This document shows positions 1 through 64,000 of a DNA stretch of 64,000 nucleotides, in pieces. Numbering within the stretch: position 1 is the stretch's first letter; each line of letters opens with the position of its first letter. The stretch spans positions 1,731,668 through 1,795,667 of the forward strand of contig NZ_OZ253579.1 of assembly GCF_965263005.1 (NCBI RefSeq), read 5' to 3'. The DNA is from Candidatus Rariloculus sp. (GTDB lineage Bacteria > Pseudomonadota > Gammaproteobacteria > Steroidobacterales > Rariloculaceae). The notes under the pieces are model-generated. The model did not search any database. It was not told where the DNA came from and saw only the letters and a program-made list of their open reading frames with translations. The translations under genes were made by a program, and so were the position numbers.

Positions 1-853
1 CGGCGTCGCTATCGGCGCCCCAAAAAGCATCGAAATCAAGACCCGTGTTCCTGCAGAGGTTCAAAAAGCTCGCCATGTAGCCGATCGGCGCGTCGAACCA
101 CACGTAGAAGTACTTGCCGGGTTCACCGGGAATCGCAAAGCCGAAATAGGGCGGTTCCCGCGAGATGTCCCAGTCCAGCAATCCGGCTCCGAACCATTGT
201 TCGAGCTTGCGCGCCATGGCGGCGTCGACATGCTCGGGTACCCAGGATTTCAGCTCCGCCTCGAAATCACCGAGGCGGAAGAACAGATGCTCGGACTCGC
301 GCACGGTCGGCACCGTGCCGGACACGACCGATACCGGGTCGATGAGCTCCAGCGGCGAGTAGGTCGCGGAACAGTTTTCGCAGTTGTCGCCGTACTGGTC
401 CGGTGTCCCGCAGCCGGGACAGGTTCCGCGCACGTAGCGGTCAGGCAGAAACATGTTCTTGTGCTCGTCGTATGCCTGGCGGATCACCTTTCTGCCGATG
501 TGCCCGGCCTCGACGAGGTTCCGGTACACGAGGCCCGTGAGTTCCTCGTTCTCGGCGGCGTGCGTAGTCAGGTAATTGTCCACGCTGATGCGGAACGTCT
601 CGAAGTCGCGTTGGTGCTCGTTGGCGACCCGCGCGATGAGTTCCACGGGCGCAACCCCTTCTTGCTCTGCGCGCAGCATCGTCGGTGTGCCGTGCGCGTC
701 GCTCGCGCACACATAGGTGCATTCGTGGCCGCGCATCCGCTGGAACCGCACCCAGACGTCCGTTTGGACGTACTCCACGAGGTGGCCGAGATGCAGCGAG
801 TTATTCGCGTACGGCAGCGCGCTGGTTACGAGGATTGTTCGCTTTGCGGTCAT
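1..853 (-). CDS. metG: methionyl-tRNA synthetase, N-terminal part (gene continues beyond window start)
   Basis: Absent from the ORF track because it is open at the window edge. Manual minus-strand translation from ATG 853-851 gives [66 protein letters not shown]. Class-I HIGH motif (HLGH) and Zn knuckle [18 protein letters not shown] (~390-440). Divergent from apbC as in E. coli. Confidence 0.9.
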
Positions 854-1018
854 TGACGGTGGGGACGGGTGAATTTCGGAAGCCGGGCATTATGCCATGT
901 CCTTGAGTCCGTGCGGCCCGCTCTGGCGACAAACGCCGGTGGGATATGCCGGCCGGCCGGCCCGGAGTCGTGTTTGCATTGGGTTACAATCGCGTCTCCC
1001 GAATTTGGGGCGTAAGCA

Positions 1019-2113
1019 ATGACCGACGCCGAAAACCAGCAACTCGAGGCTCATCTCGCACAATTCGTGCTGCCGCAGACGGAACGGCCGCTCGGCCAGG
1101 GCGGCGCCGCGTATTCGGTCAATTCCGATGGCGACCGGTTCGGAGTCGACATGACTTGCGGTTTCCCGCTCGAACGCAGCGGCAACGCCGTTGTCGCGGC
1201 ACTCCAGGCACATTGCCGGCCGTTGAGGTTCGCGGACAGGATCAAATTCTCGCTCAAGTGGTCAGTCGACACCCATGCCGTTCAGCAGGGCCTGAAGCCG
1301 CTGCCCGGTGTCAGCAACCTGATCGCCGTTGCATCGGGCAAGGGCGGAGTCGGCAAATCGACCGTCGCAACGAACCTGGCGCTCGCGCTCAGGCTCGAGG
1401 GCGCGCGGGTCGGCATCCTCGACGCCGACATCTACGGGCCGAGCCAGCCAAGGATTCTCGGGCTCGGCGGTCAGCGTCCGCAGAGCGCGGACGGCAAGAC
1501 ACTCGAGCCGCTGCTCGCGCACGGCCTCAAAGCCATGTCGATCGGCTTCCTCGTCTCCGATGAGCAGCCCATGGCGTGGCGCGGGCCCATGGTCACCTCG
1601 GCGCTGAATCAGCTCCTTACGCAGACCAACTGGGGCGAGCTCGATTATCTCTTCATCGATATGCCGCCCGGCACGGGAGATATCCAGTTGACTTTGGCCC
1701 AGCGCGTGCCCGTCAGCGGCGCCGTCATCGTGACGACGCCGCAGGACATCGCGCTCGCCGACGCGCGCAAGGGGCTCGAAATGTTTAACAAGGTCAACGT
1801 GCCTGTGCTCGGTGTCGTCGAGAACATGAGCGTTCATACCTGCTCGAACTGCGGCCACGAGGAGTCGATTTTCGGGACAGACGGCGGCGCGAAGCTAAGC
1901 GGCGACTACGGTCTTCCGCTGTTGGGCGCCCTGCCGCTCAGGAAGGACATCGGCGAGCATACCGATGGCGGTACCCCGACCGTCGTAGTCGATCCCGAGA
2001 GCGCCATTGCCGCCCGCTTCATCGAAGTGGCCTTGCGCGCAGCGGGGGAACTCGCGGCGGCCTCGAAGGATTACAGCCGGCTCTTTCCCAAGATCACCAT
2101 CGAGGGCAATTGA
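1019..2113 (+). CDS. apbC: Fe-S cluster carrier ATPase Mrp/ApbC
   Basis: 364-aa ORF. P-loop [10 protein letters not shown] and C-terminal CSNCGH (CxxC), typical of the Mrp/NBP35 family. Divergent from metG. Confidence 0.9.
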
Positions 2114-2679
2114 TGACGATCAGGTCCGACAGATGGATCCGGCGCATGGCGGCCGGACACGCAATGATCGAGCCTTTCGAACCATTCCAGATACGCCAGT
2201 CCGACGACCGCCGGATCATCTCTTACGGCACTTCGAGCTACGGCTACGACGTGCGTTGCGCACCCGAGTTCAAGGTGTTCACGAACATCAATTCCGCAGT
2301 CGTCGACCCGAAGATTTTCGACGAGTCGAGCTTCGTCGAGTTGGGCGGCGACGTCTGCATCATTCCGCCGAACTCGTTCGCGCTCGCGCGGACGGTCGAG
2401 TATTTTCGGATTCCCCGTAACGTGCTGACGATCTGCCTCGGCAAGTCCACGTACGCCCGCTGCGGGATCATCGTCAACGTGACTCCGCTCGAGCCCGAGT
2501 GGGAAGGGCATGTGACGCTCGAGTTCTCGAACACGACGCCCTTGCCTGCGAAGATCTACGCCAACGAAGGCGTCGCACAGATGATCTTCTTCGAATCTGA
2601 CGACGTTTGCGAGGTCAGCTACGCCGACCGCGACGGCAAATACCAGGGGCAGCGCGGCGTCACTCTCCCCAGGACCTGA
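2110..2679 (+). CDS. dcd: dCTP deaminase
   Basis: 189-aa ORF. Strings SSYGYDVRC and [36 protein letters not shown] match Pseudomonas-type Dcd as I recall it. 4-nt overlap with the apbC stop. Confidence 0.92.
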
Positions 2680-2865
2680 GCCGCTTTTCTCACCAGTCTT
2701 CTTCGTACCCTGGGTCCGACAACTCAGACACATTCGTAAGATATTGATATGTATTAATATTGTATCCTTAGTTAGTCCTGATTGCTGTCTACGTGCAGCC
2801 ATCCGTAATCAAACCGAATGTGGTTTCATTCGACTTCGATCGTAGTAGCAGGGCGCTATTTCGTT

Positions 2866-2935
2866 GTTACCGTTCGCTGGTGCCGTAATGGCGTAACCGT
2901 TCCGTCAGCGAGGGGTTTTACGGTAACCGTTCGCT
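2866..2935. repeat. three direct repeats GTWACCGTTC(G/C) at 27-30 bp spacing
   Basis: gttaccgttcgct (2866-2878), gtaaccgttccgt (2893-2905), gtaaccgttcgct (2923-2935). The third sits in a CGGTAACCG palindrome. Lies in a low-GC spacer just upstream of the 2946 ORF. Confidence 0.6.
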
Positions 2936-2945
2936 TAGCAGCGTT

Positions 2946-3386
2946 GTGGTCGATGGTACCGATATCATCGTGAGCAAAAACGCAGAGCTTGGCTGTTCGT
3001 ATCCGTCATTCTGGAGAGCGCTCACCGGTTGTAGCGACTCCGCACCCTATGAAGGAGGTGCTTCGGGCGGGGTCGTCCCGCAGTCGATGGCCGACGCCTT
3101 GCACGCCATCATCGAAGCCGACCGTACGGTGTATTCCGGGCGGGTCGTCAATCGCCTTCAGGACGAGGAGCAAGTCACTCTTGCGAGCGAACCTGGGGAG
3201 GATGACCGGGCCTTGCCCCTGCCTGCGCAGATGTTCCGCATGGGCGCGGAACTGGCTGCGGAAATGACCGATGAAAACGCTACGCGTTACCCAGCCTTGC
3301 ATCCATCGTCGGATCGCCGAGCCACCGCGCGATATCGACGCCGAGCGTCCTTATGCAGCGCCCCAGAATGGAGCACGTTCCCTTGA
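2946..3386 (+). pseudogene. possible fragment of a DUF3365 (Tll0287-like) sensor-domain protein
   Basis: 146-aa ORF with GTG start. The segment PQSMADALHAIIEADRTVYSGRVVNRL...ALPLPAQMFRMGAE resembles the DUF3365 N-terminal pattern. No signal peptide. The 3' ~100 nt overlap the convergent gene 3280-3783, which suggests truncation. Confidence 0.3.
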
Positions 3387-3783
3387 ATCCGCCGAATGCG
3401 CCGCCCCTCGAATAGCGTGAGGCGACGAAACTGCCGATCAGCTCGCCGTTCTCCCAAAGCTCTCCGCTAACCGTGGCCGACTTCGGGCCGCTCCAGGCGC
3501 CTCCGCCGGCACCGAGAATGTTGACGTATTCGAGACGGAGCACCTTGCCGGCGACGTTGTCGAGCGGCTCGTCGCTGATGACGATGTCGACGTCTCCTCG
3601 AGCGCCGTCTTTGATGAACTCCGGCAAACGCGTTTGCAGCGTACATTCGTTCCGAACCGCGTCGGAAACGGCCACAATGTCTGCGAAACCTACTTCGGCT
3701 GGCACGGTAAACGTTTCCGCCTGCGCGACTGAACACGCGACGATCAGAATCGGCGCAATCAGAGCTGTTGATCGCTGTTGCAT
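3280..3783 (-). CDS. secreted hypothetical protein
   Basis: ORF 3280..3810. The likely start is the internal Met giving MQQRSTALIAPILIVACSVAQA|ETF (signal peptide). Gly-rich C-terminal half. I recognise no family. Confidence 0.6.
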   Translation of the reverse strand: MQQRSTALIAPILIVACSVAQAETFTVPAEVGFADIVAVSDAVRNECTLQTRLPEFIKDGARGDVDIVISDEPLDNVAGKVLRLEYVNILGAGGGAWSGPKSATVSGELWENGELIGSFVASRYSRGGAFGGFKGTCSILGRCIRTLGVDIARWLGDPTMDARLGNA

Positions 3784-3864
3784 AACAATCCTCCAAAGCA
3801 AACCAAACACACTGAGAACGGTTCCTCAAGTGCTTCTGATACGGTTGGGACGATCTTGTCCGCT

Positions 3865-3907
3865 AGTATCCATGTTGTCAAATCGTGACCTTGACAACAT
3901 GGATACT
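3865..3907. promoter_or_regulatory. perfect 17-bp inverted repeat with 9-nt spacer (operator- or hairpin-like)
   Basis: AGTATCCATGTTGTCAA-atcgtgacc-TTGACAACATGGATACT. About 80 bp upstream of the minus-strand gene starting at 3783, within an AT-rich spacer. Confidence 0.6.
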
Positions 3908-4144
3908 CATCTCAGTACTGGATTAGAGTGTAGTTAATTTTCTCGTATTTTTTGTATGCACTTAAGGTGTACAGGTTTGGTATTTCCCCGACACTTGGGG
4001 TCTTCGGCAGATGATCAGGCAGCTTGTTTCAGTGTTCGGCCCTGGGTCCGACAACCCGGATAATGGCTAGCCCGGACCAACGATGGCGCTTGTATGCGTT
4101 CATGCCCGAAGTGTCTGATGACGTCGGCAAATTCGCCGATACCG

Positions 4145-4870
4145 TCAGACCGGCAGGAAAATGAAATTGTTGACGTAGTCTGTCCCGACTGCGGGTTGAC
4201 GATGACGGGAGTCCGCGTCAAACGCTTCTATGGCAACGAGCAAGCCTTCGTCGACAAAGTGCGCGGAGTAACCGAGCGCGGTGACCTCGGCGATGCACTG
4301 CTCTATCGATTGCCCGGTATGGCGTTCTTCCAATTCGATCTGCAATACAGGTTTGGAGCGCGCGATCGTAGCGTGTGCGCCGCCCAGGACCCGCGCCTCG
4401 GCGCCCTCGACATCGATTTTGATGAATCCCACATCCCTGAAGCCAAAGGAGTCGAGAGTGCGAGTGCTTACGCGTACGGCGCCGTGCGGTTTTTTGGCCT
4501 TACGAGGATTGAGCGACCCACCTGAGCCGGAAAAATTGCGGCCACGCCGGGGAAGGAACAGCTCTGCCTGACCATCCCGGTCGGAGAGAGCAATCCCGTG
4601 GGGGGTGACGTTGCCGGGCAGCGCCCGGTCGAGCCACCGAAAGACCTTCGGGTTGGGCTCGAAGGCATGAACGTGGGACGCAAGCACCGACAGCACACGG
4701 GCATACACGCCCTTATGGGCGCCGACATCCACCGCAACGCGACCGGTGGGAACAATGTCCGCCAGGACGTGCAACTCCGCTTCCCCCCGGTTCATGTGCC
4801 TGTTAACCAGATAACGGGCATAGCATGGCGCGGGGATCAGCCGAAACTTGAGCCACTCGCCGACCGACAT
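4145..4870 (-). CDS. FkbM-family SAM-dependent methyltransferase
   Basis: ORF 4145..5059. Core VAVDVGAHKGVYARVLS...HAFEPNP...FIKIDVEGAE fits the FkbM family. Start at Met-64 (4870) gives ~241 aa, typical for the family. The upstream extension is Arg/Gly-rich and unlikely to be coding. Confidence 0.75.
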   Translation of the reverse strand: MSVGEWLKFRLIPAPCYARYLVNRHMNRGEAELHVLADIVPTGRVAVDVGAHKGVYARVLSVLASHVHAFEPNPKVFRWLDRALPGNVTPHGIALSDRDGQAELFLPRRGRNFSGSGGSLNPRKAKKPHGAVRVSTRTLDSFGFRDVGFIKIDVEGAEARVLGGAHATIARSKPVLQIELEERHTGQSIEQCIAEVTALGYSAHFVDEGLLVAIEAFDADSRHRQPAVGTDYVNNFIFLPV

Positions 4871-5192
4871 CGACGGCGAGAAGGGAGAAGTGTCGATCAA
4901 TTTGCCGTTACCTGATTCCAGGACACAATGGCACCGTATATTAACGTCGTTCGGCGTGCTCCGAGGTACGAGTGACAGCGAAACGAGTGGTAACCCGCCG
5001 GACAAAAGCGCCCCCCTAATCCGCCTACCGCCACCGCGCCAGTCGTCGACTCTACCCAACCTTCTGCTGCGGCCGCCGATCCGCTCGGGGTGGCAGTCAC
5101 TACGCCCTCACGCCGCTTCGACGCCGTTACGGCTGTACCATCGGCGTCCTTGAGTTCGTGCGGTCCGCCCGCACGACGAACGCGGGCGAGAT

Positions 5193-7595
5193 ATGCGGCT
5201 CAGCGCCGGCGAAGGCGGCGCTCAAGTTCCTGTGCCGCGCGGCTGGCAGGTCGAAGCGAAGGCAGGTATTGTCGGACACGGCGGGCGCGCTGGTTGCATT
5301 GCGACGAAGCAAGCGCTCCGGCACCGAATTTGTACCGTAATACAATGGATTACGCTATTGACTCTGAATGCCGCCGGTAGACGGGGCGCCCGGGCGAGGC
5401 GGGACCCGCAGGCACCACCTCAGGAAGTCATTGCCGGACTCGTCGAGCGTGTCACTTTCCACAATCCGGAGAACGGATTCTGCGTTGTGCGCGTCAAGGC
5501 CCGAGGTCACCGCGATCTGGTGACCGTAGTCGGTCATGCGGCCATGATCTCGGCAGGGGAGTGGATCACGGCGTCGGGAGAGTGGGTCAACGACCGCAAT
5601 CACGGCCAGCAGTTCAAGGCGAGCTTCGTGCGGACATCGGCGCCGTCGTCCGTCGAAGGCATCGAGAAATATCTTCGCTCCGGCATGATACGGGGCATCG
5701 GTCCCGTTTACGCCCGGAAGATGGTTCGGGCGTTCGGCGAAAAGGTCTTCGACGTTATCGAGGCGGAACCGGAGCGGCTGCGCGATGTGCAAGGTATCGG
5801 CCCGGTCCGCGCCGGGCGCATCACCGACGCGTGGGCTGAGCAGAAGGTCGTGCGCGAGATCATGGTGTTTCTGCACAGCCACGGCGTCGGCACCGCGCGG
5901 GCCGTGCGAATTTTCAAGACCTATGGCGCGGATGCGGTTCAGGTCATGACCGAGGACCCGTACCGTCTGGCCAGGGACATTCGCGGCATCGGTTTCAAGA
6001 CCGCGGACACCATCGCCATGAAGCTCGGCATCGAACGGACGGCCATGATCCGCGTGCGGGCGGGGATCGGCTATGCGTTGGCCGCGGCGATGGACGAGGG
6101 ACACTGCGGCCTGCCGGCAGCCGAGCTGGTGCCGCTCGCGGGTGAATTGCTGGACGTGCCGGAGACTCTGGTCCAAACGGCGCTGGATCTGGAACTGGAG
6201 GAGGGAACTGTCGTCGAGGATACGGTGGGCGGAACCCCCTGCGTATTCCTCGAAGGCCTTTACCGCGCCGAGCGGTCGATCGGCGAGCGGCTGACGCGCA
6301 TCGCGCAGGGGCCGCTACCGTGGGCGCAGATCGATGCGGACAAGGCACTGCCCTGGATCGAGCGGGAGACGGACCTGGTGCTGGCCGCAAGTCAGGCCGA
6401 TGCGGTCCGTACGGCGCTGAGTTCCAAGGCGACGGTCATCACCGGCGGGCCGGGGGTGGGCAAGACCACGATCGTCAATGCCATCGTGCGCATTCTGGGC
6501 GCCAAGCGCGTGGAGATGCTGCTGTGTGCACCGACCGGTCGCGCGGCGCGCAGGTTGAGCGAGGCCACGGGGCTTGCGGCGCGCACGATTCACCGTCTGC
6601 TCGAAGTCGATCCCAGACACGGCGGCTTCAAGCGGGACGCTGACAACCCGCTTGCCTGTGGCCTGCTCGTGGTGGACGAGGCGTCGATGGTCGACGTCCC
6701 GCTGCTGCGTGCCCTGCTCGCGGCTGTTCCCGATGAGTCCGCGGTGCTCATCGTCGGCGATGTCGACCAGCTACCGTCCGTGGGGCCGGGTCAGGTGCTG
6801 TCCGACATCATTGCCGCCGGCGCGATCTCCGTCGTGCGGCTGACGGAGGTTTTCCGTCAGGCGGCCCGAAGCCAGATCGTCGCGACGGCACACAGGATCA
6901 ACCAGGGCCAACTTCCCAACCTCGGAAGGCCCGAGGGTGACAGCGACTTCTATTTCGTGCCGGCTGAGGAGGTGGAGACCGCGGTCGGGCGGATCGTGGA
7001 ACTGGTGAAGACGCGAATACCGCAACGCTTCGGATTCGATCCGATTGAAGACATACAGGTACTGTGTCCGATGAACCGGGGCGGCGCGGGCGTCCGTTCG
7101 CTCAATATCGAATTGCAGGCTGAGCTCAATCCCGCCGGCGAGCGCAAGGTCGAGCGATTCGGCTGGACGTTCGCGCCCGGCGATAAAGTGATGCAGATCG
7201 AGAACGACTACGAGAAGGACGTCTATAACGGCGATATCGGCCGAATCTCCGACGTCGATCCGGACACCGGGGAACTGACGGTGAGTTTCGACGGGCTTGA
7301 GGTCACCTACGGTTTCGGGGAACTGGACGCCCTGGTTCCGGCCTACGCCGCAACCATCCACAAGAGTCAGGGTTCGGAATATCCGGCTGTCGTGATCCCC
7401 GTGCTGACGCAGCACTACACGATGCTGCGGCGAAACCTGCTCTACACCGGCGTGACGCGCGGCAAGCGTCTCGTGGTCCTGGTCGGGCAGAAGAAAGCGG
7501 TGGCGATTGCCGTACGCAATGTCTCCGGAAGGCGCCGCTGGTCAAAGCTCCGCGAGTGGCTCGCGGGATCCGTACCGGAGAACGGGCAAGCCTGA
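5193..7595 (+). CDS. recD2: RecD2-type SF1 ATP-dependent DNA helicase (RecD/TraA family)
   Basis: 800-aa ORF. Walker A GGPGVGKTT, DEASMVD, tandem HhH-like region (IRGIGPVYARK / VQGIGPVRAGR), C-terminal ATIHKSQGSEYP...YTGVTRGKR. The true start is probably internal (e.g. TTG 5358, giving ~745 aa). Confidence 0.88.
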   Translation: MRLSAGEGGAQVPVPRGWQVEAKAGIVGHGGRAGCIATKQALRHRICTVIQWITLLTLNAAGRRGARARRDPQAPPQEVIAGLVERVTFHNPENGFCVVRVKARGHRDLVTVVGHAAMISAGEWITASGEWVNDRNHGQQFKASFVRTSAPSSVEGIEKYLRSGMIRGIGPVYARKMVRAFGEKVFDVIEAEPERLRDVQGIGPVRAGRITDAWAEQKVVREIMVFLHSHGVGTARAVRIFKTYGADAVQVMTEDPYRLARDIRGIGFKTADTIAMKLGIERTAMIRVRAGIGYALAAAMDEGHCGLPAAELVPLAGELLDVPETLVQTALDLELEEGTVVEDTVGGTPCVFLEGLYRAERSIGERLTRIAQGPLPWAQIDADKALPWIERETDLVLAASQADAVRTALSSKATVITGGPGVGKTTIVNAIVRILGAKRVEMLLCAPTGRAARRLSEATGLAARTIHRLLEVDPRHGGFKRDADNPLACGLLVVDEASMVDVPLLRALLAAVPDESAVLIVGDVDQLPSVGPGQVLSDIIAAGAISVVRLTEVFRQAARSQIVATAHRINQGQLPNLGRPEGDSDFYFVPAEEVETAVGRIVELVKTRIPQRFGFDPIEDIQVLCPMNRGGAGVRSLNIELQAELNPAGERKVERFGWTFAPGDKVMQIENDYEKDVYNGDIGRISDVDPDTGELTVSFDGLEVTYGFGELDALVPAYAATIHKSQGSEYPAVVIPVLTQHYTMLRRNLLYTGVTRGKRLVVLVGQKKAVAIAVRNVSGRRRWSKLREWLAGSVPENGQA

Positions 7596-7695
7596 CGCCT
7601 AAGCCGCTGACTGGAGCATGCCTTCACGACGGTGGTGGCCCAGGGCGCTCGCTTCCGTTCGAGGCAAGTCGTCAGCAACGATCAGGGCTGCCGGC

Positions 7696-8451
7696 TTACT
7701 CGGGACCTTCGCGGGACTCGAGGCCTTCGACGGATTGCAGCGTGAGCCGCGCGCGTAGCTCGCCGTCGCGGTATTGCTCGATGGCGACGGGCAGGTAGCG
7801 CAGTTCCGGCGCGACCCAGACGAGCGTAGTACGCGAGGAACCATCGCGTTGCTCAAGGAATCGCCGTGCCGTGAACGTTCCGGTCGGCGTGCTGATTTCG
7901 TCGTCCTCCTGCATTACGAACGAGTACGTCCGCAACTCGTTTTCGTCGGCGAGCGTGTACGGGCCGGGATGTCCGTTGGTCTCGATGTCGCGCATGAGCG
8001 CGACCTGCATCGCGCCGCGGTCGAGCACGCCGGGCGACAACTGAAGTGCAACGCCGCCGTTGGCGCCGTCTACTGCCACGAAGCCCGCGTCCCAGTCGAA
8101 CACCAAGTGGAAGTTGTCCTTGCCTTTGCGGCTGCCGTCTTCGTACCAGAACTCGAGCGGAGTAATGCGCCCGTCCTCGACGATGAAATTGCTGCGCTCA
8201 ACGACATCCCGCGGCGTGACGAGCCGCAGCAGTCCTCTTGCCCTGGTGCGCGAGCTGAAACTGTAAATTCCGCTGAGATCGTCGTAGCTGACCGCGAACT
8301 GTGCCGTGCCCACGTTTCGGCCCTTGTATTCGACCTGATAGCGGGCGGTGTAGGTTGCTACGGAGGGTTCGGCCGCTTCGAGGGTCGCGACAGCCGCTAC
8401 CGGCAGCAGCCACGCCAGTGTTAGCAGCCCGTGGCAAAAGTCCCGCTGCAT
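7696..8451 (-). CDS. DUF3108-like secreted protein
   Basis: ORF 7696..8607. Start at Met-53 (8451) gives signal peptide MQRDFCHGLLTLAWLLPVAAVATLEA. The pattern YxVxYKGxxVG...FxxDWD recalls DUF3108, which lies next to pur genes in other gammaproteobacteria. The first ~9 codons lie inside repeat copy A. Confidence 0.7.
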   Translation of the reverse strand: MQRDFCHGLLTLAWLLPVAAVATLEAAEPSVATYTARYQVEYKGRNVGTAQFAVSYDDLSGIYSFSSRTRARGLLRLVTPRDVVERSNFIVEDGRITPLEFWYEDGSRKGKDNFHLVFDWDAGFVAVDGANGGVALQLSPGVLDRGAMQVALMRDIETNGHPGPYTLADENELRTYSFVMQEDDEISTPTGTFTARRFLEQRDGSSRTTLVWVAPELRYLPVAIEQYRDGELRARLTLQSVEGLESREGPE

Positions 8452-8584
8452 TCGACCGACGATGCATCCCGGCCGTCTACGTTGCCCGTCGGTCGAATAT
8501 TCCCGATATTCTCTCTCCTCGCGCCTTGCCGGCCGGGCGCCTTGCCGGTCTCGGTGCGACGCGGGACTTTCGCGACGGGCTGCC
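8424..8584. repeat. ~161-bp MITE/REP-like structured element, copy A
   Basis: Aligns along its full length with 23851-24012, 27911-28071 and 49901-50061. Terminal inverted repeats GCAGCCCGTGGCAAAAGTCCC / GGGACTTTCGCGACGGGCTGC. Internal stem TTCGACCGACG...CGTCGGTCGAA. Confidence 0.9.
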
Positions 8585-8626
8585 AGGATTCGTGTCTCTG
8601 ATCCCATGATTCGCTCACCTCATCGA

Positions 8627-9655
8627 TCAGACGATATCGACTCCTTCGCATCCATCCTCGACGACGGAGCCGACGATCCAGGCCCGCTCGCCGGAGGCTT
8701 CGAGACTTGCGACGGCCGAATCCGCCGTGTCGTCAGCGACGATGACGATCATGCCGATGCCGCAGTTGAACGTGCGGTACAGCTCGCTGTCATGGACGCC
8801 TGCGTCCGTGAGCCATTCGAATACTCCGGGACGCGGCCATGCGGCGCGCTCGAGCCGGACACCGAGGCCGCCGGGCAGCACGCGCGGAATGTTTTGCGTC
8901 AGTCCGCCGCCCGTGATGTGAGCCAGTCCCTTGACGCGCGTCAGTTCGAACAGTGCCAGCAGCGAGCGGACGTAGATGCGCGTCGGTTCGAGAAGGCCCT
9001 CGATCAGCGGCCTGCCGTCGACGATCTCCTCGCGCGCGCCCGGACGCTGCTCCAGAATTTTCCTGATCAGGGAAAACCCGTTCGAATGGGGGCCCGAGGA
9101 GGCGAGACCGATCACGGCATCGCCCGCCGTGATTGTGCTGCCGTCGATGAGTTCGTCCTCCTCGACAACGCCGACGCAGAATCCAGCCAGGTCATAGTCG
9201 TCGGCCGCGTGCGTGCCCGGGTGCTCCGCCGTCTCGCCGCCGAGCAATGCCGCGCCCGCAAGCTCGCAACCGCGCGCAACGCCGGCTATGACTCGAGCCG
9301 CGACATCGACGTCGAGCCGGGGAGTGACGTAATAGTCCAGTACGAACAGCGGCTCGGCGCCCTGCACGACGACATCGTTCGCGCACATGGCGACGAGGTC
9401 GATGCCGACGCCATCGTGCGCGCCGTGTTGAATCGCGAGCTTGAGCTTCGTGCCCACACCGTCTGCGCCGGCGACGAGCAGCGGCGACCGGTAGCCTTGC
9501 GGGATGCGGCACAGCCCCCCGAAACCGCCGAGGCCGCCGAGGACTTCGGGGCGCAAGGTCCGGCGGACGGGCTCCTTGATGCGCTCGACGAGCGCGTCGC
9601 CCGCATCGATGTCGACGCCGGCGTCCTTGTATGTCAGCGTACTGTTCGAGTTCAT
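8627..9655 (-). CDS. purM: phosphoribosylformylglycinamidine cyclo-ligase (AIR synthetase)
   Basis: 342-aa ORF. N-terminus LTYKDAGVDIDAGDALVERIK and GLAHITGGGL are typical PurM strings. Confidence 0.93.
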   Translation of the reverse strand: MNSNSTLTYKDAGVDIDAGDALVERIKEPVRRTLRPEVLGGLGGFGGLCRIPQGYRSPLLVAGADGVGTKLKLAIQHGAHDGVGIDLVAMCANDVVVQGAEPLFVLDYYVTPRLDVDVAARVIAGVARGCELAGAALLGGETAEHPGTHAADDYDLAGFCVGVVEEDELIDGSTITAGDAVIGLASSGPHSNGFSLIRKILEQRPGAREEIVDGRPLIEGLLEPTRIYVRSLLALFELTRVKGLAHITGGGLTQNIPRVLPGGLGVRLERAAWPRPGVFEWLTDAGVHDSELYRTFNCGIGMIVIVADDTADSAVASLEASGERAWIVGSVVEDGCEGVDIV

Positions 9656-9722
9656 GGCATGTCGGCGGCAAGCGCGCGGGCGTTCGCCGCGAGGCCGCTA
9701 TAATAATCGACCTTGCTGAAAC

Positions 9723-10913
9723 ATGGATACACGGTTGGATCGGATGGTGCGTCGAGGCTTTGCGATCCGCGGGCGAACGCTCGGGAAGCTGGCGGTGCTC
9801 GCGGCGTGCGGCGTGCTCGGCGCGACGGAATCCGGCGCCGCGGTCTTCCCGGAGCTGTACATGGTCACGGTAAGGCCCGCCCCGGACGCCCTGGATCAGC
9901 GCGCCGCGGCGATTCGGCTCGGCATGAGTCAATTGCTGACGCGCGTCACGGGCAGAGTCGATGCCCGATCCCATCCGGATATGCTGCCGCTGATCGAGTC
10001 GGCCGAGACGCACATGAGATCGTACAACCCGCTCGATCGGGAGCGCGTGCGCGTCGGGTTTATCCCGAGCCGCGTGGATCAATGGCTGGAAACGCTGGGT
10101 TGGCCGGTCTGGGGTTCCGAACGGCCGATGACCCTGCTCTGGGTGGCGGTCGACGGCGGCCAGGGCGAGCGGGCTATCCTGTCGGGCAATCCAGCCGGCG
10201 ACCCATTGAGTGCCGAGATGCTCGATCTGATGCAGGCCGTGGAGGAGGAGCTTCGCCTGGCCACCGACGAGCGCGGCTTGCCGATCACGCTGCCGCTGAT
10301 GGACCGGCAGGACATCGAAGCCATCAGCTTCGTCGACATCTGGGGCGGGTTCGAGCGGCGCATCGAGAGCGCTTCGGGCCGCTATCGAGCCGAGGCGCTC
10401 TTCGTCGCGCAGGTCCGTGTCAGCGATCTCGGCATCGACGTCAGATCGACGCTCGTGCAGGGCGACTCAAGAAGCATCGTCAGCAGCCGCAGCCTTCGCG
10501 ACGGGATCGATTGGCTCGCCGACGGCTTCGCCGCGCAGTTCAGCATGGCCGGCGGCGTGCGCACGTTCCCGTTAACCGTGCTGGATATCCGGAACCTCGC
10601 CGACTATGGCAGCGTCATGACCTACCTTGAGGCGCTCAGCGTGCTCGACAGCGTCGAAGTGGAGGCATTGGGCGGCAGTGTGCTCGATGTCACGCTCACA
10701 ACGCGCAGCGACGAAGACGTGCTGCGCCGCGTACTTGCGCTCGACGGCGTGTTGCTGCCTGTCGATGCCGCCGCCCCGCCACCGCCGTCCGCGGTGCCCG
10801 CTCCAGGGCCAGCCGCTGTGCCCGCGCCACGGCCAGCCGACACCCCTGTGCTGCAGCCGGCAGGGTCGGACACATTGACGTTCAGACTGGCGGGGCCCGG
10901 GACCGAGCCGTGA
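9723..10913 (+). CDS. DUF2066-like secreted protein
   Basis: 396-aa ORF with signal peptide. Pro/Ala-rich C-terminus. Its position divergent from purM and upstream of hda matches the purM<>DUF2066-hda arrangement I recall from Pseudomonas. Confidence 0.65.
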   Translation: MDTRLDRMVRRGFAIRGRTLGKLAVLAACGVLGATESGAAVFPELYMVTVRPAPDALDQRAAAIRLGMSQLLTRVTGRVDARSHPDMLPLIESAETHMRSYNPLDRERVRVGFIPSRVDQWLETLGWPVWGSERPMTLLWVAVDGGQGERAILSGNPAGDPLSAEMLDLMQAVEEELRLATDERGLPITLPLMDRQDIEAISFVDIWGGFERRIESASGRYRAEALFVAQVRVSDLGIDVRSTLVQGDSRSIVSSRSLRDGIDWLADGFAAQFSMAGGVRTFPLTVLDIRNLADYGSVMTYLEALSVLDSVEVEALGGSVLDVTLTTRSDEDVLRRVLALDGVLLPVDAAAPPPPSAVPAPGPAAVPAPRPADTPVLQPAGSDTLTFRLAGPGTEP

Positions 10914-11473
10914 CGCCGAGCTGGACGTGGATCCCGAACGCGCTCTGCGTGTTTCGCGTGTTGCTCGTGGCGCCGCTCGTCGTTCTTCTGATCGAGCGGG
11001 AGTATACCGCGGCGCTCGCGCTGATGGTCCTGGCCGGCGCTTCCGATGCCCTTGACGGCTTCCTCGCCAGGAAATTCGATTGCCGCACGCGGCTCGGCAG
11101 TCTGCTGGACCCTGCGGCCGACAAGCTGTTGCTGACGAGCGTGTTCGTGTCGCTGACCGTTATCGGCCTAGTCCCCCTCGCTATGACGGCGATCGTCGTG
11201 CTCAGAGATGTCGTGATCGTTTTCGGCGCGCTCGCCTATCATCGGCTTATCGGGCCCGTGAGCGGCGCGCCGACGGCCATCAGCAAGCTCAATACGGCCT
11301 GCCAGCTCGGTTTCGTGCTGTTTGCGGTCACCCGGGCCGCTTACGGCTTGCCGCCCGGAATCGTCGTGGACATGCTCGGTGCGGCCGTGGTTTTCACGAC
11401 CATCTGCAGCGGCACGAACTATGTGCTGAGCTGGAGCAGGCGCGCGTGGCGGGCGACGCACGCAGCGTCGTAG
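10910..11473 (+). CDS. CDP-alcohol phosphatidyltransferase family protein
   Basis: 187-aa ORF. Motif SDALDGFLARKFDCRTRLGSLLDPAADK (D-G-x2-A-R...G-x3-D-x3-D). Multiple TM helices. 4-nt overlap with the upstream gene. Confidence 0.85.
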   Translation: MTPSWTWIPNALCVFRVLLVAPLVVLLIEREYTAALALMVLAGASDALDGFLARKFDCRTRLGSLLDPAADKLLLTSVFVSLTVIGLVPLAMTAIVVLRDVVIVFGALAYHRLIGPVSGAPTAISKLNTACQLGFVLFAVTRAAYGLPPGIVVDMLGAAVVFTTICSGTNYVLSWSRRAWRATHAAS

Positions 11474-11491
11474 GGCGGAGGAGTCGAGCGT

Positions 11492-12190
11492 TTGGGACAG
11501 TTACCGCTCCCGTTCAAGCTCCATCGGCTCGCGTCGTTCGAGACGTTCGTCGCCGACAGCAACGAGACGCTGGTCAGCCACCTCGAGGCAGTGGCGCGAG
11601 GCGAGCGTGGCGGCGTCATCTGGTTGTGTGGCGCGCGGGGCCGCGGCAAGACGCATCTCCTGCAGGCATCATGCCGGGCAGCGGATCGTGCCGGAACGCG
11701 CGCGATGTACCTGCCGCTCGATCCGGGCGGCGCGCTCGAGCCCGATTGTCTGCTCGGTCTCGACAGCATCGGGTTGCTTGCGCTGGATCAGGTCGACACG
11801 GTTGCCGGGCGGCCGCCGTGGGAGACGCGTCTGTTTTCCGTGCTCGATGGTTTTCAGTCGAGCCGCCGTACGCTGTTGCTCGCCGCGAGCAGCGCCCCGG
11901 CGGCCGCGGGATTCGTGCTTGCCGATCTCGTCTCGCGGGCCGCGGCGGCGGCCGTGTACCGCCTCAATCCGCTTAGCGACGACGGGCAGCAGCAGGTTTT
12001 GGTGGCGCACGCGCATTTCCGCGGGCTCGATCTCGACGAGGCAACGGCGCGCTATCTCCTGGCGCGCGTCGACCGCGAGGTCGGCGAGCTGTGCAGGTGG
12101 CTTGAGCGGCTCGATCGCGCATCTCTTATCGAGCAGCGCAGGCTGACCGTCCCGTTCATCCGCAAAGCTCTGGCCGCCGAAGATTCATAG
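11492..12190 (+). CDS. hda: DnaA regulatory inactivator Hda
   Basis: 232-aa ORF with TTG start. N-terminal QLPLPF clamp-binding-like motif. Degenerate AAA+ P-loop GARGRGKTHLL. DnaA-homologous layout. Confidence 0.85.
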   Translation: MGQLPLPFKLHRLASFETFVADSNETLVSHLEAVARGERGGVIWLCGARGRGKTHLLQASCRAADRAGTRAMYLPLDPGGALEPDCLLGLDSIGLLALDQVDTVAGRPPWETRLFSVLDGFQSSRRTLLLAASSAPAAAGFVLADLVSRAAAAAVYRLNPLSDDGQQQVLVAHAHFRGLDLDEATARYLLARVDREVGELCRWLERLDRASLIEQRRLTVPFIRKALAAEDS

Positions 12191-12319
12191 GCCTGGTGCG
12201 GGCAAAAAAGGGGCGCGCGGCAACAAAAAGCGCGACCGGCCACGCAACTGCGAAAACGCTCTCGACATTCGCGCCGCGGCGAGCGTGATCGCCACGCGTG
12301 CGGCGTCTCCCCGATCTTG

Positions 12320-12664
12320 CTAAAGGAGGTCCAGGGCCTGCTCGGGCGGGCGGCCCAGGCGGGCGCGTTCAGCGACCTCGACGATGGGCCGCTGGATGAT
12401 TCTTGGATGCGCGAGCATGAGTTCGAGCAGATCGTCGTCGGACGTTTCCTCCGTAACGTCGGCCGATTTGAATTCGGGCTCGTACGTGCGGATAAGGTCT
12501 CGCGGTCCGAGACCAAGCTTGCGGAGCAATTCCTGCAACTTTGACTTCGACAGCGGTGACTTCATGTACTCGACGACTTCGATGTCAATGCCGCGCTCCT
12601 GAATCAGTGCGAGTGTTTTCCTCGACTTGGAACAGCGGGGGTTATGGTAGATTCTCGGTTTCAT
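12320..12664 (-). CDS. arsC: ArsC/Spx-family arsenate reductase-like protein
   Basis: Within ORF 12320..13015. Start at ATG 12664 gives 114 aa beginning MKPRIYHNPRCSKSRKTLALIQERGIDIEVVEY...HPRIIQRPIV, the classic ArsC (glutaredoxin-type) pattern. Confidence 0.85.
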   Translation of the reverse strand: MKPRIYHNPRCSKSRKTLALIQERGIDIEVVEYMKSPLSKSKLQELLRKLGLGPRDLIRTYEPEFKSADVTEETSDDDLLELMLAHPRIIQRPIVEVAERARLGRPPEQALDLL

Positions 12665-12893
12665 CGGTAACCTGCCTGTTGTCAAAGCTTGAATCCATGG
12701 CTTGCGCCCGTACACGGGCGGCAGCGGCGGATAGTATAGTTGGCTCGCGGCGAGCTTATCTGCACGGATGGACCGGCGCCTCGATGCTCTGGCGACGAAC
12801 GCTGGTGAGATATGCGCGCCAGCTTGACGGTGCCAAGATCTCCCTGCTACTTTTTTTCCTGGTTGGCGGCCTAAAGACCCAAAGAACAAACGA

Positions 12894-13202
12894 ATGTTCC
12901 TGTCCTCAAGGATTGTCCGGATCCTCGCCTCGATCGGGCTGCTTTCGCTCGTCGCGCTTGCCGGCTGCGTGACATCTGCTCCCGTCCAGGAGATGAGCGA
13001 CGCCCGCCAGGCCATCGCCGCGGCCGAGGAGGCCGACGCGGCGGCGCTTGCGCCGGCCGTGTTGGATGAGGCGAACCGCTACCTTTCCCAAGCCGAGCAG
13101 CAGTTGCGCCAGGAAGATTACGGCCTGGCGCGCGCCAACGCCGTCAGGGCGAAGAATCGCGCCGTGGAGGCGTTGACGACAGCGCAAGCCGAGAGTGACT
13201 GA
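12894..13202 (+). CDS. DUF4398-like lipoprotein
   Basis: 102-aa ORF. Lipobox LAGC. The Ala/Glu-rich helical body resembles DUF4398. Confidence 0.7.
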   Translation: MFLSSRIVRILASIGLLSLVALAGCVTSAPVQEMSDARQAIAAAEEADAAALAPAVLDEANRYLSQAEQQLRQEDYGLARANAVRAKNRAVEALTTAQAESD

Positions 13203-13473
13203 ACAGCAAAAGTCCGTTCGTTGCATCGTCTCCGGCCGAGTGCAAGACGTGTTCTATCGCGCCTCGACGGCAGACCGCGCCAGAGAGCTTAGCATCCGGG
13301 GCTGGGCCAGGAACCTTGCCGACGGCAGCGTTGAGGTCGTCATATGCGGCGACGAGAAGGCCGTCTCGGCGCTGTGCGCCTGGCTCTGGGAAGGGCCGCC
13401 GTCGGCGCGCGTCACGAGTGTCAGCGTCGAGCAGTGGTCCGGCGCTCCGGCGGACGGTTTCCGCGTGCTCTGA
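13195..13473 (+). CDS. acyP: acylphosphatase
   Basis: 92-aa ORF. VSGRVQDVFYRAST...GWARNLADGSVEV matches the acylphosphatase signature V-x-G-x-V-Q-G-V-x-F-R / G-W-V-x-N. Confidence 0.88.
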   Translation: MTEQQKSVRCIVSGRVQDVFYRASTADRARELSIRGWARNLADGSVEVVICGDEKAVSALCAWLWEGPPSARVTSVSVEQWSGAPADGFRVL

Positions 13474-13504
13474 AGTCCGGGGACGATCGCCCCGCTCTCG
13501 ATCG

Positions 13505-15208
13505 TCACGCGCGCGACCGCAGGAACTCGACGATCGAATCCACCGGGACGAACGTTACCTCGTTTTCGCGCCTACCCTTGTATTCGAGCTGTCCTTCCTT
13601 CAGTCCGCGTTCGGCAATCACGACGCGATGCGGGATACCGATCAGATCGGCATCGGCGAACTTGAATCCCGGCCGCTGCGGCCGGTCGTCGACAAGGACC
13701 TCGAGTCCGGCCGTGCTCAACCGATCGTGGAGTGCGGCTGCCGTCTCGCGCACGCGTTCGGATTTGTCCAGATTGATCGGCACGATAATCACGTCGAACG
13801 GCGCGATCGCGTGCGGCCAGATGATGCCGTGCTCGTCATGGTTCTGCTCGACCGCCGCGGCAATCACGCGCGTCACCCCAATGCCGTAGCAGCCCATATG
13901 CATGGCGCGTTTCCCGCCTCGCGTGTCGAGCACGGTCGCGCCAAGGGCATCGCTGTACTTCGTGCCAAGCTGGAAGATCTGGCCTACCTCTATGCCTCTG
14001 GCAACCGACAACGGCCCGCCGCCGGACGGGCTCGGGTCCCCGGCCACGGCATTGCGCAGATCCGCAACCGCCGGCAAGTCGATGTCGCGCCCCCAGTTCA
14101 CGCCCCTGTAGTGAAAGTCCGGCTTGTTTGCGCCGCAGACGAAGTCCGCGATCGCAGTCGCGGATTGATCGACGTACATCGGCACGGCCAGCTCCACCGG
14201 TCCGAGGTATCCCGGCGCGCAGCCGGTTGCGCGCTCGACTTCGGGGCCGCGCAGCATCGTGAGCGGCGTCGCGACGCCGTCGAGCTTCTGCGCCTTGAGG
14301 GCGTTGAGTTGGTGGTCGCCGCGCAGCAGCAGTGCGACGGCCGGCGCATCGGTGCCCTTGACGAGCAGCGTCTTCAGGCACCGGTTGGCGCCGACGCCCA
14401 GAAAGTCCGCGAGCGCGGCTATCGTGCCGACACCGCGCGTCTCGACGAGCTCGCATTCCTCCGACGGGGGCGGCGGCCCGGTTTCGGGCGCCGGGATTCC
14501 CACCACCTCGAGGTTCGCCGCAAACCCGTCCGCATCGCACCAGGCGATCGCGTCCTCGCCTGAAGCGGCCAACACCTGGAACTCCTCGGAGCGGCTTCCC
14601 CCGATGGCGCCCGTGTCGGCCTGCACGATGCGATATTCGAGCCCGAGGCGATCGAAGACACGTTCGTAGGCTGCCCGCATCGTCTGATAGCCCTCAAGCA
14701 GCGACTGCTCGTCGAGATGGAACGAGTACGCATCCTTCATGATGAACTCGCGCGCCCGCATGACGCCAAAGCGCGGCCTGATCTCATCGCGAAACTTGGT
14801 CTGGATCTGATAGTAGTTGACCGGCAGTTGGCGGTGGCTCATGAGCTCGTGGCGCGCGATGTCGGTGATGACTTCCTCGTGTGTCGGCCCGAGACAAAAA
14901 TCCCGCTCGTGGCGGTCCTTCATGCGCAGCAGCTCGGGGCCGTAGGCGTCCCACCGTCCCGATTCCCGCCAGAGTTCCGCGGGCTGCACGCTTGGCATCA
15001 CAAGCTCGAACGCGCCGGCGCGATCCATCTCCTCGCGGACGATCGTCTGGACCCTGTGCAGCACGCGCATGCCAAGCGGCAGCCAGTTGTACAGCCCCGA
15101 AGCGAGGCGGCGAATGAATCCGGCCCGCAGCATGAGCTGATGGCTGACGATTTCGGCGTCGGCCGGCATTTCCTTGAAAGTCGTTAGCGGAAGCCGCGAC
15201 AGATACAT
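13505..15208 (-). CDS. proS: prolyl-tRNA synthetase
   Basis: ORF 13505..15565. The conserved N-terminus MYLSRLPLTTFKEMPADAEIVSHQLMLRAGFIRRL starts at ATG 15208 (568 aa). The 119-codon upstream extension runs through the tandem repeat and is not coding. Confidence 0.93.
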   Translation of the reverse strand: MYLSRLPLTTFKEMPADAEIVSHQLMLRAGFIRRLASGLYNWLPLGMRVLHRVQTIVREEMDRAGAFELVMPSVQPAELWRESGRWDAYGPELLRMKDRHERDFCLGPTHEEVITDIARHELMSHRQLPVNYYQIQTKFRDEIRPRFGVMRAREFIMKDAYSFHLDEQSLLEGYQTMRAAYERVFDRLGLEYRIVQADTGAIGGSRSEEFQVLAASGEDAIAWCDADGFAANLEVVGIPAPETGPPPPSEECELVETRGVGTIAALADFLGVGANRCLKTLLVKGTDAPAVALLLRGDHQLNALKAQKLDGVATPLTMLRGPEVERATGCAPGYLGPVELAVPMYVDQSATAIADFVCGANKPDFHYRGVNWGRDIDLPAVADLRNAVAGDPSPSGGGPLSVARGIEVGQIFQLGTKYSDALGATVLDTRGGKRAMHMGCYGIGVTRVIAAAVEQNHDEHGIIWPHAIAPFDVIIVPINLDKSERVRETAAALHDRLSTAGLEVLVDDRPQRPGFKFADADLIGIPHRVVIAERGLKEGQLEYKGRRENEVTFVPVDSIVEFLRSRA

Positions 15209-15232
15209 GGCTTTGCCCTGAGCATTACGGTC

Positions 15233-15496
15233 GTGATCGTTGGGCGGCATTGTAGCGGCCCGGCGCCGGCAAGTCCGTGGGGGCGTTGCATCGGCCTGCA
15301 TGAGGTCCACTGTGTGCGTTGGCATTCGGCGCTGCGGCGTCGGCAAAGCCGCGACCGCAAGTCCGTGCGCGCGCTGCATCGGCCTGCATGAGGTCCATCG
15401 TGTGTGCTGGCATTCGGCGCTGCTGCGCCGGCAAGGCCGCGACCGCAAGTCCGCTCGGGCATTGCGTCGCTGCGCCGATTGACGCAGCATGGGCGT
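15233..15496. repeat. 88-bp tandem repeat, ~2.7-3 copies
   Basis: Units begin at ~15233 (diverged), 15321 and 15409. The core ...GCAAGTCCGTGCGCGCGCTGCATCGGCCTGCATGAGGTCCATCGTGTGTGCT recurs. Lies between proS (start 15208) and pssA (start 15489). Confidence 0.85.
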
Positions 15497-16292
15497 CGCG
15501 TTCCGTTGGTGTTTCCAGGTATTTGCGTTGGGCAGCGAACAAACCGGCTCACGCCGCAAGGGCATTTATCTACTCCCCAATCTGCTGACGACGGGTGGTC
15601 TGTTCGCGGGGTTCTATTCGATTGTCGCCGCGATCGACGGCAACTTCGAGGCCGCGGCGTGGGCCATATTCATCGCGATGTTCCTCGACGGTACCGATGG
15701 CCGGGTCGCCCGCATGACAAGCACGGAAAGCGAATTCGGCAAGGAGTTCGACAGCCTTGCCGACATGGCGTCCTTCGGTCTTGCGCCGGCGATCGTGACA
15801 TACCAGTGGGGCGTCGAGAGACTCTCGGAATACGGCGCGATCTGGGGCCGCATCGGCTGGCTCGCGGCGTTTCTGTACGCGGCGGCCGCGGCGTTTCGAC
15901 TCGCACGATTCAACACGAACGTCTCGACGCAGGACAATCGCTATTTCCAGGGTTTGGCGAGTCCGCCGGCCGCCGCGGCTGTGGCTTCCACGGTCTGGAT
16001 CAGCACTTACTACGAGATCGAGGGTCTCGTTGCGCTGGCTGGCGGTGTAACGATCACCGCGGTGGCGGGATTACTGATGATGTCGCGATTCCGATATCCG
16101 AGCTTCAAGGACGTCAATCTGACGGGTCGTCTCAGGTTCGCGCAGCTGCTGTTGATTCCGCTCGTGATTATCGTCATCGCGATCGAACCGCCTCTCGTCG
16201 TTTTCGCGTTGTTCATGCTTTACGCTTGCTTTGGTCCTGCGGAGTGGTTCTGGCGGCGGCGTCGCAGGAGACGGGCATCCGGCGGCGCATGA
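15489..16292 (+). CDS. pssA: CDP-diacylglycerol--serine O-phosphatidyltransferase
   Basis: 267-aa [21 protein letters not shown] and [11 protein letters not shown]...[14 protein letters not shown] (CDP-alcohol transferase motif). The start is uncertain (an alternative TTG lies ~15528). Confidence 0.88.
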
Positions 16293-16963
16293 GTGTGGTG
16301 CGGCAACGATATCTGGCCGAGATGGGCATTCCGGTATGGCTGCTCAGGGCAAACGACGAGGCTACGACGCGGCCTGTCGAGGCTGGCGCCGAGCAACCGG
16401 GCGGCTTTGACTGGGACCAGCTCTCAGCGGCCGTGCGCGAGTGCACGCGCTGCGGCTTGCATCGCGGCCGGACGCAGACGGTCTTTGGCGTGGGCCGGCG
16501 CGACGCCGATCTCATGATCATCGGCGAAGCGCCCGGGGCCGAAGAGGACAGGCAGGGTGAACCCTTCGTCGGCCGCGCCGGTAAACTCCTGAATGCCATG
16601 CTCCGGGCGATCGGCTTCGCTCGCGAGGAGGTCTATATAGCGAATATTCTGAAGTGCCGGCCGCCGAACAATCGGGATCCGCAACCGTCCGAGGCCGCAA
16701 CATGCACACCGTATCTGGATCGCCAGATCGAGCTGATCGAACCGAAGGCGATCCTGGCTCTGGGACGGATCGCTGCCCAGTGGTTATTGCAGTCGGATGT
16801 GGCGATCGGTAGGCTCAGAGGGCAGGTGCGTCAGTACGGAGCGTCCGGTATTCCTCTCGTGGTGACCTATCATCCGGCGTACCTGCTGCGCAGTCCGCAG
16901 GCGAAGGCGAAGTCATGGCAGGATCTGTGCCTGGTCAAAGACATCGTCAGCAAGAGCCAATGA
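16289..16963 (+). CDS. udg: uracil-DNA glycosylase, family 4
   Basis: C-terminal 224 aa of the 519-aa ORF 15404..16963. CTRCGLH...[26 protein letters not shown]...[11 protein letters not shown]...HPAYLLR. The ATG 16289 overlaps the pssA stop (ATGA). Confidence 0.9.
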
Positions 16964-17433
16964 GCGCGGCAGTCTCTCCCCTCACGGAGATTCGCACCAT
17001 GATGCCGGCCCACCTCAAGGCCGTGGCGCGCGTCGAACGGGCGGCTTACAACTACCCGTGGAGTCAAGCGGTTTTCCGGGACTGCCTGCTTGCCGGTTAC
17101 CACAATTTCGTGCTCGAAGTGGGGGGCGTCGTGACGGGCTACGGCATCATGTCGATCGCGGCCGGGGAGGCGCACATTCTGAATCTGTGCGTGCATCCGG
17201 CCTCGCAGCGGATGGGCTACGGGCGTCAACTGCTGAACGCATTGCTCGCCAGGACCGAAGAGTCCGAAGCCGAGCTGGTCTATCTCGAAGTCAGACCGTC
17301 GAACGAGGCCGCTCTCGCGCTATACGAAACCGCCGGTTTCTCGCGGATCGGTATTCGCCCGTCTTATTACCAGGCGCGGAACGGTCGTGAGGATGCAGTC
17401 GTTCTCGCAGCCACGCTGCGCGCTCCCCGCTGA
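16960..17433 (+). CDS. rimI: ribosomal-protein-alanine N-acetyltransferase
   Basis: In ORF 16915..17433. Start ATG 16960 overlaps the udg stop (ATGA). GNAT motif [21 protein letters not shown]...[19 protein letters not shown]. Confidence 0.85.
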
Positions 17434-17455
17434 CGATCGCACATCTGCTCAGGCC

Positions 17456-19042
17456 ATGCCCGAATTCACACGGCGGCGCACGTTCGCAATCATTTCGCAC
17501 CCCGATGCGGGCAAGACTACGCTGACAGAGAAGTTTCTGCTGTTCGGCGGCGCGATCCAGATGGCGGGTACCGTCAAGGGCCGCAAAGCGCGCCGTCATG
17601 CCACTTCCGACTGGATGCAGCTCGAGCAGGAACGCGGGATCTCGGTGACCTCGTCCGTCATGCAGTTTCCGTACCGCGGACGGATCGTGAACCTTCTCGA
17701 CACACCGGGTCACGAGGACTTCTCCGAGGACACCTACCGTACCTTGACGGCCGTGGACAGCGCGCTGATGGTCATCGACGCGGCGAAGGGCGTCGAGGCG
17801 AATACGATCAAGCTCATGGAAGTCTGCCGTCTGCGCACGACTCCGATCATGGGTTTCATCAACAAACTTGACCGCGACGGCCGCGAGCCGCTGGAACTGC
17901 TCGACGAGATCGAGACCGTGTTGAGGATCGAATGCGCGCCGGTCACCTGGCCGATCGGGATGGGACGGGACTTTCGCGGCGTCTACCACATTGGCGAGGA
18001 CTGCATCTATCTCTACCAGGGCCGCGACGGCAGCGTCCTGCCCACGACAGATCGGATCGAGGGCCTCGGGTCGTCGTGCGCCGCGGAGCGTCTGGGAAGC
18101 ACGGCCGACGCGTTGCGCGAGGAAGTCGAACTGATCCGCGGCGTCGCGCCCGCCTTCGATCGAAGCCGTTACCTGGCGGCGCGGCAGACGCCGGTCTTCT
18201 TCGGTGCCGCGCTGCACAATTTCGGCGTGGAGCAGTTGGTCGATGCATTCGTCGAGCACGGGCCGCCGCCGCAACCGCACGATGCGGCCGAGCGCCAGGT
18301 CGATCCGTCGGAGGACCAGCTCACGGGTTTCGTATTCAAGATCCAGGCGAACATGGACCCGGCACACAGGGACCGAATCGCGTTCCTGCGCGTTTGCTCA
18401 GGCCGCTATAAGCCCGGCATGCGTCTGTACCACACGCGGCTCGAGCGTGAAGTGCGCGTGGGCGACGCGATTACGTTCATGGCCTCCGACCGACAGCACG
18501 TCGACCGCGCGTATGCCGGCGACATCATCGGCCTGCACAACCACGGTACGATCAACATCGGCGACAGCTTCAGCGAAGGCGAGTCGCTGACGTTCAGGGG
18601 GGTTCCGGATTTTGCGCCCGAGCTTTTCCGGCGTGCGGTCATCAAGGATCCGCTCAAGCTCAAGGCCTTGCGCAAAGGCCTCGCGCAGCTCTGCGAGGAG
18701 GGCGCCACTCAGCTTTTTCGCCCGCTGGCCAGGAACGACATCATCATCGGCGCCCTGGGGCCTCTGCAGTTCGAGGTCGCGGCATTTCGTCTGCGCGACG
18801 AATACGGTGTGGAATGCGTATTTGAAGCCGTCAACATCGCGACAGCGCGCTGGGTGCAATGTGCGGACAACGCGATGCTCGATGAGCTGGGCAGGAAGCT
18901 AAGGGCCAACCTCGCTCTGGATCACTCCGGTGCGCTCGTTTACCTCGCGCCGAGCGCGGTCAGCCTGCGGCTTACCGGGCAGCGCTGGCCCGATGTGCGG
19001 TTCGATGCGACGCGTGAACACGGCGTGCCCGCTTCAGGGTAG
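17456..19042 (+). CDS. prfC: peptide chain release factor 3
   Basis: In ORF 17387..19042. [44 protein letters not shown] is the canonical RF3 N-terminus (GTPase G1 [13 protein letters not shown]). Confidence 0.94.
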
Positions 19043-19090
19043 GCGTGCCCGCTGCAGCACAGGCGTGCCGATGAGCCGGCGTTCATTGCT

Positions 19091-21892
19091 TCAGGCCAAG
19101 TCCTTCAAACGCTGAAGCTGCCGCTCGAGCTGGTCGGCCTGCAGGCCAAATTCGTCGACTCTGGCGCGTTCCCTGGCGACGATGTCCGGTGGAGCTTTAT
19201 CGACGAAATTGGGGTTCGCAAGCTTGCGCCTGGCTTTGTCGACGTCGGAGCGAACCCGGTCGAGCTGCTTGCTCAGCCGCTTGCGCTCGGCCTCGACATC
19301 GATCAGGCCCGCGAGCGGCACGAGGATGCGCATCTCGCCGAGCAACGCCGTGGCGGAACCCGGCGCATCCTCATCGGAATCGACGCTTTCGATCGTCCCG
19401 ATCCCGGCGAGCCTTTGCAGGTAGGATTCGTGCTCGACGAGCCGCTGCCGGTCGCTTGCAGCCGCGCCTGCGAGCCTGACCGGCAGCGTCAGCACCCGGC
19501 TGATATTCATCTCCCCGCGTATCTGCCGCACTCCGACGATGAAGCCCTGGATCCAGGTCATCTCGGCCTCGGCGCCGGCGTCAGCCGCGAAGCTGTCTGC
19601 CTCGGGCATGCGTTCGAGCATGACCGTGTCGCTCTCGATACCGGTCCTGGCGCACAGTTGCAGCCAGAGCTCTTCCGTGATGAACGGGATCAGGGGGTGC
19701 AGCAGCTTGCAGAGCCCGCCGAGCACTTCGGCGAGCGTGGCTCGCGCCGCTCGCTGCTCGGCCGGGTTCGCGTCGTCGCCGGTCAGGATGGGTTTCGTAA
19801 GCTCGACGTACCAGTCGCAGAACTCGTGCCAGGTGAAGTCGTAGAGCACCTGCGCCATGAGGTCGAGCCGATAGCTTGCGTACGCTCGGTGCACTTCCTC
19901 GACGGTGCGGTTCAGACGGGACAGGATCCAGCGGTCCGCGACTGTAGCCCGATGGTCTCCCGCGCTCGGCTCGGGCAACTGATTGAACACGTACGCCGCG
20001 GCATTCCAGAGTTTGTTGCAGAAGCGGTGGTAGCCCTCGATACGGCCGAGGTCGAAGCGCACGTCCTGCCCCATCGTTGCGAGCGAGGCGAACGTATAGC
20101 GCAACGCGTCGGTGCCGTACGCCCGTATACCGTCCGGGAACTCCTCGCGGGTTATTCGTTCGACGCGGGACTTCAAGTGAGGTTGCATCATGCCCGAGGT
20201 ACGCTTCTCGAGCAGTGTCGTCAGATCCACGCCGTCGACGAGATCGATCGGGTCGAGAATGTTGCCCTTGGATTTGGACATCTTCTGACCTTCCTGGTCG
20301 CGCACGAGCGGATGGATGTAGACGTGGCGGAACGGGACGTCGCCGATGAACCTGAGCCCCATCATGATCATTCTCGCGACCCAGAAGAAGATGATGTCGA
20401 AGCCCGTGACGAGCACGGTTGTCGGATAAAAGGTCGCAAGCTCTTTCGTTGGGTCTGGCCAGCCCATCGTGGAGAACGGCCACAGCGCCGAGGAAAACCA
20501 GGTGTCGAGCACATCCTCGTCCTGCCGCAGCGCGACATCGTCGCCGAGGGCGTGCTTGCGCCGAGCTTCGGCTTCCGTGCGCGCGACGTAGATGCGGCCT
20601 GCGCCGTCGTACCAGGCCGGGATGCGGTGCCCCCACCACAACTGCCGCGAGATGCACCAGTCATGGATATTGCGCATCCATTCGAAATAGATCTTCGACC
20701 AGTTCTCCGGAACGAACCGCACACGGCCCTGCTCAACTGCCTCGATCGCGGGCCGGGCCAAAGGTTCGGCGCGCACGTACCACTGGTCCGTGAGCAATGG
20801 CTCGACGATGACGCCGCTTCTATCGCCACGCGGAATCATCGCTGCATGCTCGCTGACGCCGTCGAGCAGTCCGACCGCATCGAGATCCTCGACCACGCGT
20901 TCACGTGCTTCGAACCGATCCAGGTTTCGGTATCGCTCGGGCACGTTCGAGTTGAGCGCTGCGTCGCGATCGAAAATATTGATCATCGGCAGGTCGTGCC
21001 GGAGCCCGATCTCGTAGTCGTTGAAGTCGTGGGCCGGCGTAATCTTCACGCAGCCCGTGCCGAACTCGGGATCGACATAGCTGTCCGCGATCACCGGTAT
21101 CGAGCGTTCCGCGAGCGGCAGGCGCACCGTCTTGCCGACGAAATGCCGATATCTGTCATCCTCGGGGTGAACGGCAACGGCCGTGTCGCCGAGCATCGTC
21201 TCGGGCCGGGTCGTCGCGACGACCAGCACGCCTTCGGCGCCCTCGATGGGATAGCGGAAACGCCATAGCTTGCCTCGCTCCTCGCTGCTTAGCACCTCGA
21301 GGTCGGAAAGCGCCGTGTGGAGCTTCGGGTCCCAGTTTGTAAGCCGGGTGCCGCGGTAGATGATGCCCTCGTCGTAGAGGCGGACGAACACTTCGATCAC
21401 GGCCCGTGAAAGCGCGGGGTCCATCGTGAAGCAGTCTCTCGACCAGTCCACTGAAGCCGCGAGCCGTTCGAGCTGAGTATTGATCGTATTGCCGGACCGC
21501 GCCTTCCAGGCCCAGACGCGTTGCTCGAACGCTTCGCGGCCGAGTGCCTGGCGCGTCGTGCCCTCGGCCTGGAGCTGCCGCTCGACGACCATCTGCGTCG
21601 CGATGCCGGCATGATCCGCGCCCGGTTGCCAGAGCGTGTTCCGGCCGCGCATCCGGTGATAGCGCGTCAGCGCATCCATGATCGTGACCTGAAACGCGTG
21701 CCCCATGTGCAGCGTTCCTGTCACGTTCGGCGGCGGGATGACGATGCTGTAGGCCTCGCCTTCGCCGGACGGCGCGAAGTAACCCGAATCTGCCCAGCGG
21801 CGGTAGTGGCGCAGTTCAATCTCCGCGGGCCGGTACCTGTTGCTCACCAGGCGTCCTCCCGTCGTTCTCGTTCCTCTCGCATGACGGTTCAC
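19091..21892 (-). CDS. valS: valyl-tRNA synthetase
   Basis: 933-aa ORF. HIGH motif ([15 protein letters not shown]), KMSKS motif (QKMSKSKGN) and C-terminal coiled coil. The GTG start at 21892 overlaps the holC stop. An alternative GTG lies at 21847. Confidence 0.94.
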
Positions 21893-22323
21893 ATCCGGTG
21901 CGTGTTGAGCTCGCAGCCGCGGTCCCGGTAGAAACGATAGCGTTCGCGCCCGTGTTTCCGGCGCCCTTGATCGGCGTCGACGAGCTCGACGACACGTTCA
22001 TAGCGGCTGAAGAATTCGGGGACTTCGGTCGCCAGGTTGATCATCACGTTCCAATGTCCGCCGCCAGGCTCCTGGCCGCGGCCGATCACGACGGGTTCCC
22101 GCGCGGGCTCTGTCTCGTCGGGGCCGATGATTCTGTGCGGAACGAAACTCCCTTGCGAGAACGTCCACAAGAGCTTGTCAAGTTGCCTGCTTTCGCGCTC
22201 TGACGGCGCATTTATGAAGGTTTGCCGGCCGCTCCGCATGGCCTTGTCCGCAATTCGGCAGGCGAACTGGAGCCGTGCGTTGTCGGAATCCGTCGGAAGT
22301 ATGTAGAAATCGACCCGGGACAC
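21889..22323 (-). CDS. holC: DNA polymerase III chi subunit
   Basis: 144-aa [12 protein letters not shown]...[13 protein letters not shown] pattern. Canonical pepA-holC-valS order. Confidence 0.88.
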
Positions 22324-22329
22324 GGCGCC

Positions 22330-23811
22330 TCAGACGTTCAGCAGAAAATCGACGAGCAGCGGAACGGGCCGGCCCGTCGCGCCTTTGGAAGCCCCGGAAA
22401 GCCAGGCGGTGCCCGCGATGTCAAGATGGGCCCACCCCGTGCGGTCGGCGAACCGCGACAGGAAATGCGCGGCGCTGCTCGCGCCGCCGTCGCGCGATCC
22501 AATATTCGCGACGTCCGCGAAGTTGCTTTTCATGGCTTCGCCGTACTCGTCGTCGGCCGGCATGCGCCAGGCCTTGTCGAGCGATCGCTGGCCCGCCGCG
22601 AGCAGCCGTGCCGCGAGATCGTCGTCATTCGTGAACAATCCTGTATAGAGCCTGCCGAGCGCCACGACACAGGCGCCCGTCAGCGTCGCGACGTCGAGCA
22701 CATAGCGAGGCTTGAAGCGTTTTGCGTACGTCAGCGCGTCGGCGAGGATCAGGCGTCCTTCGGCATCGGTGTTCAGGACCTCGATGGTTTGCCCGGACAT
22801 GCTTTTGACGATATCGCCCGGCCTTGTCGCGCGGCTGCCGGGCATGTTCTCGCAGGCTGGAATCACGGCCACGACGTTGATCGCCGCTTGCAGCTCGCCC
22901 AGACTCTTCATTGTTCCGAGCACACCGGCCGCACCGCACATGTCGAACTTCATCTCGTCGAGTTTCGCGGAAGGCTTGATCGAGATGCCGCCCGTGTCGA
23001 ACGTAATGCCCTTGCCGCAGAGTGCAATCGGCGCTGTGCTTGCCGGTGCTCCTCGGTAGTTGAGTACGATGAGCCGCGCGGGCTCTTCGGCGCCGTGCGT
23101 AACCGATAGCAGCGCACCCATGCCCAGGCGCTCGATTTCGGGTTCGCCGAGAATCTCGATTTCGAAGTTGTCGTAGTCGTTCGCGATCGCCTGAGCAGCG
23201 CTTGCAAGGTGCGTCGGCGTGCAAACGTTGGCCGGACGGTTGCCGAGGTCGCGCGCGAGATTCACTCCGGCCGCGATAGCGGCGCCGTCGGCCGCGCCGC
23301 GCCGTGATTCCCGCGCCCCTTCGGCGTCTGCAACCGGAAGCCCCAGCCGCGCCAGCTTGATCCTGGCATCCGACCTGCTTTTGAGTTCGTCGAAACGGTA
23401 GACCGTGGAACGGAACGTCTCTACGCTTATGCGCGCGGAGTAATAGGCACTGACGTCCGCCGCATCGGCGTATGCGAGATAACTGATCGCGTCGCGCATG
23501 CCCGTGTTGCGCAACGCGTCGGCCGCGGCTGAGAGGGCCGAACGCAACTGTTTGGCCCCGAAATCGTCGCTGTTCCCGCAGCCGACGAGCAGCGCGCTCG
23601 CAGCCGCCGTTCCGTTGAGGCCGTAGACGAGGGCCGTGCGGCCCACCGCGCCGCCCGCGTTGCCCGACTTGACGAAGCGCGCGATCTGACCGTCTGTTGC
23701 CGTGTCGAATTCCCTGGTCGCGCCCGGCAACGGGCCGTTTTCGAACAAAGGCAATATTGCGCACGCGGTCTTCTGGCTCGCCGGTGCTCCCCGCTTGACG
23801 GGAAACTGCAT
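22330..23811 (-). CDS. pepA: leucyl aminopeptidase
   Basis: 493-aa ORF. M17 signature NTDAEGRLILADAL, plus GKGITFDTGGISIKP. Confidence 0.94.
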   Translation of the reverse strand: MQFPVKRGAPASQKTACAILPLFENGPLPGATREFDTATDGQIARFVKSGNAGGAVGRTALVYGLNGTAAASALLVGCGNSDDFGAKQLRSALSAAADALRNTGMRDAISYLAYADAADVSAYYSARISVETFRSTVYRFDELKSRSDARIKLARLGLPVADAEGARESRRGAADGAAIAAGVNLARDLGNRPANVCTPTHLASAAQAIANDYDNFEIEILGEPEIERLGMGALLSVTHGAEEPARLIVLNYRGAPASTAPIALCGKGITFDTGGISIKPSAKLDEMKFDMCGAAGVLGTMKSLGELQAAINVVAVIPACENMPGSRATRPGDIVKSMSGQTIEVLNTDAEGRLILADALTYAKRFKPRYVLDVATLTGACVVALGRLYTGLFTNDDDLAARLLAAGQRSLDKAWRMPADDEYGEAMKSNFADVANIGSRDGGASSAAHFLSRFADRTGWAHLDIAGTAWLSGASKGATGRPVPLLVDFLLNV

Positions 23812-23850
23812 GGATGTTCTCCTCAGGCTATGTCGATTCGGCTAACGGCT

Positions 23851-24012
23851 GGCAGCTCGTGGCACAAGTCCCGCTGCGTTCGACCGACGATGCATCCCGG
23901 CCGTCTGCGTTGCTCGTCGGTCGAATATTCCCGATATTCTCCCTCCTCGCGCCTTGCCGGCCGGGCGCCTCGCCGGTCTCGGCGCGACGCGCGACTTGTG
24001 CCACGAGCTGCC
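23851..24012. repeat. ~162-bp MITE/REP-like structured element, copy B (best-preserved)
   Basis: Perfect 20-bp terminal inverted repeat GGCAGCTCGTGGCACAAGTC...GACTTGTGCCACGAGCTGCC. Perfect 12-bp internal stem TTCGACCGACGA...TCGTCGGTCGAA. Lies in the divergent pepA<>lptF spacer. Confidence 0.92.
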
Positions 24013-24122
24013 GGATGCCGCTCGAACGGCAGCAGGCGGTTGCGTGCTTGCTGTTGACCGGCTTCCGGGGCGGCGGCTAGTGTACTCGATTCACTCCGGC
24101 CACTGGAAACGGGAGTCGCCGA

Positions 24123-25223
24123 TTGAGCCTGATCAGCCGCTATATCTTTCGTGAAGCTCTCGGCAGCTCCGTTGGGGCCACCGCCGTGCTGCTGCTCATA
24201 TTCATGGGCAATCAGTTTGCCGAGATTCTCGGCGACGCGGCCGCCGACAGGCTACCTAGAGACGTAGTGCTTGCGATATTCGGTCTGACGCTGCTCAGAT
24301 ACCTGACGCTGCTGTCGCCGATCGGCCTGCTGTTGGGGCTGATGCTCGCGCTGGCCCGCCTCAACCGCGATTCGGAGATGGCGGCGCTGTCGGCCTGCGG
24401 CGTGGGCACGGCAAAGCTGTTGCGGCCCATCAGCGTGTTGGCGATCCCGCTCGCGGTTCTCGTGACATGGCTTGCCCTGGTCAAGACGCCCGACGCAAGC
24501 CGCGAAATCGAGCAGATCAAATTCGAGGCCAATGCCAGCATGGACCTTGGTCAGCTCGAGTCCGGCAAATTCATCACGCCGGATTCGGGACGAACCGTGT
24601 TGTACGCTCAGGAAGTCGACGGTGAGGAACTCCGGGACGTATTTCTTCAGCGTGAGCGCGACGGGCAAATCGTCGTGATCCTCGCGGACCGCGCCGAGCG
24701 GATACGGGACGCCGTCACTGGCGTGCCGACTCTGGTGTTTTATGACGGGCGCCGCTACGAAGGCATACCGGGACAAAGCGATTTCTCGATCGCGGAGTTC
24801 AGGGAGCACGGGATTCCGATACGCGCGGACACCGAGCAGGAATTCGTCGAGAGCGTGGAGATCCAGCCCACCGCAGCGCTTTTCGGATCGGATGATCCCG
24901 AGGACCGGGCCGAGCTTCAGTGGCGCCTGTCCGCGCCATTGTCGTTGTTGATACTCGGCGCTCTCGCGATTCCGTTGAGCCGGACGTCACCGCGGGACGG
25001 CCGGTATGCGCGCGTCGGTGTCGCGTTCCTGATCTATCTGACTTACGCCAATACGCTTTCGATCGCGCGCGTCTGGGTCGAGCGGGACGAAGTGCCCGAG
25101 TGGCTCGGTCTGTGGTGGGTACACGTGACGCTCGCGGTAGTCGCGTCACTGCTCCTGTTTCGGGACTCCGGCGGGTTCGCGGGCTTGCGCGGAGCGCGGC
25201 CCGTAGCAGCGGCATCGACATGA
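24123..25223 (+). CDS. lptF: LPS export ABC transporter permease LptF
   Basis: 366-aa ORF. N-terminus SLISRYIFREALGS. Six-TM YjgP/YjgQ topology. Divergent from pepA as in E. coli. Confidence 0.9.
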   Translation: MSLISRYIFREALGSSVGATAVLLLIFMGNQFAEILGDAAADRLPRDVVLAIFGLTLLRYLTLLSPIGLLLGLMLALARLNRDSEMAALSACGVGTAKLLRPISVLAIPLAVLVTWLALVKTPDASREIEQIKFEANASMDLGQLESGKFITPDSGRTVLYAQEVDGEELRDVFLQRERDGQIVVILADRAERIRDAVTGVPTLVFYDGRRYEGIPGQSDFSIAEFREHGIPIRADTEQEFVESVEIQPTAALFGSDDPEDRAELQWRLSAPLSLLILGALAIPLSRTSPRDGRYARVGVAFLIYLTYANTLSIARVWVERDEVPEWLGLWWVHVTLAVVASLLLFRDSGGFAGLRGARPVAAAST

Positions 25224-26290
25224 GGCTGCTTCGCGCATACATCGTCGTCGCCATATTGCAGGGTGTCGCGCTCGTGCTCGCCGTGCTGGTTTGTGTTGGC
25301 GCGTTCATTGAGTTCGTCGGCCAGTTGGACGATGTCGGCGTCGCGAACTATGGCCTCGCTGAAGTGGCGACGTACGTCGCGCTCCGAATTCCGCGATTGA
25401 TCGTCGAGGTGCTGCCGATCGCCGCGCTGCTCGGTGCGCTGCTGAGCCTCGGTAATCTCGCCGTGCACCGCGAGCTCGTCGTCATGCGCGCGAGCGGCAT
25501 CTCGCAGATGGGCCTGCTCAGCGCCGTGGCGTTTGCGGGGTTCATGCTGCTGGTCGTCATGGTTCTGCTCGGCGAGTCGCTGGCTCCGTCGCTCGGGGCG
25601 TATGCGCGGGAGATGCGAACGCGGGCTCTGCTCGACGATGTCGGTCTCGCGGCGGGGGAGTCGACGTGGCTCAAGGATGGGGACAGGATCATCAACTTGC
25701 GAAGGCCGGCCGGAGGGCCGAGCTTCGGCCGCGAGGTGTTCCTGTTCGATCTGGCCGAGGACGGGACACTGCAGCAGGTCGCGCGCGCCGACTCGACCGA
25801 CATCGATTTGGACAATCAGCTCGTACTCGTCAATTATCAGGAAACGGCGTTCTCGCCCGAAGGTATGACCGTGCGCCGCGAGCGCGACGCGCGCCGCAAT
25901 TTCTCATTGAGCCCCGATCTTCTCGGTCTATCCATCGTGCGCGAGGATCTGCTGGACACGCGCAGCCTGGAGCGCTACATCGGGTATCTGCGGGATAATG
26001 AGCTCGATGCGGACCGTTACCTGGTCGCGTACTGGGCCCGTATCGCAAACGCCGTGTCCGTCGTGCTCATGACAGTGCTAGCTCTGCCGTTCGTGTTCGG
26101 CGGCCTGCGCTCCGCCGGCGCGGGCGCGAGACTCGTCGTCGGCCTTGTCATCGGACTGAGCTACTACGGGCTCGGCGAGGTATTCGCCAACAGCGGCGAA
26201 GTTTTCGATCTCGATCCGCTGCTCGTTGCGTGGACGCCAAGCGCGCTGTTGTTCCTCGTGACGCTCGGCGCCCTGGTCCGCGTCCGCTAG
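25220..26290 (+). CDS. lptG: LPS export ABC transporter permease LptG
   Basis: In ORF 24920..26290. Start ATG 25220 (MRLLRAYIVVAILQGVALVL) overlaps the lptF stop (ATGA). YjgP/YjgQ family. Confidence 0.9.
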   Translation: MRLLRAYIVVAILQGVALVLAVLVCVGAFIEFVGQLDDVGVANYGLAEVATYVALRIPRLIVEVLPIAALLGALLSLGNLAVHRELVVMRASGISQMGLLSAVAFAGFMLLVVMVLLGESLAPSLGAYAREMRTRALLDDVGLAAGESTWLKDGDRIINLRRPAGGPSFGREVFLFDLAEDGTLQQVARADSTDIDLDNQLVLVNYQETAFSPEGMTVRRERDARRNFSLSPDLLGLSIVREDLLDTRSLERYIGYLRDNELDADRYLVAYWARIANAVSVVLMTVLALPFVFGGLRSAGAGARLVVGLVIGLSYYGLGEVFANSGEVFDLDPLLVAWTPSALLFLVTLGALVRVR

Positions 26291-26744
26291 TGCTTTCACC
26301 TGACGTATTGACCTCAAGTATTTCAGGGGCCCGCCGTGAGTCTCGAGTAGCCGGCGTGGGCAAAGCCCCTCCTTTCGCGGGCCGCCGCTTGCGCCTCAAG
26401 GCTGTAACGCCGCGCCGCAACGCCTCGACGCCCTCGCGACGAACGCCGATGAGATATATGGGTCAAGCAGCCTGTCAAGCAGGTATATCCTTCGCCGGTA
26501 GCGGAATTCTTTCCACAAACTGGCTGAGACGTCACAAAACCGTCATCTTGGTGAACATTTGTCAGGTTAAAGTTCTGTTAACGGATATAAGCTACTGTTT
26601 ATTAACAATATGTAGTGGTTTTCTGCATTGTGGCTGTTTTCGGGCCTCTTCGAGAGTGTTCTTCTAAGCCCATGGTTGGCAAGAGTTTTCCACTGACTTA
26701 TCCACATGCGTAGTGTTCCTCGTTCGTACGCGGCGGGGCTCGGA

Positions 26745-26849
26745 TCAACCCTCGATCGGCTTGGCGCGGTCGCGAATCCTGAGGGTCGATGTGGCATTCA
26801 ACGGGCAGTTCGTGGCGGCCTCCCGGTCGGTATACCGCTTGCGCTTCAT
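26745..26849 (-). CDS. candidate 34-aa small ORF (hypothetical)
   Basis: Below the ORF-track cutoff. GGAGA lies 7 nt before ATG 26849. Translation MKRKRYTDREAATNCPLNATSTLRIRDRAKPIEG*. No family recognised. Confidence 0.2.
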   Translation of the reverse strand: MKRKRYTDREAATNCPLNATSTLRIRDRAKPIEG

Positions 26850-27008
26850 GTCGGGATCTCCTCACAGTCAAATTGCGAGAAAATCCCGCATCGCGCTTGG
26901 CTCGGCTTGTGGGGATACGGTCAATCCCGCGGCGCATCGCCGGCATCGCCGCTTGCTCGCCGTCGCTGCCGCGCCCGGACCGTTCAAATGGGGCGCCGGA
27001 CGGAACAG

Positions 27009-27317
27009 CTACTCTTCGCTGAGCTCTTCGATCACGACGGGCGAGGCATCGAATTTGACGGCGATGTCGGCTGAGGGAGGTTCGACTGCAATGGTCGGGC
27101 CGGAGCCTTCGTAAGGGAGCTGGGTCCTCTCGGGCGGCAGAGCAGGATCGCGGAACTCGGGTCTTCGCCAGCCATCGGGTGCCGGGATGAAATCCACGAT
27201 TCTGTAGTAACGCGTGGGATCGCGTTCGCGAAACTTCTGCGCGACCTCGCTCATCCCGAGCAGTATCGTGAATGTGATGAGCGCGCCGCCGATCGATGCT
27301 ATGACCAGTCGTGTCAC
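27009..27317 (-). CDS. membrane-anchored hypothetical protein
   Basis: 102-aa ORF. N-terminal TM helix LVIASIGGALITFTILLGM, then a Pro/Arg-rich and acidic tail. No family recognised. Confidence 0.45.
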   Translation of the reverse strand: MTRLVIASIGGALITFTILLGMSEVAQKFRERDPTRYYRIVDFIPAPDGWRRPEFRDPALPPERTQLPYEGSGPTIAVEPPSADIAVKFDASPVVIEELSEE

Positions 27318-27395
27318 TTTTTCGTGTGATTCGCGGGAAAGCTACACGACATCGTACTAGATTCCCGGCCGAAACGCCGCTGCGGCTTGACTTGG

Positions 27396-27480
27396 AAGCC
27401 CGTGGCGAAAGCCCCGCTGCATGGGGCGGAAGACCGCCTCGCCGGTCTCCGTGCAACGCCGGGCTGTTGCCTTGGGCTAC
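27396..27480. repeat. ~85-bp internally deleted variant of the MITE/REP-like element (copy C)
   Basis: Retains left-end GAAGCCCGTGGCGAAAGCCCCGCTGCA and right-part CGCCTCGCCGGTCTCCGTGCAACGCC...TTGCC..GGGCT. Lacks the central ~75 bp, including the TTCGACCG...CGGTCGAA stem. Confidence 0.7.
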
Positions 27481-27630
27481 AGGGCCCGCTACAGGCTCAC
27501 CGCCCGGTGGATGCACTCTCTTCGTCAAGGCCAAAGTCCCGTTGGACGAAGAGCTGCATTGCCCGGAGGGTCCCGTTCTTGCTATTCTGAACGTTCGTTT
27601 CCCGGCGTGTCGGCCCGTAACGAGAACGAT

Positions 27631-27900
27631 ATGAGTTGGCGTAAGCAGAACGACAAGCCGTTCGAGTTTCGGTCAGTCCACGAGTCCGAGCCACCGGACG
27701 GTGGTCAAGGCAACGATTGGGTGCGTTACGAGATCGTGCAAGGCCCTAATGTGATCACCGGTTATCGCCAGGGTTCGTTGCAATCGATCCAGGAGATCGC
27801 CGAAAAAATCGTCGTCGGCCTCAACGAGCGGCGATCGCCCAAGCGCGGGCGCGTGCAATTGACCCGGCTCAACAAGGCGACCAAGGTACGCGCATCGTAG
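27631..27900 (+). CDS. hypothetical small protein (89 aa)
   Basis: In ORF 27421..27900. ATG 27631 gives MSWRKQNDKPFEFRSVHESEPP...GRVQLTRLNKATKVRAS. The upstream part of the ORF runs through the short repeat. No family recognised. Confidence 0.5.
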   Translation: MSWRKQNDKPFEFRSVHESEPPDGGQGNDWVRYEIVQGPNVITGYRQGSLQSIQEIAEKIVVGLNERRSPKRGRVQLTRLNKATKVRAS

Positions 27901-27910
27901 TCCGCCCCCG

Positions 27911-28071
27911 GGCAGCCCGTGGCACAAGTCCCCCTGCATTCGACCGGCGATGCATCCCCGCTGGCTGCGTTGCTCGTCGGTCGAATATTCCCGATTTTCT
28001 CGCTCCTCGCGCCTTGCCGGCCGGGCGCCTCGCCGGTCTCAGTGCGACGCAGGACTTGCGCCACGGGCTGC
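27911..28071. repeat. ~161-bp MITE/REP-like structured element, copy D
   Basis: GGCAGCCCGTGGCACAAGTC...GACTTGCGCCACGGGCTGC. Full-length alignment with copies A, B and E. Confidence 0.9.
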
Positions 28072-28286
28072 TGGCCAGTCACGACTACTCCTTCGCATCC
28101 CCGGTACGCGGCGCTTCAAACGATCGTGAAGCCCCCGTTGATGCGAATGTTCTGGCCGACGCCCATATGGAACGTCGCTTGCGTCGCTTTGACAGCAGTG
28201 CAGCTTGCGGTGCGGGCGATTAAGCGCGCCGCGAGCGATATACTGCCGTGGGCGGATTGTCCGCCTGCATGCCGGGGAGAAAGCTC

Positions 28287-29486
28287 ATGTCCAGAATGAT
28301 TGCCGCGGCCTTTGCGGCCCTTGTGTTTGCAGGCTCCGCATCGGCCCACCATGGTTTCGGCCGCTTCGATCGAAGCCGTGAGATCCAGGTCGAGGGGACG
28401 GTGACGGGGATCGACTTCGTCAATCCGCACGCCTACGTGTATTTCGATGCCGTCGGGCCGGACGGCGAAGTCCTCGAGATGCGTTGCGAAATGCGCGCCG
28501 CGACCGTGCTGCGACGCTCCGGCTGGTCAGCCGAGATGTTCGTCGACGGCACGCACATCGCGGTCGACGGCCGCCCGCATCGCGACGACCCGGCCTCGTG
28601 CTACGTGGAGACGCTCGCGCTCGGCGACGATGAGATCCTCGAGCGCTACCAGCAACTTGGCGAAGCGGCAGCTCCGGCCGAGCGTGCCGACCGGCCCGCA
28701 CGTTTGCCGAGCGGCGTGCCCAACCTTGCCGGCGATTGGGCGCAGGAACAGTACCTCATGGCGCGCCCGCCCCGGGGCGGCGGCGCGCTCGTGCCGAAGA
28801 GCCTGATCGAGGCCGTCAACGCCGGCGAGATCGCACCCGAGGATGTTCCCGAATCGGACTGGGGCGCCCGTCCGGTGACCTATACAGAAGCCGGCATGGC
28901 AGCCGCCGTCGAACGCGCCAACGCGCCGCCAGGATCGGCGCCGCGCCTGCGCTGCGAGATCACGAGCATCCTGTTCGACTGGACCTTCGACGGTCCTATC
29001 AATCGCATCACTCAGAGCGAGGATACGATCACGATCGAGTATGGCCGCGGTCTGACCCGCACCGTCCATATGGACATGGAAGATCACCCGGCGACGATCG
29101 TGCCCAGTCGCGGCGGGCATTCGATCGGCCGCTGGGACGGCGACACGCTGGTCGTCGACACGGTCGGATTCGAGCCCGGCATCCTCGCGGGAATGGCGCC
29201 CATTGTATCGGCGACGACGATCGACGACGACGCGGCCGGAATCGAGCCCGCCACGTCCGCCGGACCTGTTACCCACAGCGGCGAGCTGCACGTCGTCGAA
29301 CGCTTCACGCTCGATCCGGAAACGATGGCGCTGAAGCGCGATTACGCCGCCGAGGATGCCCTGTATTTTGCCGACCCATATGTCGGCTCCGCCGTCGTGT
29401 TCCCGGCCGACGCACAGTTCGCGGTCGATCAATGCAAGGAGTTGGCCTACGAGTACATCACGCCCGCGGAGGGCGAGGGGCAATAG
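28287..29486 (+). CDS. secreted fusion protein: A|HH...NPH module + 'GxWxGDTLV' two-Cys module (family member P1)
   Basis: In ORF 28248..29486. GGGGAGA RBS precedes ATG 28287. Signal peptide MSRMIAAAFAALVFAGSASA|HHGFGRFD...VNPHAYVYFD. C-terminal part has HSIGRWDGDTLVVDTVGF...HSGELHVVERF...DQC. Confidence 0.8.
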   Translation: MSRMIAAAFAALVFAGSASAHHGFGRFDRSREIQVEGTVTGIDFVNPHAYVYFDAVGPDGEVLEMRCEMRAATVLRRSGWSAEMFVDGTHIAVDGRPHRDDPASCYVETLALGDDEILERYQQLGEAAAPAERADRPARLPSGVPNLAGDWAQEQYLMARPPRGGGALVPKSLIEAVNAGEIAPEDVPESDWGARPVTYTEAGMAAAVERANAPPGSAPRLRCEITSILFDWTFDGPINRITQSEDTITIEYGRGLTRTVHMDMEDHPATIVPSRGGHSIGRWDGDTLVVDTVGFEPGILAGMAPIVSATTIDDDAAGIEPATSAGPVTHSGELHVVERFTLDPETMALKRDYAAEDALYFADPYVGSAVVFPADAQFAVDQCKELAYEYITPAEGEGQ

Positions 29487-29735
29487 CCGGCGCCTGGACA
29501 CCGACCGCAAATGTGGCGCAATTTCCTTGGAGCCTGCCGGTGGCCCGCAATATCCGTCTGCGCGTTTCTGCTGGCTACGGCCGACGCAGACGACCGCTCA
29601 GTGGCGCCGAAGGTATCCGAATTTCAGTTTGCCCGACTGGCTTTCGGCGCTGCTGTTGCCGGCCGTGTAACCCGCCACAAGCGGGGCGAACAGCGCCGCC
29701 AGTCAACTTCCGATTCCACCGGTCGTGTCGCCTAC

Positions 29736-30188
29736 CTATTGCTCGGCCGAGCCGATGAATGTTTTGCTGATAATTTTCCACCCCGTTCCATCATCGATCA
29801 GATGAAAGTAATTGGTGAAACTCATGTTGCCAGGAAATCCCGTTTCCGTGAGCGTCACCGCGGCCACCTGCCCATCCATCTCGACGCTGACGATTTGCGA
29901 CCGATACTCCGCGCCTGAGTCCCTCAGCCGAAGGTTTTCCATGTCCTCGATAAACGGCGTGGGGTCGGCCACGATCAGTTGATCGCCGAGGTAGCCGTTC
30001 ATGACCGCTCTGTCATGGAACACGCTGCGCAGTTTGTCGCCATCCCCCTCGTACGTTCCCTGCGTGTACAACTCGATTACCTCGTCAATGCTTGCCGCTT
30101 CAGGTGCTGGCGCCTGCGGGTACCCAATCGCGGGCAGCAACAGCGATGACAGCAATACCGCGCCAATCCACTTCTCGACCAAATTCAT
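29736..30188 (-). CDS. NTF2/SnoaL-like (lumazine-binding-like) secreted protein
   Basis: 150-aa ORF with signal peptide. IELYTQGTYEGDGDKLRSVFHDRAVMNGY...NYFHLIDDGTGWKIISKTF is typical of the NTF2-fold 'putative lumazine-binding' family. Confidence 0.65.
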   Translation of the reverse strand: MNLVEKWIGAVLLSSLLLPAIGYPQAPAPEAASIDEVIELYTQGTYEGDGDKLRSVFHDRAVMNGYLGDQLIVADPTPFIEDMENLRLRDSGAEYRSQIVSVEMDGQVAAVTLTETGFPGNMSFTNYFHLIDDGTGWKIISKTFIGSAEQ

Positions 30189-30207
30189 TTTCTATCCCCT
30201 CATCGAA

Positions 30208-30375
30208 CTATTGGGCGATGACTCCAATACACTCGATCTTCACGCGACCGCCGAGCGCCAGACCGCTCGTCCCCAAGACGCTTCGCGCCGGCAGATTTTC
30301 GCCGAAGAACATCACGTGGACCACGTTCATCTGATCCCATTTTGCCATGTCCGCAAGTAAAACGCGCACTTCACG
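30208..30375 (-). pseudogene. RidA/YjgF-family C-terminal fragment (5'-truncated)
   Basis: The last ~55 aa of ORF 30208..30486 read VLLADMAKWDQMNVVHVMFFGENLPARSVLGTSGLALGGRVKIECIGVIAQ (PARS...VEIE-type C-terminus). The N-terminal ~70 aa are missing and are replaced by IS-end sequence at ~30392. Confidence 0.65.
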
Positions 30376-30391
30376 ACCCGCTCCATGGACT

Positions 30392-30433
30392 GCTCGGCGA
30401 TGGGGATGTCGGCATATGAGGTACACGGCCCCG
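30392..30433 (+). mobile_element. ~41-bp remnant of an IS left end (5' UTR plus first 6 transposase codons)
   Basis: GCTCGGCGATGGGGATGTCGGCATATGAGGTACACGGCCCCG matches the reverse complement of 43927-43968 with 3-4 mismatches. That region is the start of the transposase fragment MRYTAP.... Confidence 0.6.
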
Positions 30434-30614
30434 TGGACAAGGCATGCACAACTCCGCCAGTGGCGAGACCCAACGCAAGACTTCAAGAGTTGAATCTGGC
30501 AGCATATTGAGGAACAACGGATTCCACCTTAAATTAGCTGCCAAACTGTCCAGCGTTTGGCGTCCACTTCTCCTACGCGAACTGTCACCCTGAACACGCT
30601 GGAGGGCGCCGTAC

Positions 30615-31685
30615 ATGAACGTTGCGAGAATCTCAGGCTACCTTGCGTTTAGGACGGTAATTGCCGCAGCTCTCGGCCTGCTAATTGCTTCGCAATTGGC
30701 GGGCTGCTCGCGAGGTATCGGCACCGCTCCAGATAGCGATTCGCTGTATGCGCTGGGCGAGGCGGAGCGAAATGAAATATCACCCGAGCTGGCGCCAATC
30801 TTCAATCGCGAAGGTTTGCCAAGGTCGTCTAACATCATCACCGTTTACCACAGTGACGGATACGAACACCGCATTGCAGAAGTTCGCGAACTGGTCGTAG
30901 AGGGCATGGACTTCTACAACAGTAAGCTGGGAATCGACAAGGTTGTCAATGTCGCAATCTTGGATCGAGGAGATTGGCAAGTGGTCAGCGGAGACTTGCC
31001 GTACGGTCTTCCATTCGTTTCGGGGTTTGATGATCCAATTGTTGTCCTTCCGGCGACCGATGATGGCGTTTTGGGGATCGGTGCCAACGCCATGAAGCAA
31101 TACGCGTCGACGGAAACAATGGCGAAACTTTCTGATGTGGGCATGGATTTCGAAAAAGGCGCGCGATTGTTCGTCAACGCAATCGCGCTGCATGAACTTG
31201 GTCATGTCTACGGTGATCTGTATCGCATTCAACCGCGAACCAACTGGTTCGCGGAGTTCCTGGCGACCTACATTGGCTATGTTTTTCTTCGCGATCGCCG
31301 CCCCGAACTCGCGACGGTGTTCGAAGTGTACGCATTTCACCTCAACAATGACGCGCCGGGTCCACAGGACCGAAGTCTAACGCGATTTGAGCGGGAATAC
31401 GGCGGCGTTGGACCCGACGATTACGCTTGGTATCAGGGCATGTTTCTCGATCTCGCAATACGGCTCTACGATGATCATGGCGTCGGCTTGCTGGACGAGT
31501 TCGGGCAGCATTTTCCCCCGGAAGACGGCGGGATCACGTTCGATCTACCGGACGATCGTGATCGGGACTACCTCGAGAGAGAACTTGACGTCTTGGATAA
31601 GATCAGCCCGAAGATACGGGACTGGGCCGAGCGTCTGCAGGCAGCCGCGCTTGCACAGACGGTGGGAACATCGGAAAGCAGATGA
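30615..31685 (+). CDS. lipoprotein with HExxH zinc-metallopeptidase motif
   Basis: 356-aa ORF. Lipobox QLAGC. ALHELGHVYGD (HExxH). Visibly lower GC than its surroundings. No closer family recognised. Confidence 0.7.
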   Translation: MNVARISGYLAFRTVIAAALGLLIASQLAGCSRGIGTAPDSDSLYALGEAERNEISPELAPIFNREGLPRSSNIITVYHSDGYEHRIAEVRELVVEGMDFYNSKLGIDKVVNVAILDRGDWQVVSGDLPYGLPFVSGFDDPIVVLPATDDGVLGIGANAMKQYASTETMAKLSDVGMDFEKGARLFVNAIALHELGHVYGDLYRIQPRTNWFAEFLATYIGYVFLRDRRPELATVFEVYAFHLNNDAPGPQDRSLTRFEREYGGVGPDDYAWYQGMFLDLAIRLYDDHGVGLLDEFGQHFPPEDGGITFDLPDDRDRDYLERELDVLDKISPKIRDWAERLQAAALAQTVGTSESR

Positions 31686-31799
31686 CGTTCCAGGGCGATG
31701 CGACGGGCAGGCTGAGATTTGCAAAGCCGGCCTATTCCACACTCAATCCGCCCAGATGCGGTCCTGCAGCGAGACTAATGGGCAACATAGAGCCTGGCA

Positions 31800-31950
31800 T
31801 CGCGAGCGAACGACCCTTCCGGTCGATCGCGCTGAGCACGCTTTTTTTCAGCAGCCGGTTCTCGAGCATCATCTCGGCCAGGAGTTCTTTTAGCTGAACG
31901 GCCTGGCGCCATTGGCGGATGCGCGGCTCGTCGATGCGCAGATGGCCGGC
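31800..31950 (-). mobile_element. IS3-family OrfA (leucine-zipper region) remnant
   Basis: Within ORF 31732..32247. IRQWRQAVQLKELLAEMMLENRLLKKSV resembles the ...LKKLLAEAMLDNAALK... C-terminus of IS3/IS407-group OrfA. No intact transposase follows. Confidence 0.45.
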
Positions 31951-32071
31951 TTGGAAGCGACCGTCGCGAATCGGTCCTGCGCGAGTGGCGGACACGTGGC
32001 CGGCCCATCTGTGAGTGGCCGATGTGGTACCGTCCGGCGTATCGACGATGCATGCTGGCAGGAGTACGAAC

Positions 32072-32474
32072 ATGAGCGGATTTCTGTCGCGGCGGGAGAT
32101 GCTCAAGCGCGCGGCTCGATGCCGTCGACGCGCATGCACGCGATACGGCCGGTCAGCCGTTCGCGGAACTCGCCGCAAACCAGCAGGACGCGGTGCTCGG
32201 TGACCTCGAACAGAACGTCGGCGACGGATTCGAGCCTGACGCCGCAACGTTCTTCGACATGGTCCTGCAGCACACGATAGAGGGAACGTTCTCTGACCCG
32301 CAGTACGGCGGCAATCGCGACTTCATCGGTTGGGAGATGCTCGGCTACCCGGGGCTGCGTCTCGCCGTCGGCCCGAACGAACAGACAATGGATGCGCGTC
32401 CCGAGATGACGCGGCTCTCCGCCTACGATCTGCCGATGTTCGATTCGCCCGACAGCGAGGGTGACTCGCCGTGA
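32072..32474 (+). pseudogene. gluconate 2-dehydrogenase subunit-3-family protein, frameshifted or internally deleted
   Basis: The Tat signal MSGFLSRREMLKRAA (ATG 32072) is in a different frame from the conserved C-terminal part ...FFDMVLQHTIEGTFSDPQYGGNRDFIGWEMLGYPG (ORF 32193..32474). Confidence 0.6.
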
Positions 32475-33055
32475 CCGTCACGCTTGCGGGCACGGATGTC
32501 GCCGTCATCGGCCTCGGGGGCGTCGGCGGCGTGGCCGTGCTGCCGCTCGCAGAAGCTGGAATGGACGTCGTCGGGCTCGAAGCGGGCACCTGGCGATCGG
32601 CGAGCGACTTCGCGCCGGACGAGTTGCGCAACAACTACCGCGGCTGGCCGCAGGCCGCGCAGAAGGCCAATCGCGAGATTCCCGTGCATCGGCCGAACGC
32701 GTCGGCGCCGGATTCGCCACGCGGCAGCGTCCATCCGATGATGAACGGCGTCGGCGGCACGACGCTGCATTACTGGGCGCAGAGCTGGCGGCTCAATCCC
32801 TGGGACTTCCGGGTCGTCAGCGAGACGACGCGCTGCTACGGGGCGGCACGCATTCCTGCCGGCTCTACCGTCGAGGACTGGCCGTTCGGCCTCGAGGAAC
32901 TCGAGCCGCACTACGACCGCGTCGAGCGCGAGGTCGGCGTTTCGGGGCAGGCCGGCAATGTCAACGGCGCCATCGACGAGCGCGGCAACGTCTCGGACTT
33001 GCCCGAAGGCCGGTTGAGGCGAACAACGCTTCGTCTGCCAACGCTGCAAGCCTGA
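32471..33055 (+). pseudogene. GMC-family flavoprotein oxidoreductase, N-terminal third only
   Basis: 194-aa ORF. FAD fold DVAVIGLGGVGGVAVLPLAEAGMDVVGLEAG. Family similarity ends near ...GNVNGAIDERGNV (~32990). Full-length homologues are ~550 aa. Confidence 0.65.
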
Positions 33056-33184
33056 TCGCCCCCACCGCTGTCCGTCAGTTGCACAAAGATTGCGTGCCAG
33101 TCACCGGCGCCATGCTGCAGGACGTACGGACGGAAAGGAATACGCTATGCTTACCGAGATCAGCTCGCAGCGAGGAGGCATCGC

Positions 33185-33589
33185 ATGCGTGTCGTAGGAA
33201 TCCTCTCGATTGTCGCTTCCTTCGGGTTTGCCGCGGCGCCATCGACTCTGGCGCATCATTCGTTCGCAGCGCAGTTCGACCCGACCAAGCCCGTCACCCT
33301 TGAAGGAACGGTTACCAAGGTCGAGTGGCGAAACCCCCATATCTGGGTATACCTGGACGTCACCGACGCCGATGGCGCTGTGACTTCCTGGGAATGTGAA
33401 GGCGGGGCGCCGAACGCACTCACAAGACGGGGATGGAGCAGCCAAACCTTGAAGCCCGGCTCCACGCTCGAGATTCATGGCTACCTCGCAAGAAACGGGA
33501 CCAATACCTGCAACGCTCGAACGTGGATCTATGAGGGTCGAACCGTGTTCGCTGGGGAAGCCAGCGACGGCGGCCCCTCGCCTGATTAG
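33185..33589 (+). CDS. small secreted A|HH...NPH module protein (DUF6152-like)
   Basis: 134-aa ORF. Signal peptide ...APSTLA|HHSFAAQFDPTKPVTLEGTVTKVEWRNPHIWVYLDV...RRGW...KPGSTLEIHG. Confidence 0.8.
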   Translation: MRVVGILSIVASFGFAAAPSTLAHHSFAAQFDPTKPVTLEGTVTKVEWRNPHIWVYLDVTDADGAVTSWECEGGAPNALTRRGWSSQTLKPGSTLEIHGYLARNGTNTCNARTWIYEGRTVFAGEASDGGPSPD

Positions 33590-33620
33590 AGCCAAAGTCT
33601 TCCGTAACGGAGAACCTCCG

Positions 33621-34457
33621 ATGAGACACGCAAGTTTAGTCGTCACCAGCTCGGTCACGATGGCTGCGGCCTTGAACCTCTGGTTCCTCGCAGTGTCGCC
33701 GGCGTTCGCACAACGTGCCGTGTACGAGCGCAACGTTGTCCTTACGGAACAACCCGAGCCGGACGGCACGCCTGTTCCACGAACGGCTGACGGGCGCGCG
33801 GACCTCAGCGGAGTCTGGAACAAGGCGATTCACCAAAACACCGCTGCGCCCGTCGAACCGCTGCCTTTCACGCCGGACGGGCTGAAAGCGTTCAACGACG
33901 TGGCGAACATCATCGATCCCACGGCGCGCTGCATCCTTCCTGGCGTGCCGCGCGTCAACAACTCACCGTACCCGATGCAAATCATGCAGATGCCGGACCG
34001 GGTCGTCTTTGTCTATGAGTACATGCATAACTTCCGGGTGATCTATACGGACGGGCGTGGCCACCGTGAGAACTGGGAGGCTTCCCTGATGGGTGACTCG
34101 ATCGGCCGCTGGGATGGCGACACGCTCGTGATCGATACGGTAAACCTGACCGATCGAACACGTCTCGATGATCACGGCAACGTGCACAGCGACGCACTGC
34201 ACGTGATCGAGCGCTGGCGTCGCATCAGTGCGAACGAGCTGTGGTACGAAGCGACGATAGACGACCAGAAGTACTACACGGAGCCCTGGACAACCGGTTA
34301 CGTCATTCCTCTGGCCCCGCCGGATTGGGAGATCATGGAATACGCATGCACCGACAACAACAAGGACCTGTACGACGGCCACCTGCAGCCTGGCTCTCTC
34401 AGCGGATCGGGGCGGGATGGCACGGCGCTCGCTACGCCACCGATTTCGAGGGAGTGA
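33621..34457 (+). CDS. secreted 'GxWxGDTLV' two-Cys module protein (family member P2)
   Basis: In ORF 33477..34457. GGAGA RBS precedes ATG 33621. Signal peptide. ARCILPGVPR...FRVIYTDGRGH...DSIGRWDGDTLVIDTVNL...HSDALHVIERWRRI...EYACTDNN. Confidence 0.8.
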   Translation: MRHASLVVTSSVTMAAALNLWFLAVSPAFAQRAVYERNVVLTEQPEPDGTPVPRTADGRADLSGVWNKAIHQNTAAPVEPLPFTPDGLKAFNDVANIIDPTARCILPGVPRVNNSPYPMQIMQMPDRVVFVYEYMHNFRVIYTDGRGHRENWEASLMGDSIGRWDGDTLVIDTVNLTDRTRLDDHGNVHSDALHVIERWRRISANELWYEATIDDQKYYTEPWTTGYVIPLAPPDWEIMEYACTDNNKDLYDGHLQPGSLSGSGRDGTALATPPISRE

Positions 34458-34643
34458 CCGGCGCGCAGGCAGTAGCGCCATCGGGCTGCAGATTGAGCGC
34501 AGTCGGACTTGCCCGCGGGCCGGTCGAAGCGTATAACGCGCCGTCAGTCACGCGAAACGCTTGCGACCGCATCGACGAAACTGAAGGCTCTCCCGAGGCC
34601 TTCTTTGCATGTTTCTGATGTCGTAGATATTTTTCGTTTAAAT

Positions 34644-34720
34644 CGGGGTGTAGCTCAGCCTGGTAGAGCACTGTCTTCGGGAGGCAGGGGCCGGAGGTTC
34701 AAATCCTCTCACCCCGACCA
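34644..34720 (+). tRNA. tRNA-Pro (anticodon CGG)
   Basis: 77 nt, folded by hand. Acceptor CGGGGTG/CACCCCG, D arm GCTC...GAGC, anticodon stem CTGTC/GGCAG with loop TTCGGGA (CGG), T arm GGAGG-TTCAAAT-CCTCT, encoded CCA. Close to E. coli proK. Confidence 0.93.
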
Positions 34721-34788
34721 ATCCAGACACGAGCGCACGCTCGTACGCGAATCCCTGAGCCGAGCGGCGAATCGGTTTTCGCGGCTCG

Positions 34789-35328
34789 CTATAGCTCCGC
34801 AGGCTCCACGATACTGAATCCGGCGACATCAACCGCCTGGCGCGAGACCGTGCCGAAGTAGCGGATGGCGCTGGCGCCGGCCACGGCGCCTGTCAATGCG
34901 CCGCTGACCATGGTCAGCCTCAGACTGGACGCGCCGGCCAGGTTGACGTGGGCATCGATGAAGACAAAGCCATCCAGCTCGATATCGCCGGCCCCGGCCA
35001 GCGACAGGTCGAGTTCGTCATAGCGACTGTCATTGCCGACTATTCGGGTCGCGCCGGCGACATCGATCAAGAGGCGCTCGCCTTCGAAGCCGGAGAGCGT
35101 CAGGTGGCTGCTGCCGGCCGCGTCCAGTTCCGCCAGCGCCGGCATGACGATTTCCGCGGAGAACTCGCTGCTCGACCGTCCGAAAAACGATCCCGGCTTC
35201 GCGCCGGTCAGGGTGAGCCGCTCGCCGCGCACGGATGCGTCGACGGATTCGACGCCATCGTCGGTAGAAAACAGGTCCACCTGCCAATCTTCACCTTGGG
35301 TTATGGTGACGGTCCACTGGCCTCCCAT
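34789..35328 (-). pseudogene. DUF2807 / head-GIN-domain protein lacking N-terminus
   Basis: 179-aa ORF. Repetitive beta-helix-like pattern (LTLSGFEG...IDVAGATRIVG...LSLAGAGDIELDG...VNLAGASSLRL). No signal peptide or N-terminal region. Abuts the GntR fragment in another frame. Confidence 0.5.
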
Positions 35329-35402
35329 TCGCCCTGCAGGATGCGGTCGCGGATCTGGTCCGCGATCTGCAGGTAAATGCTTCTGGGCTCGCTAAACTCC
35401 AT
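35301..35402 (-). pseudogene. GntR/YtrA-family regulator N-terminal ~25-aa fragment
   Basis: Manual translation from ATG 35402 gives MEFSEPRSIYLQIADQIRDRILQGEW..., the typical start of GntR wHTH regulators. It then runs into unrelated sequence and a stop. Confidence 0.45.
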
Positions 35403-35465
35403 CGCTGACCTGCGTCTCCCGAACTCTGAGCCAGGCGATCTTCCAGCACGCCATTGGCAGCAGGA

Positions 35466-35940
35466 TCACGAAGATCGTCTGGAGTGTCTCGCCCAACAAA
35501 GCCAGTCTCCGGTATAGACCAGGCCGTCAACTGCTTCGGGACGATGCCCGCTGACGGAAAAGCGCAGGTAGCCGCGCAGGTCAGACGCAGTCCGGTTCAG
35601 CAGCACGCGGCCCTCATGAACGATCACGATGCGATCCACAAGCGATTCCACATCCCTGACCTGGTGTGTCGAGACCACGATGGCCTGCTCTTCGTTGATC
35701 GCTTCGGCCACAAGGCGCCTGAAGATCCCCTTCGACGGGATGTCGAGGCCGTTGGTCGGCTCGTCCAGAAACATGAGCGAGGTGTTGCACGCCAGACCGA
35801 ATGCCAACAGGAACTTCTTCTGCTGGCCGTGCGAGAGTTGTGTCAATCTCCTGTCTTCGGGGATCTCGAACTCCTTGAGCTACCGTTGCATTCGGGTTTG
35901 ATCGAAATCCGGATAGAGAGGGAGCGCACGGCGACTTAGT
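35466..35940 (-). pseudogene. ABC transporter ATP-binding protein, C-terminal half with in-frame stop
   Basis: ORF 35466..35846 has the signature LSHGQQKK and Walker B LMFLDEPTNGLD. Upstream in frame: ...YPDFDQTRMQR*LKEFEIPEDRRLTQLSHG. The Walker A region is absent. Confidence 0.65.
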
Positions 35941-35987
35941 CGCGGTATTCTGCCGGGCTTTCGCTTTCGAGTGGACATGGACGAAGT

Positions 35988-36803
35988 CTAGAGGAAGCTG
36001 TGCGGCCATATCATCGTGCGCCACATGTGGGCGACAGGCGAACCGTCAAATCCGAGGCCCTCGCGTGGTTGCCTGAAGTTTCGGCCGACGACATCTTCGA
36101 ACTGATCGATCGAAAGGTCTGTGACGTTTGGATCGAACGCATACAGGTCATTGAGCATGATCAAACGTGCCGTCATGTACCAGCGGTGGTTGCGTGCCTC
36201 GTCGTACTCAGCCTGTACCCAGGGTTCGACTTCATAGGCCTCGCCGAACCAGGCGCGATAGCTCGCGGGGTAGTCATAACCTACGGCTTCGTCTGCGAAA
36301 AAGCGCAAGGCCTGGTGTTTTTGCACGGCCCAGGCAACTTCTTCATCGACGTAAGGTGCGATGAGTTGAGCGGCATAGAACCCGTGGTCCATCCGGATGA
36401 ACGCCTCGACGGAAATGTCGTGAAGGAGGCAGGCCAGGATGACCTTCTCGTCCATGCCCTCCTGCATAGCCAGATTTGCGCTCTGCAACAGGTGGGCAGG
36501 ATTGGCCATCCGGTGCCGAAATATGTCTAGCAGCGTCGGTCTCTCCGGCATTCGGGGCAGTCGCGGATCATCCATTCCGGCCATGTATTTCGACGGCGGT
36601 GCTCCTCCCTGCGAGTTCGATCCAGGCGGCGCCATCGAACGAGGCTCATCCGGCTCACACAGGAATGGTTTCTCTATGTGTCGCGCCAGGCCGTCGATCA
36701 TGACTCCTTCGAACGCTTCCGCGCGTTGACTGAGCGTCATTTCGGCGGTGAAAGTGGCTGCTGCCGCCGCGGCAGTGCAGTTCATGAAGGTGCGCCGATC
36801 CAT
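35988..36803 (-). CDS. Tat-signal HD-domain protein (PhnZ/MIOX-like superfamily, tentative)
   Basis: 271-aa ORF. MDRRTFMNCTAAAAAA (twin-Arg). HLLQSANLAMQEGMDEKVILACLLHDIS (HD motif). 15 nt downstream of the TonB receptor gene. Confidence 0.65.
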   Translation of the reverse strand: MDRRTFMNCTAAAAAATFTAEMTLSQRAEAFEGVMIDGLARHIEKPFLCEPDEPRSMAPPGSNSQGGAPPSKYMAGMDDPRLPRMPERPTLLDIFRHRMANPAHLLQSANLAMQEGMDEKVILACLLHDISVEAFIRMDHGFYAAQLIAPYVDEEVAWAVQKHQALRFFADEAVGYDYPASYRAWFGEAYEVEPWVQAEYDEARNHRWYMTARLIMLNDLYAFDPNVTDLSIDQFEDVVGRNFRQPREGLGFDGSPVAHMWRTMIWPHSFL

Positions 36804-36818
36804 CGTGTAATCCAGGAG

Positions 36819-39382
36819 CTAGAAACGGTACCTGAATTCGACGCCGACCTGACGAGGCACGCCGACGTTCACCAGCGTGATCGCCGGCGGCGCGTTTCCC
36901 CTGGGGTTCAGCGACGCAATGCCGGTGAACACGTACGCCGGATGGTTATCGGGCTTGTATGGGAACACCGTGTTCGATGTGCCTCCAGCCCATGCCGCGC
37001 CACCAGTGATGTATTCCTCGTCGGCACAGTTGGTGCAGTACAACGATGCGTTCCAGGTGCCATCCGGCGGCGTGTAGCCGACGCGCAGGGTGAGCAGATC
37101 GTATTCCGGGATTCTAAGTGTCGTCGAATCCTGTCCGCTTGAGTTCTGCTCGTCTTTGTAGGCATAGTCGATCGATGCTCTGATGATCGCACCCGAGTTC
37201 AGGTCCCAGGTGTTGGATAGGCCGAGGTTGTAGCCGAGATCCGGGGCACGGCTGAAGTTGGAGTCGAACTCGACCCCCGACGTGAGATTCAGGATTTCAT
37301 CCCAATTGGCATCCAGCGTGCCGGCGCCGAGCTTGAACTGGAGCGAGTCGGTCAGAAGCGCCTGAAGCTCAAGCTCGACGCCCGAAATCTCGGCCGAGCC
37401 GACGTTGATCGTACAGCGCCTGGCGCACCGCGTGTCAGCGGTCACTGTAAGCTGCTTGTCTTCGTAGTCCATCTGAAAGTACGTGACGTTTGCGCGCAGG
37501 CGGCCGCTTGCAGACTCGATGCGCGTTCCAATCTCGTAGTTCCAGACTTCCTCGGGCTGAAACGGTGTATCGATATCGTCCGGCTGATCGTTCGTGCCAC
37601 CGGACTTGAAGCCCTTCGAGGCCGCGGCATACAGCATCACGATATCGGTAGGCTGCCATTCGAGCGCGACGCGCGGTGTCACCGACTCGAACGTATCCGT
37701 GCCGGAAAGTGTAGCGGCAGCGGCGGACGGGACGATGTTCTCGTTGGCATCGAGGAAACACGGATTCGTGGCTGTACAGCCGCCGTAAGTGTCACCATCC
37801 GGGTTAACGTACAGTACATTTCGACCCCCCCGTCGATCGATATCTCGATAGTTCGAGTTGTTGTCCGGGCCGTTAGGGTCTATTGCGTGGATTTCGAACA
37901 GTCGCCGATCGAGTTCGGCGTCGAAAACACCGAGGTTGTACGCCGCGTACGACTTGTCGTCTTCGGTCCAACGCGTGCCGAGCGTCAGCGTGAAATTCTC
38001 ACTGAACTGCCAGTCCACCTGAGCGAATATGCCGGTGCTATCGGTTTCCTCCTGTGCGTTTGTGAGATGTTCGAGTGCGCCCCACTGGAATCCGCCCGCC
38101 CATCGGTAATCCTTGTTCGACAATAGCCTCAGGCCAGGTTCTTCGACCGAATAGTAGAGCCCCGCGACCCAGTTGAGTCGGTCGCTTTCCGAGACGCCAT
38201 TGAGCTGAAACTCCTGCGACCAGAAGTCGCTGAAGTTGTTCGTGCCGCCATCGAAGAACGATTCGGCGTACATGCTTTCGTCCGACTCGCGTTGCTCAAG
38301 TGTGTCCATGTCGCGCCAACCGGTGATCGAGCGCAATGTCAGCCGGTCGGAAATGTCGTAGGAAATGTCGAGCGTGACACCGGTGCTCTCGGCCGTGGTA
38401 AAGCCGATAGGGCCGGTTCCTGCAACGTGGTACAGGCTGTCCGGGATCGACGGTGCGTAATGTTCGGGTGTGCCCGCCGGAAAGATCGTTTGATAGGCAG
38501 CCAGATTCGAGATGCCGCCAGTAAAGATTGGCGCCCCGGTGTCGCCCTCGATTTGGGGAGTCGCCGGATCATCCCAGCCGCCGTTGAAACCGAAGTAATC
38601 GATCAACTTCGATGCGCCGCCATTCGATTCCGACTCGCTGCGGTTGATGTTGATGTCGATCGTCAGGTCATCGGACGGCTGGAACCGGAATTGCGCAGAG
38701 AAGTAGTCCGTATCGTCGGCACCAAGCCCCGCGCCGTCGGACAGGCGCTCCAGATAACCGTCGCGTTCCAGATGCGAATAGGCGAAGCGCGCGGCGGCAT
38801 TGTCGCCAAGCGGCAGTTGATGGCTGCCTGAACGTTTGCCCGGTCGTAGTCGCCCAGACCGACCAACACGTCACCGGAGACACCGCCGCCGATGTCCGGC
38901 TTGACAGTCACGTAGCGGATCGCGCCACCGGTCGAGTTTTTGCCGAAGAGCGTTCCCTGCGGACCGCGCAGCACTTCGACTCGCTCGACGTCGAGGAGTC
39001 GCAGGAAGTTGGTGAACGGACGCCCGTAATACACGTCATCGATGTAGACACCGACGGCGGGATCGAGCACCGGACTGATGCGTGCCTCGTTGATGCCGCG
39101 TATCGAGAACTGGGCGCCCACGTTGGCACGGCCGGTGCCATCGCCGATGCTCACGTTCGGTACGAAATCGGCCATGGCCTGAGGATCGCTGATCCCGAGG
39201 CGATCTAGTGTGTCGGCCGACAACACCGTGATCGCGACCGGTACCGACTGCAGGTCTTCTTCTCGTCGCTGAGCGGTGACGAGGATTTCTTCGAGGACAC
39301 CCGCCTGTCCAAGCGCAAGCGGTGTGTAAAGAGGCACGGATACGGATGTCGCAATGGCAACGCTGAGCAGGCGCAGTTTCAT
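36819..39382 (-). pseudogene. TonB-dependent receptor with a single frameshift (or sequencing error) near 38815
   Basis: ORF 38663..39382 carries the signal peptide plus plug (EEILVTAQRREEDLQSVPVAITVL...LRGPQGTLFGKNSTGGAI). ORF 36819..38606 carries the barrel, ending ...VGVEFRYRF. After ...VQAAIN the family-like sequence LPLGDNAAARFAYSHLERDGYL continues in another frame. Confidence 0.85.
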
Positions 39383-39552
39383 AAGAGGCTCCCCACCGAA
39401 ACTGAAAGGTTTTCGATTCGATTCACGTGCCTACTAATAGCCAAACGAGGGATCGATCGCACGGAAAAAAGCTCTAATTGAAAGGAAATAAAGTGAAAAG
39501 TATCTGACTTGGGCAACAAGGAAGTGTAATAATATAGGGCGTTTCATTAGAG

Positions 39553-39567
39553 TTTTCTTGGAGAAAA
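39553..39567. promoter_or_regulatory. candidate LTTR box (T-N11-A dyad)
   Basis: TTTTCTtggAGAAAA, with perfect 6-bp arms. Lies in the AT-rich divergent spacer between the TonB receptor (39382) and the LysR gene (39614). Confidence 0.3.
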
Positions 39568-39613
39568 GATAAACGCGAGCGTACCGCGCCGCTGCGCTAT
39601 CGAGACTGTTTGG

Positions 39614-40915
39614 ATGACAGCAGAACACAGACCGGACTTGCCGGAAGCTTCTGAGAACGCGTTGAGTTTGCGGCACTTGTCGCGGGTTGTCTGTCTCGCG
39701 GAGTTTCACAACGTGGCCGAGGCTGCCGATCATCTGAGTTGTTCGCCGGCCGCCGTAACCAAATCCGTCAAGGAGATTGAAGGCATCCTCGGCGCCTCAC
39801 TGTTCGAACGCGTTGGCGGGGATTACCGAACGACGCTAGCGGGCGACATACTGAGCAGGCGGGCTCGTCTGGCTCGCGAGGCCTACCGACAGATCGACCG
39901 TAGTCTTGGCAATCCGGTTCGCCTCCCACTGCCGCCGATCAGCAACAAGCGCGGAACCGCGTTTCTCGCGGCCTTTGCCCATCGCAACCTGGACCAGGCC
40001 GCTCGCGAGATCAGGGTCACGATCAGCGCGATTTACGGCGCCATTTCAAACCTTGAGAAGTTCTTCTCGAGAGATCTTTTCGAGAGATCGAAGCACGGTG
40101 AACTCGTGCCGACGCCGTTCGCTCACGAGCTTGCGAAGGCGCTGAAGCTGGTCCGTGCTGAAGTCCGTTTTGCGGTCGAGGAGGTCGCTAGCCTGGCATT
40201 CGGTCCGCGCGGCAAGGTGCGGATCGGAGTCTTGCCCAGAGCGCGCGAGTATCTCTTGCCTCACGCCATCAACAAGCTCATTTCCGATTACCCGGAAGTC
40301 AACGTTCGTGTGCTGGATGCGCCGGGGCCGAATCTATTGCGCGCCGTGCTGTGCGGCGATCTTGATTTCATAGTCGGACCATTCAAGCCGAAGTCAAAGG
40401 AATCCGGTCTGGCGATGGCTCCGCTGGTGGTCGATCACTTCATCGCCATTGCACGACAGACCCATCCACTGGCGAATGCGGTTCGGCCAAACCTCGCTGA
40501 GGCCATCGCCAACTATGGATGGGTGGTCGGCGTTCCGCGCAGCATCGGCAGGCAGATTTTCCGGGAAATCCTCGCCGATCACGGGCTCAATGAGCCGCAA
40601 CAGCTAATAGAATCCAACTCCTTCTCACTGATAAGAGGCTTGTTGCTCGAGAAGGACTGGATCGCGTTGTCAACTGTTGCCGAGTTCTTCAACGCACCGG
40701 AATTCGGACAGCTCACGACACTGGATCTGCATTTATCACTCGGTTCGCAAGCCGATGCGGACCTGCCCATTTCGGTCCTGAAACGAGCCAATACGACGTT
40801 ACCTCCCGCGGCTCAGGTCACACTCGAATATGTCCATGCAGTTGCTGGTGAGATCAGGGCCGATCTCGAACGAGCGCGAACGCGGATGTTCACGCGGCTT
40901 GAGAGCGTCAAGTAG
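39614..40915 (+). CDS. LysR-type regulator with two tandem N-terminal wHTH domains
   Basis: 433-aa ORF. HTH-1 LRHLSRVVCLAEFHNVAEAADHLSCSPAAVTKSVKEIEGILGASLFER. HTH-2 FLAAFAHRNLDQAAREIRVTISAIYGAISNLEKFFSRDLFER. A single LysR substrate-binding domain follows (KVRIGVLPRAREYLLPHAI...). Confidence 0.8.
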   Translation: MTAEHRPDLPEASENALSLRHLSRVVCLAEFHNVAEAADHLSCSPAAVTKSVKEIEGILGASLFERVGGDYRTTLAGDILSRRARLAREAYRQIDRSLGNPVRLPLPPISNKRGTAFLAAFAHRNLDQAAREIRVTISAIYGAISNLEKFFSRDLFERSKHGELVPTPFAHELAKALKLVRAEVRFAVEEVASLAFGPRGKVRIGVLPRAREYLLPHAINKLISDYPEVNVRVLDAPGPNLLRAVLCGDLDFIVGPFKPKSKESGLAMAPLVVDHFIAIARQTHPLANAVRPNLAEAIANYGWVVGVPRSIGRQIFREILADHGLNEPQQLIESNSFSLIRGLLLEKDWIALSTVAEFFNAPEFGQLTTLDLHLSLGSQADADLPISVLKRANTTLPPAAQVTLEYVHAVAGEIRADLERARTRMFTRLESVK

Positions 40916-40939
40916 GGGTCACGCACGGAGTAAGCGACT

Positions 40940-41938
40940 ATGAATAACAACCGTGTCTCGTTTTTGTTGTGTGCCTGCGCTTTGCTGAGCGCACGGGCTG
41001 CAGTTGCTCACCACTCACATGCCAACATCGACCCTGAAGATATTCAGCGTCACACGGGCGTCGTGATGGAGTTCGGCTGGACCATGCCCCACGTTTACAT
41101 AAAGGCGATGGCGCCGAATCCGAACGGTGAACTCGTCGAGTACAGCATCGAGTTACTGCACCCGCCGGGTATGGCACAACGTGGATGGTCGCGCGACAGC
41201 TTCAAGCCGGGCGATCGCATTACTTGGGAAGGACCGGCCGATCGTGACCCGAATCGCTATTACTCCGGCCTTCGGTGGGCGGAGACCGGCAGCGGCGAGC
41301 GCTTGTCCATGGAGAGGTCGGAGTTGCCGACGGAGCCGTCCACGGACTTCAGCGGTATCTGGGTTCGGTCCCTCGGTGGTGCGCGCCCGGATTATCAGCC
41401 GCCGGCGGACTGGCCATACACTGATTTCGCGATGCCGCTCATCGCGAATTTCAACGAAGATCAGAATCCTCAGCTCGATTGTCAGAACCCCGGACCGCCG
41501 AAGTCGACGCTGCTGCCTTACCCGATAAGGATCAGTCGACCGGACGATCAGACGATCGTGATGGATTACGAGCTGCGCGAAGACCCGCGGATCATTACTT
41601 TTGACGCTACACGGGAGCCCGGCGACCCATCAAAGCTCGGGTACTCCGTTGCCAGGCTCGACGGCACCGCGCTCGTGATCGAAACGACCAATTTCGCTGC
41701 CGATCGTTGGGGCATTCAGACCGGCGTCGATTCCAGTGAACAAAAACATCTCGTTGAACGGCTGACGTTCGAGCCGGACGGCCTTGCGATCAACATTGAG
41801 ATGACCGTTACAGATCCGGTGTATCTGGAGGGGCCGGTGGTCGTCAATCGCAGATATGTGAAGGTGCCGGATCGGGAGCTGATCGTGGTCGAGTGTACGC
41901 GGGAGAGCGCTCGCCTGTTTCTCGAAGGTGGGCTCTAG
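40940..41938 (+). CDS. secreted fusion protein: A|HH module + two-Cys module (family member P3)
   Basis: 332-aa ORF. Signal ...SARAAVA|HHSHANID...WTMPHVYIKA...QRGWSRDSFKPGD. C-terminal part LDCQNPGPP...GYSVARLDGTALVIETTNF...KHLVERLTF...VVECT. Confidence 0.8.
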   Translation: MNNNRVSFLLCACALLSARAAVAHHSHANIDPEDIQRHTGVVMEFGWTMPHVYIKAMAPNPNGELVEYSIELLHPPGMAQRGWSRDSFKPGDRITWEGPADRDPNRYYSGLRWAETGSGERLSMERSELPTEPSTDFSGIWVRSLGGARPDYQPPADWPYTDFAMPLIANFNEDQNPQLDCQNPGPPKSTLLPYPIRISRPDDQTIVMDYELREDPRIITFDATREPGDPSKLGYSVARLDGTALVIETTNFAADRWGIQTGVDSSEQKHLVERLTFEPDGLAINIEMTVTDPVYLEGPVVVNRRYVKVPDRELIVVECTRESARLFLEGGL

Positions 41939-41969
41939 GGCCACAGCGACTCAGAGGAGACTTAGCAAC

Positions 41970-43211
41970 ATGCGAACTGTACTTCTTCGCTTTCAAGCGG
42001 CAGTTGCCGTACTGGCAGGAGCGTTCGTCGCGCCCGGTGTCACGCTGGCGCACCATTCGGCTATCGCATTCGACGAGACTCAATTCGTCGACGTGACCGG
42101 CACTGTCACCACGTTCATCTGGCGAAATCCTCACCTGATCGTGCATGTCGAAACCGAAGGGTCCGATGGCGAACCGGAGGTCTGGCCGATCGAAGGTCAG
42201 AGTATCGCGATGCTGATTCGAGCGGGATTCGACCGCGACGTGGTGCACGAAGGCGATCGAATTACGGTCAAGGTGTATCCGATGAAGAATGGGGAGCCGG
42301 GCGGGCTGCTGCAGGGTCTCATTTCTGCCGACGGAACCGCGTATTCGATGGACAGTGCAGATGCGCCGGAAAGGCGGCGCCAACCCGTGCCGTCTCTCGT
42401 TGCTTTTATTCCACCCCCGGAAAGGGAAACATGGCAAATGCGAGAGGAGAAGACGCGGCCGCCGAATCTGCCAATCGTCTCTGATGGCACGGGCACCGGA
42501 GACTCCGAGTCCGCGGGCCTGATGTCGGGAGCGCTCGACCCCGACAACCTCGCCAGGGAACGACCCGTGCCGCCGTTCGACCTGACCGGTGTCTGGCAGT
42601 TTCGCGGCGAGGATGAATGGCGCGCGAACTACGGGTCATACGAATTCAAGCCCATGCCCGAACTGACCCCGAAAGGCCAGGCATTCTACGACGCCTATAT
42701 GGAGGCCGCAGCGCAGGGGGATCGCTACTTCGACCCGACCGCGGAGTGCTACCCGGCCGGGATGCCGCGACTCATGACTCGCTATGGCTCCCTCATGATG
42801 CTGCAGTATCCGACTGTGATCTTCATGGTTTCGCGACTCAGTAACGAGTATCGCGTGATCTTTCTCGACGGTCGCGAGCGCCTGCCCGGTAGCCGACTGG
42901 ATCGCAACTGGAGCGGCGAGTCGCTGGGATACTGGGAAGGTGACACACTCGTCATCGAAACAGAAGGGTTTACGGACGAGAATCATCTGATGCAGGCTGG
43001 TGTCATCACGGGCACCCAGCTCAAGATCACCGAGCGATACCGATCGATCAACGATGGAAATACGCTCGTGATGGACTTTACCTTCGAGGATCCCGAGCAT
43101 TGGGTTGGGGAGTGGAACCACATTAAGTTTCGGGATCGCGTCCTGCGTTCCGACATAAAGGAAGCGAACTGCATACCGGCCGACAATCTCGCGCTACCGG
43201 GCCTGGGCTGA
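41970..43211 (+). CDS. secreted fusion protein: A|HH module + two-Cys module (family member P4)
   Basis: In ORF 41928..43211. GAGGAGA RBS precedes ATG 41970. ...PGVTLA|HHSAIAFDETQFVDVTGTVTTFIWRNPHLIVHVE. C-terminal part AECYPAGMPR...YRVIFLDGRE...ESLGYWEGDTLVIETEGF...ITERYRSI...EANCIP. Confidence 0.8.
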   Translation: MRTVLLRFQAAVAVLAGAFVAPGVTLAHHSAIAFDETQFVDVTGTVTTFIWRNPHLIVHVETEGSDGEPEVWPIEGQSIAMLIRAGFDRDVVHEGDRITVKVYPMKNGEPGGLLQGLISADGTAYSMDSADAPERRRQPVPSLVAFIPPPERETWQMREEKTRPPNLPIVSDGTGTGDSESAGLMSGALDPDNLARERPVPPFDLTGVWQFRGEDEWRANYGSYEFKPMPELTPKGQAFYDAYMEAAAQGDRYFDPTAECYPAGMPRLMTRYGSLMMLQYPTVIFMVSRLSNEYRVIFLDGRERLPGSRLDRNWSGESLGYWEGDTLVIETEGFTDENHLMQAGVITGTQLKITERYRSINDGNTLVMDFTFEDPEHWVGEWNHIKFRDRVLRSDIKEANCIPADNLALPGLG

Positions 43212-43227
43212 GCGCGGGAGGCGCATT

Positions 43228-43638
43228 GTGACCTTTGCAAGGGCACTACAGTTTTGCGGCATCGCGCTGTGGTCCGGATCGGTGGCGTTCGCCCAGGATG
43301 TCGCACTGACCGACATGGGTGTCTGGTTTCTCGGCGGCGAACGGGTTGAGGTCACTCGAACCGCAGGATAACGCGATGTTGCCGACTAAAATGTCGACAA
43401 CCACATCGTTGTAACGTATTTCGTGCCGGCGACCTCCGAGGTGAAGCCCGCTGTCGTAATGACGCCCGGCATGGGATTGCGTTCAGATATTTTTCTGAGC
43501 ACGGCAGACGGGCGAACCGGTTCGGCGGTTGACTTTCTGCGACGTGGGCACGCGGTGTTTCTCGTGGAGCGCGTGCATACGATGGCTGCAGGTTTCCCGA
43601 CGGGTACCGCGGACAACATTCTGCTGCCAGGACTATGA
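43228..43638 (+). pseudogene. alpha/beta hydrolase, N-terminal part, broken by stops and 3'-truncated
   Basis: GGGAGG RBS plus GTG 43228. Signal peptide VTFARALQFCGIALWSGSVAFA, then a stop at 43369. The family pattern continues in another frame (HIVVTYFVPATSEVKPAVVMTPGMGLRSDIFLSTADGRTGSAVDFLRRGHAVFLVE) and ends at the IS remnant. Confidence 0.55.
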
Positions 43639-43673
43639 GACCGGGTTCTTCAATGCTTATCGTCAGCTCGTAA

Positions 43674-43970
43674 TCAAGCCGGGCCACCCGATTGCTCTGC
43701 GTCTTCGGACAGGGCCAGGTCGACGATCGCCGACGTGGTTTCCTCAGGGATCTTGTTCCACGCCCGGCGCGGTCGAGGCGGGCGGTCCGCCAACGCCTCC
43801 ACGCCGCCCTCGGCATAGCGCCGGTACCAACCGTAGAACGTGGATCGGGGAATGCCCATAGGCGCCAGCGTGCGTCGCACCGACACACTGGAGCGTTCCA
43901 CCAATTTAATAGTCTCGAGCTTCTCCGGGGCCGTGTACCTCATATGCCGGCCTCCCCATCCGCGAGCGGC
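43674..43970 (-). mobile_element. IS remnant: N-terminal HTH part of an rve-type (IS3/IS481-like) transposase
   Basis: Within ORF 43674..44363. MRYTAPEKLETIKLVERSSVSVRRTLAPMGIPRSTFYGWYRRYAEGGVEALADRPPRPRRAWNKIPEE..., then it diverges. No integrase core. The same 5' end recurs at 30392-30433. Confidence 0.7.
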
Positions 43971-43974
43971 GAGG

Positions 43975-44336
43975 TCATTGGCATCGCAACCGAGATCGAA
44001 GATTTCCCTGACGGCGGCGGACCGGGCAAGTATTGGGACGCGCATTGGACGGTTATGGTGCCCGGTGTCGGTTCTCTGTACGGCTACGAGATCGAAACAA
44101 TCGTGGCAGATGAGTTTGAGGAAACCATGCAGATGCTCGCCGATGAGCAGTGGACCGGCAGTATCGAGCGCAGGATGACTTCGGGACCCTCTCCTGATGG
44201 TTATGGCGTGATCGTCGGAGGTACGGGCGCCTGGGAAGGGGCGACGGGCAGGTTCGCGGAAGTCATCCACTTCAGCCAGGCAGCGCCGGATGCCGAGCGG
44301 GTAGTGCAGATGGGACTTCGCTTTATCCTCGAGTAG
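43975..44336 (+). pseudogene. 5'-truncated gene, dirigent/allene-oxide-cyclase-barrel-like C-terminal part (tentative)
   Basis: C-terminal ~120 aa of ORF 43692..44336: EVIGIATEIEDFPDGGGPGKYW...GVIVGGTGAWEGATGRFAEV.... The GGTGxxxGAxG ending is typical of that fold. The upstream part of the ORF is antisense IS sequence. Confidence 0.35.
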
Positions 44337-44831
44337 CGATAGCGTTAAATCGATCTCGAGCACACGTCAACAATCGAAAGCTGACGCGCGAAATCGGCCA
44401 TACAGACGCCTCGTGCGCGCCGCCCGGTAGAGTGGTTCAGTTCAGCCGTCGCTGCAGGCGTAACCGCTGCTCGTGCCCCGCGGGTAAGCCGGGAGTCTGC
44501 CATAGACCTGCGCGGCCAGGCCGTGGGCGAAATCCAGCGTCACCTTGAGCGACAGATACGAATAATGCAGTAGCGACCTGGCGGCATCGGGGCCGTCCTT
44601 CAACCACACGTCCGGCGCGGCCTCGCCTTCGACGGCCTGCCTGTTGCCGCCATTCTGGCACGATTGTACCGATACGTGTCTATACTGTCGGACGGTAGAT
44701 GCCACGTTGGCTGGGGGCTGGCCTTCCGTGGCTTGCCATCTGCGGTCACTGGTGACACGAAGCGACTCCGCCGACCGCGGAGAAGAACTGGTCTTTCAGC
44801 GGACGGCAGGGAATTAACGAGGAGAGAATAC

Positions 44832-47027
44832 ATGGCTACTCAAAAGGCCTGGTTGCTGGGGATAAGTTTCGTCGCCGGCTGCAGCCAGATGACTCCGGAG
44901 ACACAGGTCATCGAGAGCGCGGCCGAGGCGCTCGGCGGGCGCGACCAGGTGCTCGCGGCTTCGACGCTCGTGATCGAAGGCCAGGGAATGGATGCGGGTG
45001 TCGGCCAGAGCCATGCGCCCGATGGGGAACTCTTTGCCTGGAGTCTCGACGACTATCGGCAGACCCTGGATGTCGCGAACGGTCGCGTGCGAACCGAGGC
45101 CACCAGGGTTCCCAGGTTCGACTTTGTGTTTCTTCAGCAGGCCGTCGATCAGGGCCTGGACGGCGACGTGGCCTACAACGTCGGTGGTAACGGCACGGCG
45201 ACACGCGCACCGGGTGCGGTGGCGACGGCCCGGCGCATCGACATGCTGCACCATCCGCTCACGCTGGTGCGAGCGGCACTCGATGCAACGGCAGTGGTCG
45301 GGAACTTGCGGGAAGACGGCGACGCACAGATGGTCGACATCACCACCTCGGAGGGGGACACGCTTTCATTGACTGTCGACGCGACGGGTCTGCCGATGTC
45401 GGTGACCTCGATGGCGTACAACGCAAATCTCGGTGACGTTGCCAGGGAAACGACGTTCGCAGCATACGACACGGTTGATGGCCTGCGGCTGCCGGCCCGG
45501 ATGACGACAACGCTCGATGGGGTGGTGATTCGCGATATCGAGGTCGCGCAGCAGGCGCTGGACGCCGATGCATCGGCGGCGATGGCTCCGGAGGCCGCGA
45601 GCGCCGCCGATCAGCCGCCCGATTCCGCTGCGGTGAACATTACGGTCGAAGAGATCGGCGCGGGCCTCTGGTTCCTTGGCGGCGAGTCGCATAGCAGCGT
45701 GGTGATGGAGTTCGAGGACCATCTGAAAATATGGGAGGTTCCAGTGGATGATCGCCGGGCGCTGGCGGTGATCGCTCAGGCGCGCGAGTTGCAGCCGGAC
45801 AAGCCGCTGACTCACGCGATCGTCTCGCATCATCATTTCGACCATTCGGGCGGCCTTCGAGCAGCGGTGTCCGAAGGCCTGACAATCATGGCTCATGCCG
45901 ACAACGAGGCTCTGTTCCAAGACCTCGTGGAACGCGGGCATTCGATAGTCGAGGATGCGCTGGCGCGCAATCCGCAGCCACTGACGTTCGTGGGCGTCGA
46001 CGGTTCACTGACACTGAGCGACTCGGCGCTCGACGCCGAGATTCATCACATTGACGGCAACCCGCATGCAACGACGCTTCTGATGATCCACGTCCCGAGC
46101 GAACGGCTACTCATTCAGGCGGACGCCTTCGAACCTGGACCGCCGTTGTTCCCGTTCGCCCAGAACATGGCGGAAAACATCGAACGGCTCGGTCTGGATA
46201 TCGAAACTCATGTGACCGCTCATGGAGGAATCGTCACTCACGAAGAGTTCATGGCGAGCCTCCCGACTAGCGTGGCGTCCGCGTTTTCCGGTGACGGCTC
46301 TGCGCTCATCGATATCTGGTCCGGCGGCGGGACCACGTTCGGGGTCTTCGTGCCGAACGAGGACGGCGTGTTTACGGTCGAAGGGGCCGCGGAGCTCGCC
46401 GGCAACGAGCTGCTCGACTACCTCTTCCTGGATCTCGAGGGCAACTACGACGCGGCGGCCGTGGACGTACTGATCGAGGGGCTTTCGACCGTCGATCTCG
46501 CGGAGCGGCCGACGGTGCTTGTCCGGCTTCCGACGATCGAACAGGCCGGTGAGGAACTCACCGGGCAGCGAGTCGAAGAGGTGCTCTTGCGCGGCGCCGA
46601 CGGCGTGATCTTTCCGCACGTTCTCTCCCCTGAAATGGCGGCCGCTACGGTCGGCTTCTTCGATGCCATCGGTGCGCACGTGTGGAGCCCCGACAACCCG
46701 GACGGCAGGATCGTCTCGATGGTCATGCTCGAAGATCGCGAGGCGATCGAGGCTGCCGCGCAGATCGCCGACGTCGGCGGTTACAGCCTGCTGTCATGCG
46801 GAATCGGCAGCCTCGGCAACGACCTGGGCAGCCCGGAAGCAGCCGAGGAGGGGTGCCTCGTGGTCCAGAACAACGCCGACCGCGTGAACATGCCGAGCAT
46901 GCAGTTGGCATTCGATACGGACGTGCTCGAGCGGCGCATCGATCTGGGTTACAGGGGGATCCTGATGCAGATGAACGACGGAACCGCGGACATCGTCAGG
47001 GCCGGCAGGGCGGCGACGGGGCGGTAG
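44832..47027 (+). CDS. lipoprotein: MBL-fold hydrolase fused to a C-terminal HpcH/HpaI-aldolase-like TIM-barrel domain
   Basis: In ORF 44664..47027. AGGAGAG RBS precedes ATG 44832. Lipobox FVAGC. MBL motif AIVSHHHFDHSGG. The last ~250 aa (DYLFLDLEG...VLVRLP...GADGVIFPHV...SMVMLED...) align loosely with HpcH-family aldolases. Confidence 0.7.
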   Translation: MATQKAWLLGISFVAGCSQMTPETQVIESAAEALGGRDQVLAASTLVIEGQGMDAGVGQSHAPDGELFAWSLDDYRQTLDVANGRVRTEATRVPRFDFVFLQQAVDQGLDGDVAYNVGGNGTATRAPGAVATARRIDMLHHPLTLVRAALDATAVVGNLREDGDAQMVDITTSEGDTLSLTVDATGLPMSVTSMAYNANLGDVARETTFAAYDTVDGLRLPARMTTTLDGVVIRDIEVAQQALDADASAAMAPEAASAADQPPDSAAVNITVEEIGAGLWFLGGESHSSVVMEFEDHLKIWEVPVDDRRALAVIAQARELQPDKPLTHAIVSHHHFDHSGGLRAAVSEGLTIMAHADNEALFQDLVERGHSIVEDALARNPQPLTFVGVDGSLTLSDSALDAEIHHIDGNPHATTLLMIHVPSERLLIQADAFEPGPPLFPFAQNMAENIERLGLDIETHVTAHGGIVTHEEFMASLPTSVASAFSGDGSALIDIWSGGGTTFGVFVPNEDGVFTVEGAAELAGNELLDYLFLDLEGNYDAAAVDVLIEGLSTVDLAERPTVLVRLPTIEQAGEELTGQRVEEVLLRGADGVIFPHVLSPEMAAATVGFFDAIGAHVWSPDNPDGRIVSMVMLEDREAIEAAAQIADVGGYSLLSCGIGSLGNDLGSPEAAEEGCLVVQNNADRVNMPSMQLAFDTDVLERRIDLGYRGILMQMNDGTADIVRAGRAATGR

Positions 47028-47084
47028 ACCGGGCCCGCGCTGCGAACGGACGGTAGCCCGAGCCCAAACGGCGAGCGGCTGACG

Positions 47085-47445
47085 GAGCCGCCGACCCTGC
47101 ACAATCTGGGGTTCGAGTGGTTCATTCAGGGCGATTCGAACCGCAACGCCTCCGTGGCGGTCTCGTACCGGATGCGGGGACAGGCAGGATGGGCCGGAGC
47201 GATGCCGCTGCTGCGCCTGCACGGCGAACGCATCTACGCCGAATCGCGCGTCGATGTGATCGCGCCGAACATGTTCGCCGGCAGCGTGCTCGATCTCGAA
47301 CCGGACACCGAATACGAGGTCCGCTTCGTGATGTCGGATCCCGACGGCGTGCACGGCACCGCCGAACGCGTGCTGGTCGTGAGCACGCGTGCGGAGCCCG
47401 AACCCTGGACCGGCGGCCGCGTCCTTTCACGTCTACCCGCACGGA
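47085..47445 (+). pseudogene. 5'-truncated, frameshifted fragment of a large beta-helix-type secreted protein
   Basis: PPTLHNLGFEWFIQGDSNRNASVAVSYRMRGQAGW...FAGSVLDLEPDTEYEVRFVMSDPDG...TRAEPEPWTGGRV(F)HVYP. No start codon. The frame breaks at ~47432. Confidence 0.45.
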
Positions 47446-47469
47446 CACGACGGCCAGGTGGCGAGGAAT

Positions 47470-47626
47470 TTACGACGATGCCGGGCGGCTCATCGTGGCC
47501 ATAAATTTCAACATGGCCCTTGGCGACGCATGGGAGCACGCCGACGACGCTTACTGTCCTGAGCCCCTGACCGCGCTGGCGTACCGGTTCGGCGTCAACT
47601 ACCTCGTCTATGCAATGACGCACTGA
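47470..47626 (+). pseudogene. DUF4159-like C-terminal fragment
   Basis: End of ORF 47117..47626: IYDDAGRLIVAINFNMALGDAWEHADD...ALAYRFGVNYLVYAMTH*. This matches the ...GxNxxxYAxTH C-terminus I recall for DUF4159. Confidence 0.45.
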
Positions 47627-48266
47627 CGCGCTTGCACCGTTTGGTGCTCGGGAAGCCGTTGCAACGCCCGCCGGTATCGAAGGCGCGCACGGTAACGGAG
47701 ATCCTGCGGCCTCGGTAGCGCTTGAGGCGGGGCAGCTCATGCGTCCATGCGAGGTTGGTCGCGTAGGGCATGATGAAGACATCGCCATCGACGGCGTCGA
47801 GGTCGATGTATCGTCCTTTTCCGCGATAAGGGCGCAGCCTGAAGATCCGCTCCTCGCCAAACGACAACGTCACTATCGGCGCGCCCGCAATGAGGTTGCG
47901 CCGGCTGTCTCGATGTGCGCTGATGTAGTGGCCGAGCGCACCGTCGTACCAGTTGAGCAACAGGCCGTTGAGCCTCGTGTGGACCGTCGCCTTGCACCAT
48001 CCGAGCAACGGTGCGAGCACGCCGGGAATCGGCAGTGCCGGGCTTTCGGATCCGCTGAACACGTAGCTCCTGCCGTAGGCCTGTTGCCAGCGCGGCGTCT
48101 TGACGAGGCGATGGTGCACGCGGATTTCGTGATAGCTCGTCGGGTGCAGCGACCAGATCGCTTCGAACCGGTCGTCGTCGAGAATCAACGAGTCGGGCAG
48201 GCGGCCCAGATAAAGATGATGCCGCTCGTCGAGGTCGATGCGCCTGAAGCCGCCGGGCTTGCTCAA
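47595..48266 (-). CDS. AlkB-like Fe(II)/2-oxoglutarate dioxygenase
   Basis: 223-aa ORF. LLNWYDGALGHYISAHRDS (HxD), WTHELP (His), RISVTVRAF (RxSxTxR). The start overlaps the stop of the upstream ankyrin gene by 4 nt. Confidence 0.8.
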   Translation of the reverse strand: MSKPGGFRRIDLDERHHLYLGRLPDSLILDDDRFEAIWSLHPTSYHEIRVHHRLVKTPRWQQAYGRSYVFSGSESPALPIPGVLAPLLGWCKATVHTRLNGLLLNWYDGALGHYISAHRDSRRNLIAGAPIVTLSFGEERIFRLRPYRGKGRYIDLDAVDGDVFIMPYATNLAWTHELPRLKRYRGRRISVTVRAFDTGGRCNGFPSTKRCKRVSASLHRRGS

Positions 48267-49945
48267 GAAACGCGGTGCCGCCTGGAGTCGAAATCAGTCT
48301 CGGGGAAGCTCATCCCCTGCAGGTTTCTGCCGCGCATGAGCGTGATCGTTTCGGGCGCGGCCAGGTCACAGTCCGCCTGCTGTTGGCACAATCGCTCGAG
48401 CAGCTCGGCCGTGTCCGCGAAAACCTCTATCGTCGAGCCGCGCCCATGTCCTCCGGCGCGTCCGAGCGCCGCATCGACGGGAGTCGAGCCGTCGGCGTCG
48501 ACGACGTCGATCCTCGCGCCGCGCGCGACGAGCTGCTCGACGACTTCATTCCAGCCCCAGAACGCCGCGCCGTAGAGCGCCGTTCGGCCGATCCCCCTCG
48601 AGCCCCCGCGGCGAGCCGTCGTCCGGGCGTTGATATCGGCGCCTGCATCGAGCAGCAGCGTGACGGCTTCGATCGACTTCAGTTCGACGTCGGGCGCCAG
48701 GTAGTGCGGGATACCGGGCCCGTAGCCGCGCGGATCGCACTCGACGGAGCCGTAGCCTGCCGCCGCCATGAGTGGCGTGATTCCGCCGTCGTTCGGCAGC
48801 TCAAGCAGCGCACCGTGGTCGATCAAGAGCTGCATCGCACTCGTGTCGAACGTCTTCGCCGCGCGCAGCAGCGGCGTTGCGCCGATTGTCAGCATTGAGT
48901 CGCAGCCGCGGTCGTCGCCGATATGACGCCAGATCGGATGCATCTTGAGCTGTACGTTGGGGTTAGCGCCGGCCCCGAGCAGGAGCGCGATGATCTCGAG
49001 GCTCGAAGTCTCGTCGACCGAGGGCTGATCGGGCCGTCCCCCGCGCGGCAGCGTATTGACATCGACGGACGAGTAAAGCGGCGTGCGTCCGAGCCAGTCC
49101 CACTTGTTCGGATTCGCGCCGGCTTCGATCAGGAGCTTCGCGGCGTCGAAATTGAAATTGTCGATCGCGAGAAAAAGCGGCGTCACGTTCTTCGGATCCG
49201 GCAGGTCGATGCCGGCGCCCGCTTCGACGAGCAGCCGCGCGCACTCGGCGCAGCCCTCGCGCGCCGCGAACAGCAACGGCGTCAATCCGCCGAACGGCCG
49301 GTACATGCGGCGCGGTTCGCCGGTGACCTGGCGCGGCCAGTCGTTGACGGCGGAGCGCGCGTCAATTTCGGCGCCATGCTCGATGAGGAGCTTGACGAGC
49401 GCGGGCTGCTGCTGGGCGGCGGCCCACATCAGCGCGGTCTGGCCGCGCCACGACTCTCTCGCATTGACGTTCGCGCCGTGCTCGATCAAGAGCCGCGCGG
49501 CTTCGACGCGGCTCGAGCGCGCCACGACCATAAGCGCGGTCTGGCCGTCGGCGGCCGGTGCGTCGATTTCGGCGCCGGCTTCGAGCAGTTTCCCGATGAC
49601 GGCGGGGTTGCCGACGATCACGGCTTCGGCAAGCGGCGTCGAGCCAAAGTCGTTAGCCGCGTTCGGATCGGCTCCGGCCGCGATGAGGCGATCGACGAGG
49701 GTGAGGCTGTCGTGGTAGACGGCCCAGTGCAGTGCCGTGGTGCCGTCGGGCGCAGGCGCCGTGACGTCGGCGCCTTGCTCGATCGCCGCAAGCGCGGCCG
49801 TGACGTCATTGAAGTTCGCCGCGTCGACGAGAGCGCCGTCGGAGTGGGCCGTTGCGGATACGAGGCCGAGTACGGCGAGCGTGACCACGAGCCGCGGCCT
49901 GGCGGCCCGTGGCAAAAGTCCGGCTGCATTCGACCGCCGATGCAT
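48263..49945 (-). CDS. secreted ankyrin-repeat protein
   Basis: In ORF 48263..50092. At least 10 ANK-like repeats (e.g. TALHWAVYHDSLTLVDRLIAAGADPNAAN, TALMVVARSSRVEAARLLIEHGANVNARE). Signal peptide RPRLVVTLAVLGLVSATAHS. The candidate ATG 49945 lies inside repeat copy E, so the start is uncertain. Confidence 0.8.
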   Translation of the reverse strand: MHRRSNAAGLLPRAARPRLVVTLAVLGLVSATAHSDGALVDAANFNDVTAALAAIEQGADVTAPAPDGTTALHWAVYHDSLTLVDRLIAAGADPNAANDFGSTPLAEAVIVGNPAVIGKLLEAGAEIDAPAADGQTALMVVARSSRVEAARLLIEHGANVNARESWRGQTALMWAAAQQQPALVKLLIEHGAEIDARSAVNDWPRQVTGEPRRMYRPFGGLTPLLFAAREGCAECARLLVEAGAGIDLPDPKNVTPLFLAIDNFNFDAAKLLIEAGANPNKWDWLGRTPLYSSVDVNTLPRGGRPDQPSVDETSSLEIIALLLGAGANPNVQLKMHPIWRHIGDDRGCDSMLTIGATPLLRAAKTFDTSAMQLLIDHGALLELPNDGGITPLMAAAGYGSVECDPRGYGPGIPHYLAPDVELKSIEAVTLLLDAGADINARTTARRGGSRGIGRTALYGAAFWGWNEVVEQLVARGARIDVVDADGSTPVDAALGRAGGHGRGSTIEVFADTAELLERLCQQQADCDLAAPETITLMRGRNLQGMSFPETDFDSRRHRVS

Positions 49946-50061
49946 CCCGCCCGGCGGCGTTGCTCGTCGGTCGAATATTCCAGATATTCTCGCTCCTCGC
50001 GCCTTGCCGGGCGGGCGCCTCGACGGTCTCGGTGCGATGCTGGAATTTCGCCACGGGCTGC
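49901..50061. repeat. ~161-bp MITE/REP-like structured element, copy E
   Basis: GGCGGCCCGTGGCAAAAGTC...GAATTTCGCCACGGGCTGC. Full-length alignment with copies A, B and D. Fills the gap between DUF1552 (stop 50096) and the ankyrin gene. Confidence 0.9.
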
Positions 50062-50095
50062 TAGCCCGCGATTCACGCCTGGCGACGCTCACGGC

Positions 50096-51442
50096 TCAGA
50101 CCTCGGTCAGCTCGCCGGTGCTGTCGCCGACCGAGTCGACCGGCACGCCGGCCCGGTCAAGCAGCGTCAGCAGCAGGTTCGCAAGCGGTGTGCGGTCGGG
50201 GTAGCGCAAGTGCTGATTGCCCTTGATCGAACCTGATCCGCTGCCCGCGACGAGCGTCGGCAGAGGAAAATTGTTGTGCGCATTGCTGTTGCTCATGTTG
50301 CTGCCGTACAGCAGGATCGAGTTGTCGAGCACGGAGCCCGCATCGCCGTCGGGTATCTGGGCAAGCTTCGTCAGGAAATCCGCGAAGACCTGCGTGTGGT
50401 AGCGCTGGACGACGACGAGCTTTTCCATCGAACCCTTGTTCTCGGCGTGGTGCGAAAGCGGATGAAACGCGTCCGGTATGCCGACGTGGGTATACGGCTG
50501 ATTGCTGACTTCCGCTGCAAGCATGAAGCTCACGATCCGCGTCATGTTCGCCTGAAACGCCGCGACGATGAGATCGTGCATCAGGCGTATGAGTTCGTCG
50601 AAGTCTGGCCGCACCACTGGCATGTCCGGCAGCGCCACCGATGACAGGTCTCGTTGTGCGAGCAACTCGATGCGCCGCTCGATTTCGCGGACGCTCGCGA
50701 GATAGTCGTCGACGAGCGTGCGGTCCGAGGGGCCGAGCTTGCGCTTGAGGTCGGCCGCTTCGGCGGCCACCATATCGAGCAGGCTCCGGTAATCGTTTGC
50801 GACTTCGCTTCTTTGCTCGGCCGTCTTGCCGCGGCCGAAGATCTTCTCGAACGCCTTGCGCGGCTCGAATTCCATCGGCATCGGAGTCGTCGGCGCGCGG
50901 AACGAAATCGTCTTGCCGTAGCTACAGCCGTAAGTGCCGTCACAGGCCGCGCCGCCGCCTTCCGCCTCGGTCGCAAGCTCGAGCGATGGCAACGGCGTGT
51001 CCTGGCCGATGTGCGCGGCGGCGATCTGGTCGATCGTGACGCCGGCATAAGGCGCGTGGCTTTGCCGCGGATGCTCGCACGAGAGCCACGTCGCGGGCAC
51101 GATCGCGTGTACGGCCGAACTCTCGCCCGGTTTGTTGCCGAGACCGCTCACGACGGTCAGGTAATCCCTGTGCGCGGCCAGGGGCTCGAGTATCGGCTTG
51201 AAGTCGAAATCGGATCCCTCGATGTCCGGGGTCCAGCGGTTCATCTCGGCGCCGAAGCGCGTGTTGTCCATGATCGCGCCGTGGGGCAAATAGAAAAAGC
51301 CCATGCGTGGCCGGGGCGCAGCGGCCGTCTGCGCGAGCGCGGTCGCCGCCGGTACCATCGCGCTCAGAAGCGGCAGCCCGATCGTGGCGCCGCCGGCCCG
51401 CAAAAGCGTCCGGCGCGACAGGTGCTTTTTCGTGATGAACAT
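50096..51442 (-). CDS. DUF1552-family protein (Tat signal)
   Basis: 448-aa ORF. MFITKKHLSRRTLLRAGGATIGLPLLSAM is the characteristic DUF1552 N-terminus. Lies 2 nt downstream of its usual DUF1592-type partner. Confidence 0.8.
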   Translation of the reverse strand: MFITKKHLSRRTLLRAGGATIGLPLLSAMVPAATALAQTAAAPRPRMGFFYLPHGAIMDNTRFGAEMNRWTPDIEGSDFDFKPILEPLAAHRDYLTVVSGLGNKPGESSAVHAIVPATWLSCEHPRQSHAPYAGVTIDQIAAAHIGQDTPLPSLELATEAEGGGAACDGTYGCSYGKTISFRAPTTPMPMEFEPRKAFEKIFGRGKTAEQRSEVANDYRSLLDMVAAEAADLKRKLGPSDRTLVDDYLASVREIERRIELLAQRDLSSVALPDMPVVRPDFDELIRLMHDLIVAAFQANMTRIVSFMLAAEVSNQPYTHVGIPDAFHPLSHHAENKGSMEKLVVVQRYHTQVFADFLTKLAQIPDGDAGSVLDNSILLYGSNMSNSNAHNNFPLPTLVAGSGSGSIKGNQHLRYPDRTPLANLLLTLLDRAGVPVDSVGDSTGELTEV

Positions 51443-51444
51443 CT

Positions 51445-53910
51445 TCAGTCTCCCCGAGCCTGCAGCGCGTCACCGGTACCGGAATCCGGGACGGCCCGCA
51501 TCCGGAACGCCGCGCTCTGGGCTACACCCAGGACGATCGACTCGAAACTATAGCCTGCCGAAGCGGAATCGGCCACGATGCCGCGCACGGTCGGCATGTC
51601 GTAGTACCTGAGACCCCGCCCGAGCCCATATCTCATGAGTTTCTCCGCCAGCGCCTGAACGAACAGTTCGGGCTCCGCCGTGAGCGCGCGGCGCAACTCC
51701 TCGGGATTGTTGACGGGCGTACCGCCGGCAAGCTCGCCCGTCGAATCGATCGGTAGACCGTTCTCTCGCTCCCGTGTCCGCCATTCGCCGATCACGTTGA
51801 AGTTCTCGAGCGCTTGGCCGAGCGGATCGATGACACCGTGGCAGTGGTTGCAGGACGGTTCCGTGCGGTGGCGCGCCAGACGCTCGCGAACCGTACGGGG
51901 GATTTCGCCCGGCGCCGGCGTCAGGTCGGTCTCGACGCCTGCCGGCACCGATGCCGGCGGTGTCGCGATGACGTGCTCCATGATCCATGCGCCGCGCAGC
52001 ACCGGCGATGTGCGGTCAGGATAGGAGGTCACCATCAGGACGCTGGCCTTGCCGAACAGTCCCCAGCGCCGAGTGTCCTCGAGCTCGACGCGCCGGAACC
52101 GGTCGCCGAGGACGTCGCCGATCCCGTAGTGGCGCGCGAGCCGTTCGTTGACGAAGGTGTGGCTCGCCGTGAGCAGCTCGAGCACGCTGCGTTCCTCGCG
52201 CAGGATGCTGTCGAGATAAAGCGCCATTTCCTCCCGGAAGGCACGGCGCAGATCCTCGTCGAAGTTCGGATAGAGCCGCGGGTCGGGGTCGATTGCGTCG
52301 ACGCGGCGCACACCAAGCCACTGGAACGCGAAGTTCGTCACGAGCGAGGCCGAACGTGGGTCGGCCAGCATGCGCCGAACCTGCTGCTCGAGCACGCCCG
52401 GGTCGCTGAGCAAGCGTTGCTCGGCGAGCTCAAGCAGCGTCTCGTCGGGCCCTTGGCTCCAGACAAAGAACGCAAGCCGCCAGGCGAGCTCGAGGTCGCT
52501 GATGGCGTACGCGGCGCCGGGATCGAGCCCGGCCGGGGGCTCCCCGGGCTCGGCACGGTAGAGGAACTTCGTGCTCCCGAGTACAGCCATGACGCCTTTC
52601 TGGATGCCGGTCTCGAAATTTCCTCCGGCGCGACCGGCATCGTAGAAGCCGAGCAGCGGCTCAAGATCGTCGTCGTCGACGGGACGGCGAAACGCCCGGT
52701 AGGCGAGGTTCTGAAGGATCTCCCGGGCGCACGGACTTTCTTCGCTTTCGGTCTGCGGGTAGCAGACGAAGACGCGGTCGCGGCTTTCGGTTGATTCGCC
52801 AATACCGGTCGGGTTGTACGGCCCGGTGATCTCAAGCCCGTAAAGCCGCGGTATGTCGGGTACGCCTTCGCCCGGCGTCAGCGAGCGCAGCAGGTAATCG
52901 CCTTCGGCGAAGCTGCGCGCGACGAAACTCGCCGCGACATTGCGGTGGCCGGCCCTGACGCTGACGCGAATGTTCCTGAAGCGGTTCCTGATCCGATCGA
53001 CGCCCTGGATCTGTTCCTGGTCGAGAGTTCTCGAGTCTTCCTCGCCGCCGATAAAGTCCTCGTATACCTTGGCGCCGTCGATGGTCACGACGAGCCGGTG
53101 GCGGTACTCGAGCCATCCGTAGGGATAGCCCCGCAATTCCGAGCCCGGAATCGAGGAGATACTGAGGCTGATCTCGTATTCGCCGTCGGCCGGAAAGTAG
53201 TGCTCGACGGCCATCCCGCCGCGCGTCCCGAGCGGCAGCCCGGCGATGTGCGTGGTCCGGTTTTCGCGGTCGGAGCGGTAGCCGGTCCGAACCGGTTCGG
53301 GCGCGGCTTCGCCGATGGCAAGGATGCTGATGTCGCGCGCCGCCGCGAGGTATTGGTCGAGATGCGTAGGCGATACGCTCAGCACTTCGGCAATGTTGTC
53401 GAAACCCTCGCTCGCGATGTCGCTCGGAAGCAGTGCTGCGGCGTCGACCCGAATGCCGAAGAGATCCTCGATTGCTCTTGCATACTCGGTGCGGTTCAGC
53501 CGGTGCAGCGCGACGCGGCCGGGCATTGCGCCGCGTGTCGCGGCCTCCTCGTCGAGCGCAACCTCAAGCGAAGCGACCAACGCGTCCACACGTTCGGCGT
53601 CGGGCCGAGGACCGCCGGGCGGTGGCATGAGGTCGCCGCGCAGCTTGCGCACGACTTTCTCCCAGGTCTCGGGGTCGGCGGAGACGTCGTCAGGCACGGC
53701 CGCGTCAAATGACAAGTCGCCAGCGTATTCGGAATCGTTGTGGCAGTCAGTGCAATAACCGTCGAGGATCGGCCAATGGGCCGAAAGGGCGGCGCCGGGC
53801 GGGGCGGCTTGTTCCGCGCAGGCGCCGAGCAGCGCGATGCCGGCGATTCCGGCCGCGGCGCGCAGTCCGCGCGCTGCCAATGGCCTGTGAACCGAGCTAG
53901 AGCGAGCCAT
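51445..53910 (-). CDS. DUF1592/DUF1588/DUF1585-type protein with two CxxCH motifs
   Basis: In ORF 51445..53985. Start at Met-26 (53910) gives a signal peptide. CTDCHNDSEYAGDLSF near the N-terminus and CNHCHGVIDPLG near the C-terminus. Usual partner of DUF1552. Confidence 0.8.
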   Translation of the reverse strand: MARSSSVHRPLAARGLRAAAGIAGIALLGACAEQAAPPGAALSAHWPILDGYCTDCHNDSEYAGDLSFDAAVPDDVSADPETWEKVVRKLRGDLMPPPGGPRPDAERVDALVASLEVALDEEAATRGAMPGRVALHRLNRTEYARAIEDLFGIRVDAAALLPSDIASEGFDNIAEVLSVSPTHLDQYLAAARDISILAIGEAAPEPVRTGYRSDRENRTTHIAGLPLGTRGGMAVEHYFPADGEYEISLSISSIPGSELRGYPYGWLEYRHRLVVTIDGAKVYEDFIGGEEDSRTLDQEQIQGVDRIRNRFRNIRVSVRAGHRNVAASFVARSFAEGDYLLRSLTPGEGVPDIPRLYGLEITGPYNPTGIGESTESRDRVFVCYPQTESEESPCAREILQNLAYRAFRRPVDDDDLEPLLGFYDAGRAGGNFETGIQKGVMAVLGSTKFLYRAEPGEPPAGLDPGAAYAISDLELAWRLAFFVWSQGPDETLLELAEQRLLSDPGVLEQQVRRMLADPRSASLVTNFAFQWLGVRRVDAIDPDPRLYPNFDEDLRRAFREEMALYLDSILREERSVLELLTASHTFVNERLARHYGIGDVLGDRFRRVELEDTRRWGLFGKASVLMVTSYPDRTSPVLRGAWIMEHVIATPPASVPAGVETDLTPAPGEIPRTVRERLARHRTEPSCNHCHGVIDPLGQALENFNVIGEWRTRERENGLPIDSTGELAGGTPVNNPEELRRALTAEPELFVQALAEKLMRYGLGRGLRYYDMPTVRGIVADSASAGYSFESIVLGVAQSAAFRMRAVPDSGTGDALQARGD

Positions 53911-54871
53911 CCAACCTACCCTGCCACCATAAACCGCCGTAAACGTTGGCGATGAACCGGTCGCGGTTGTGGCCCCATGCCGCATCGAACTCGGCCGTCA
54001 CGCCGGCGGCGACCATCTCTTCCACGCTCTTTCCCTGTCGCATCAGGGTCGCCACGCGTTCGCGAACGGTGGAGATCATCTCGACCTGTTCCTCGAGGTG
54101 GTCGCGCGACTGCGCGGGCCCGGCGCCCGGCACGATAATCGTGTCGCTGTCGCTCATGTCGATGAGTTTCTGCGTCGCGTCCATCAAGCCGCCGATCCAG
54201 CCGCCCGTTGCGTAGTCGAGGACGGGATACGCGCCGGCCGAGACGGCGCCACCCGTGGCAATGACGTTGCGCTTGAGGAAAAAGACATAGATATCGCCGT
54301 CGGTGTGGGCTTCGCGAAGATGCCCGTACTCGATCCGTTCGTCACCGAGATCGAGTGCGATCGGCTGCGGGTCCGACGAAAAAAACGTCTCCGTCGGCAG
54401 GGCGGCGGCCGGCCGTGGCTCGTAGGTGCGATCCTGCCAGTCGACATAATATTCCGTGCTCATCCACAGCCGGGTGTTCTCGTGCGCGACGATTTTCGCG
54501 CCTTGCCGGCCGAAAGTCTCGTTCGCACCCGTGTGCGCGGTGTGCCAATGGGTATTGAACAGCACGTCGACGGGCGCATCGCCGAGCATCGCGGTGACGC
54601 GCCCGATGAGCCCGGCCGCGTTTTCGGGCGAGCCGCTGTCGACGAGTACGGTACCGCCCGTGCCCTGCAGGAGCAGCACGTTTCCGCCCGCGCCCGTGAT
54701 CTGGGTGAGACCGTCTCGCAACGCGAGCGCGGCGATCGGCCCGGATCCGGATTGAGCGAAGGCGGAGCGCGTGAGGCCGCCGAGCCCGGTGCACGCCGCC
54801 GACGCGCACGCTGTGCCCAGGGCAAGCCGCAGAAAGCCGCGCCGGTCTTCGTGAGCAGCCATGGGGGTCAT
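53897..54871 (-). CDS. Tat-signal MBL-fold metallo-hydrolase
   Basis: In ORF 53897..54964. M(TP)MAAHEDRRGFLRLALG (twin-Arg). VLVDSG...LFNTHWHTAHTG (HxHxxH variant) ...HTDGD. The stop overlaps the downstream start by 14 nt. Confidence 0.8.
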   Translation of the reverse strand: MTPMAAHEDRRGFLRLALGTACASAACTGLGGLTRSAFAQSGSGPIAALALRDGLTQITGAGGNVLLLQGTGGTVLVDSGSPENAAGLIGRVTAMLGDAPVDVLFNTHWHTAHTGANETFGRQGAKIVAHENTRLWMSTEYYVDWQDRTYEPRPAAALPTETFFSSDPQPIALDLGDERIEYGHLREAHTDGDIYVFFLKRNVIATGGAVSAGAYPVLDYATGGWIGGLMDATQKLIDMSDSDTIIVPGAGPAQSRDHLEEQVEMISTVRERVATLMRQGKSVEEMVAAGVTAEFDAAWGHNRDRFIANVYGGLWWQGRLDGSL

Positions 54872-54964
54872 TCCGCGTGACTGCGTCGGGTGTTCCAGCG
54901 GATCAGGTCTGCGGCGCGCGACGTGAACCCCGGTCGGCGCCGCGGACGCGCGTCCGTGATGCAT

Positions 54965-56083
54965 CTACTCCCCCGCGTTGATGTCGAAGAAGTCGATCGA
55001 TTCCGGGTCTTCGATGTACGTTTCCTCGTGAATCGGGGTGACGCGCTCGGGAATCGGATCGCCATTGGCTATCGCCTCGGCGACACGCTGCTCGAAGTCG
55101 CGCTCGCCCGTGAGCGAGTTGCGCACCGCACCGTTGCCTTCATGACACGAGTATTCGTAGATCCGGTAGCCGGGCTGAGTCGTGTACATCATCCGGACCG
55201 TAAGGGGCGCCGTGTAGGTGACCGGATCCTCGATGGTCGCGACGTACTCGATCATTTCCGGATCGACGCGCGTGAACCGCTCCATGATCGTCATCGCTTC
55301 GCTGTGACGCGTGCCGTTGCCGTTGCCGCCGATGCTGGTCATGTCGGTGAGGTTCCGCGTCTCGACAACGAGCGTGTCGCCGTCCCAGTAACCGCGGGAA
55401 TTGCCGAGGTACTGCCGGACGCCGTCGTCCATGTGCGGCCGCTCGCCGAGCTTGATGACGCGCGTGTCGTGAATCATCTCGTAGGAGATTGCGACAGAGT
55501 CCACGGTCTGAACTACTCTGAGCCCGTTGCCGTAAACGACGGGGAACTGCGAGCCGAGTATCCCGCGCGTGATGCACCGGTCGTAGAGCGTGAAGTCCTC
55601 CAGACTGTCGAATGGACCTGGCCCGAAGCTGCCGCGGTCGCTCGGTGCGGCGCGCGCGAGTCCCGCCTCGGTCATCGCGGGCGTCCGCCCGTCCGACGGG
55701 TCGATGACGAGCGACGTGTACCCGAACGTCCGCGTGCCAGCCTCACCACGGCGCGAGAAGCCCTGCTCGTTGACGTGGAAATTCCGCGTTTCCTCGTCCG
55801 CCGCGGCGCGCTCGGCGAACTCTTCCGGTGTGAGTTTCTGACGGTCGCCGAATTGCGCGGGGCGTTCGCGCGGCACGCTGCGCATGTCGTCCGTGCTCCA
55901 GGTCCCTTCGAGGCTCGGGTGACCCCATGACGTCCGTGGTACTTGCCAGGCCGGATCGACGATGGCCGCAGCCGACGCCTCGGCCGGAACCTGGCCGCTG
56001 CCGACTTGCGCGTTTACGGCGCTCGCAGCGAGCGCTGCGGCGATCACGGCGGATATATACGGTGTTCGTGGTTCCTTGCGCAT
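54965..56083 (-). CDS. secreted 'GxWxGDTLV' two-Cys module protein (family member P5)
   Basis: 372-aa ORF with signal peptide. LYDRCITRG...NSRGYWDGDTLVVETRNL...HSEAMTIMERFTRVD...YEYSCHEGN. Confidence 0.8.
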   Translation of the reverse strand: MRKEPRTPYISAVIAAALAASAVNAQVGSGQVPAEASAAAIVDPAWQVPRTSWGHPSLEGTWSTDDMRSVPRERPAQFGDRQKLTPEEFAERAAADEETRNFHVNEQGFSRRGEAGTRTFGYTSLVIDPSDGRTPAMTEAGLARAAPSDRGSFGPGPFDSLEDFTLYDRCITRGILGSQFPVVYGNGLRVVQTVDSVAISYEMIHDTRVIKLGERPHMDDGVRQYLGNSRGYWDGDTLVVETRNLTDMTSIGGNGNGTRHSEAMTIMERFTRVDPEMIEYVATIEDPVTYTAPLTVRMMYTTQPGYRIYEYSCHEGNGAVRNSLTGERDFEQRVAEAIANGDPIPERVTPIHEETYIEDPESIDFFDINAGE

Positions 56084-56229
56084 GGCAACGTACCTGCTTT
56101 AATTCCGCTCCATCCCAGATTCGATGGTAGCAGAGAATCGGGCGATTTCGCGGGCTGGCGCTGGGTTCTTAACGTGATCTTGAGCTATATGGGCTAAACT
56201 AGCCCGGAACTCGAAAGGGGTCCTACGCA

Positions 56230-56559
56230 ATGTCTGACGATCGGAAGAACCTCGATCGCCGCTCGTTCACGGGTGGTGTGCTTGGCGCCACCCCAGGCAT
56301 CGGTGCCGCCGCATTGCTGGCTGATGAGCCGAAGGCCCAGCAACCCGCTGCGCCGCGCAGCGCCAATGCCCGCGAGGGCGAGGGCTACCTGATGGGTGTG
56401 GCGACGCGCAACGACGAGAACGACCGCGCGGATCTCGTGATCCTCGATGCCGAGCACATCGCCGACGGCCCCGTCGCGACGGTCAAGCTGCCGATGCGGG
56501 TCGTGGGCCAGGTGCACGGCTGGTGGGTGCCGGAAGCGCAGCTTCCGGCGGCATCCTGA
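56230..56559 (+). pseudogene. carotenoid-oxygenase (RPE65/CCO) family remnant: Tat-like N-terminus plus last ~55 aa only
   Basis: 109-aa ORF. DRRSFTGGVLGA, then EGEGYLMGVATRNDENDRADLVILDAEHIADGPVATVKLPMRVVGQVHGWWV, the conserved CCO C-terminus. About 370 aa of the beta-propeller are missing. Confidence 0.6.
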
Positions 56560-56653
56560 CTTTCATTCTTCAGCGGTCGCGAGGGCGGCCTTAGCGGATA
56601 GGCGGATGGCCTCAGGCGTCTCCCTGGGAAAATACTTAACGGCGGAACAGGAT

Positions 56654-57718
56654 ATGAGTCAAGCAAGAAATATTATCGAACAGCTAATCAATGCCGCAGG
56701 CGGCGCGAACGGTTCGGGCCGGCGCGGTAGCGGCGGCGTGCGTCGCCCGAGCGGTTCGCAAGGCACCGCGATCGCGATCATCATTGGCATTGCGGTTGTG
56801 GCCTGGGCCGCGTTCAGCTCGTTTTATACGGTGCAGCCGGAGGAGCGGGCCGTCGTCAAGCGCTTCGGCAGCGTGATCGGCATCACCGATCCGGGACTGC
56901 ACTTCAAGCTGCCCTTCGGCGTCGATCAGGTGCAGGTCGTGGCCACCGAGCGCGTACTCAAGCAGGAATTCGGTTTCCGCACCGAGGATGCCACGCAGTT
57001 TCAGCGCACGCGCTTCTCGGCCGACGATTTTCCGGGCGAATCGTTGATGCTGACGGGCGATCTCAACATCATCCAGGTGGAATGGGTGGTGCAGTACCGG
57101 ATCGGCGACCCGATTCGTTTCCTGTACGGAATGCGGGACCCGACCGGCACGTTGCGCGATTTGTCGGAGTCGGCGATGCGGCGCATTGTCGGCAATCGCA
57201 TCGGCAGCGACGTCCTGACCGTCGGCCGCGTCGATATCGCCAATACGGCGCGCGACGAGATTCAGGCCGCGATGGAACAGTACGAAAACGGGATCAGGAT
57301 CATTACCGTGGAGCTTCAGGACGTCGTGCCGCCGCCGCTCGTTCAGCCGGCCTTCAACGAGGTTAACGAAGCGCGCCAGGAGCTCGAGCGCATGATCAAC
57401 GAGGCGACGATGCAGGCCAATCAAGCGATCCCGCGAGCACGCGGCACGGCCAACAGGATCATCTCCGAGGCCGAGGGTTACGCGACCGAGCGCGTCAACC
57501 GCGCCTTGGGCGAAACGGCGCGCTTCACGGCCGTGTTGTTCGAATATCGCAACGTGCCTGATGTCACGCGCTCGCGCCTGTATCTGGAAACGCTGAACGA
57601 GGCGCTGCCGAGGATTGGCCGCGTGCTTGTGGTGCAGGATGACCAGATTTCGCCGCTGCCGTTGCTCAATCTCCCCGACCCGCAGCCCCGAGCACAAAAC
57701 CTGGAGGCAGGCCGATGA
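56654..57718 (+). CDS. hflK: FtsH protease modulator HflK
   Basis: In ORF 56447..57718. ATG 56654. TM helix, then SFYTVQPEERAVVKRFGSV...GLHFKLPFGVD (SPFH/band-7). Confidence 0.88.
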   Translation: MSQARNIIEQLINAAGGANGSGRRGSGGVRRPSGSQGTAIAIIIGIAVVAWAAFSSFYTVQPEERAVVKRFGSVIGITDPGLHFKLPFGVDQVQVVATERVLKQEFGFRTEDATQFQRTRFSADDFPGESLMLTGDLNIIQVEWVVQYRIGDPIRFLYGMRDPTGTLRDLSESAMRRIVGNRIGSDVLTVGRVDIANTARDEIQAAMEQYENGIRIITVELQDVVPPPLVQPAFNEVNEARQELERMINEATMQANQAIPRARGTANRIISEAEGYATERVNRALGETARFTAVLFEYRNVPDVTRSRLYLETLNEALPRIGRVLVVQDDQISPLPLLNLPDPQPRAQNLEAGR

Positions 57719-58659
57719 GCAAGCTGACCGTACCCGTAGTTGCGTTCGTCGTCGTGGCTTTCGTCGCGTTCAACGCCGCGTTCGTGATCGATCAGGCCGA
57801 ACAGGGCATTCTCGTTCAGTTCGGCGAGCCGATCGGCGATGTAATCACGGAGCCCGGGCTGCACTGGCGCGTGCCGTTCATTCAGGAGGTCCGCCGCTTC
57901 GACCGGCGGCTGCTCGCTTGGGACGGCGCCGTCAGCCAGATTCCGACGCTCGGGCGCGAGTTCATCTTCGTCGATACGACGGCGCGTTGGCGGATCGCCG
58001 ACCCGCTGCAATTCCTGCGCTCGGTTCGTGACGAGGTCGGCGCCCGCACAAGGCTCGACGACATCCTCGATTCGGTCGCGAGAGACATCGTGTCCGGCAC
58101 CGATCTCGAGGAGATCGTCCGCTCGGCCGACTGGCAGGTCGACGTTGAGGGGCTTGACGAGGAGGAGCTCAGCGCGCTCGGCGCAGCGAATCTCGATCGA
58201 CCGACGAAAGGGCGCCAGCAACTCGAGCAGGAGATGCTCGCATCGGCGTCGCGGCTCATGCCCCAACTCGGCATCGAGCTCGTCGACGTCAGGATCAAAC
58301 GGATCAACTATATCGATTCCGTCCGCGAGCAGGTCGAGAGCCGGATGATCTCCGAGCGGCAGAGCATCGCGGCTCGCTTCCGTTCGGAGGGCCAGGGCAG
58401 AAGCCAGGAAATTCTGGGCGACATGGAGCGGGAGCTTCGCACTATCACGTCGGAGGCCGAGCGCACGGCTCAGGAGATCATCGGCGAGGCCGATGCCGAG
58501 GCCACGCGAATCTACGGTGTGGCCTACGGCGAGGATCCCGAGTTCTACAACTTCTCAAGGACGCTCGAGAGCTATGGCGCGCTCGGCGAGAATACGACGT
58601 TGATGATCAGGGCGGAGTCCGATTTCTTCCGTTACCTGGAGTCTACGACGCGGCCCTGA
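57715..58659 (+). CDS. hflC: FtsH protease modulator HflC
   Basis: 314-aa ORF. ATGA overlap with hflK. FVIDQAEQGILVQFGEPIGDVITEPGLHWRVPFIQEV (SPFH). Confidence 0.88.
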   Translation: MSKLTVPVVAFVVVAFVAFNAAFVIDQAEQGILVQFGEPIGDVITEPGLHWRVPFIQEVRRFDRRLLAWDGAVSQIPTLGREFIFVDTTARWRIADPLQFLRSVRDEVGARTRLDDILDSVARDIVSGTDLEEIVRSADWQVDVEGLDEEELSALGAANLDRPTKGRQQLEQEMLASASRLMPQLGIELVDVRIKRINYIDSVREQVESRMISERQSIAARFRSEGQGRSQEILGDMERELRTITSEAERTAQEIIGEADAEATRIYGVAYGEDPEFYNFSRTLESYGALGENTTLMIRAESDFFRYLESTTRP

Positions 58660-59877
58660 TCAGCCGGGCGCCGTCGGCCGGGTCCCGTCGGCCATGCCGG
58701 CACTGAACGCCGGCCGCGGCCGGCGTTGCTTGAGCAGTGGCGCGACGAGCCGCCGGTACGCGAGCGTCAGGCCCGTCCAGACCATGATCAGGCTCGTCAC
58801 AGACACGAGGCCTGCGATGGTCTGGCCGGTGATGCCGAGCGCCTCGCCCGTGTGCAAAAAGCGAATCCAGGAGCGCGCCTGCCTGCCTGTCGATTGGCTG
58901 TCGAAAGGCTGCCACTGCTCCACGTGTCCCGTGTAACGGTCGAGCGTCACGCGATGCCGTTTCTGCGGCTGGCCACCGTTGCCCTGATCGATCGTGAGCC
59001 GCGCCGTCGCTGAATCGGCGCGCGGCAGCTCGAGCGTAATCGTCTGCCAGCCGTCGAGCTGCATCGATGCTCGCTCGAACAGCGCGTCGAACGGTAGCGG
59101 CGCGAGCCTTGTCTCATATGCGCCGTGCGGACCGGCGTGCGCGGCAGTCGGTTCAACTGCGCGTCCGCCCGTCGGCCCGCCGCTCCCTGGCGGATTCTCG
59201 CCGACGCTCAGGTAGACGAGATCGTTGGCCCAACCGTACGAGAATACGACGGCCGTAGCGACGACGATGGCGAGCGGAATCGCCGACCAGATTCCGAAGA
59301 CATGATGCCAATTTAAATCACGCGCCTTGGCGGTGACGGCCTTCCCGTTGAAGAGCAGGCGTGTCTTGAACGCAACCCATTTGAACGACGGGGGTAGCCA
59401 GAGGTAGAACCCGCTCAATATCAGGAACAGAAACGCGAGATTGCTCGCGCCCGTGATCGCGCGCGGGATGGCGCGGTTCTCGCGGCTCGCGTTGAACCAG
59501 CGGTGCCAGCCCGTCATCGCGCCGAAGAAGCTGCGCAGCCGTTCGCCGCCTGGCTCGAAGACCTCGCCGCTGTAGCGGTCGATCCGCAGCGCGCTGGAGC
59601 GGCCCGCGCTGACTGTAGCCGGCGCGCGAGGATCAATCGACAGGCTCACCGAGGTCGCCTCGAAGTCAGGATCCTGCCCGCGCGCCGCATCGAGCAGTTC
59701 GGCAACCGGCAGCGGCGCCGCGCCGGGTCGCGGCTCGGCAAACTGTGCGCGGTCGACCCACGCCAGCATCTGCCGCTCGTAGGTCAGCACGACGCCTGTA
59801 GCTGACATCATGATCACGATGACGCCTGTCAGCACACCGCAGATGAGGTGAATCCAGAAAATTGTCTTGCGAAACAC
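58660..59877 (-). CDS. PepSY-associated TM-helix protein (PiuB/FoxB-like)
   Basis: In ORF 58660..59937 (TTG). GTG 59877 gives MFRKTIFWIHLICGVLTGVIVIMMSATGVVLTYERQ, the typical family N-terminus. C-terminal ...IRFLHTGEALG. Confidence 0.8.
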   Translation of the reverse strand: MFRKTIFWIHLICGVLTGVIVIMMSATGVVLTYERQMLAWVDRAQFAEPRPGAAPLPVAELLDAARGQDPDFEATSVSLSIDPRAPATVSAGRSSALRIDRYSGEVFEPGGERLRSFFGAMTGWHRWFNASRENRAIPRAITGASNLAFLFLILSGFYLWLPPSFKWVAFKTRLLFNGKAVTAKARDLNWHHVFGIWSAIPLAIVVATAVVFSYGWANDLVYLSVGENPPGSGGPTGGRAVEPTAAHAGPHGAYETRLAPLPFDALFERASMQLDGWQTITLELPRADSATARLTIDQGNGGQPQKRHRVTLDRYTGHVEQWQPFDSQSTGRQARSWIRFLHTGEALGITGQTIAGLVSVTSLIMVWTGLTLAYRRLVAPLLKQRRPRPAFSAGMADGTRPTAPG

Positions 59878-59933
59878 GGTTCTTGGGCGATTTGGTGGAA
59901 TTGGGAGCGGAGCGACCAGAAGTCGGCCCAATT

Positions 59934-59952
59934 GCAAATGGTTCTCATTTAC
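59934..59952. promoter_or_regulatory. weak Fur-box-like dyad
   Basis: GCAAATGGTTCTCATTTAC matches 12/19 of GATAATGATAATCATTATC, with an AAATG-N5-CATTT dyad. About 60 bp upstream of the GTG start of the PepSY-TM gene. Confidence 0.25.
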
Positions 59953-60055
59953 AAAAAATTCGGCCTGTCGGTCGGGAGGGCCGGATCGGAGGGCCGGCGT
60001 GCTTAGGACAGAAGCCGGTCAATCGCTATAATGCGGTCACGATCAAACGGACAGG

Positions 60056-60454
60056 TTGGGGCGCCCCGTGTACTTGAGACTCCTCCGAGCTCGCGCAAGG
60101 ATCGGCGCGCTCACGTTGGCCGCGGCGAGCTGGCCCGCATACGCTCATCACGGCGGCGCCGTCGAGTGGCAACAGAGCGTGCACGGCCCGGTCACAGGCT
60201 TTGCGACTGATTTCGCGTTCCGCTTTCCGCACGTCACTGTCTTCATCGATGTCAGCACTGACGGCGCCACCGAGAACTGGGCCGTCACGACGCGTTGGAC
60301 GCCGACGATCCTGCGACAGCACGGTTGGACTCGCAACTCGATCAAACCCGGCGATACGGTAACCGCGACTTACGCGCCGCACGTGACGAATTCGACGGTT
60401 GTGCAGATGCGCACGATCGAGGTGAACGGTGACGAGCTACCGCTGCAGTTCTGA
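60056..60454 (+). CDS. small secreted A|HH...PH module protein (divergent DUF6152-like)
   Basis: 132-aa ORF (TTG 60056, alternative GTG 60068). ...AAASWPAYA|HHGGAVEWQ...FRFPHVTVFIDV...QHGWTRNSIKPGDTV. A TATAAT lies at 60027-60032. Confidence 0.7.
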   Translation: MGRPVYLRLLRARARIGALTLAAASWPAYAHHGGAVEWQQSVHGPVTGFATDFAFRFPHVTVFIDVSTDGATENWAVTTRWTPTILRQHGWTRNSIKPGDTVTATYAPHVTNSTVVQMRTIEVNGDELPLQF

Positions 60455-61289
60455 CGGGTCCGCTCGACGGCGCGTGCGGACGTGCTTGTCTCGCGTTTGT
60501 ATCGTGAGCTTCGTCGCTGTGTTGTTCGTATTCGCCATTCCCCTTTCGTCGCCGGGCCAGCAGTCTCGAGACGCCTTCGACCCGCGCGATCTCGCCGGAC
60601 ACTGGGATCGCAGCACGCCGATCGAGTCTTTCGCCCCTACGCCTGGTGCAACGCGCGAGGCAAACGCCGCCGAAACCGCGCAAGCACCGTTCACGGTGCA
60701 GGGCAGGGCGCTGTTTGAGGCCAACATGCCGGGCTACGGACCGCGGCGCCAGATGCGACGGAACGACCCGCTCGGACGCTGCGAACCGATGGGCCTGCCG
60801 CGCCTGCTCAATGTCGAGATCGTCGCCCCGCACTCAACGTTCGAGATCGTGCAAACACCGGGGAGAATTCTGCAGTTCTTCGAGTACCGTCACGACTGGC
60901 GCGAGATCTGGATGGACGGCCGCTCGCTTCCGGCGCTCGAGGACACCTATCCGAAGTGGAATGGCTACTCGGTCGGCCGCTGGGAGGGCGACACCCTCGT
61001 CGTCGAGTCGATCGGATTCGACGATCGAAGCTGGCTCGACAAGCTCGGCTATCCGCATTCGGAGGCGATGCGCCTCGAGGAGCGGTATCGGCGTATCGAC
61101 GCCGATACGCTCGAGCTCACGATGACGAGCATCGATCCCGTCGTCTACAGCGAACCTTTCCGGAGCGACCGGAAACTGTTTCACTTGAATCGCGACAAGG
61201 CCGCTGGCTGGGACGAGCAGATTTACTGTATCCCTGCCGAAGAGATATCCTACCAGGACATCGTCGGAACAGGTAACACGATTGAGTGA
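60429..61289 (+). CDS. secreted 'GxWxGDTLV' two-Cys module protein (family member P6)
   Basis: 286-aa ORF. GAGG lies 7 nt before GTG 60429, which overlaps the upstream gene by 26 nt (alternative GTG 60474). LGRCEPMGLPR...WREIWMDGRS...YSVGRWEGDTLVVESIGF...HSEAMRLEERYRRID...QIYCIPAEE. Confidence 0.8.
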   Translation: MTSYRCSSDGSARRRVRTCLSRVCIVSFVAVLFVFAIPLSSPGQQSRDAFDPRDLAGHWDRSTPIESFAPTPGATREANAAETAQAPFTVQGRALFEANMPGYGPRRQMRRNDPLGRCEPMGLPRLLNVEIVAPHSTFEIVQTPGRILQFFEYRHDWREIWMDGRSLPALEDTYPKWNGYSVGRWEGDTLVVESIGFDDRSWLDKLGYPHSEAMRLEERYRRIDADTLELTMTSIDPVVYSEPFRSDRKLFHLNRDKAAGWDEQIYCIPAEEISYQDIVGTGNTIE

Positions 61290-61396
61290 GACGACGGGTA
61301 TGGAAGTTGGCCGCGCTACGCGATATGTTGCGGACTTTGCAGAATCAACGATAACAACAGTCCGGCCTCGATAGCCGGCTTTGGGGGGAGGGAGAC

Positions 61397-62632
61397 ATGA
61401 ATCAGACTGCGAACGGCAAATGGGATACGCGCTATGAATGGAAAGTCGTCACGTTACTCGGTATTGGATTTGGATTGGTGGGCCTCGATCGGTGGATCAT
61501 CGCGCCGCTCTTTCCATTCATCGCTCAGGATCTCGGCCTTGCTGAAGGCGACATAGGGAGGCTCGCAGGCGTCCTCGGGATACTGTGGGGCATATTTGCA
61601 ATCTTCTCGGGCCGTTTGTCGGACAAGATTGGCCATCGCAAGATCCTGATTCCAGCGATCGTCATTTTCTCGCTGATGTCGGGCCTGTCCGGCATGGTCC
61701 AGGGACTCACGGCGCTGATCGTCATTCGCGCTTTCATGGGCGCGATGGAAGGCTCTTATTGCCCCACGAGCTTCACAGCCGTCGCGGCCGCTTCGAAACC
61801 GAAACGCAGGGGCTTCAATCAGGGCATACAGCAAAGCGGCTTTCCGCTGCTGGGCCTGGCGCTCGGCCCGATCATCGCGACACAACTGTTGGAGTACATG
61901 TCGTGGCGCGGCGTGTTCTGGGTGGTTGCAATTCCAGGATTTATCATAGGCGCGTTGTTGTTTTTCGTTTTGCGCGAGCCGAAAGATACGCAGGCCGGAG
62001 AGATCATCGGCGCGACGCAGGCTGGCGGTAGCTGGTTCGAGGTCCTCAAGGCGCCGAATATCGTTGTCTGCATGCTCGCGCTGCTCTGCGCAATGGCCTG
62101 CATCTTCGTGCTCAGCGCGATGGTGCCTGTCTATCTTGTCAACGTGCAGCAATTGACGCCGGTACAAATGGGAATCGTTACTTCGGCGCTGGGATTTGGC
62201 GGATTTTTCGGTCAGTTCGGGTGGCCGGGTCTGTCCGACAAGTTCGGCCGCAAGCCGCTCGCTATCCTGGGCTTCATCGGCGCGACCATCACGGCGTGGT
62301 GGTTCTTCACCACGGGTGCGGTGATGCTGCCGCTGTTCGTTTCCTTGTTTATCTGCTCATTCTTCTGCCTGGGCAACATCGCGCTGATCACGGGACCCAT
62401 CGCGACGGAGTCCGCCCCGATCGGATTGATCTCGTCCGCCATCGGTATCGTCGTTGGCGCCGGGGAGATCTTCGGTGGCGGCGTTGCACCGTATCTCGCC
62501 GGCACCGTTGCAGATGCGTATGGATTGCCCAGCGTGTCCTATGTTGCGATTACGGGCGTCGCGCTCGGAATCGTGGTTTGCTTCTTCCTCAAGGAGACCG
62601 CGCCCAGTAAGGTCGCGGCCCAGGTAGCTTAG
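61397..62632 (+). CDS. MFS transporter
   Basis: 411-aa ORF with 12 predicted TM helices. GRLSDKIGHRK (MFS motif A-like, loop 2-3) and GLSDKFGRKP (loop 8-9). Confidence 0.85.
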   Translation: MNQTANGKWDTRYEWKVVTLLGIGFGLVGLDRWIIAPLFPFIAQDLGLAEGDIGRLAGVLGILWGIFAIFSGRLSDKIGHRKILIPAIVIFSLMSGLSGMVQGLTALIVIRAFMGAMEGSYCPTSFTAVAAASKPKRRGFNQGIQQSGFPLLGLALGPIIATQLLEYMSWRGVFWVVAIPGFIIGALLFFVLREPKDTQAGEIIGATQAGGSWFEVLKAPNIVVCMLALLCAMACIFVLSAMVPVYLVNVQQLTPVQMGIVTSALGFGGFFGQFGWPGLSDKFGRKPLAILGFIGATITAWWFFTTGAVMLPLFVSLFICSFFCLGNIALITGPIATESAPIGLISSAIGIVVGAGEIFGGGVAPYLAGTVADAYGLPSVSYVAITGVALGIVVCFFLKETAPSKVAAQVA

Positions 62633-62677
62633 CGGTAAAGGGTCCGATCGGACCAACACTGACGGAGTGGTGCAGAT

Positions 62678-63790
62678 ATGAACTTAAAGAGATGGAATCG
62701 TTTGATTGTCGCGTCGTGGGTGAGTCTCGCCGTAGCCTTGAGTCTGGCGGCGCAACCCGCATCCGCGCAGTCGCAGCGAGGGCGCACGACAGCGGAGTGC
62801 GTTTCGCTTGCCGAGCAGTATCCCGATCTCGGCACGACGCAGAGCGTGTCGGCGAACCGGGAGTTCACGACGGTCTGGGGCTCGTTTGAACTACCGGGCG
62901 GGCCTTGCGGCTATGCATCGGCCGAGGAGCATTACAGCGTGCTGCTCGAGGGCGCGAAGAGCCGCGGCGGCCCGACGGAGCACACGATCGCGAGCCTGCC
63001 CGACTGGAGCGGGCACTGGGGCACTGAGAACGGAACGGGCGAGCTTGCGATCGTCGGCCGGCACTCGACGCCCGAAGGCATGGCGGTGCGGCTTACGCCC
63101 GACGCACGCGAGGTCTTTATGCACGACTACCGCATGTGGCGCGAGGACCACGCCATCGACCCGATCTCGTTTTGCCTGCCGCCGAACTTTCCGCGCTGGT
63201 TCACGGAGTACGGCTTCAGGGAGCAGTTTCTGGCGCCCGACAAGACCGTGCTCGGCAGCGAGATGGTTAACCAGTTCAGGCGCGTATTCACCGACGGGCG
63301 GCCGCATCCGTCCGACGAATGGCTCACGAACGAATGGCTCGGCTACTCGATCGGCTTCTGGGATGAGGACGTGCTGACGATCTGGACCAAGGGCATCAAG
63401 GAAGGCGTTCTGCAGCGCAACATGCCTCGCCAGACGAACCAGATGGAAGTCATCGAGCGCTGGCGCAGGGTCGATCCCGTCGCGGCCGGTGTCGATATCA
63501 CGCCGGACACGTTGGGCTCAGGGTACATTCCCAACGAACGCCTGGAAATCGAGGTCACGATGTACGACCCGACCTTCGTCGAGCCGTGGCATACCGTCGT
63601 TGCGTATTACAAGGAAGACGACCGCACTGCGGAGGCGAAGGAGCGGATCTGGCCGCACCAATGGGACTGCGTCGAGGGTTCGCAGTGGTTCATCACCGAT
63701 GAAGGCATCGTCAGTCAGTACGCACCGGGCGAGAAGCCTGACGTTACGAACCCCGATTTCTGGTTCGACGAGGAATACGTGCATCAGTAG
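62678..63790 (+). CDS. secreted two-Cys module protein, divergent (family member P7)
   Basis: 370-aa ORF with signal peptide. SFCLPPNFPR...FRRVFTDGRPH...GYSIGFWDEDVLTIWTKG...QMEVIERWRRVD...QWDCVEG. Confidence 0.7.
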   Translation: MNLKRWNRLIVASWVSLAVALSLAAQPASAQSQRGRTTAECVSLAEQYPDLGTTQSVSANREFTTVWGSFELPGGPCGYASAEEHYSVLLEGAKSRGGPTEHTIASLPDWSGHWGTENGTGELAIVGRHSTPEGMAVRLTPDAREVFMHDYRMWREDHAIDPISFCLPPNFPRWFTEYGFREQFLAPDKTVLGSEMVNQFRRVFTDGRPHPSDEWLTNEWLGYSIGFWDEDVLTIWTKGIKEGVLQRNMPRQTNQMEVIERWRRVDPVAAGVDITPDTLGSGYIPNERLEIEVTMYDPTFVEPWHTVVAYYKEDDRTAEAKERIWPHQWDCVEGSQWFITDEGIVSQYAPGEKPDVTNPDFWFDEEYVHQ

Positions 63791-63799
63791 GCGCCAATG

Positions 63800-64000
63800 A
63801 CAAGGCCGCTCACGGGGGCCGTTCTGCTTGCCGGCTTCTTTTTCGGCGATGCTGAGCACCCCCTCGACGGTCTGGCGCACGTGTCTGCCGTTGGCGTTGC
63901 CGACATTGACAGCGATAGTGGCTTGCGGGCCGCGAATCATGGCGCTCCCGACGGTGGCGAAGATCTGCGTCGATTGGCCAGACTCGTGCTGCGCCGACAA
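63800..64000 (-). CDS. partial gene of unknown function (continues beyond window end)
   Basis: Minus frame from 64000 reads LSAQHESGQSTQIFATVGSAMIRGPQATIAVNVGNANGRHVRQTVEGVLSIAEKEAGKQNGP. By eye its GC3 is much higher than the competing plus-strand frame. The frame has no stop before 63518, so the 3' end is unresolved (possibly truncated or frameshifted). Confidence 0.3.

Follow-up and report, generated by a model that had tools for sequence, protein, structure and literature searches.

A 160-bp inverted-repeat element of Candidatus Rariloculus sp., very probably a MITE, and its candidate mobilizing insertion sequence

Introduction

What is the short palindromic repeat that recurs along the 64,000 nucleotides of Candidatus Rariloculus sp. 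DNA analyzed here (the window, in what follows), and which activity could have brought it to its several positions? A first, sequence-only reading had described it as a new element of MITE or Correia type. The Correia repeats of Neisseria (CREE/NEMIS) are ~100-160 bp long, have ~25-bp inverted ends, duplicate a TA and are found between genes or at gene 5′ ends. They carry no internal transposase, are co-transcribed into hairpin RNA, and have A+T-rich ends, unlike the GCAGCCCGTGG with which the present element begins; to our knowledge, no transposase has been identified for them. The question has several parts, i.e., how the element is bounded, what it does to its target, whether filled and empty sites exist, which enzyme might move it, and why its two halves are complementary.

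Results

Four full copies and one degenerate copy in the window

The four copies that had been reported are where the sequence-only reading placed them: they align end to end, a profile built from all four recovers each of them in the window at E values of 1e-55 to 1e-58 (nhmmer), and their cores could be refined to 160 bp. The pairwise identity of the cores is 87-92%, and all four lie on the + strand. Copy A occupies positions 8422-8585 (core 8424-8583) and is flanked by TA (8422-8423) on the left and by a decayed CA (8584-8585) on the right. Copy B, which was the subject of the first reading, extends from 23850 to 24013 (core 23852-24011) between decayed TG and CG flanks, copy C from 27910 to 28073 (core 27912-28071) between decayed GG and TG flanks, and copy D from 49900 to 50063 (core 49902-50061) between TG and TA. 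A fifth, short and degenerate copy on the same strand (~27392-27483) consists of two ends only (left ~30 nt, right ~55 nt); it matches model positions 7-39 and 119-174, the middle (positions 40-118) being deleted (nhmmer).

In copy B the left terminal inverted repeat (23852-23875, + strand) reads GCAGCTCGTGGCACAAGTCCCGCT and the right one (23988-24011, + strand) ends in …GCGCGACTTGTGCCACGAGCTGC, and both the perfect 20-bp inverted ends and the perfect internal 12-bp complement that had been noticed in this copy are present in the sequence. Between them, at 23921-23937 (+ strand), lies GAATATTCCCGATATTC, an A+T-rich stretch that forms a small terminal hairpin and is the centre of the palindrome. 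The left-end consensus of the family is GCAGCCCGTGG[CA/TG]AAAGTCCC. The G+C content of the window is ~63% throughout. Because it is G+C-rich, the element is nearly free of stop codons in all six frames, and open reading frames that run across it therefore carry no weight.

The element is flanked by a duplicated TA

The sequence-only reading had seen no target-site duplication. In order to define the target, the flanks of copies of the family (see below) were compared. In 38 full copies with flanks, drawn from 43 genome loci, the arrangement is C-TA-GCAGCCCGTGGCAAAAGTCCC ... GGGACTTTTGCCACGGGCTGC-TA-G, or, with the ends in shorter form, C-TA-GCAGCCCGTGG...CCACGGGCTGC-TA-G, and the ends are sharply bounded. 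The flanking bases were counted in 61 independent copies, which were oriented by their asymmetric interior. The outer bases vary (left C48/T8/G5, right G50/A8/C3), and the two sides mirror each other; the inner bases are near-constant (G in 58 and C in 60 of the 61 copies). In 28 of the 61 the TA lies within CTAG on both sides. Variable outer bases next to constant inner bases point to a 2-bp duplication of TA within a YTAR target, mostly CTAG, whereas a 4-bp duplication would predict outer and inner bases that vary equally, and equally on both sides. From these counts the duplication is most likely 2 bp long. A few copies fit 4 bp (TTAG/TTAG, CTAA/CTAA), and since CTAG is palindromic most copies fit either length.

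A TA within CTAG is thus duplicated after all. It had escaped notice because the TA dinucleotides of the window copies have mostly decayed, to TG, CA, CG or GG. As a separate observation, both in the window copies and in the flanks of the family, the flanking CTAG has mostly changed to CTGG or CCAG, and this much faster than the adjacent end bases have changed. Such a decay would be consistent with a bias of mutation or repair, directed at CTAG, in these genomes.

Filled and empty sites in relatives

Insertion polymorphism was found at two sites, the pepA-lptF spacer and the purM|DUF3108 junction. The relatives that provide the empty sites have 73-86% protein identity, so that the flanks can be aligned only in part. 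PurM of the window matches WP_428102729.1 of Candidatus Rariloculus sp. at 100% identity, and the order of pepA and lptF-lptG is likewise in keeping with a gammaproteobacterial host. The closest two relatives have PepA proteins 100% and 96% identical to that of the window, whereas in the distant ones PepA is 73-78% and PurM ~85% identical. The pepA-lptF spacer, which holds copy B, has a length of 311 bp in the window; in L044, the 96% relative, it is 309 bp long, and in L053 and L054 (PepA identity 75-77%) 149 bp, so that filled and empty spacers differ by exactly 162 bp, i.e., 160 + 2. The 38 nt between the element and the pepA start could be aligned to the empty spacer by hand. At the second site, L051 and L052 (PurM ~85%) have purM and the DUF3108 gene either separated by 8 nt or overlapping, whereas 175 nt lie between the two genes in the window and its close relatives; in one close relative, L046, the distance is 208 nt owing to a 33-nt insert in the orthologue of copy A, at about 7150-7185.

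L044 was considered as a source of empty sites and rejected, because it carries copies B and C and the short copy, partly deleted: it shares copy B, its copy C is 5′-truncated by ~105 bp, and its short copy has suffered a further deletion between GCTGCAT microhomologies. Since L044 shares the insertions and the 73-78% relatives are empty, the element was inserted before the 96% split and after the 73-78% split. In the host genome the copies look old and immobile, judging from the decayed TA, the 87-92% identity, the insertions held in common with the 96% relative, and the lack of a transposase nearby.

The family extends to at least two phyla

We searched a species-representative genome collection of 596 Gb with a 23-base mid-element pattern, which matched 43 loci, against a chance expectation estimated at ~0.3 (~1.2e12 both-strand positions / 4^21). 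Most of these loci are full-length copies, and the element is the sole sequence that they have in common with the window; copies thus exist by the dozen at unrelated loci of other genomes. About 20 of the 43 lie on one complete chromosome of the Gammaproteobacteria, OY761822.1. Further loci belong to Ca. Rariloculus and Rariloculaceae, and many to MAGs of the Vicinamibacterales/Vicinamibacteraceae (Acidobacteriota), where contigs of 1.5 and 4.35 Mb are among those matched. A weak relative of full length is present in one MAG of the Deltaproteobacteria, and the single match in Binatia is to the pattern alone. The density of about one copy per 13 kb that had been read from the window does not apply generally, a related 5.9-Mb chromosome having ~20 strict-pattern matches.

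The acidobacterial copies are 82-87% identical to those of the window, i.e., barely more divergent than the window copies are among themselves, and we infer that the family spread across phyla by horizontal transfer. With this degree of identity between Gammaproteobacteria and Acidobacteriota, the repeat can serve to mark gene flow between uncultured lineages of soil and sediment.

The 23-base end sequence occurs in at least 120 metagenome contigs from many environments. When ends were paired, three classes were obtained: the 160-bp family (exactly 160 bp in 48 of the 116 end-to-end pairs among the metagenome matches listed), other small families (161, 172, 120, 177 bp, etc.), and elements of 1.49-1.54 kb. 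At least four of the small families (161, 161, 172 and 120 bp) have identical 24-bp ends and other interiors; their members are found in L082, L104, L108, L170, L116 and L164; in L088, L122 and L165; in L093, L110 and L168; and in L158 and L167. Several of these sister families keep an A+T-rich apex like GAAATACTCCCGGTATTC, and most fold as full-length rods. Within the 160-bp family itself, an extra insert of 30-41 nt is found at a fixed internal place in L014 (4502-4696), L042 (5343-5538) and L013 (3664-3871), and the inserts of L014 and L042 are near-identical, with 3 differences in ~38 aligned positions.

Other collections gave no record of the element. With Rfam 15 the gathering-score match in the window was a tRNA alone, and copy B had, at E = 10, only chance-level miRNA matches; the only Neisseria-related match of copy B at this threshold was a chance-level frameshift element outside the core. 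A blastn search of plasmids gave two chance-level matches, and the literature searched made no mention of the host genus or of the end sequence. The MITE family therefore appears to be undescribed so far, as the sequence-only reading had proposed on calling it new.

Insertion sequences of 1.5 kb carry the same ends

Neither the window (tblastn) nor the genome loci contain a homologue of the transposase described below, so the absence of a nearby transposase, noted at the outset, is borne out. Metagenome contigs yielded autonomous elements with matching ends. Elements of 1.49-1.54 kb, bounded by the same repeats, are present in nine of these contigs and in a tenth, and each of these elements has one ORF of 455-480 aa with DUF772 and DDE_Tnp_1/DDE_Tnp_1_6 domains (Pfam). 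The left end of copy B is identical over 21 nt to that of the 1.5-kb element in L069. The sequence common to the IS and the MITE is the terminal 21-24 nt at each end, and the repeat variants GGCAAAAGT and GGTGAAAGT, which differ by CA/TG, are both present among IS and MITE copies.

The best NCBIfam models are matched below their curated cut-offs (IS1182, 157 bits vs 270; IS5_4, 89 vs 140). Homologues of the transposase number >8000 at E < 1e-40, mostly on contigs of IS size, which is expected of a multi-copy repeat in short-read assemblies. Homologues of ~53% identity are located on plasmids of Sphingobium, Novosphingobium, Rhodovastum and others; the one on pLB1 is annotated as an IS5 family transposase, the others just as 'transposase'. 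The ends of the pLB1 relative are related (CAGGCCGTTGACGAAGTCGGC), and CTAA flanks it left and right. On the strength of the common ends, an IS1182/IS5-like transposase probably mobilizes the MITE in trans, which connects the repeat with a family of transposases that is very abundant in soil and sediment bacteria and has been little studied.

No contig was found that carries both the IS and the MITE, L177 included, and a search of the 43 genome loci for lone ends or an IS gave just one coincidental match, at the dut/coaBC junction in L027. A viral-classed contig, IMGVR_UViG_3300033141_006126 (L055, 9899-10067), contains a lone end copy that is succeeded, in a stretch ending after 170 nt, by unrelated sequence and may represent an IS left end.

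Two copies lie within the first codons of genes

All copies had been taken to be intergenic or at gene 5′ ends. This is so for copies B and C, whereas copies A and D lie within the 5′ coding ends of two genes. Copy B is located in the divergent pepA/lptF spacer, 38 nt upstream of the pepA start codon, and copy C starts 10 nt past the stop codon of a small + strand gene (~27632-27900), upstream of a + strand DUF6152 gene. The gene entered by copy A is a minus-strand DUF3108 gene; the element lies within the 5′ coding end of this gene, a short way downstream of purM, whose stop is at 8627. Copy D is located in the corresponding part of a minus-strand gene for an ankyrin-repeat protein with a signal peptide; it follows the stop of the upstream gene (50096) at a distance of 31 nt.

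When 162 nt are removed at copy A, an ordinary signal peptide, MGSETRIL|TLAWLLPVAAVATLEA, is obtained. The DNA past the purM stop in L051 translates to MKRCPSLPLRVVRSAWLLLALGALVDA, which is comparable to this restored N-terminus of DUF3108, so that the element was inserted in the first codons of the gene. Removal of 162 nt at copy D would likewise restore MSVARRESRA|RPRLVVTLAVLGLVSATAHS in the ankyrin gene. In close relatives the gene callers start DUF3108 at the ATG that corresponds to window position 8451, inside the element. On the minus strand of the element, 30-48 nt from the exit, there are two ATG codons, in ATGCAT and ATGCAG, whose spacing of 19 nt places them in different frames; one continues into the reading frame of the ankyrin gene, the other into that of DUF3108. 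Copies A and D would occupy the first codons of genes whose products are exported, and the ATGs of the element could act as replacement start codons. A length of 3n (162 nt = 54 codons) was considered as a design of the element and rejected, since the sister families measure 161, 172, 177 and 120 bp and the element is poor in stop codons in all frames.

Two minus-strand ORFs, 7696-8607 (303 aa) and 48263-50092 (609 aa), continue through copies A and D, and annotation may therefore give N-terminally extended or mis-started DUF3108 and ankyrin proteins. With the boundaries given here, a repeat that annotation pipelines now read as protein (a DUF3108 start inside the element, long spurious ORFs) is delimited.

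The whole element is one covarying hairpin

We analyzed the consensus fold with RNAalifold on 34, and then on 50, unique copies. The consensus is one long imperfect hairpin that runs from the ends to the A+T-rich apex GAATAT-TCCCG-ATATTC. The ~24-bp ends are conserved in the 50 unique copies, and in the first 11 positions 47-50 of the 50 are paired. Over the 50-copy alignment 96.5% of the cells of the rod are paired, as against 88.5% in column shuffles; 18 pairs show double-sided changes (9.7 when shuffled), and such cells number 154 (50 when shuffled). None of 500 shuffles matched the observed values, and when the partners were slid by 1-3 columns pairing fell to 36-46%. Among the covarying pairs, 12-163 is U-A in 29 copies and C-G in 20, pair 35-138 is C-G in 27, G-C in 16 and U-A in 3, and pair 54-122 is G-C in 17, C-G in 14 and U-A in 13; in the apex, pair 90-97 (alignment A6) is U-A in 33 copies and C-G in 16. 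The rod is therefore a conserved fold over the full length of the element, kept by compensatory changes. Copy B folds at -100 kcal/mol on the + strand (z = -8.4) and at -110 kcal/mol on the - strand (z = -10.5). In most of the sister families every inner pair falls on the axis of the rod, vs 0.07-0.3 after interior shuffling.

These results revise the structure that had been drawn from copy B. The ends do pair, as described, but complementarity spans the whole element and goes beyond two ends plus one inner stem. The internal 12-bp hairpin is not a conserved fold: 86.3% of its cells are paired, vs 86.2% in shuffles, with zero covariation, and it competes with the rod for the 5′ arm and is broken in the acidobacterial copies.

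Both G-U and A-C departures from pairing occur in the rod, so that neither strand is marked as the folded one. In quasi-palindrome mutation, template switching between the arms copies a change from one arm to the other, and by this mechanism covariation of the rod can arise without selection. A further proposal is that the rod is required. It would make the elements a ~160-bp superfamily with the same ends and unrelated interiors, under selection for folding or extrusion as a single hairpin whose apex is A+T-rich, either because the transposase acts on a folded (cruciform or single-stranded) form or because a hairpin RNA serves the host (e.g., in the RNase III-dependent insulation of adjacent genes), and the outward ATGs in two frames would let an insertion in the first codons spare genes for exported proteins. 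We regard this proposal, taken as a whole, as rather unlikely. The compensation of the rod across families that are unrelated in sequence raises the question of whether this transposase family needs a folded substrate.

Orientation and regulatory signals

The common + orientation of the copies holds in the window, where all of them lie on the strand of positive GC skew; as a property of the family it does not hold, there being no link to GC skew and a weak one to gene direction. On OY761822.1 orientation agrees with local GC skew in 6 of 17 copies, i.e., the two are not linked, and on the evidence of these 17 copies of one chromosome a replication-strand bias, such as that of single-strand transposons, was rejected. 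Flanking genes are weakly in excess on the minus strand of the element (38 vs 21 flank calls at 5 nt; at 60 nt, 13 "--" vs 7 "++"), these being calls of a crude GC3 coding caller that are not independent of each other. Five copies would fall on one strand with a probability of ~1 in 16, and chance is the preferred explanation of the orientation common to the window copies. A scan of copy B revealed no promoter or terminator consensus, and the role as a terminator that had been suggested finds no T-run in this copy.

Discussion

The element is very probably a non-autonomous DNA transposon (MITE) with a 160-bp non-coding core and ~24-bp inverted ends, presumably mobilized in trans by an IS1182/IS5-like IS with duplication of TA. 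It is small, has no internal transposase gene, possesses terminal inverted repeats and a target-site duplication, shows insertion polymorphism and has a matching autonomous element. The MITE/Correia-like character proposed by the sequence-only reading is thus sustained by the inverted ends, the TA/CTAG flanks, the two 162-bp empty sites, the unrelated loci and the IS with the same ends. According to this model the DDE transposase, supplied by a ~1.5-kb IS1182/IS5-like IS with the same ends, would bind the MITE ends in trans, excise the element and paste it into a TA within YTAR (mostly CTAG), whereby the TA would be duplicated. The rod might aid movement or tolerance of the element by cruciform extrusion via the A+T-rich centre, which would bring the ends together, or, alternatively, it might fold in RNA when the element is co-transcribed. 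Several points weigh against the model. The IS and the MITE share only ~21-24 nt per end and lie on separate contigs, the transposase scores below the curated NCBIfam cut-offs, and the internal conservation and covariation exceed what a cut-and-paste MITE needs, which leaves room for an additional role. In addition, 4-bp repeats are reported for IS1182-family elements (ISPse1) and for MITEPye1 (see below), and the CTAA/CTAA flanks on pLB1 and a few of our copies would fit this length.

The covariation is also an argument for an element that is primarily a structured RNA, i.e., a multi-copy sRNA gene or a hairpin that acts in cis on gene regulation or is processed by RNase III. Such an element would be maintained for the function of its transcript, and would move only secondarily or not at all. 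Its fold is very stable on both strands (copy B), covariation is strong over the whole length, the sequence is conserved across phyla, and the non-independent flank calls show the weak minus-strand excess of 38 vs 21. However, no Rfam family was matched even at E = 10, no promoter or terminator consensus was detected, and the flanking genes are unrelated and lie on both strands. Moreover, the ends are common to transposase-bearing IS, the insertions are clean, 162 bp long and flanked by TA/CTAG, the G-U and A-C departures concern both strands, and the covariation of a palindrome could come from template switching. We consider this explanation improbable.

A second alternative accepts a MITE but assigns it to IS630/Tc1-mariner in the strict Correia sense, so that an IS630-family transposase targeting CTAG would duplicate the TA. 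A TA duplication within CTAG is a hallmark of IS630, and the size and inverted ends of the element resemble those of Correia repeats. A partner of the IS630 type was in fact what the CTAG/TA target had first led us to expect. This was ruled out by the long elements, which are IS1182/IS5-like: the product of each long element found with such ends is a DUF772 + DDE_Tnp_1 protein, and no IS630-like partner is present among the 121 repeat-carrying contigs listed, which leaves this assignment very improbable. Finally, a REPIN-like element, in which a tyrosine transposase of the RAYT/IS200 type mobilizes paired palindromes in the form of single-stranded DNA, would account for a long hairpin with compensatory changes and for window copies that all lie on the positive-GC-skew strand, but an IS with a DDE transposase has identical ends, the TA is duplicated, several phyla are occupied (REPINs are described as vertically inherited), orientation is unrelated to GC skew (6/17) and the GTAG-type REP head is absent, which makes this the most remote of the readings and an extremely improbable one.

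Among known systems, the closest parallel described for the MITE favored here is MITEPye1 of Paracoccus yeei, an IS1182-type MITE with a long stem-loop and ISPye18 as its presumed mobilizer, which has 4-bp direct repeats and 18-bp ends and occurs in 1-3 copies per chromosome in one species (PMC11578231). Both elements are small, non-coding and intergenic, have the ends of an IS1182-type IS and a long stem-loop, and are presumed to be mobilized in trans. There is no detectable sequence similarity between them in the plasmid blastn search, which presumably included the P. yeei replicons, and the present element differs in that a 2-bp TA duplication fits, its ends are ~24 bp long, and it is spread over no fewer than two phyla and 120 metagenome contigs and has sister families.

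Correia repeats resemble the element in size, inverted ends, TA duplication, location and the absence of an internal transposase. They belong to another lineage, appear to be unrelated in sequence, and pair at their ends only, whereas the present element has a covarying rod over its whole length and a candidate transposase; its copy B scan gave no evidence of an IHF site or of a promoter. In the Tourist MITEs of plants, similarity to a DDE transposon (IS5 superfamily; PIF/Harbinger, the eukaryotic relatives of IS5) is confined to the terminal repeats; these MITEs have a palindromic target containing T-A, frequent hairpins and a 3-bp TWA duplication. They are likewise short, non-autonomous and similar to their partner at the ends only; being eukaryotic and having a 3-bp duplication, they provide an analogy only. 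Rickettsia palindromic elements (RPE) are also palindromes of ~150 bp that lie inside coding genes with the frame kept (here 162 nt = 54 codons), but RPE add an inserted peptide, whereas the present element would more likely provide a new internal start codon. REPINs and their RAYT, in turn, share with it a hairpin stem kept by compensatory changes, and differ in their tyrosine transposase as opposed to a DDE partner; the present element has a target duplication, is found across phyla and lacks a replication-strand bias. General knowledge of MITEs is unchanged by the family.

Other features of the window

Some further features were observed in the window. An 88-bp unit is present as a tandem duplicate (86% identical) at 15263-15438, in the spacer beside the prolyl-tRNA synthetase gene, and overlapping blast pieces suggest that its copy number differs in L044. 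Six paralogous genes (29121, 34098, 42921, 55061, 60969 and 63347) have a conserved 53-nt segment that encodes ...GRWDGDTLVVDT..., and the paralogue at 28248-29486 corresponds to a gene called as DUF6152 in a relative. L044 is without window segments 29598-33025 (0.7 kb instead), 34524-34687, 35104-37979 and 38155-38774; the segment 34524-34687 (164 bp) ends in the 5′ part of a tRNA gene (34644-34717, 5′ end at 34644). The stretch 29598-38774 looks like a strain-variable island beside a tRNA gene. The G+C content drops to 0.57-0.59 at 30-32 kb and at 36-43 kb. A 42-bp inverted repeat, 90% complementary, has its arms at 30392-30433 and 43926-43967, 13.5 kb apart, where they roughly flank the region of low G+C; the surroundings of the two arms are otherwise dissimilar.

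Follow-up and report, generated by a model that had tools for sequence, protein, structure and literature searches.

The window (the whole 64,000-nucleotide stretch of Candidatus Rariloculus sp. DNA analyzed here) contains part of a large array encoding an unstudied two-part exported protein system. Nine open reading frames of this array, all found where an earlier note on this DNA had placed them, carry two kinds of module (Table 1): a large module of ∼200–230 aa, common to seven ORFs, and a small module, DUF6152, which occurs five times. Three of the small modules are fused N-terminally to a large module (members A, C, and D), and the other two are encoded by genes of their own, each immediately upstream of a large-module gene, the arrangement that the note had described. 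The 33185 gene precedes member B with a gap of 31 nt; in the second split pair, the ORF start of member F overlaps the 3′ end of the 60056 gene by 26 nt. The start of F60429 is uncertain because its N-region is unusually long, and the 60056 gene starts at 60068 in the public gene call. A Sec-type signal peptide, also as noted previously, is readable in the sequence of all nine proteins. The family had been described as seven-membered, which holds for the window but is an undercount: beyond base 64000 of the same 1.27-Mb contig lie five further large and three further DUF6152 modules (window-equivalent positions 64166–70532), and the array in the window plus this extension comprises no fewer than 12 large modules and 8 small ones within ∼42 kb. 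The array paralogs are anciently diverged (20–46% identity).

Members C and D are separated by 31 nt, and a co-directional gene for a LysR-type regulator lies 24 nt upstream of member C, which has fused orthologs in other samples (P0127 and P0135). The TonB-type receptor adjoining members C and D is frameshifted. Member E has no DUF6152 among its neighboring genes and is followed by a metallo-beta-lactamase (MBL)-fold gene, a PepSY_TM gene is divergent from the 60056 gene, and an MFS transporter gene lies upstream of member G. The region also holds IS remnants, gene fragments, and a tRNA gene.

Table 1. Array members and adjacent genes in the window.
Feature	Position	Strand	Match
Member A, fused (signal peptide, DUF6152 aa 1–123, linker, calycin-like aa ∼141–399)	28287–29486	+	DUF6152 69.5 bits; large-module HMM E 2e-57
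Stand-alone DUF6152, 134 aa, partner of member B	33185–33589	+	DUF6152 106.5 bits, E 8e-31
Member B (B33621), stand-alone calycin-like, 278 aa	33621–34457	+	large-module HMM E 6e-89
LysR-type regulator	39614–40915	+	
Member C, fused DUF6152 and calycin-like, 332 aa	40940–41938	+	DUF6152 57.9 bits; large-module HMM E 1e-71
Member D, fused DUF6152 and calycin-like, 413 aa	41970–43211	+	DUF6152 86.6 bits; large-module HMM E 6e-73
MBL-fold protein	53897–54862	-	
Member E, calycin-like, 372 aa	54965–56083	-	large-module HMM E 2e-69
PepSY_TM protein	58660–59892	-	
Stand-alone DUF6152, partner of member F	60056–60454	+	DUF6152 52.8 bits
Member F (F60429), calycin-like, 286 aa	60429–61289	+	large-module HMM E 2e-79
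MFS transporter	61397–62632		
Member G, calycin-like, 370 aa	62678–63790	+	large-module HMM E 4e-77

Conservation and predicted folds of the two modules

The small module, which the earlier note had likened to DUF6152, matches that Pfam family (PF19649) in all five copies, at 52.8–106.5 bits (gathering threshold, 27 bits). A pair of histidines directly after the signal peptide, likewise anticipated, is present at the predicted cleavage site (A↓HH) in 5/5 modules, including ASA↓HHGF in member A, TLA↓HHSF in the 33185 protein, and AYA↓HHGG in the 60056 protein. Across 74 sequences from many taxa, with the cleavage site predicted from sequence, H1 and H2 occur in 70/70 aligned copies, and position −1 is A, G, S, or T. 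The N-P-H motif is similarly conserved (P28 and H29 in 72/72, N27 in 69/73), as are D9 (88%), W46 (95%), and E49 (92%). His is thus residue 1 of the predicted mature protein, as in histidine-brace and N-terminal-His metalloproteins. An AlphaFold model of the 33185 protein (pLDDT 87) follows the strand-helix-strand order of an OB-fold, and its top Foldseek matches in the PDB are the LysRS anticodon-binding domain, SSB, PriB, and RecO (E ∼1e-3, TM 0.5–0.6); DUF6152 is on this modeling a predicted OB-fold barrel of ∼105 residues. In the model, H29 is in a loop at the barrel end where strand 1 starts, and OB-fold topology would place H1, H2, and H29 together. The Cu(I)/Ag(I) chaperones CusF and SilF are also small periplasmic OB-like barrels, their metal being held by His and a capping Trp. 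No homology of DUF6152 to CusF was detected: hhalign gives a probability of 6.5%, ligand residues fail to align, and the top 50 fold matches of the model lack CusF.

That the seven ORFs share one large module, as first read from the sequence, is borne out by mutual homology (BLASTP E of 1e-24 to 1e-4 for most pairs, computed with the database size set to 1e6), with the weakest pairs connected via other members and 26–35% identity of the other window proteins to B33621. A profile built on the module and searched against the complete set of 610 six-frame ORFs from the window recovers exactly these seven (E 2e-57 to 6e-89) and no other. The columns invariant across the seven proteins read C, R, G, S, L, E, R, D, and C, and the motifs quoted earlier hold (two Cys, DGR, GxSxGxW(D/E)GDTLV, and ER); the first Cys, from which the module had been described, is conserved, but the module begins before it, with a D-L-S-G-x-W strand. 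The large module has no match in Pfam or NCBIfam at E ≤ 1, and the four stand-alone members match no Pfam family at E ≤ 1 and none in NCBIfam. There is also no significant match to the Pfam lipocalin or FABP sequence families, and single-sequence and profile searches against PDB sequences found nothing. By these sequence searches, the module belongs to no characterized family, in line with the earlier note, which recognized no characterized function for either module. Soil and marine bacteria carry the system widely. The large module matches 22,142 representatives of 50%-identity clusters, and every source name encountered for it was "hypothetical protein."

The AlphaFold model of member B (pLDDT 90, pTM 0.89) has its best PDB fold matches in CRBP1, FABP, and CRABP; these Foldseek matches are modest (for CRBP1/FABP4, E 3e-4, probability 1.00, TM 0.54–0.63 on the target, and rmsd 5–7 Å). 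The large module is accordingly modeled as an FABP/CRBP-like calycin barrel with a G-x-W first strand (G34 conserved in 93%, W36 in 89%) and a helical lid. The G-x-W strand, helical lid, and antiparallel barrel predicted here are shared with FABP, CRBP, CRABP, and other calycins, including bacterial lipocalins and ZinT/YodA; the large module differs in being exported and ∼100 residues bigger, and in its conserved pair of Cys and its long, likewise conserved W-L-D..G..H-S loop. The two near-invariant Cys probably form a disulfide. Conserved polar residues, many of buried type, include E103, R109, H118, D142, H159, E167, R168, D185, and E210. Three of these are commoner in calycins paired with DUF6152 than in orphans (H118, 0.86 vs. 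0.58; H159, 0.86 vs. 0.61; D142, 0.85 vs. 0.55), differences that may merely mirror subfamily structure.

Linkage of DUF6152 and calycin genes

Fused and split copies had led to the proposal that the two modules work together, and two surveys support it, with adjacency holding across phyla in both. In a calycin-seeded genome survey, DUF6152 is directly upstream of 47/143 calycins, compared with a rough expectation of ∼2% taken at the enriched local density of the surveyed loci, and 57/65 DUF6152 copies adjoin a calycin. In an independent, DUF6152-seeded metagenome survey, a calycin is present in 62 of 80 loci. All three grounds on which the proposal was open to refutation were examined and none speaks against it: the large module falls in no characterized family, the seven proteins are mutually homologous, and the modules co-occur far above chance. 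About two thirds of the calycin genes in the calycin-seeded survey have no adjacent DUF6152, so the barrel can function on its own or with a partner shared in trans.

In the fused forms, DUF6152 is N-terminal in every case, an order that would leave its alpha-amine free. Both modules of the fused member K have their closest relatives in the split pair J; fusion or fission therefore occurred at least twice. Some of the paired genes overlap, by 4–26 nt. The partner sequences co-diversify (Mantel r 0.62, p ≤ 0.0005), although this larger test is confounded by the shared ancestry of adjacent genes; in 46/78 pairs, the nearest relative by DUF6152 also ranks in the top three by calycin, vs. ∼3 by chance. 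A mirror-tree test within the genome fell short of significance (r 0.39, p 0.067).

The linkage to TonB receptors that had also been suggested proved only weak. These receptors, which are very abundant in the phyla surveyed, account for 11/254 neighboring ORFs in the genome loci and 4/148 in the metagenome loci, and are not clearly enriched. The idea of a TonB-dependent uptake locus was rejected on these counts, receptor adjacency being inconsistent.

Proposed function and alternatives

The system is real, unannotated, and testable, and it probably handles a metal; the mechanism that follows is a proposal. At a probability of roughly 0.4, we favor a conserved exported pair in which a DUF6152 metal centre at the N-terminal His works with a ligand-binding calycin barrel. 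Signal peptidase would cut after the small residue and so expose the invariant His-His as a free N-terminus; the third invariant His, in the N-P-H turn, would lie at that end of the barrel too. DUF6152 would chelate a transition-metal ion as histidine braces do, through its N-terminal histidine, and act in complex with the calycin barrel, which may hold a small organic ligand, or complete or receive the metal site. The analysis itself shows the predicted folds, the invariant residues, the export signals, the gene linkage, the fusions of fixed order, and the co-diversification; metal binding, contact between the two proteins, and whatever ligand or chemistry is involved are inferred. The pair would constitute a periplasmic metal-dependent binding or catalytic unit, and the diverged paralog arrays could provide different ligand specificities. 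Counting against this reading, neither a Fur box nor a riboswitch was found as a metal-responsive element, gene neighborhoods are heterogeneous, and most calycin genes have no DUF6152 beside them.

The same invariant His-His would suit a periplasmic metallochaperone with a role like that of CopC, YcnI, or DUF6702, serving acquisition or homeostasis and not catalysis, and passing metal to calycins that bind a metal or metallophore (cf. ZinT, siderocalin) or to a membrane protein. We regard this as possible, though doubtful. DUF6152 is outnumbered by calycins (8:12 in the array, 65:143 in the survey), as expected of a chaperone with several clients, and genes for TonB-type receptors, PepSY_TM, and MFS proteins are close by, but the receptors are not clearly enriched, no metal-regulator site was found, and 12 deeply diverged calycins in one array far exceed the usual need of metal homeostasis. 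A candidate membrane recipient is DUF6644, a 4-TM protein whose tandem pairs abut the cluster in 18/160 surveyed loci, sometimes with DUF6152 and no calycin (L095, L159, and L165). It has sub-threshold Pfam matches to CopD (PF05425; 1/8 proteins, E 9e-4, 20 bits, cut-off 32) and DUF2214 (2/8 proteins, E 0.004–0.009); against this, its hhalign probability with the E. coli CopD-family protein YebZ is 0.15%, and it is absent from the window and extension. A metal-independent carrier, with calycins shuttling periplasmic lipids, quinones, aromatics, or alcohols, and DUF6152 as an OB-fold adaptor whose histidines are structural, pH-sensing, or docking, would be in keeping with the FABP/CRBP-like fold, G-x-W strand, and helical lid, with the orphan majority of calycins, and with tandem double-barrel proteins (18/145 representatives). 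Periplasmic enzymes of catabolism or oxidation recur among the neighbors (PQQ dehydrogenases, 10/254; MBL-fold proteins, 7/254; also tannase, glyoxalase, and GSDH), which fits as well. We consider this carrier role unlikely: if the histidines did not chelate, a 100% conserved His-His exactly at the predicted cleavage site and a further invariant His would be hard to account for, and the many conserved charged residues of the barrel exceed the need of a plain lipid carrier.

Heme or tetrapyrrole handling, in which a CcmE-like OB-fold with a flexible His tail exchanges heme with a nitrobindin- or nitrophorin-like barrel, appears highly improbable. Heme binding is known among calycin barrels, and such a role would draw on the terminal histidines of the OB-fold, on H118, H159, and the likewise conserved H164 of the barrel, and on the nearby TonB receptor and PepSY_TM genes; however, the barrel matches FABP and CRBP in fold and not nitrobindin, neither CXXCH nor another heme motif is present, and no heme-uptake or cytochrome-maturation genes recur in the surveyed neighborhoods. 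Those neighborhoods are heterogeneous, and with the IS remnants, gene fragments, and tRNA gene of the region this would agree with two families that merely share operons or genomic islands. Recurring fusions of fixed module order, overlapping coding regions, adjacency across phyla in two independent surveys, and co-diversification of the partners make such co-location without joint function scarcely credible. It is also conceivable, if quite improbable, that DUF6152 and calycin form a new class of periplasmic metallo-oxidoreductase, in which the OB-fold carries a histidine-brace-type centre, with copper or another metal, that faces an FABP-like pocket for small hydrophobic or aromatic substrates; the paralog arrays would then give soil and marine Acidobacteriota and Proteobacteria substrate breadth.

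The favored metal-centre pairing has parallels in the CopC-CopD, YobA-YebZ-YebY, and YcnI-YcnJ copper systems, where a small secreted N-His protein is encoded beside or fused to its partner, the N-His domain must stay N-terminal, and the mature N-terminal His chelates the metal, as is proposed here. These systems have no sequence similarity to the one described here: DUF6152, a predicted OB-fold, differs from the cupredoxin/Ig-like CopC and YcnI, and the partner of CopC is the membrane protein CopD, in contrast to a soluble calycin barrel. We found DUF6152 mentioned in no paper of the literature, and it is absent from the text and supplements of PMC12537917, in which DUF4198, DUF6702, and "anglerase" figure as secreted bacterial families whose conserved His immediately follows the signal peptide. 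Unlike DUF6152, these have beta-sandwich folds and other partners (HupE/UreJ permeases); anglerases resemble it in their N-terminal fusion to a partner domain, and the predicted DUF6702 site (His1/His28/His32) is close in spacing to H1/H2/H29 (PMC12537917). Secreted proteins of several unrelated folds that have a conserved N-terminal His were found experimentally to bind metal (PMC12537917); conservation of the His is 65–79% there, vs. 100% in DUF6152.

Folds and conserved residues of the two modules

All nine ORFs described in the earlier note (the seven large-module proteins and the DUF6152 genes) were found in the window, and the seven are mutually homologous (BLASTP E-values between 1e-24 and 1e-4, with the database size set nominally to 1e6), the least similar pairs being joined via other members. 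Identity to B33621, a stand-alone large-module protein, is 26-35%, and nine columns are invariant, both Cys among them. Of the 610 ORFs in a six-frame translation of the window, a large-module profile recovers exactly these seven (E 2e-57 to 6e-89), and a small-module profile exactly the five copies reported. The small module, guessed in the note to resemble DUF6152, does match this Pfam family (PF19649; 52.8-106.5 bits). As also proposed, the large module falls in no characterised family: Pfam and NCBIfam searches gave no match at E <= 1, and PDB sequence searches (single-sequence and profile) gave no relative.

The AlphaFold model of mature B33621 (53-sequence alignment; pLDDT 90, pTM 0.89) opens with a single short strand at the N-terminus, followed by three helices and eight long antiparallel strands. 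Its top Foldseek matches in the PDB are solely intracellular lipid-binding proteins (CRBP1, FABP4, CRABP2; E 3e-4, probability 1.00, TM about 0.6 on the target, rmsd 5-7 A), and we take the predicted structure for a FABP-topology calycin barrel with about 100 additional residues. Over 122 diverse family members, conservation covers the calycin first-strand signature D-L-S-G34-x-W36, the stretch G128-x-S-x-G-x-W-E-G-D-T-L-V-V-D142, a long structured loop (W151-L-D..G156..H159-S), and the residues E167-R168, D185-P, E103, R109, H118, and E210. C74 and C213, conserved at 97-98%, probably form a disulfide in the exported protein.

For DUF6152 (49-sequence alignment; pLDDT 87), the model has the classical OB-fold strand order with a helix between strands 3 and 4, and the PDB entries it matches are OB domains (LysRS, SSB, PriB, RecO). 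Conservation was assessed in 74 sequences, drawn from 80 genome loci as well as from the window and its flank. Cleavage is predicted between A, G, S or T and a following H-H in 70 of 70 aligned copies; P28 and H29 occur in 72/72, N27 in 69/73, and D9, W46, and E49 are conserved at 88-95%. Because the OB topology places the N-P-H turn at the barrel end where strand 1 starts, the three His may lie near one another. Homology of DUF6152 to CusF was rejected (hhalign probability 6.5%).

Linkage and distribution of the pair

The earlier proposal that the two modules co-occur above chance is borne out by two surveys. In the first, seeded with calycins (80 genome loci, ±10 kb; 143 calycin and 65 DUF6152 copies), DUF6152 lies directly upstream on the same strand for 47 calycins, or 33%, vs a rough chance expectation of ~2% that uses the enriched local DUF6152 density of these loci. 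For the 65 DUF6152 copies, a calycin is directly downstream in 48, directly upstream in 9, within 3 kb in 7, and absent in 1. The second survey had an independent seed, another DUF6152 subfamily (pattern [ERQ]F[QE]WTNPH) on metagenome contigs (±4 kb); a calycin is present at 62 of 80 loci, those without one being mostly contigs shorter than about 2 kb. Writing S for DUF6152 and L for calycin, its gene orders include S-L, L-S, divergent L/S, S-S-L, and S-L-S-L-S.

Searching a profile against 1.84 billion cluster representatives, each standing for one 50%-identity cluster, gave 22,142 calycin relatives with an E-value of 1e-3 or lower; the number at E <= 1e-10 was 13,914. Every name seen among them is 'hypothetical protein'. 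The family thus comprises about 22,000 cluster representatives, yet has no Pfam or NCBIfam model, solved relative or name. Its genome matches are mostly from Acidobacteriota (Bryobacterales, Vicinamibacterales, Terriglobia), a dominant and poorly understood soil phylum in which the pair is common, often as multi-copy arrays; a few are from Gammaproteobacteria (Steroidobacteraceae, Pseudohongiellaceae) or Novosphingobium. At the nucleotide level, a Vicinamibacterales MAG matches best (75.5% over one gene), followed by a MAG labelled Gammaproteobacteria. Among 145 top representatives, 18 are tandem double barrels, each chain holding two calycin modules (P0258-P0351), and none carries a DUF6152 fusion, so that DUF6152-calycin fusions are the rarer form; they occur mainly in this lineage and in the orthologues P0127 and P0135, and the metagenome set adds one more.

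No constant third gene accompanies the pairs in the neighbour census, where no family exceeds about 4% of genome-locus neighbours; the commonest among 254 neighbour ORFs are TonB-type outer-membrane barrels (11), PQQ dehydrogenases (10), and metallo-beta-lactamase-fold proteins (7). A constant small third partner was likewise rejected, the ten small ORFs beside pairs falling in unrelated families. PQQ-dependent dehydrogenases recur beside calycin genes (L009, L013, L021, L051, L069, and other genome loci), which hints at a connection with periplasmic alcohol or sugar oxidation.

DUF6644 accounts for 17 of 148 neighbours in the DUF6152-seeded set and occurs in 18 of 160 surveyed loci, and is absent from the window. 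Judged from its sequence, it looks like a four-TM membrane protein, with His34, Lys104, and a G-R-W motif invariant. It is usually a tandem pair abutting the DUF6152/calycin cluster, and sometimes sits beside DUF6152 with no calycin nearby. In Pfam it reaches CopD and DUF2214 only with sub-threshold scores, and kinship with the E. coli CopD-family protein YebZ is unsupported (probability 0.15%).

A putative two-part periplasmic unit

The evidence fits best with a two-part periplasmic unit, in which a putative N-terminal-His metal centre on the OB-fold would be combined with the FABP-like barrel. We hold this mechanism tentatively, at a probability of roughly 0.4; the pair could be an enzyme, a chaperone-client system or a carrier. 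What argues most strongly for a metal is that the His are fully conserved exactly at the predicted cleavage site, and secreted N-terminal-His families of this kind were shown experimentally in 2025 to bind transition metals whatever their fold (PMC12537917). DUF6152 is the N-terminal module in every fusion. This agrees with a requirement for a free alpha-amine, and is also expected from the S-to-L gene order alone.

Four alternatives were considered. One is mere co-location of the two genes, against which their co-diversification speaks: the identity matrices of both modules correlate over 78 S-to-L pairs (Mantel r 0.62, p <= 0.0005), and the nearest DUF6152 relative is within the three nearest calycin relatives for 46 of the 78, vs about 3 by chance. 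The partnership is stable, and shared ancestry of adjacent genes adds to the correlation; a mirror tree of the eight in-genome pairs is not significant (p 0.067). The others are a metal-independent carrier, against which the cleavage-site histidines speak, a metal relay, and haem handling.

Both folds and the N-terminal-His principle are already known. New relative to the literature searched are the occurrence of this principle on an OB-fold, the calycin family that no model covers, and the recurrent pairing or fusion of the two; no paper found there mentions DUF6152, and the signal-strapping paper (PMC12537917) does not name it either, supplements included. The fully conserved N-terminal His-His offers a concrete, cheap biochemical hypothesis. 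If true, the small set of N-terminal-His metal sites would gain an OB-fold member, and such a site would be tied to a ligand-binding barrel, a combination undescribed so far.

The array and its surroundings

The window belongs to a longer metagenome contig of 1.27 Mb (ENA ERZ25071132), from which the flanks were taken. The 'seven-member family' of the earlier note holds within the window, but the array continues beyond base 64000 with five further calycin and three further DUF6152 modules, giving at least 12 calycin and at least 8 DUF6152 modules within ~42 kb. Array paralogues are 20-46% identical in either module, which indicates that they are old and that the array is not a recent local amplification. 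The closest relative of fused member K is the split pair J in both modules, and fusion or fission thus occurred more than once. Next to K lies a secreted 133-aa ORF in which the G-x-W motif recurs and which may encode a small lipocalin.

Coordinates of array members and neighbouring features (window positions or window equivalents unless a locus is named)
Feature	Position	Strand	Remark
Fused members A, C, D	28287-29486; 40940-41938; 41970-43211		DUF6152 N-terminal
Split pair with B33621	33185-33589; 33621-34457		DUF6152; calycin
Calycin E	54965-56083	-	stand-alone
Split pair with F60429	60056-60454; 60429-61289		DUF6152; calycin
Calycin G62678	62678-63790		stand-alone
Fused member	64166-65245		past window end
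Calycin	65317-66153		past window end
Calycin	67216-67935		past window end
Split pair	68908-69324; 68093-68911	-	DUF6152; calycin; 4-nt overlap
Fused member	69405-70532		past window end
Flank stretch	64166-70965 (L084 12770-19569)		includes a second calycin-MBL-calycin arrangement
tRNA-Pro (CGG)	34644-34720	+	187 nt downstream of B33621
TonB-dependent receptor	36819-39382	-	Plug ORF 38663-39382; barrel ORF up to 38606, different frame
Transposase-type HTH ORF	43674-43943
PSCyt/PSD protein (821 aa, multi-domain) and DUF1552 (HXXSHH) protein	50096-53910	-	downstream of E and metallo-beta-lactamase-fold gene
RPE65 fragment (109 aa)	56230-56559	+
Ribonuc_L-PSP fragment (53 aa)	L001 6588-6749
ABC_tran fragment (126 aa)	L001 11846-12226
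IS element (HTH_Tnp_1 + rve_3)	L002 3484-4396		sample ERZ26694896
DUF6152 genes in tandem	L148 29-1616		up to four
DUF6644 tandem pairs	L095, L098, L102, L109, L115, L129, L132, L133, L139, L158, L159, L165, L032, L035, L045, L053, L074

Within the window, a LysR-type regulator gene lies directly upstream of members C and D, a PepSY_TM gene is oriented divergently to the 60056 pair, an MFS transporter gene neighbours family members, and a metallo-beta-lactamase gene comes after member E. Promoter regions hold no Fur-box match above window background, and an Rfam search found no riboswitch in the window, the tRNA being its only match. Genes for tRNA are common island integration sites. The GC content is 0.59 at 36-44 kb vs 0.64-0.67 elsewhere in the window.

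The barrel frame of the TonB-dependent receptor, a neighbour of the family, extends upstream of its ORF, which implies a frameshift near 38.67-38.72 kb; either the gene is a pseudogene or the long reads carry an indel error here. In a second sample, the IS element lies between member A and a Lumazine_bd_2 gene, and its absence from the window (~29500-29730) indicates strain-level variation inside the array. Short gene fragments also occur, and the array region looks like a decaying accessory region. The PSCyt/PSD and DUF1552 genes are followed by genes for ankyrin-repeat and 2OG-Fe(II) oxygenase proteins.

Follow-up and report, generated by a model that had tools for sequence, protein, structure and literature searches.

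A candidate N-terminal three-histidine metal site on a modelled OB-fold in the DUF6152 family, with a linked barrel-like partner

Five small modules encoded in a 64,000-nucleotide stretch of DNA from Candidatus Rariloculus sp. (hereafter the window) belong to the Pfam family DUF6152 (PF19649). In each of them, the predicted removal of the signal peptide would leave two consecutive histidines at the mature N-terminus, and a third, invariant histidine follows in a downstream Pro-His (PH) motif. We propose, tentatively and with somewhat less than an even chance of being right, that DUF6152 is a periplasmic OB-fold with a metal site made by cleavage (His1, His2 and His29), that it is paired with a ligand barrel and that it has a redox or ligand-processing role. 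As judged from sequences and models, what appears to be new is an N-terminal-His signature with an extra invariant His2, placed on a fold with which it had not been linked before and accompanied by an uncharacterized partner. N-terminal-His metal centres power some of the hardest biological oxidations, as in LPMOs and pMMO, and several metal-trafficking systems, and each new fold found to carry one has widened the chemistry. With about 15,700 clusters at 50% identity, DUF6152 is a large family; it is abundant in soil Acidobacteriota and marine-sediment Gammaproteobacteria and has neither literature nor a solved structure. Should its candidate site bind metal, the family would represent a hitherto unknown periplasmic metalloprotein system in organisms that dominate the turnover of organic matter.

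DUF6152 modules in the window and in the wider family

A six-frame motif scan of the window for Ala-His-His followed by PH returned exactly five ORFs, two of them stand-alone and three forming the N-terminal domains of longer proteins (Table 1). The signal-peptide junctions recovered are precisely the five that a preliminary description of this DNA had listed, and on inspection each is preceded by a signal peptide with n-, h- and c-regions. A ribosome-binding site of the AGGAGG type (GAGGAGG) lies 7–8 nt 5′ of the ORF of module #2. All five modules matched PF19649 with 53–106 bits (E 4e-14 to 8e-31), the Pfam gathering threshold for this family being 27 bits. Besides PF19649, the Pfam scan of the modules gave only a sub-threshold match to DUF4131. 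The five paralogues are only 23–35% identical in pairwise comparison and have nine invariant columns in common, five of which are Ala(−1), His1, His2 and the Pro and His of PH. The PH motif had been described as lying 28–33 residues downstream; it is indeed present in all five modules, with a spacing slightly tighter than that, since its histidine occupies mature position 28 or 29, that is, 27–28 residues past His1.

Table 1. Features of the window (positions are nucleotides of the window; a slash marks the predicted signal-peptidase site)
Feature	Positions	Strand	Description
Fused DUF6152–partner #1	28287–29486	+	SASA/HH, NPHAYV; PF19649 E 2.6e-19; start approximate, ORF opens at 28248
DUF6152 module #2	33185–33589	+	Stand-alone, 134 aa; STLA/HH, NPHIWV (six-frame scan); PF19649 E 8e-31; from ORF and sequence
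Signal peptide of DUF6152 #2	33185–33253		23 residues, ends STLA
Mature start of DUF6152 #2	from 33254		HHSF
His24 and His25 codons of DUF6152 #2	33254–33259		
PH-His52 codon of DUF6152 #2	33338–33340		NPH
Partner #2	33621–34457	+	278 aa; own signal peptide (..SPAFA/Q); 31 nt downstream of DUF6152 #2; conserved Cys104 and Cys243; from ORF
TonB-dependent receptor	36819–39382	−	Split in two ORFs; divergent from LysR gene and fused #3, #4
LysR-family regulator	39614–40915	+	Immediately 5′ of fused #3 and #4
Fused DUF6152–partner #3	40940–41938	+	332 aa; AAVA/HH, MPHVYI; PF19649
Mature part of fused #3, as modelled	41009–41935		
Fused DUF6152–partner #4	41970–43211	+	413 aa; VTLA/HH, NPHLIV; PF19649
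Metallo-beta-lactamase-fold gene	53897–54964		
Partner-only gene	54965–56083	−	No DUF6152 adjoining; directly upstream of the metallo-beta-lactamase-fold gene
DUF6152 module #5	60056–60454	+	Stand-alone; PAYA/HH, FPHVTV; PF19649 E 3.9e-14
Partner beside DUF6152 #5	60429–61289	+	Start codon uncertain; ORF overlaps the end of the DUF6152 gene
Partner-only gene	62678–63790	+	Partner-family sequence

A profile of the five modules, searched against 1.84 billion representatives, matched 15,681 clusters at 50% identity (E ≤ 1e-3). In genomes, the family is centred on Acidobacteriota (Vicinamibacterales, Bryobacterales and Terriglobia) and on MAGs of Gammaproteobacteria, among whose source names are Woeseiaceae and Pseudohongiellaceae. 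NCBIfam holds no model for the DUF6152 module or for its partner module, a literature search found no publication on DUF6152, and PDB sequence and profile searches with both modules returned only HisF-like chance matches (E 0.04 or worse).

Conservation was measured on the best-scoring 150 of the 15,681 clusters, one representative per 50% cluster, and the resulting figures favour motif-bearing members because they come from the best-scoring clusters. HH followed 24–25 residues on by [N/M/S]PH was found in 148 of 149 complete sequences, the exceptions among the 150 representatives being one HQ and one truncated sequence. In these representatives Pro28 and His29 reached 99.3%, His1 and Gly60 98.7% and His2 98%, so that His1, His2, Pro28 and His29 all stand within the top five conserved columns; further conserved columns are Gly18, Glu49 and Gly69 (98%), Gly41, Asn27 (93%), Trp61 and Asp9 (89%). 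Paralogues picked from the retrieved loci without motif patterns gave the same picture, with H-H-H in 26 of 28 and the other two being fragments, and an HMM search over all retrieved sequences found the H-H-H triad in 542 of 558 DUF6152 domains.

With all five modules above the PF19649 threshold and the motif carried by 148 of 149 representatives, the HH…PH pattern is not a product of chance. The two histidines singled out in the preliminary description, His1 and the PH-His, are conserved among homologues (98–99% in the 150 representatives). Its reading of them as a two-His brace needs amending, however: His1 and the distal His are invariant, but His2, which had been overlooked, is as invariant as His1, and the candidate site therefore comprises three histidines and an amine rather than a simple two-His brace.

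The free N-terminus and the modelled fold

Ala occupies position −1 in 140 of 149 DUF6152 representatives, and A, V, L, T or S stands at −3. Visual and hydropathy inspection placed the end of a classical n/h/c Sec signal peptide right at HH in 146 of 146 intact N-termini, and a basic n-region and a hydrophobic h-region abut HH even where the gene call begins too far upstream. Two marks of histidine-brace proteins are found in this arrangement: a histidine that is predicted from sequence to be mature residue 1 after cleavage, and a second, distal conserved histidine, here the PH-His at mature position 28 or 29 (99% conserved).

Domain order further links the motif to the N-terminus. DUF6152 comes first and the partner second in 143 of 143 proteins carrying both, among them 14 diverse representatives and the three fusions of the window (only ~30% identical to each other). 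In the tandem DUF6152 proteins (n = 8), no internal copy carries all three histidines: some have lost HH, and others retain HH but show Arg or Asn in place of the PH-His. Taken with the residue 3/25 covariation described below, the fusion order and the losses in internal copies support a tie between the complete His triad and a free N-terminus. The tandem result cuts both ways: the full site occurs at the N-terminus only, yet HH(S)Y can persist without a free amine. HHSY is retained in four internal copies in which the PH-His has become Arg or Asn, so HH has some role apart from the amine and the PH-His.

These patterns also bear on a reading in which HH serves processing or sorting, or simply caps the structure, and the PH-His is a structural loop residue, with no functional site shared between them. 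The Pro-His does sit in a tight loop beside invariant glycines, and Phe4, Phe8 and Asp9 are nearly invariant in DUF6152, which suggests that the N-terminal segment is packed on the barrel. We nevertheless hold this reading to be highly improbable, as the three histidines are conserved at ~99% across clusters of ≤50% identity from Acidobacteriota and Gammaproteobacteria, above most core residues, and the fact that internal copies lose one part or the other argues for a functional constraint linked to the N-terminus rather than to folding. To our knowledge, no sorting system uses HH at +1.

The mature module #2 was modelled by AlphaFold2 from a 125-sequence alignment as an OB-fold, with a mean pLDDT of 87.5 and a pTM of 0.80. 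The model consists of a long bent strand 1 (residues 8–25, bend at Gly18), the R-N-P-H loop, strands at 30–37 and 43–49, a helix at 53–58 and strands at 71–79 and 85–93, in the order of the canonical OB-fold. Foldseek comparison with the PDB gave SSB, PriB and the anticodon-binding N-domain of LysRS (E ~1e-3, TM 0.5–0.56), and no LPMO, CopC, cupredoxin or CusF was among the top 50 matches. Residues 1–3 alone fell below a pLDDT of 50. Such low confidence is as expected of an apo metal-binding tail in a model of this kind; it also means that the candidate site is not pre-organized in the AlphaFold2 model, which counts against a metal site.

Residue 3 covaries with residue 25, four positions before the PH-His. 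The five window copies split perfectly into three with S-W and two with G-F, and the pair ranked 14–23 in mean-field DCA; across 145 non-redundant sequences the association has an odds ratio of 4 (Fisher p = 0.0016), and the minority state is spread over several clades. Subfamily signatures dominated the first mean-field DCA (Meff 270), which gave different top pairs and was judged unreliable. From the second, reweighted at 62%, only the residue 3–25 signal was used, cautiously. The second DCA also recovered the strand 2/3 ladder (30–50, 31–47 and 35–43), which puts Glu49 beside the start of strand 2, adjoining His29, together with the Cys48–Cys86 pair; the couplings 1–29, 2–29 and 28–69 were dropped as artefacts of invariant columns. 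The sole pointer to proximity of HH and the PH loop is thus one covarying pair in a noisy DCA, which weakly suggests that the HHS segment lies next to the end of strand 1 and the PH loop. Against this, the canonical OB topology places the L12 loop at one end of strand 1 and the beginning of that strand at the other.

The partner module and its genomic setting

The two-Cys partner module pointed out in the preliminary description proved to be real, strongly linked to DUF6152 and, as modelled, barrel-shaped. The separate partner genes of Table 1 and the C-terminal parts of the three fusions belong to one family, for which no Pfam, NCBIfam or PDB relative was found. Its conserved residues comprise D-x-x-G-x-W, Cys104 (100%), Glu133, Arg139, G-x-S, a G-D-x-L-V-V-x-T strand, Glu197-Arg198, Asp215-Pro and Cys243 (98%), and the family alignment contains no conserved His among them. 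The two invariant Cys probably form a disulfide. AlphaFold2 modelled the mature fused #3 with a pLDDT of 93.1 and a pTM of 0.88, which indicates one rigid two-domain arrangement; the C-terminal part of this model is a barrel of ~8–10 strands with a weak match to the avidin family (E 0.06–0.09, TM 0.42–0.54).

Across 80 genomic loci, the partner adjoins or is fused to 62 of 100 DUF6152 ORFs (41 immediately downstream, 19 upstream and 2 fused). The DUF6152/partner gene pair is also kept in loci L081 and L083, and fused #3 has 119 fused homologues. Given this linkage and the rigid model of the fusion, we take DUF6152 and its partner to be one functional unit, in which the partner may, as had been suggested, be a substrate- or redox-handling domain.

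Five DUF6152 and seven partner genes lie within 36 kb, and many paralogues per genome are found elsewhere as well. A TonB receptor together with two fused genes, of ~340 and ~405 aa, occurs in the window and in loci L087 and L090; the receptor is intact in the latter two, divergent in L087 and co-directional in a tight operon in L090. The tandem fused pair #3/#4 is kept in L087, L090 and L089, in the last without the receptor. DUF6152 #5 and a PepSY_TM gene are divergent; 3′ of DUF6152 #5 come its partner and then an MFS transporter. Genes that recur beside DUF6152 encode GMC oxidoreductase and its small subunit, YceI, PQQ dehydrogenases, GSDH, molybdenum-cofactor dehydrogenases, multihaem cytochromes and, together with a metallo-beta-lactamase, cytochrome b561. 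Leaving the partner aside, the neighbourhood is mixed, the top Pfam family accounting for 6 of 147 neighbours. No Cop, Cus, Sco, PCuAC or other metal-homeostasis gene was present in the 147-neighbour census or nearby in the window, and a link to copper through gene context accordingly fell away. No metal-sensing regulator was seen among the neighbours of DUF6152, the nearby regulators being of the LysR type, and the adjoining TonB receptors scored below every subfamily cut-off, with no TonB-copper match.

This setting can be read in favour of a non-catalytic periplasmic shuttle or sequestration protein, whose His-His/His site would take Ni, Cu, Zn or Co from the TonB receptor and hand it on, the barrel serving for docking or stabilization only. 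A role of that type has been proposed for DUF4198, DUF6702, CopC, YcnI and ZinT. The succession of TonB receptor and fused DUF6152 genes, in a tight operon in L090 and as neighbours in L087 and the window, is consistent with it, as is the PepSY_TM gene divergent from DUF6152 #5. In the literature, genes of the Ni-binding DUF4198 adjoin TonB receptors, no real enzymatic activity was found in four new N-terminal-His families (PMC12537917), and most bacterial histidine-brace derivatives seem to be transport proteins (PMC10952591). We still consider a shuttle rather unlikely. So large a number of DUF6152 and partner paralogues is uncommon in metal homeostasis, the regulators close by belong to the LysR type and not to Fur, Zur, NikR or CueR, the neighbour census is free of metal transporter and chaperone genes, the TonB receptors reach no metal-specific subfamily cut-off, and the partner has conserved polar, pocket-like residues. 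From the paralogue expansion, the LysR regulators, the polar barrel residues and the TonB and redox-enzyme neighbours, we infer a redox or ligand-processing role rather than metal homeostasis or a copper chaperone.

The barrel also invites the question of whether the three histidines bind a transition metal at all. They could instead be acid–base or ligand residues, for example axial to a haem or tetrapyrrole in the barrel, or serve in binding an anionic ligand or as a pH-sensitive latch joining the OB domain to the barrel. Haem, biliverdin, biotin and lipids are the usual ligands of calycin- and avidin-like barrels, and no histidine is conserved in the partner itself; such roles also agree with the TonB receptors, cytochromes and YceI in the gene context, with the persistence of HHSY in internal copies without a free amine and with the flexible N-terminal residues of the models. 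None of these roles needs His as residue 1, yet that is where it is placed in every intact N-terminus, and DUF6152 leads in every fusion. Moreover, among signal-peptide-cleaved proteins only 2.6% begin with His, and every conserved case tested showed metal chelation (PMC12537917). We therefore regard a non-metal function of the triad as improbable.

The proposed site and known metal-binding systems

In the reading that we favour, cleavage of DUF6152 by signal peptidase would free the α-amine and imidazole of His1 as ligands, and a mononuclear site would be completed by the imidazole of His2 and the invariant histidine of the N-P-H loop between strands 1 and 2, with Glu49, Asp9 and Asn27 probably in the second shell. 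Cu(II)/Cu(I) would be the chemically likeliest metal, with Ni or Zn possible. The N-terminal His chelate and Xaa-His, which overlap in HH, are both established Cu(II) motifs. Copper is put no higher than chemically likeliest because DUF4198 and DUF6702 favour Ni and geometry can invert the preference, for which DUF4198 is the precedent. DUF6152 would act as part of a fixed two-domain unit, fused or encoded by an adjacent gene pair, docked to a putative avidin/calycin-like β-barrel. This partner barrel, in which a disulfide is probable and Glu, Arg, Asp and Ser residues are conserved, probably accommodates a small ligand, and the whole would be a periplasmic metal centre for redox chemistry or ligand processing, at a step after TonB-dependent import. 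Overall, the metal-binding reading given in the preliminary description is partly supported at the sequence level.

The histidine brace is defined as copper chelated by the NH2 and N-π of an N-terminal His and by the N-τ of another His, and its carriers, all of which have signal peptides, include LPMOs, pMMO/pAMO, CopC, PmoF1 and X325/Bim1, with YcnI as a mono-His variant (PMC10952591). DUF6152 resembles such proteins (LPMOs AA9–AA17, PmoB, CopC/PmoF1 and X325/Bim1) in having a His1 exposed by predicted cleavage, a distal invariant His and an extracytoplasmic location. It differs from them in its modelled OB-fold, theirs being Ig-like, FnIII-like or cupredoxin-like sandwiches, in its third invariant His at position 2, its flexible modelled N-terminus and its barrel partner, and in the lack of any polysaccharide-active or copper-resistance context around its genes. 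Kinship with LPMO, CopC, PmoB and X325 was rejected, since structure prediction and Foldseek gave an OB-fold and there was no profile match and no PDB sequence relative; DUF6152 may nonetheless work like these proteins. A literature search found no paper joining the histidine brace with an OB-fold.

One feature is shared with the setting of LPMOs. Fungal LPMOs receive electrons from GMC (AA3) and PQQ/GSDH-like (AA12) dehydrogenases, and GMC, PQQ and GSDH genes recur beside DUF6152. A bolder version of the redox reading would make DUF6152 and its partner a two-domain periplasmic copper oxidase, oxygenase or peroxygenase, the first with a histidine-brace-type centre on an OB-fold, acting on small or hydrophobic substrates that are held by the barrel after TonB uptake and supplied with electrons by GMC/PQQ dehydrogenases and cytochromes. 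We think this version quite improbable. Were it true, soil Acidobacteriota and sediment Woeseiaceae would possess a bacterial functional counterpart of the LPMO–AA3/AA12 partnership that works on substrates other than polysaccharides.

Closer in kind are the "signal-strapped" families obtained by Franco Cairo et al. (2025) in a deliberate search for conserved His after signal peptides, in which four of the four families tested bound metal (PMC12537917). DUF4198 binds Ni in a facial 3N site, DUF6702 prefers Ni over Cu, and the anglerases Ang-1 and Ang-2 bind Cu; all four are β-sandwiches with diverse non-LPMO folds, and convincing enzymatic activity was found in none (PMC12537917). DUF6152, which is absent from the text and supplements of that paper, is likewise a bacterial family with a conserved His right after the signal peptide and further conserved residues. 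Unlike those β-sandwiches, it is a predicted OB-fold with HH, PH and a dedicated partner domain, and its mature N-terminus is conserved more strictly than in these recently validated families (His1 ~99%, compared with 65–79% for DUF6702 and DUF4198). Membership in DUF4198, DUF6702, Ang-1 or Ang-2 was rejected, as the Pfam scan gave PF19649 only above threshold.

Three further systems share parts of the architecture. The periplasmic Cu(I)/Ag(I) chaperones CusF and SilF, which the literature links to the OB-fold, resemble DUF6152 as small periplasmic OB-folds. In CusF, Cu(I) is bound on the barrel by His/Met/Met (plus Trp), and there is no histidine at the N-terminus. A site of the CusF type was rejected for DUF6152, which has no Met among its most conserved columns and no CusF Pfam match, with CusF outside its top 50 fold matches. 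ZinT/YodA is a periplasmic metal binder in which a His-rich mature N-terminus (HGHHSH) accompanies a calycin-like barrel; it is a single domain, has its main Zn site inside the barrel domain and is Zur-regulated. Pfam, PDB and profile searches gave no homology of DUF6152 or its partner to ZinT. The N-terminal domain of TIMP is an OB-fold in which the α-amine of residue 1 (Cys1) chelates the catalytic Zn of a partner protein, and TIMPs are disulfide-rich, eukaryotic and inhibitory. The DUF6152 partner is, its two Cys aside, without a conserved His/Cys metal site, and the likeness to TIMP serves as a model for how an N-terminal segment might reach into a partner.

Residues of the DUF6152 domain

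Among proteins with tandem copies of DUF6152, the small secreted domain, P0164, P0181, P0192 and P0226 retain 'HHSY' in their internal second copies, where it cannot lie at a mature N-terminus; these copies have Arg (three) or Asn (one) in place of the PH-His. Other tandem proteins have lost the HH instead. The Cys48/Cys86 pair of mature module #2 (codons 33326-33328 and 33440-33442) has an equivalent in module #1. This pair (WECEGG...NTCNAR) is subfamily-specific within DUF6152 and was among the strongest covarying pairs by DCA. Cys48 and Cys86 probably form a disulfide, which would fit a periplasmic location.

Receptor cluster with fused DUF6152-partner genes

A TonB-dependent receptor and two successive fused DUF6152-partner genes (~340 and ~405 aa) form a conserved cluster, found in the window and in loci L087 and L090. 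L089 has both fused genes but lacks the receptor. In L090, the coding regions of the cluster overlap, suggesting a single operon. The window receptor is split into two ORFs, a plug and a barrel; in L087 and L090, the receptor that accompanies the corresponding fused genes is unbroken. The split is probably a frameshift, a pseudogene or a sequencing error. Adjoining the split receptor is a gene for a 271-aa protein with a twin-arginine-like N-terminus, a weak sub-threshold HD-domain match and a distant resemblance to a phosphonate-degradation HD oxygenase model.

Features of the window and compared loci
Feature	Locus	Coordinates	Strand	Remark
GMC oxidoreductase, shortened	Window	32471-33055		194 aa left, by comparison with L081
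tRNA-Pro(CGG) and gene fragments	Window	34644-35846
DUF2807 piece	Window	34789-35328		Fragment after tRNA
ABC/AAA_21 C-terminal fragment	Window	35466-35846		After tRNA
271-aa protein	Window	35988-36803	-
Split TonB receptor	Window	36819-39382	-
Barrel ORF	Window	36819-38606	-
Plug ORF	Window	38663-39382	-
Receptor and fused-gene cluster	Window	36819-43211
Receptor and fused-gene cluster	L087	7215-12373
Receptor and fused-gene cluster	L090	5455-10264
Two fused genes without receptor	L089	8001-10250
Planctomycete-type genes	Window	48263-53985	-
Partner-only gene region	Window	53897-56083	-
Partner-only gene	Window	54965-56083	-
PepSY_TM protein	Window	58660-59937	-
MFS transporter	Window	61397-62632		Near module #5 and its partner

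Deletion and island site around module #2

Compared with one metagenome contig, L081 (86-88% identity to the window), the window carries a clean ~1,975-bp deletion in region 32113-33185, with the breakpoint at 32993. A GMC oxidoreductase gene is shortened, and the Gluconate_2-dh3 small-subunit gene is likewise 5'-truncated relative to L081. L081 and L082 have a YceI gene ahead of the DUF6152 gene, and this YceI gene is missing from the window. Both genes of the DUF6152-partner pair are intact, as is the intergenic region upstream of them. Directly after the partner gene lies tRNA-Pro(CGG), followed by gene fragments; in L081, the same tRNA-Pro has DUF6088/AbiEii and a number of integrases behind it. 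The site behind this tRNA is a variable tRNA-associated island site.

Further neighbouring genes

A PepSY_TM membrane protein is encoded next to, and divergently from, module #5 together with its partner and an MFS transporter; PepSY_TM proteins are frequent companions of TonB-dependent metal or siderophore uptake. A partner-only gene, lacking DUF6152, immediately precedes a gene with the metallo-beta-lactamase fold. In both L088 and L090, a cytochrome b561/metallo-beta-lactamase pair recurs close to fused DUF6152 genes, and its relation to 'quinoprotein relay system' hydrolases was below cut-off. The window also contains a Planctomycete-type pair, a DUF1552 (HXXSHH) gene and a DUF1592/1588/1587/1585/1595 cytochrome-like gene, adjoined by an ankyrin-repeat gene; similar PSCyt/DUF1501 genes occur close to a DUF6152 pair in L085.

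Follow-up and report, generated by a model that had tools for sequence, protein, structure and literature searches.

A broken TonB-dependent uptake locus in Candidatus Rariloculus sp., probably the surviving core of a nine-gene cluster

Outer-membrane import of aromatics has a precedent in DdvT of Sphingobium SYK-6, a TonB-dependent receptor (PMC6874591), and in Pseudomonas putida the gallate (gal) cluster is switched on by the LysR-type activator GalR (PMC9942251). Among enzymes, PhnZ and TmpB (PDB 4MLM, 6NPA) are HD-domain mixed-valent diiron oxygenases, and the thiamine-diphosphate enzyme benzoylformate decarboxylase (PDB 4Q9D, 1BFD) is another of the described proteins closest to the components considered here. 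For DUF6152 (PF19649), the domain carried by two further components, no mention was found in the literature searched.

The window, a 64,000-nt stretch of a Candidatus Rariloculus sp. contig, contains at 35988–43211 five genes that a preliminary description read as a self-contained, horizontally acquired island. Comparison with relatives indicates instead that the block is probably the broken remnant, or surviving core, of a larger nine-gene outer-membrane uptake locus around a TonB-dependent receptor, whose host clade is uncultured marine Gammaproteobacteria. The relatives include the sister strain L001, two related uncultured Gammaproteobacteria, L009 and L015 (the latter from an NCBI MAG), and the loci L012, L013 and L014.

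The five-gene block and its borders

The block and its surroundings comprise the following features:

34644–34720, plus strand: tRNA-Pro (CGG), found by ARAGORN and Rfam, left neighbour of the debris
34798–35921, minus strand: decayed operon of ABC ATPase, 258-aa protein, GntR and DUF2807 genes in that order (tblastn with the intact L012 operon, Pfam DUF2807, blastn pieces)
35926–35978, minus strand: stub of about 18 codons of a Tat thiamine-diphosphate enzyme, MSTRKRKPGRIPRLSRRA..., from the L009 alignment
35988–36803, minus strand: HD-domain protein, 271 aa, with a twin-arginine N-terminus and a predicted PhnZ/TmpB-like fold
36819–39382, minus strand: TonB-dependent receptor pseudogene with Plug and 22-strand-barrel-type domains, split at 38816/38815
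39383–39613, between the divergent genes: promoter spacer with a GC of 44.6% and conserved sequence blocks
39614–40915, plus strand: LysR-type regulator, 433 aa, with two tandem HTH_1 domains and an effector domain, GalR-like subfamily
40940–41938, plus strand: P3, 332 aa, with a Sec signal peptide, a DUF6152 (OB-like) domain and a beta-rich C-terminal domain
41970–43211, plus strand: P4, 413 aa, of P3-like architecture with a longer linker
43228–43617, plus strand: pseudogene remnant, residues 1–130 of a 330-aa gene whose counterpart follows P4 in L009 and L015
43601–43786, plus strand: weak PhoD-like scrap, 39% identical to residues 145–225 of the L009 PhoD
43674–44363, minus strand: IS transposase remnant, N-terminal part only (Pfam HTH_28/HTH_32/HTH_23; L001 gene calls)

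The genes, gaps and low-GC signal all lie where they were first placed: ORF and Pfam checks return the same coordinates, with gaps of 15, 231, 24 and 31 nt in the order HD, receptor, LysR, P3 and P4. The composition is likewise distinct: block GC is 0.589 against 0.636 in the rest of the window, making it the window's lowest-GC 7.2-kb stretch (0.7% of sliding windows are equally low), and the GC3 of its genes is 0.67–0.73, whereas 30 other ORFs average 0.78 (sd 0.04; Mann-Whitney p=9e-4).

The regulator carries HTH_1 domains at residues 19–77 and about 116–175, together with a LysR_substrate domain (Pfam). Its best NCBIfam match is PcaQ, its relatives bear the JGI label "regulator of gallate degradation", and a Herbaspirillum member of the family sits in a canonical gallate (gal) cluster; it is a member of the two-HTH GalR-like LysR group. 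Six loci share conserved blocks in the adjoining spacer (TTATAG..., GGAAAAAAAGTGAAA and CGGAGAAAAG). The spacer also contains a single sigma-70-like match at 39504–39533(+), which is no more than chance; an Rfam search of the spacer returned no match.

P3 and P4 are members of a very large protein family marked by an OB fold, a beta domain and a mature His-His N-terminus. DUF6152 is N-terminal in both (58 bits in P3 and 86 bits in P4), and the predicted signal peptides end A|HHS, giving P3 the mature N-terminus HHS. The window has five DUF6152 copies, among them another pair at 58660–61289 that adjoins a PepSY_TM protein, and the H-H and P-H motifs are invariant in every one. In P4 the invariant residues are H28, H29, H55, C260 and C401, and its structure model is of low confidence (pLDDT 66).

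In the HD protein, which scores 21.2 bits on Pfam HD, slightly below the cut-off of 22, the candidate metal-site residues are H104, H128-D129, H140, H163 and D219. Its proposed Tat signal is supported at the level of the family, since 92 of its 120 closest homologues have the RR motif and homologues clear the cut-off of the TIGR01409 Tat model, but the window's own N-terminus (MDRRTFMNC, an A-rich stretch, then AEA) reaches 14.0 bits against a cut-off of 16.7. The AEA site at which cleavage is predicted falls within a helix, and RR-less homologues conserve this helix too.

The intact locus in relatives and its decay

Positions 35926–43598 align as one colinear blastn HSP of about 7.7 kb to L009 (85.9%) and L015 (86.6%), so that synteny of the five genes extends to these relatives, both of which have an intact receptor of 856 aa. 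There, one arm reads receptor, HD protein, Tat thiamine enzyme and cytochrome c, and the divergent arm reads LysR, P3, P4, the 330-aa protein and PhoD. The thiamine enzyme is intact at 638 aa in both genomes, and its N-terminus, SRLSRRAFIGSG, carries a Tat signal. The debris noted on both sides is real and maps onto intact genes of relatives, but the block is not self-contained: it is the middle of the nine-gene locus, and the debris includes stubs of two of the locus's own lost genes, those for the thiamine enzyme and the 330-aa protein. Compared with L009 and L015, deletion has reduced these two, the cytochrome gene and the PhoD gene to stubs at most. Homology of the thiamine-enzyme stub breaks at about 35920–35926 (HSP end 35926/35929), and stop codons interrupt the frame of the 330-aa remnant at 43369 and 43387. 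In the left operon, residues 99–235 of the ABC ATPase, 214–258 of the 258-aa protein, 1–33 of GntR and 64–238 of the DUF2807 protein survive.

More distant versions of the locus, L013 and L014 (LysR 56% and 50% identical to the window's), keep the receptor divergent from a two-HTH LysR and its P3-like gene, together with a P4-like paralogue and the thiamine enzyme; L014 also keeps the cytochrome c. In L009, L012 and L015 the last gene of the LysR arm is PhoD (232 bits), and L014 has a Tat PhoD-like protein. The neighbours of the L013 locus are Nramp and SDR genes. In L014 there are also an HpaD that passes its cut-off (469 bits), a second LigB, a GST and an FMN alpha-hydroxy-acid dehydrogenase. 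An aromatic theme runs through the GalR/PcaQ-like regulator, the benzoylformate-decarboxylase-like enzyme and the HpaD/LigB neighbours of L014. The HD protein is absent from L012, where an IS insertion removed it with the receptor, and from L013 and L014. Because it is missing from the two more distant loci it is a clade-specific add-on, and because its homologues occupy many unrelated gene contexts it may not act on an imported substrate; both points speak against its being a core member of the locus.

The uptake system is being lost in the window, while LysR, P3 and P4 are still intact. The receptor (Plug 70 bits, TonB barrel 132 bits) is split into ORFs of 239 and 595 aa by a 1-nt deletion, relative to the intact orthologue, between 38816 and 38815, at a site that is not a homopolymer. 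L001, an independent assembly, is 99.8% identical with 0 indels over 20.8 kb; its receptor carries an additional nonsense codon at 37074, and its HD protein has H206L and G175S at invariant or near-invariant positions. Between window and L001, 11 SNPs fall in the HD–receptor arm and 0 in LysR–P3–P4, and the former, mostly amino-acid-changing, look neutral; the receptor–HD arm appears to be drifting in this lineage. The decay is recent, given that between-species dN/dS is 0.08–0.15 for all five genes.

Function and competing explanations

The locus most likely serves to import an aromatic-type substrate and to process it oxidatively in the periplasm. As we infer it, the two-HTH GalR-like LysR would control the divergent promoter region between an arm of receptor, Tat HD protein, Tat thiamine-diphosphate enzyme and c-type cytochrome and an arm of LysR, P3, P4, 330-aa protein and PhoD-like phosphatase. 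The receptor would take in an organic substrate, probably aromatic or phenolic-acid-type, the Sec-exported P3 and P4 would bind or modify it in the periplasm, and cofactor-loaded Tat enzymes would process it oxidatively, namely the putative di-metal HD protein, which resembles C-C/C-P-cleaving oxygenases, and the thiamine enzyme, which would pass electrons to cytochrome c, an acceptor that is conjectural. A pathway intermediate would then activate the regulator. None of the components is closely related to a characterised protein, so the proposed substrate is read from the gene neighbours in a small number of contigs, and these neighbours vary (Nramp and SDR in L013; PhoD in L009, L012 and L015). 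The comparative data agree with the general reading first given, of outer-membrane import, exported enzymes and a dedicated LysR regulator; its import step is not supported for this genome, where the receptor is a pseudogene and its arm is seemingly drifting.

Two other substrates can be considered, each unlikely and to a similar degree. Phosphorus scavenging, in which the receptor imports an organophosphorus compound and a Tat PhnZ-like HD protein and Tat PhoD-like phosphatase free phosphate in the periplasm, would suit a protein whose sole solved relatives, PhnZ and TmpB, cleave C-P bonds, as well as the PhoD that ends the LysR arm in three relatives and its Tat-borne likeness in L014. The sequences come from marine metagenomes, and phosphate limitation is common in marine settings. 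However, the HD protein scores 26.8 bits on TIGR03276 against a cut-off of 214.6, has no adjacent PhnY/TmpA-type partner, is missing from L012, L013 and L014, and lacks the YxxE substrate loop of PhnZ/TmpB (PMC8177086), and the regulator is GalR/PcaQ-like rather than Pho-type or phn_lysR (TIGR03339, 66 bits against 341). Metal acquisition, in which the receptor would take up chelated metal and the DUF6152 proteins would act as periplasmic metal-binding proteins or metallochaperones, draws on the invariant His-His N-terminus and PH motif, the L013 Nramp, the PepSY_TM protein beside the second DUF6152 pair and partial matches of the receptor to siderophore/haem receptor models and structures. 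These matches are far under family cut-offs and chiefly over the generic plug, though; Fur-type or ECF-sigma regulator, siderophore-biosynthesis and ABC-importer genes are absent from the locus, and the thiamine enzyme, ring-cleavage dioxygenases and GalR-like regulator indicate carbon catabolism.

Recent transfer of a self-contained five-gene island beside tRNA-Pro, as first proposed, is improbable. The lower GC and GC3, the IS remnant and tRNA gene at the edges and a neighbourhood unlike that in relatives would fit it, but the boundaries are deletion breakpoints within genes of the larger locus, and the GC dip is modest. In the more distant L013 (0.57) and L014 (0.65) locus GC equals that of its flanks, though L012 and L015 show a block lower by about 3 points. 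The orthologous locus has no tRNA nearby in any of L009, L012, L013, L014 and L015, no near-identical copies, the mark of recent transfer, were found in unrelated genomes, and the left debris, being a decayed copy of the operon beside the L012 locus, points to local rearrangement rather than insertion. Less probable still is a locus that is intact in the living cell, with errors of sequencing or assembly behind the frameshift and the pseudogenes on either side. The nearest contig names are of long-read-metagenome style (ctg..._18x_l), and indel errors are possible in such assemblies; the receptor deletion, however, lies outside any homopolymer and recurs in the indel-free L001 together with a nonsense SNP, and the flanking losses are kilobase-scale deletions.

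Comparison with known systems

The HD protein resembles the PhnZ/TmpB diiron oxygenases and is a putative oxygenase on the strength of sequence and structure model. These two enzymes supply the ten best Foldseek matches of its model (E 7e-5 to 1e-3), followed by hydrolases at E of at least 0.15, and they are also its top PDB and NCBIfam sequence matches. The H140–H163–D219 spacings are 23 and 56, against 24 and 57 in PhnZ by its ligand numbering. Like PhnZ and TmpB it has the full invariant H...HD...H...H...D set, but unlike them it has no YxxE loop (PMC8177086). Identity is 16–20%, with scores far under family cut-offs, and the HD protein further differs in its twin-arginine signal, an extra N-terminal region of ~70 aa, a C-terminal extension and the lack of a 2-oxoglutarate oxygenase partner gene.

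Benzoylformate decarboxylase is the top PDB match (E 2e-31) and top NCBIfam match (169 bits against a cut-off of 493) of the L009 thiamine enzyme, which differs from it in having a Tat signal, no detected middle domain and a c-type cytochrome gene after it. The N-terminal domains of P3 and P4 lie above the gathering score of PF19649, which spans only these ~100 aa, while the fused beta-rich C-terminal domain is without a Pfam model.

The regulator shares two tandem HTH_1 domains and LysR_substrate with its Herbaspirillum, Pseudomonas and Variovorax homologues, and, as in GalR-type systems, its gene is divergent from a regulated operon. It is only 28–30% identical to these homologues, and its neighbours and putative targets are the TonB receptor and DUF6152 proteins, whereas those of GalR are gal genes. 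In DdvT systems the enzymes are cytoplasmic, whereas here they are exported and the window's receptor is inactivated; in gene setting, to which the likeness is confined, this locus matches DdvT and other receptor-centred utilisation loci, with a TonB receptor among catabolic enzymes and a dedicated regulator.

Gene organisation and composition of the locus

The block consists of two divergent arms, one carrying a TonB-dependent receptor and an HD-domain protein (HD), and the other a LysR regulator followed by P3 and P4, exported proteins in which an N-terminal DUF6152 domain is fused to a beta-rich C-terminal domain. The ORF map, with intergenic gaps of 15, 24 and 31 nt within the block, agrees exactly with the preliminary description in gene order, coordinates and gaps.

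Features of the block and the nearby tRNA gene (window positions; protein-coding genes from the ORF map)
34644-34720, tRNA-Pro
35988-36803, minus strand, HD protein
36819-39382, minus strand, TonB-dependent receptor with Plug and barrel domains (Pfam, NCBIfam)
39383-39613, spacer of 231 bp between receptor and LysR
39614-40915, plus strand, LysR with two HTH_1 domains and LysR_substrate
40940-41938, plus strand, P3 with N-terminal DUF6152
41970-43211, plus strand, P4 with N-terminal DUF6152

The lower GC content that had been noticed by eye was borne out, as the block has 58.9% GC against 63.6% in the remainder, the lowest of any 7.2-kb stretch in the window, and its genes span 0.67-0.73 in GC3, lower (p=9e-4) than 30 other ORFs, whose mean is 0.78 (sd 0.04). 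The receptor, with Plug (PF07715, 70.3 bits) and barrel (PF00593, 132.5 bits) domains, is not a single ORF: its domains are separated by a 1-nt deletion, a single G being absent between 38816 and 38815 relative to the orthologue, which is intact at 856 aa in the relatives L009 and L015. Sequencing error was rejected as the cause, since the site is not a homopolymer and the deletion is common to an independent assembly that adds a nonsense mutation.

Relatives, breakpoints and decay

L009 and L015 (the NCBI MAG 'Gammaproteobacteria bacterium isolate jk18x22bins.30') each match window positions 35926-43598 in one colinear HSP of ~7.7 kb at ~86% identity, so the synteny elsewhere, with an intact receptor, that had been proposed as a check does exist. 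A scan of genome collections returned one named relative, an unclassified Gammaproteobacteria MAG. In both L009 and L015 the locus continues beyond HD with a 638-aa thiamine-diphosphate enzyme bearing a twin-arginine N-terminus and then a c-type cytochrome, and beyond P4 with a 330-aa protein and a 704-aa PhoD. The thiamine enzyme is nearest to benzoylformate decarboxylase, and the small cytochrome gene is always next to it in the three contigs in which the pair occurs, including the distant contig L014; no published account of such a pairing of cytochrome c with an exported thiamine enzyme was found.

Thiamine-enzyme and cytochrome genes in relatives (contig positions)
L009, 1100-3016, thiamine enzyme; 663-1091, cytochrome
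L015, 4451-6367, thiamine enzyme; 4014-4442, cytochrome
L014, 2894-4828, thiamine enzyme; 2442-2882, cytochrome

Stubs of genes from this larger locus border the block in the window. About 18 codons of the thiamine-enzyme gene remain at 35978-35926, residues 1-130 of the 330-aa protein remain with two in-frame stops at 43228-43617, and a weak scrap of PhoD is left. Because the debris is in part made of the locus's own lost genes, the edges of the block represent deletion or rearrangement breakpoints within a larger locus, and the block is very probably a decaying remnant of it rather than the self-contained island first proposed. In the left-hand debris, at 34798-35921, an operon running from an ABC ATPase through a 258-aa protein and GntR to DUF2807 is cut by several internal deletions into four in-order fragments; in the relative L012 the whole operon (17705-20406) adjoins the locus. 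In L012 the receptor was destroyed by an IS element and HD is absent, while LysR, P3, P4 and PhoD persist, so damage to the receptor arm has arisen independently in at least two lineages. Two distant contigs, L013 (LysR 56% identical) and L014 (50%), retain the receptor diverging from LysR and a P3-like gene, with P3 58-63% and the receptor 45-74% identical to those of the window. Both carry a P4-like paralogue on the receptor arm and the thiamine enzyme, and of the two only L014 has the cytochrome; HD is in neither.

Decay of the receptor arm appears to be in progress. L001, a sister-strain contig, matches 25988-46803 at 99.83% identity (35 mismatches, no gaps, 20.8 kb) and carries the same receptor frameshift together with a new stop codon at 37074. 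Between species, dN/dS is 0.08-0.15 for all five genes, the frameshifted receptor included, and its inactivation is therefore recent. Between the window and L001, the receptor shows four non-synonymous, one nonsense and one synonymous change and HD three non-synonymous and two synonymous, whereas the 3.6 kb of LysR-P3-P4 show zero differences (11 versus 0, both small counts). Among the HD changes, H206L and G175S (both in L001) and T216M (in the window) hit invariant or nearly invariant family positions. These patterns fit a relaxation of constraint on the whole receptor-HD operon since the frameshift. A receptor that died first, followed by drift in HD, would be indirect evidence that the usefulness of HD is tied to the receptor. 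The 35 mismatches are clustered: 25996-26635 holds 10 of them, the HD-receptor arm 11, and 38867-44177 has none, a pattern suggestive of patchy recombination or of selection relaxed locally. Upstream of the block, 30000-33100 (equivalent to 13749-16189 of L001) also holds several gene calls that are short or fragmentary, such as a 93-aa piece of Gluconate_2-dh3 and a 53-aa piece of RidA, and gene decay may extend past the block into this region.

Horizontal acquisition had been proposed from island-like signs, namely the atypical composition and the adjacent tRNA and IS remnant. The block lies ~3 GC points below its flanks in L012 and L015, whereas locus GC equals flank GC in L013 (0.57) and L014 (0.65). 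The locus also occurs in relatives, and the five examined have no tRNA near it; this speaks against a tRNA-linked island, and the searches returned no near-identical copies of the locus in unrelated genomes. Recent acquisition is thus not demonstrable, and the region reads better as flexible genome rearranged by IS elements than as a recently landed island.

Elsewhere in the window, an element of ~165 bp occurs in three same-orientation copies that are ~90% identical (8424-8583, 23851-24011 and 27911-28071), with terminal inverted repeats of ~24 bp (GGCAGCCCGTGGCACAAGTCCCGC ... GCGGGACTTGCGCCACGGGCTGCC); it matches no Rfam family and looks like a MITE. In a 787-aa ORF at 44664-47027, a region with a metallo-beta-lactamase fold is joined to a C-terminal region resembling HpcH/HpaI aldolases, both matches being weak. 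On the minus strand, 48263-53985 encodes a DUF1592/DUF1588/DUF1587/DUF1585/DUF1595 protein with a cytochrome-c-like N-terminus and a DUF1552 (HXXSHH) protein, a pair typical of Planctomycetes; an ankyrin-repeat protein of 609 aa and a 2OG-Fe(II) oxygenase come next.

The HD protein, the regulator and the DUF6152 family

PhnZ and TmpB are HD-domain proteins with oxygenase activity that depends on a mixed-valent Fe(II)/Fe(III) cofactor. The HD protein reaches a borderline 21.2 bits against the HD domain (PF01966; E 3.8e-4, gathering score 22), and many of its ~6,500 homologues have a precomputed PF01966 match. Its specific matches in Pfam and NCBIfam are solely to the HD oxygenases PhnZ and TmpB, at 26.8 bits for TIGR03276 and 23.9 bits for NF049941, far under the equivalog cut-offs of 214.6 and 300, with residues 102-131 alone covered. 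In a 26-sequence alignment, H104, H128, D129, D139, H140, H163, H206, D219 and H259 are invariant. This set includes the six-residue motif H...HD...H...H...D that provides the di-iron ligands in HD oxygenases (PMC8177086), here H104, H128, D129, H140, H163 and D219, the last three being matched by spacing rather than superposition. The YxxE substrate-gating loop, which lies about 10 residues ahead of the first His in PhnZ and TmpB (PMC8177086), is missing from the family, whose consensus DFFxYRFxPAxH lacks a Glu in the corresponding place. The scores and the missing loop rule out that HD is itself a PhnZ or TmpB. The AlphaFold model (mean pLDDT 76.5, core mostly well predicted) has TmpB or PhnZ structures as its ten best PDB matches, and HD hydrolases follow after an E-value gap of >100-fold, in support of an HD fold. 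The HD protein belongs to a clade distinct from PhnZ and TmpB.

A Tat signal, which had been read from the N-terminus, scores higher in homologues than in this copy. Of the 120 best-matching homologues, 92 begin M-[DNE]-R-R-x-F and continue without charged residues, a start that Burkholderiales-type members lack, and the homologues P0066 and P0090 pass TIGR01409 at 26.1 and 23.0 bits. A Tat substrate would have a motif like S/T-R-R-x-F-L-K, an h-region of weak hydrophobicity and a score above the TIGR01409 cut-off of 16.7 bits; the window protein has DRRTFMN and an A-rich h-region but, at 14.0 bits, falls slightly below that cut-off. The position of cleavage is uncertain, because the helix in which the putative AEA site falls is conserved even in members without the RR motif. 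Homologues at 78%, 70%, 60% and 57% identity adjoin no receptor, LysR or DUF6152 gene. Given these unrelated contexts and its absence from L013 and L014, HD is a clade-specific addition to the receptor operon and not the core component it had seemed.

The regulator is of the LysR type, its HTH_1 halves scoring 45.9 and 40.6 bits on their own (gathering score 26.6) and LysR_substrate 90.6 bits; against the PcaQ model TIGR02424 it reaches 150.3 bits, under the cut-off of 303.8. The regulator has few relatives (40 matches in total), and no literature on LysR proteins with two HTH domains was found. The tandem architecture is common to homologues from Herbaspirillum, Pseudomonas and Variovorax (alignment A6; Pfam on P0262, P0263 and P0258). 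The Herbaspirillum homologue (P0262) sits in a textbook gallate cluster with PrpF, Amidohydro_2, RraA-like, MFS, LigAB and porin genes, which groups the regulator family with GalR, whose effector in P. putida is 4-oxalomesaconate (PMC9942251). At 28-30% identity to these homologues, the regulator need not share their effector. Two blocks, one A-rich (GGAAAAAAAGTGAAA) and one with TTATAG, are shared by the spacer 39383-39613 and its counterparts in L009, L012, L013, L014 and L015, down to a regulator identity of 50%; both are candidate operator or promoter elements, and the published GalR box likewise has TATAG as a half-site (PMC9942251). Searches of the spacer matched no riboswitch or other known RNA that could name the substrate, and promoter and terminator scans gave no more matches than shuffled sequence.

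P3, P4 and a solo copy score 57.9, 86.5 and 106.5 bits against DUF6152 (PF19649; gathering score 27). Predicted signal cleavage leaves a mature N-terminus of His-His in each of the window's five DUF6152 copies and across alignment A4, and all five have a PH motif ~27 residues later. The P4 model is of low confidence (pLDDT 66, and <50 at residues 22-31, the His-His region) and has an N-domain with an OB fold and a C-domain rich in beta structure, in which two cysteines are invariant; the fold search resolved the OB-fold alone, C-domain matches being weak, and a sequence search of P4 against the PDB gave no match. Synteny anchored on P4 was negative at 77% and 67% identity, and no mention of DUF6152 was found in the literature searched. 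The family defined by these two domains has at least eight genes in the window: three are fused, two adjacent pairs are split (overlapping genes) and two have the C-domain only.

DUF6152 and C-domain family genes (window positions)
28248-29486
33185-34457
40940-43211, P3 and P4
54965-56083, minus strand
60032-61289
62678-63790

The profile search returned 16,360 clusters at 50% identity, likewise in fused and split forms, which indicate that the two domains would work together.

Substrate and function

Comparison of the relatives shows, at the level of gene content, a conserved divergent locus with a receptor, a dedicated regulator and predicted exported proteins. The general reading of the preliminary description, an import step with exported enzymes under their own regulator, fits this, although the import step is dead in this genome with the receptor frameshifted. 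An aromatic or phenolic-acid substrate is plausible, if somewhat short of an even chance, and is suggested by the GalR/PcaQ-like regulator, the benzoylformate-decarboxylase-like thiamine enzyme, the presence of HpaD, LigB, GST and FMN alpha-hydroxy-acid dehydrogenase in L014, and the precedent of DdvT, a TonB receptor with aromatic import (PMC6874591). Two alternatives are live: PhoD and the PhnZ-like HD protein point to phosphorus scavenging, and metal uptake would be consistent with the His-rich DUF6152 and with Nramp and PepSY_TM nearby.

In histidine-brace copper proteins of the LPMO, CopC and YcnI type, copper is bound through the amine and imidazole groups of the mature N-terminal His, with a second His as a further ligand. 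By analogy, the N-terminal His-His and PH motif of DUF6152 could form a histidine-brace-like site on the OB fold, which would be paired, in fused or split form, with a beta-barrel substrate-binding domain. It is improbable that DUF6152 is a periplasmic metalloprotein family that forms, with a Tat-exported diiron HD oxygenase and a Tat-exported thiamine enzyme coupled to cytochrome c, a wholly periplasmic oxidative pathway acting on a receptor-imported substrate; if the metalloprotein reading were true, the family would be a large one so far unrecognised as such.

For this window the main outcome is the correction of the preliminary description, and the novelty lies in the uncharacterised families, not in the decayed copy, which catches the system mid-loss. 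Uptake loci centred on a receptor allow many bacteria of sea and soil to obtain organic substrates that are scarce. This one unites four parts without a studied representative: a PhnZ/TmpB relative with predicted Tat export (~6,500 homologues), a thiamine enzyme with a predicted export signal and a cytochrome c gene behind it, a LysR with a duplicated HTH, and the two-domain DUF6152 family (~16,000 clusters at 50% identity). Solving any one of them would give an annotation to thousands of currently hypothetical genes.
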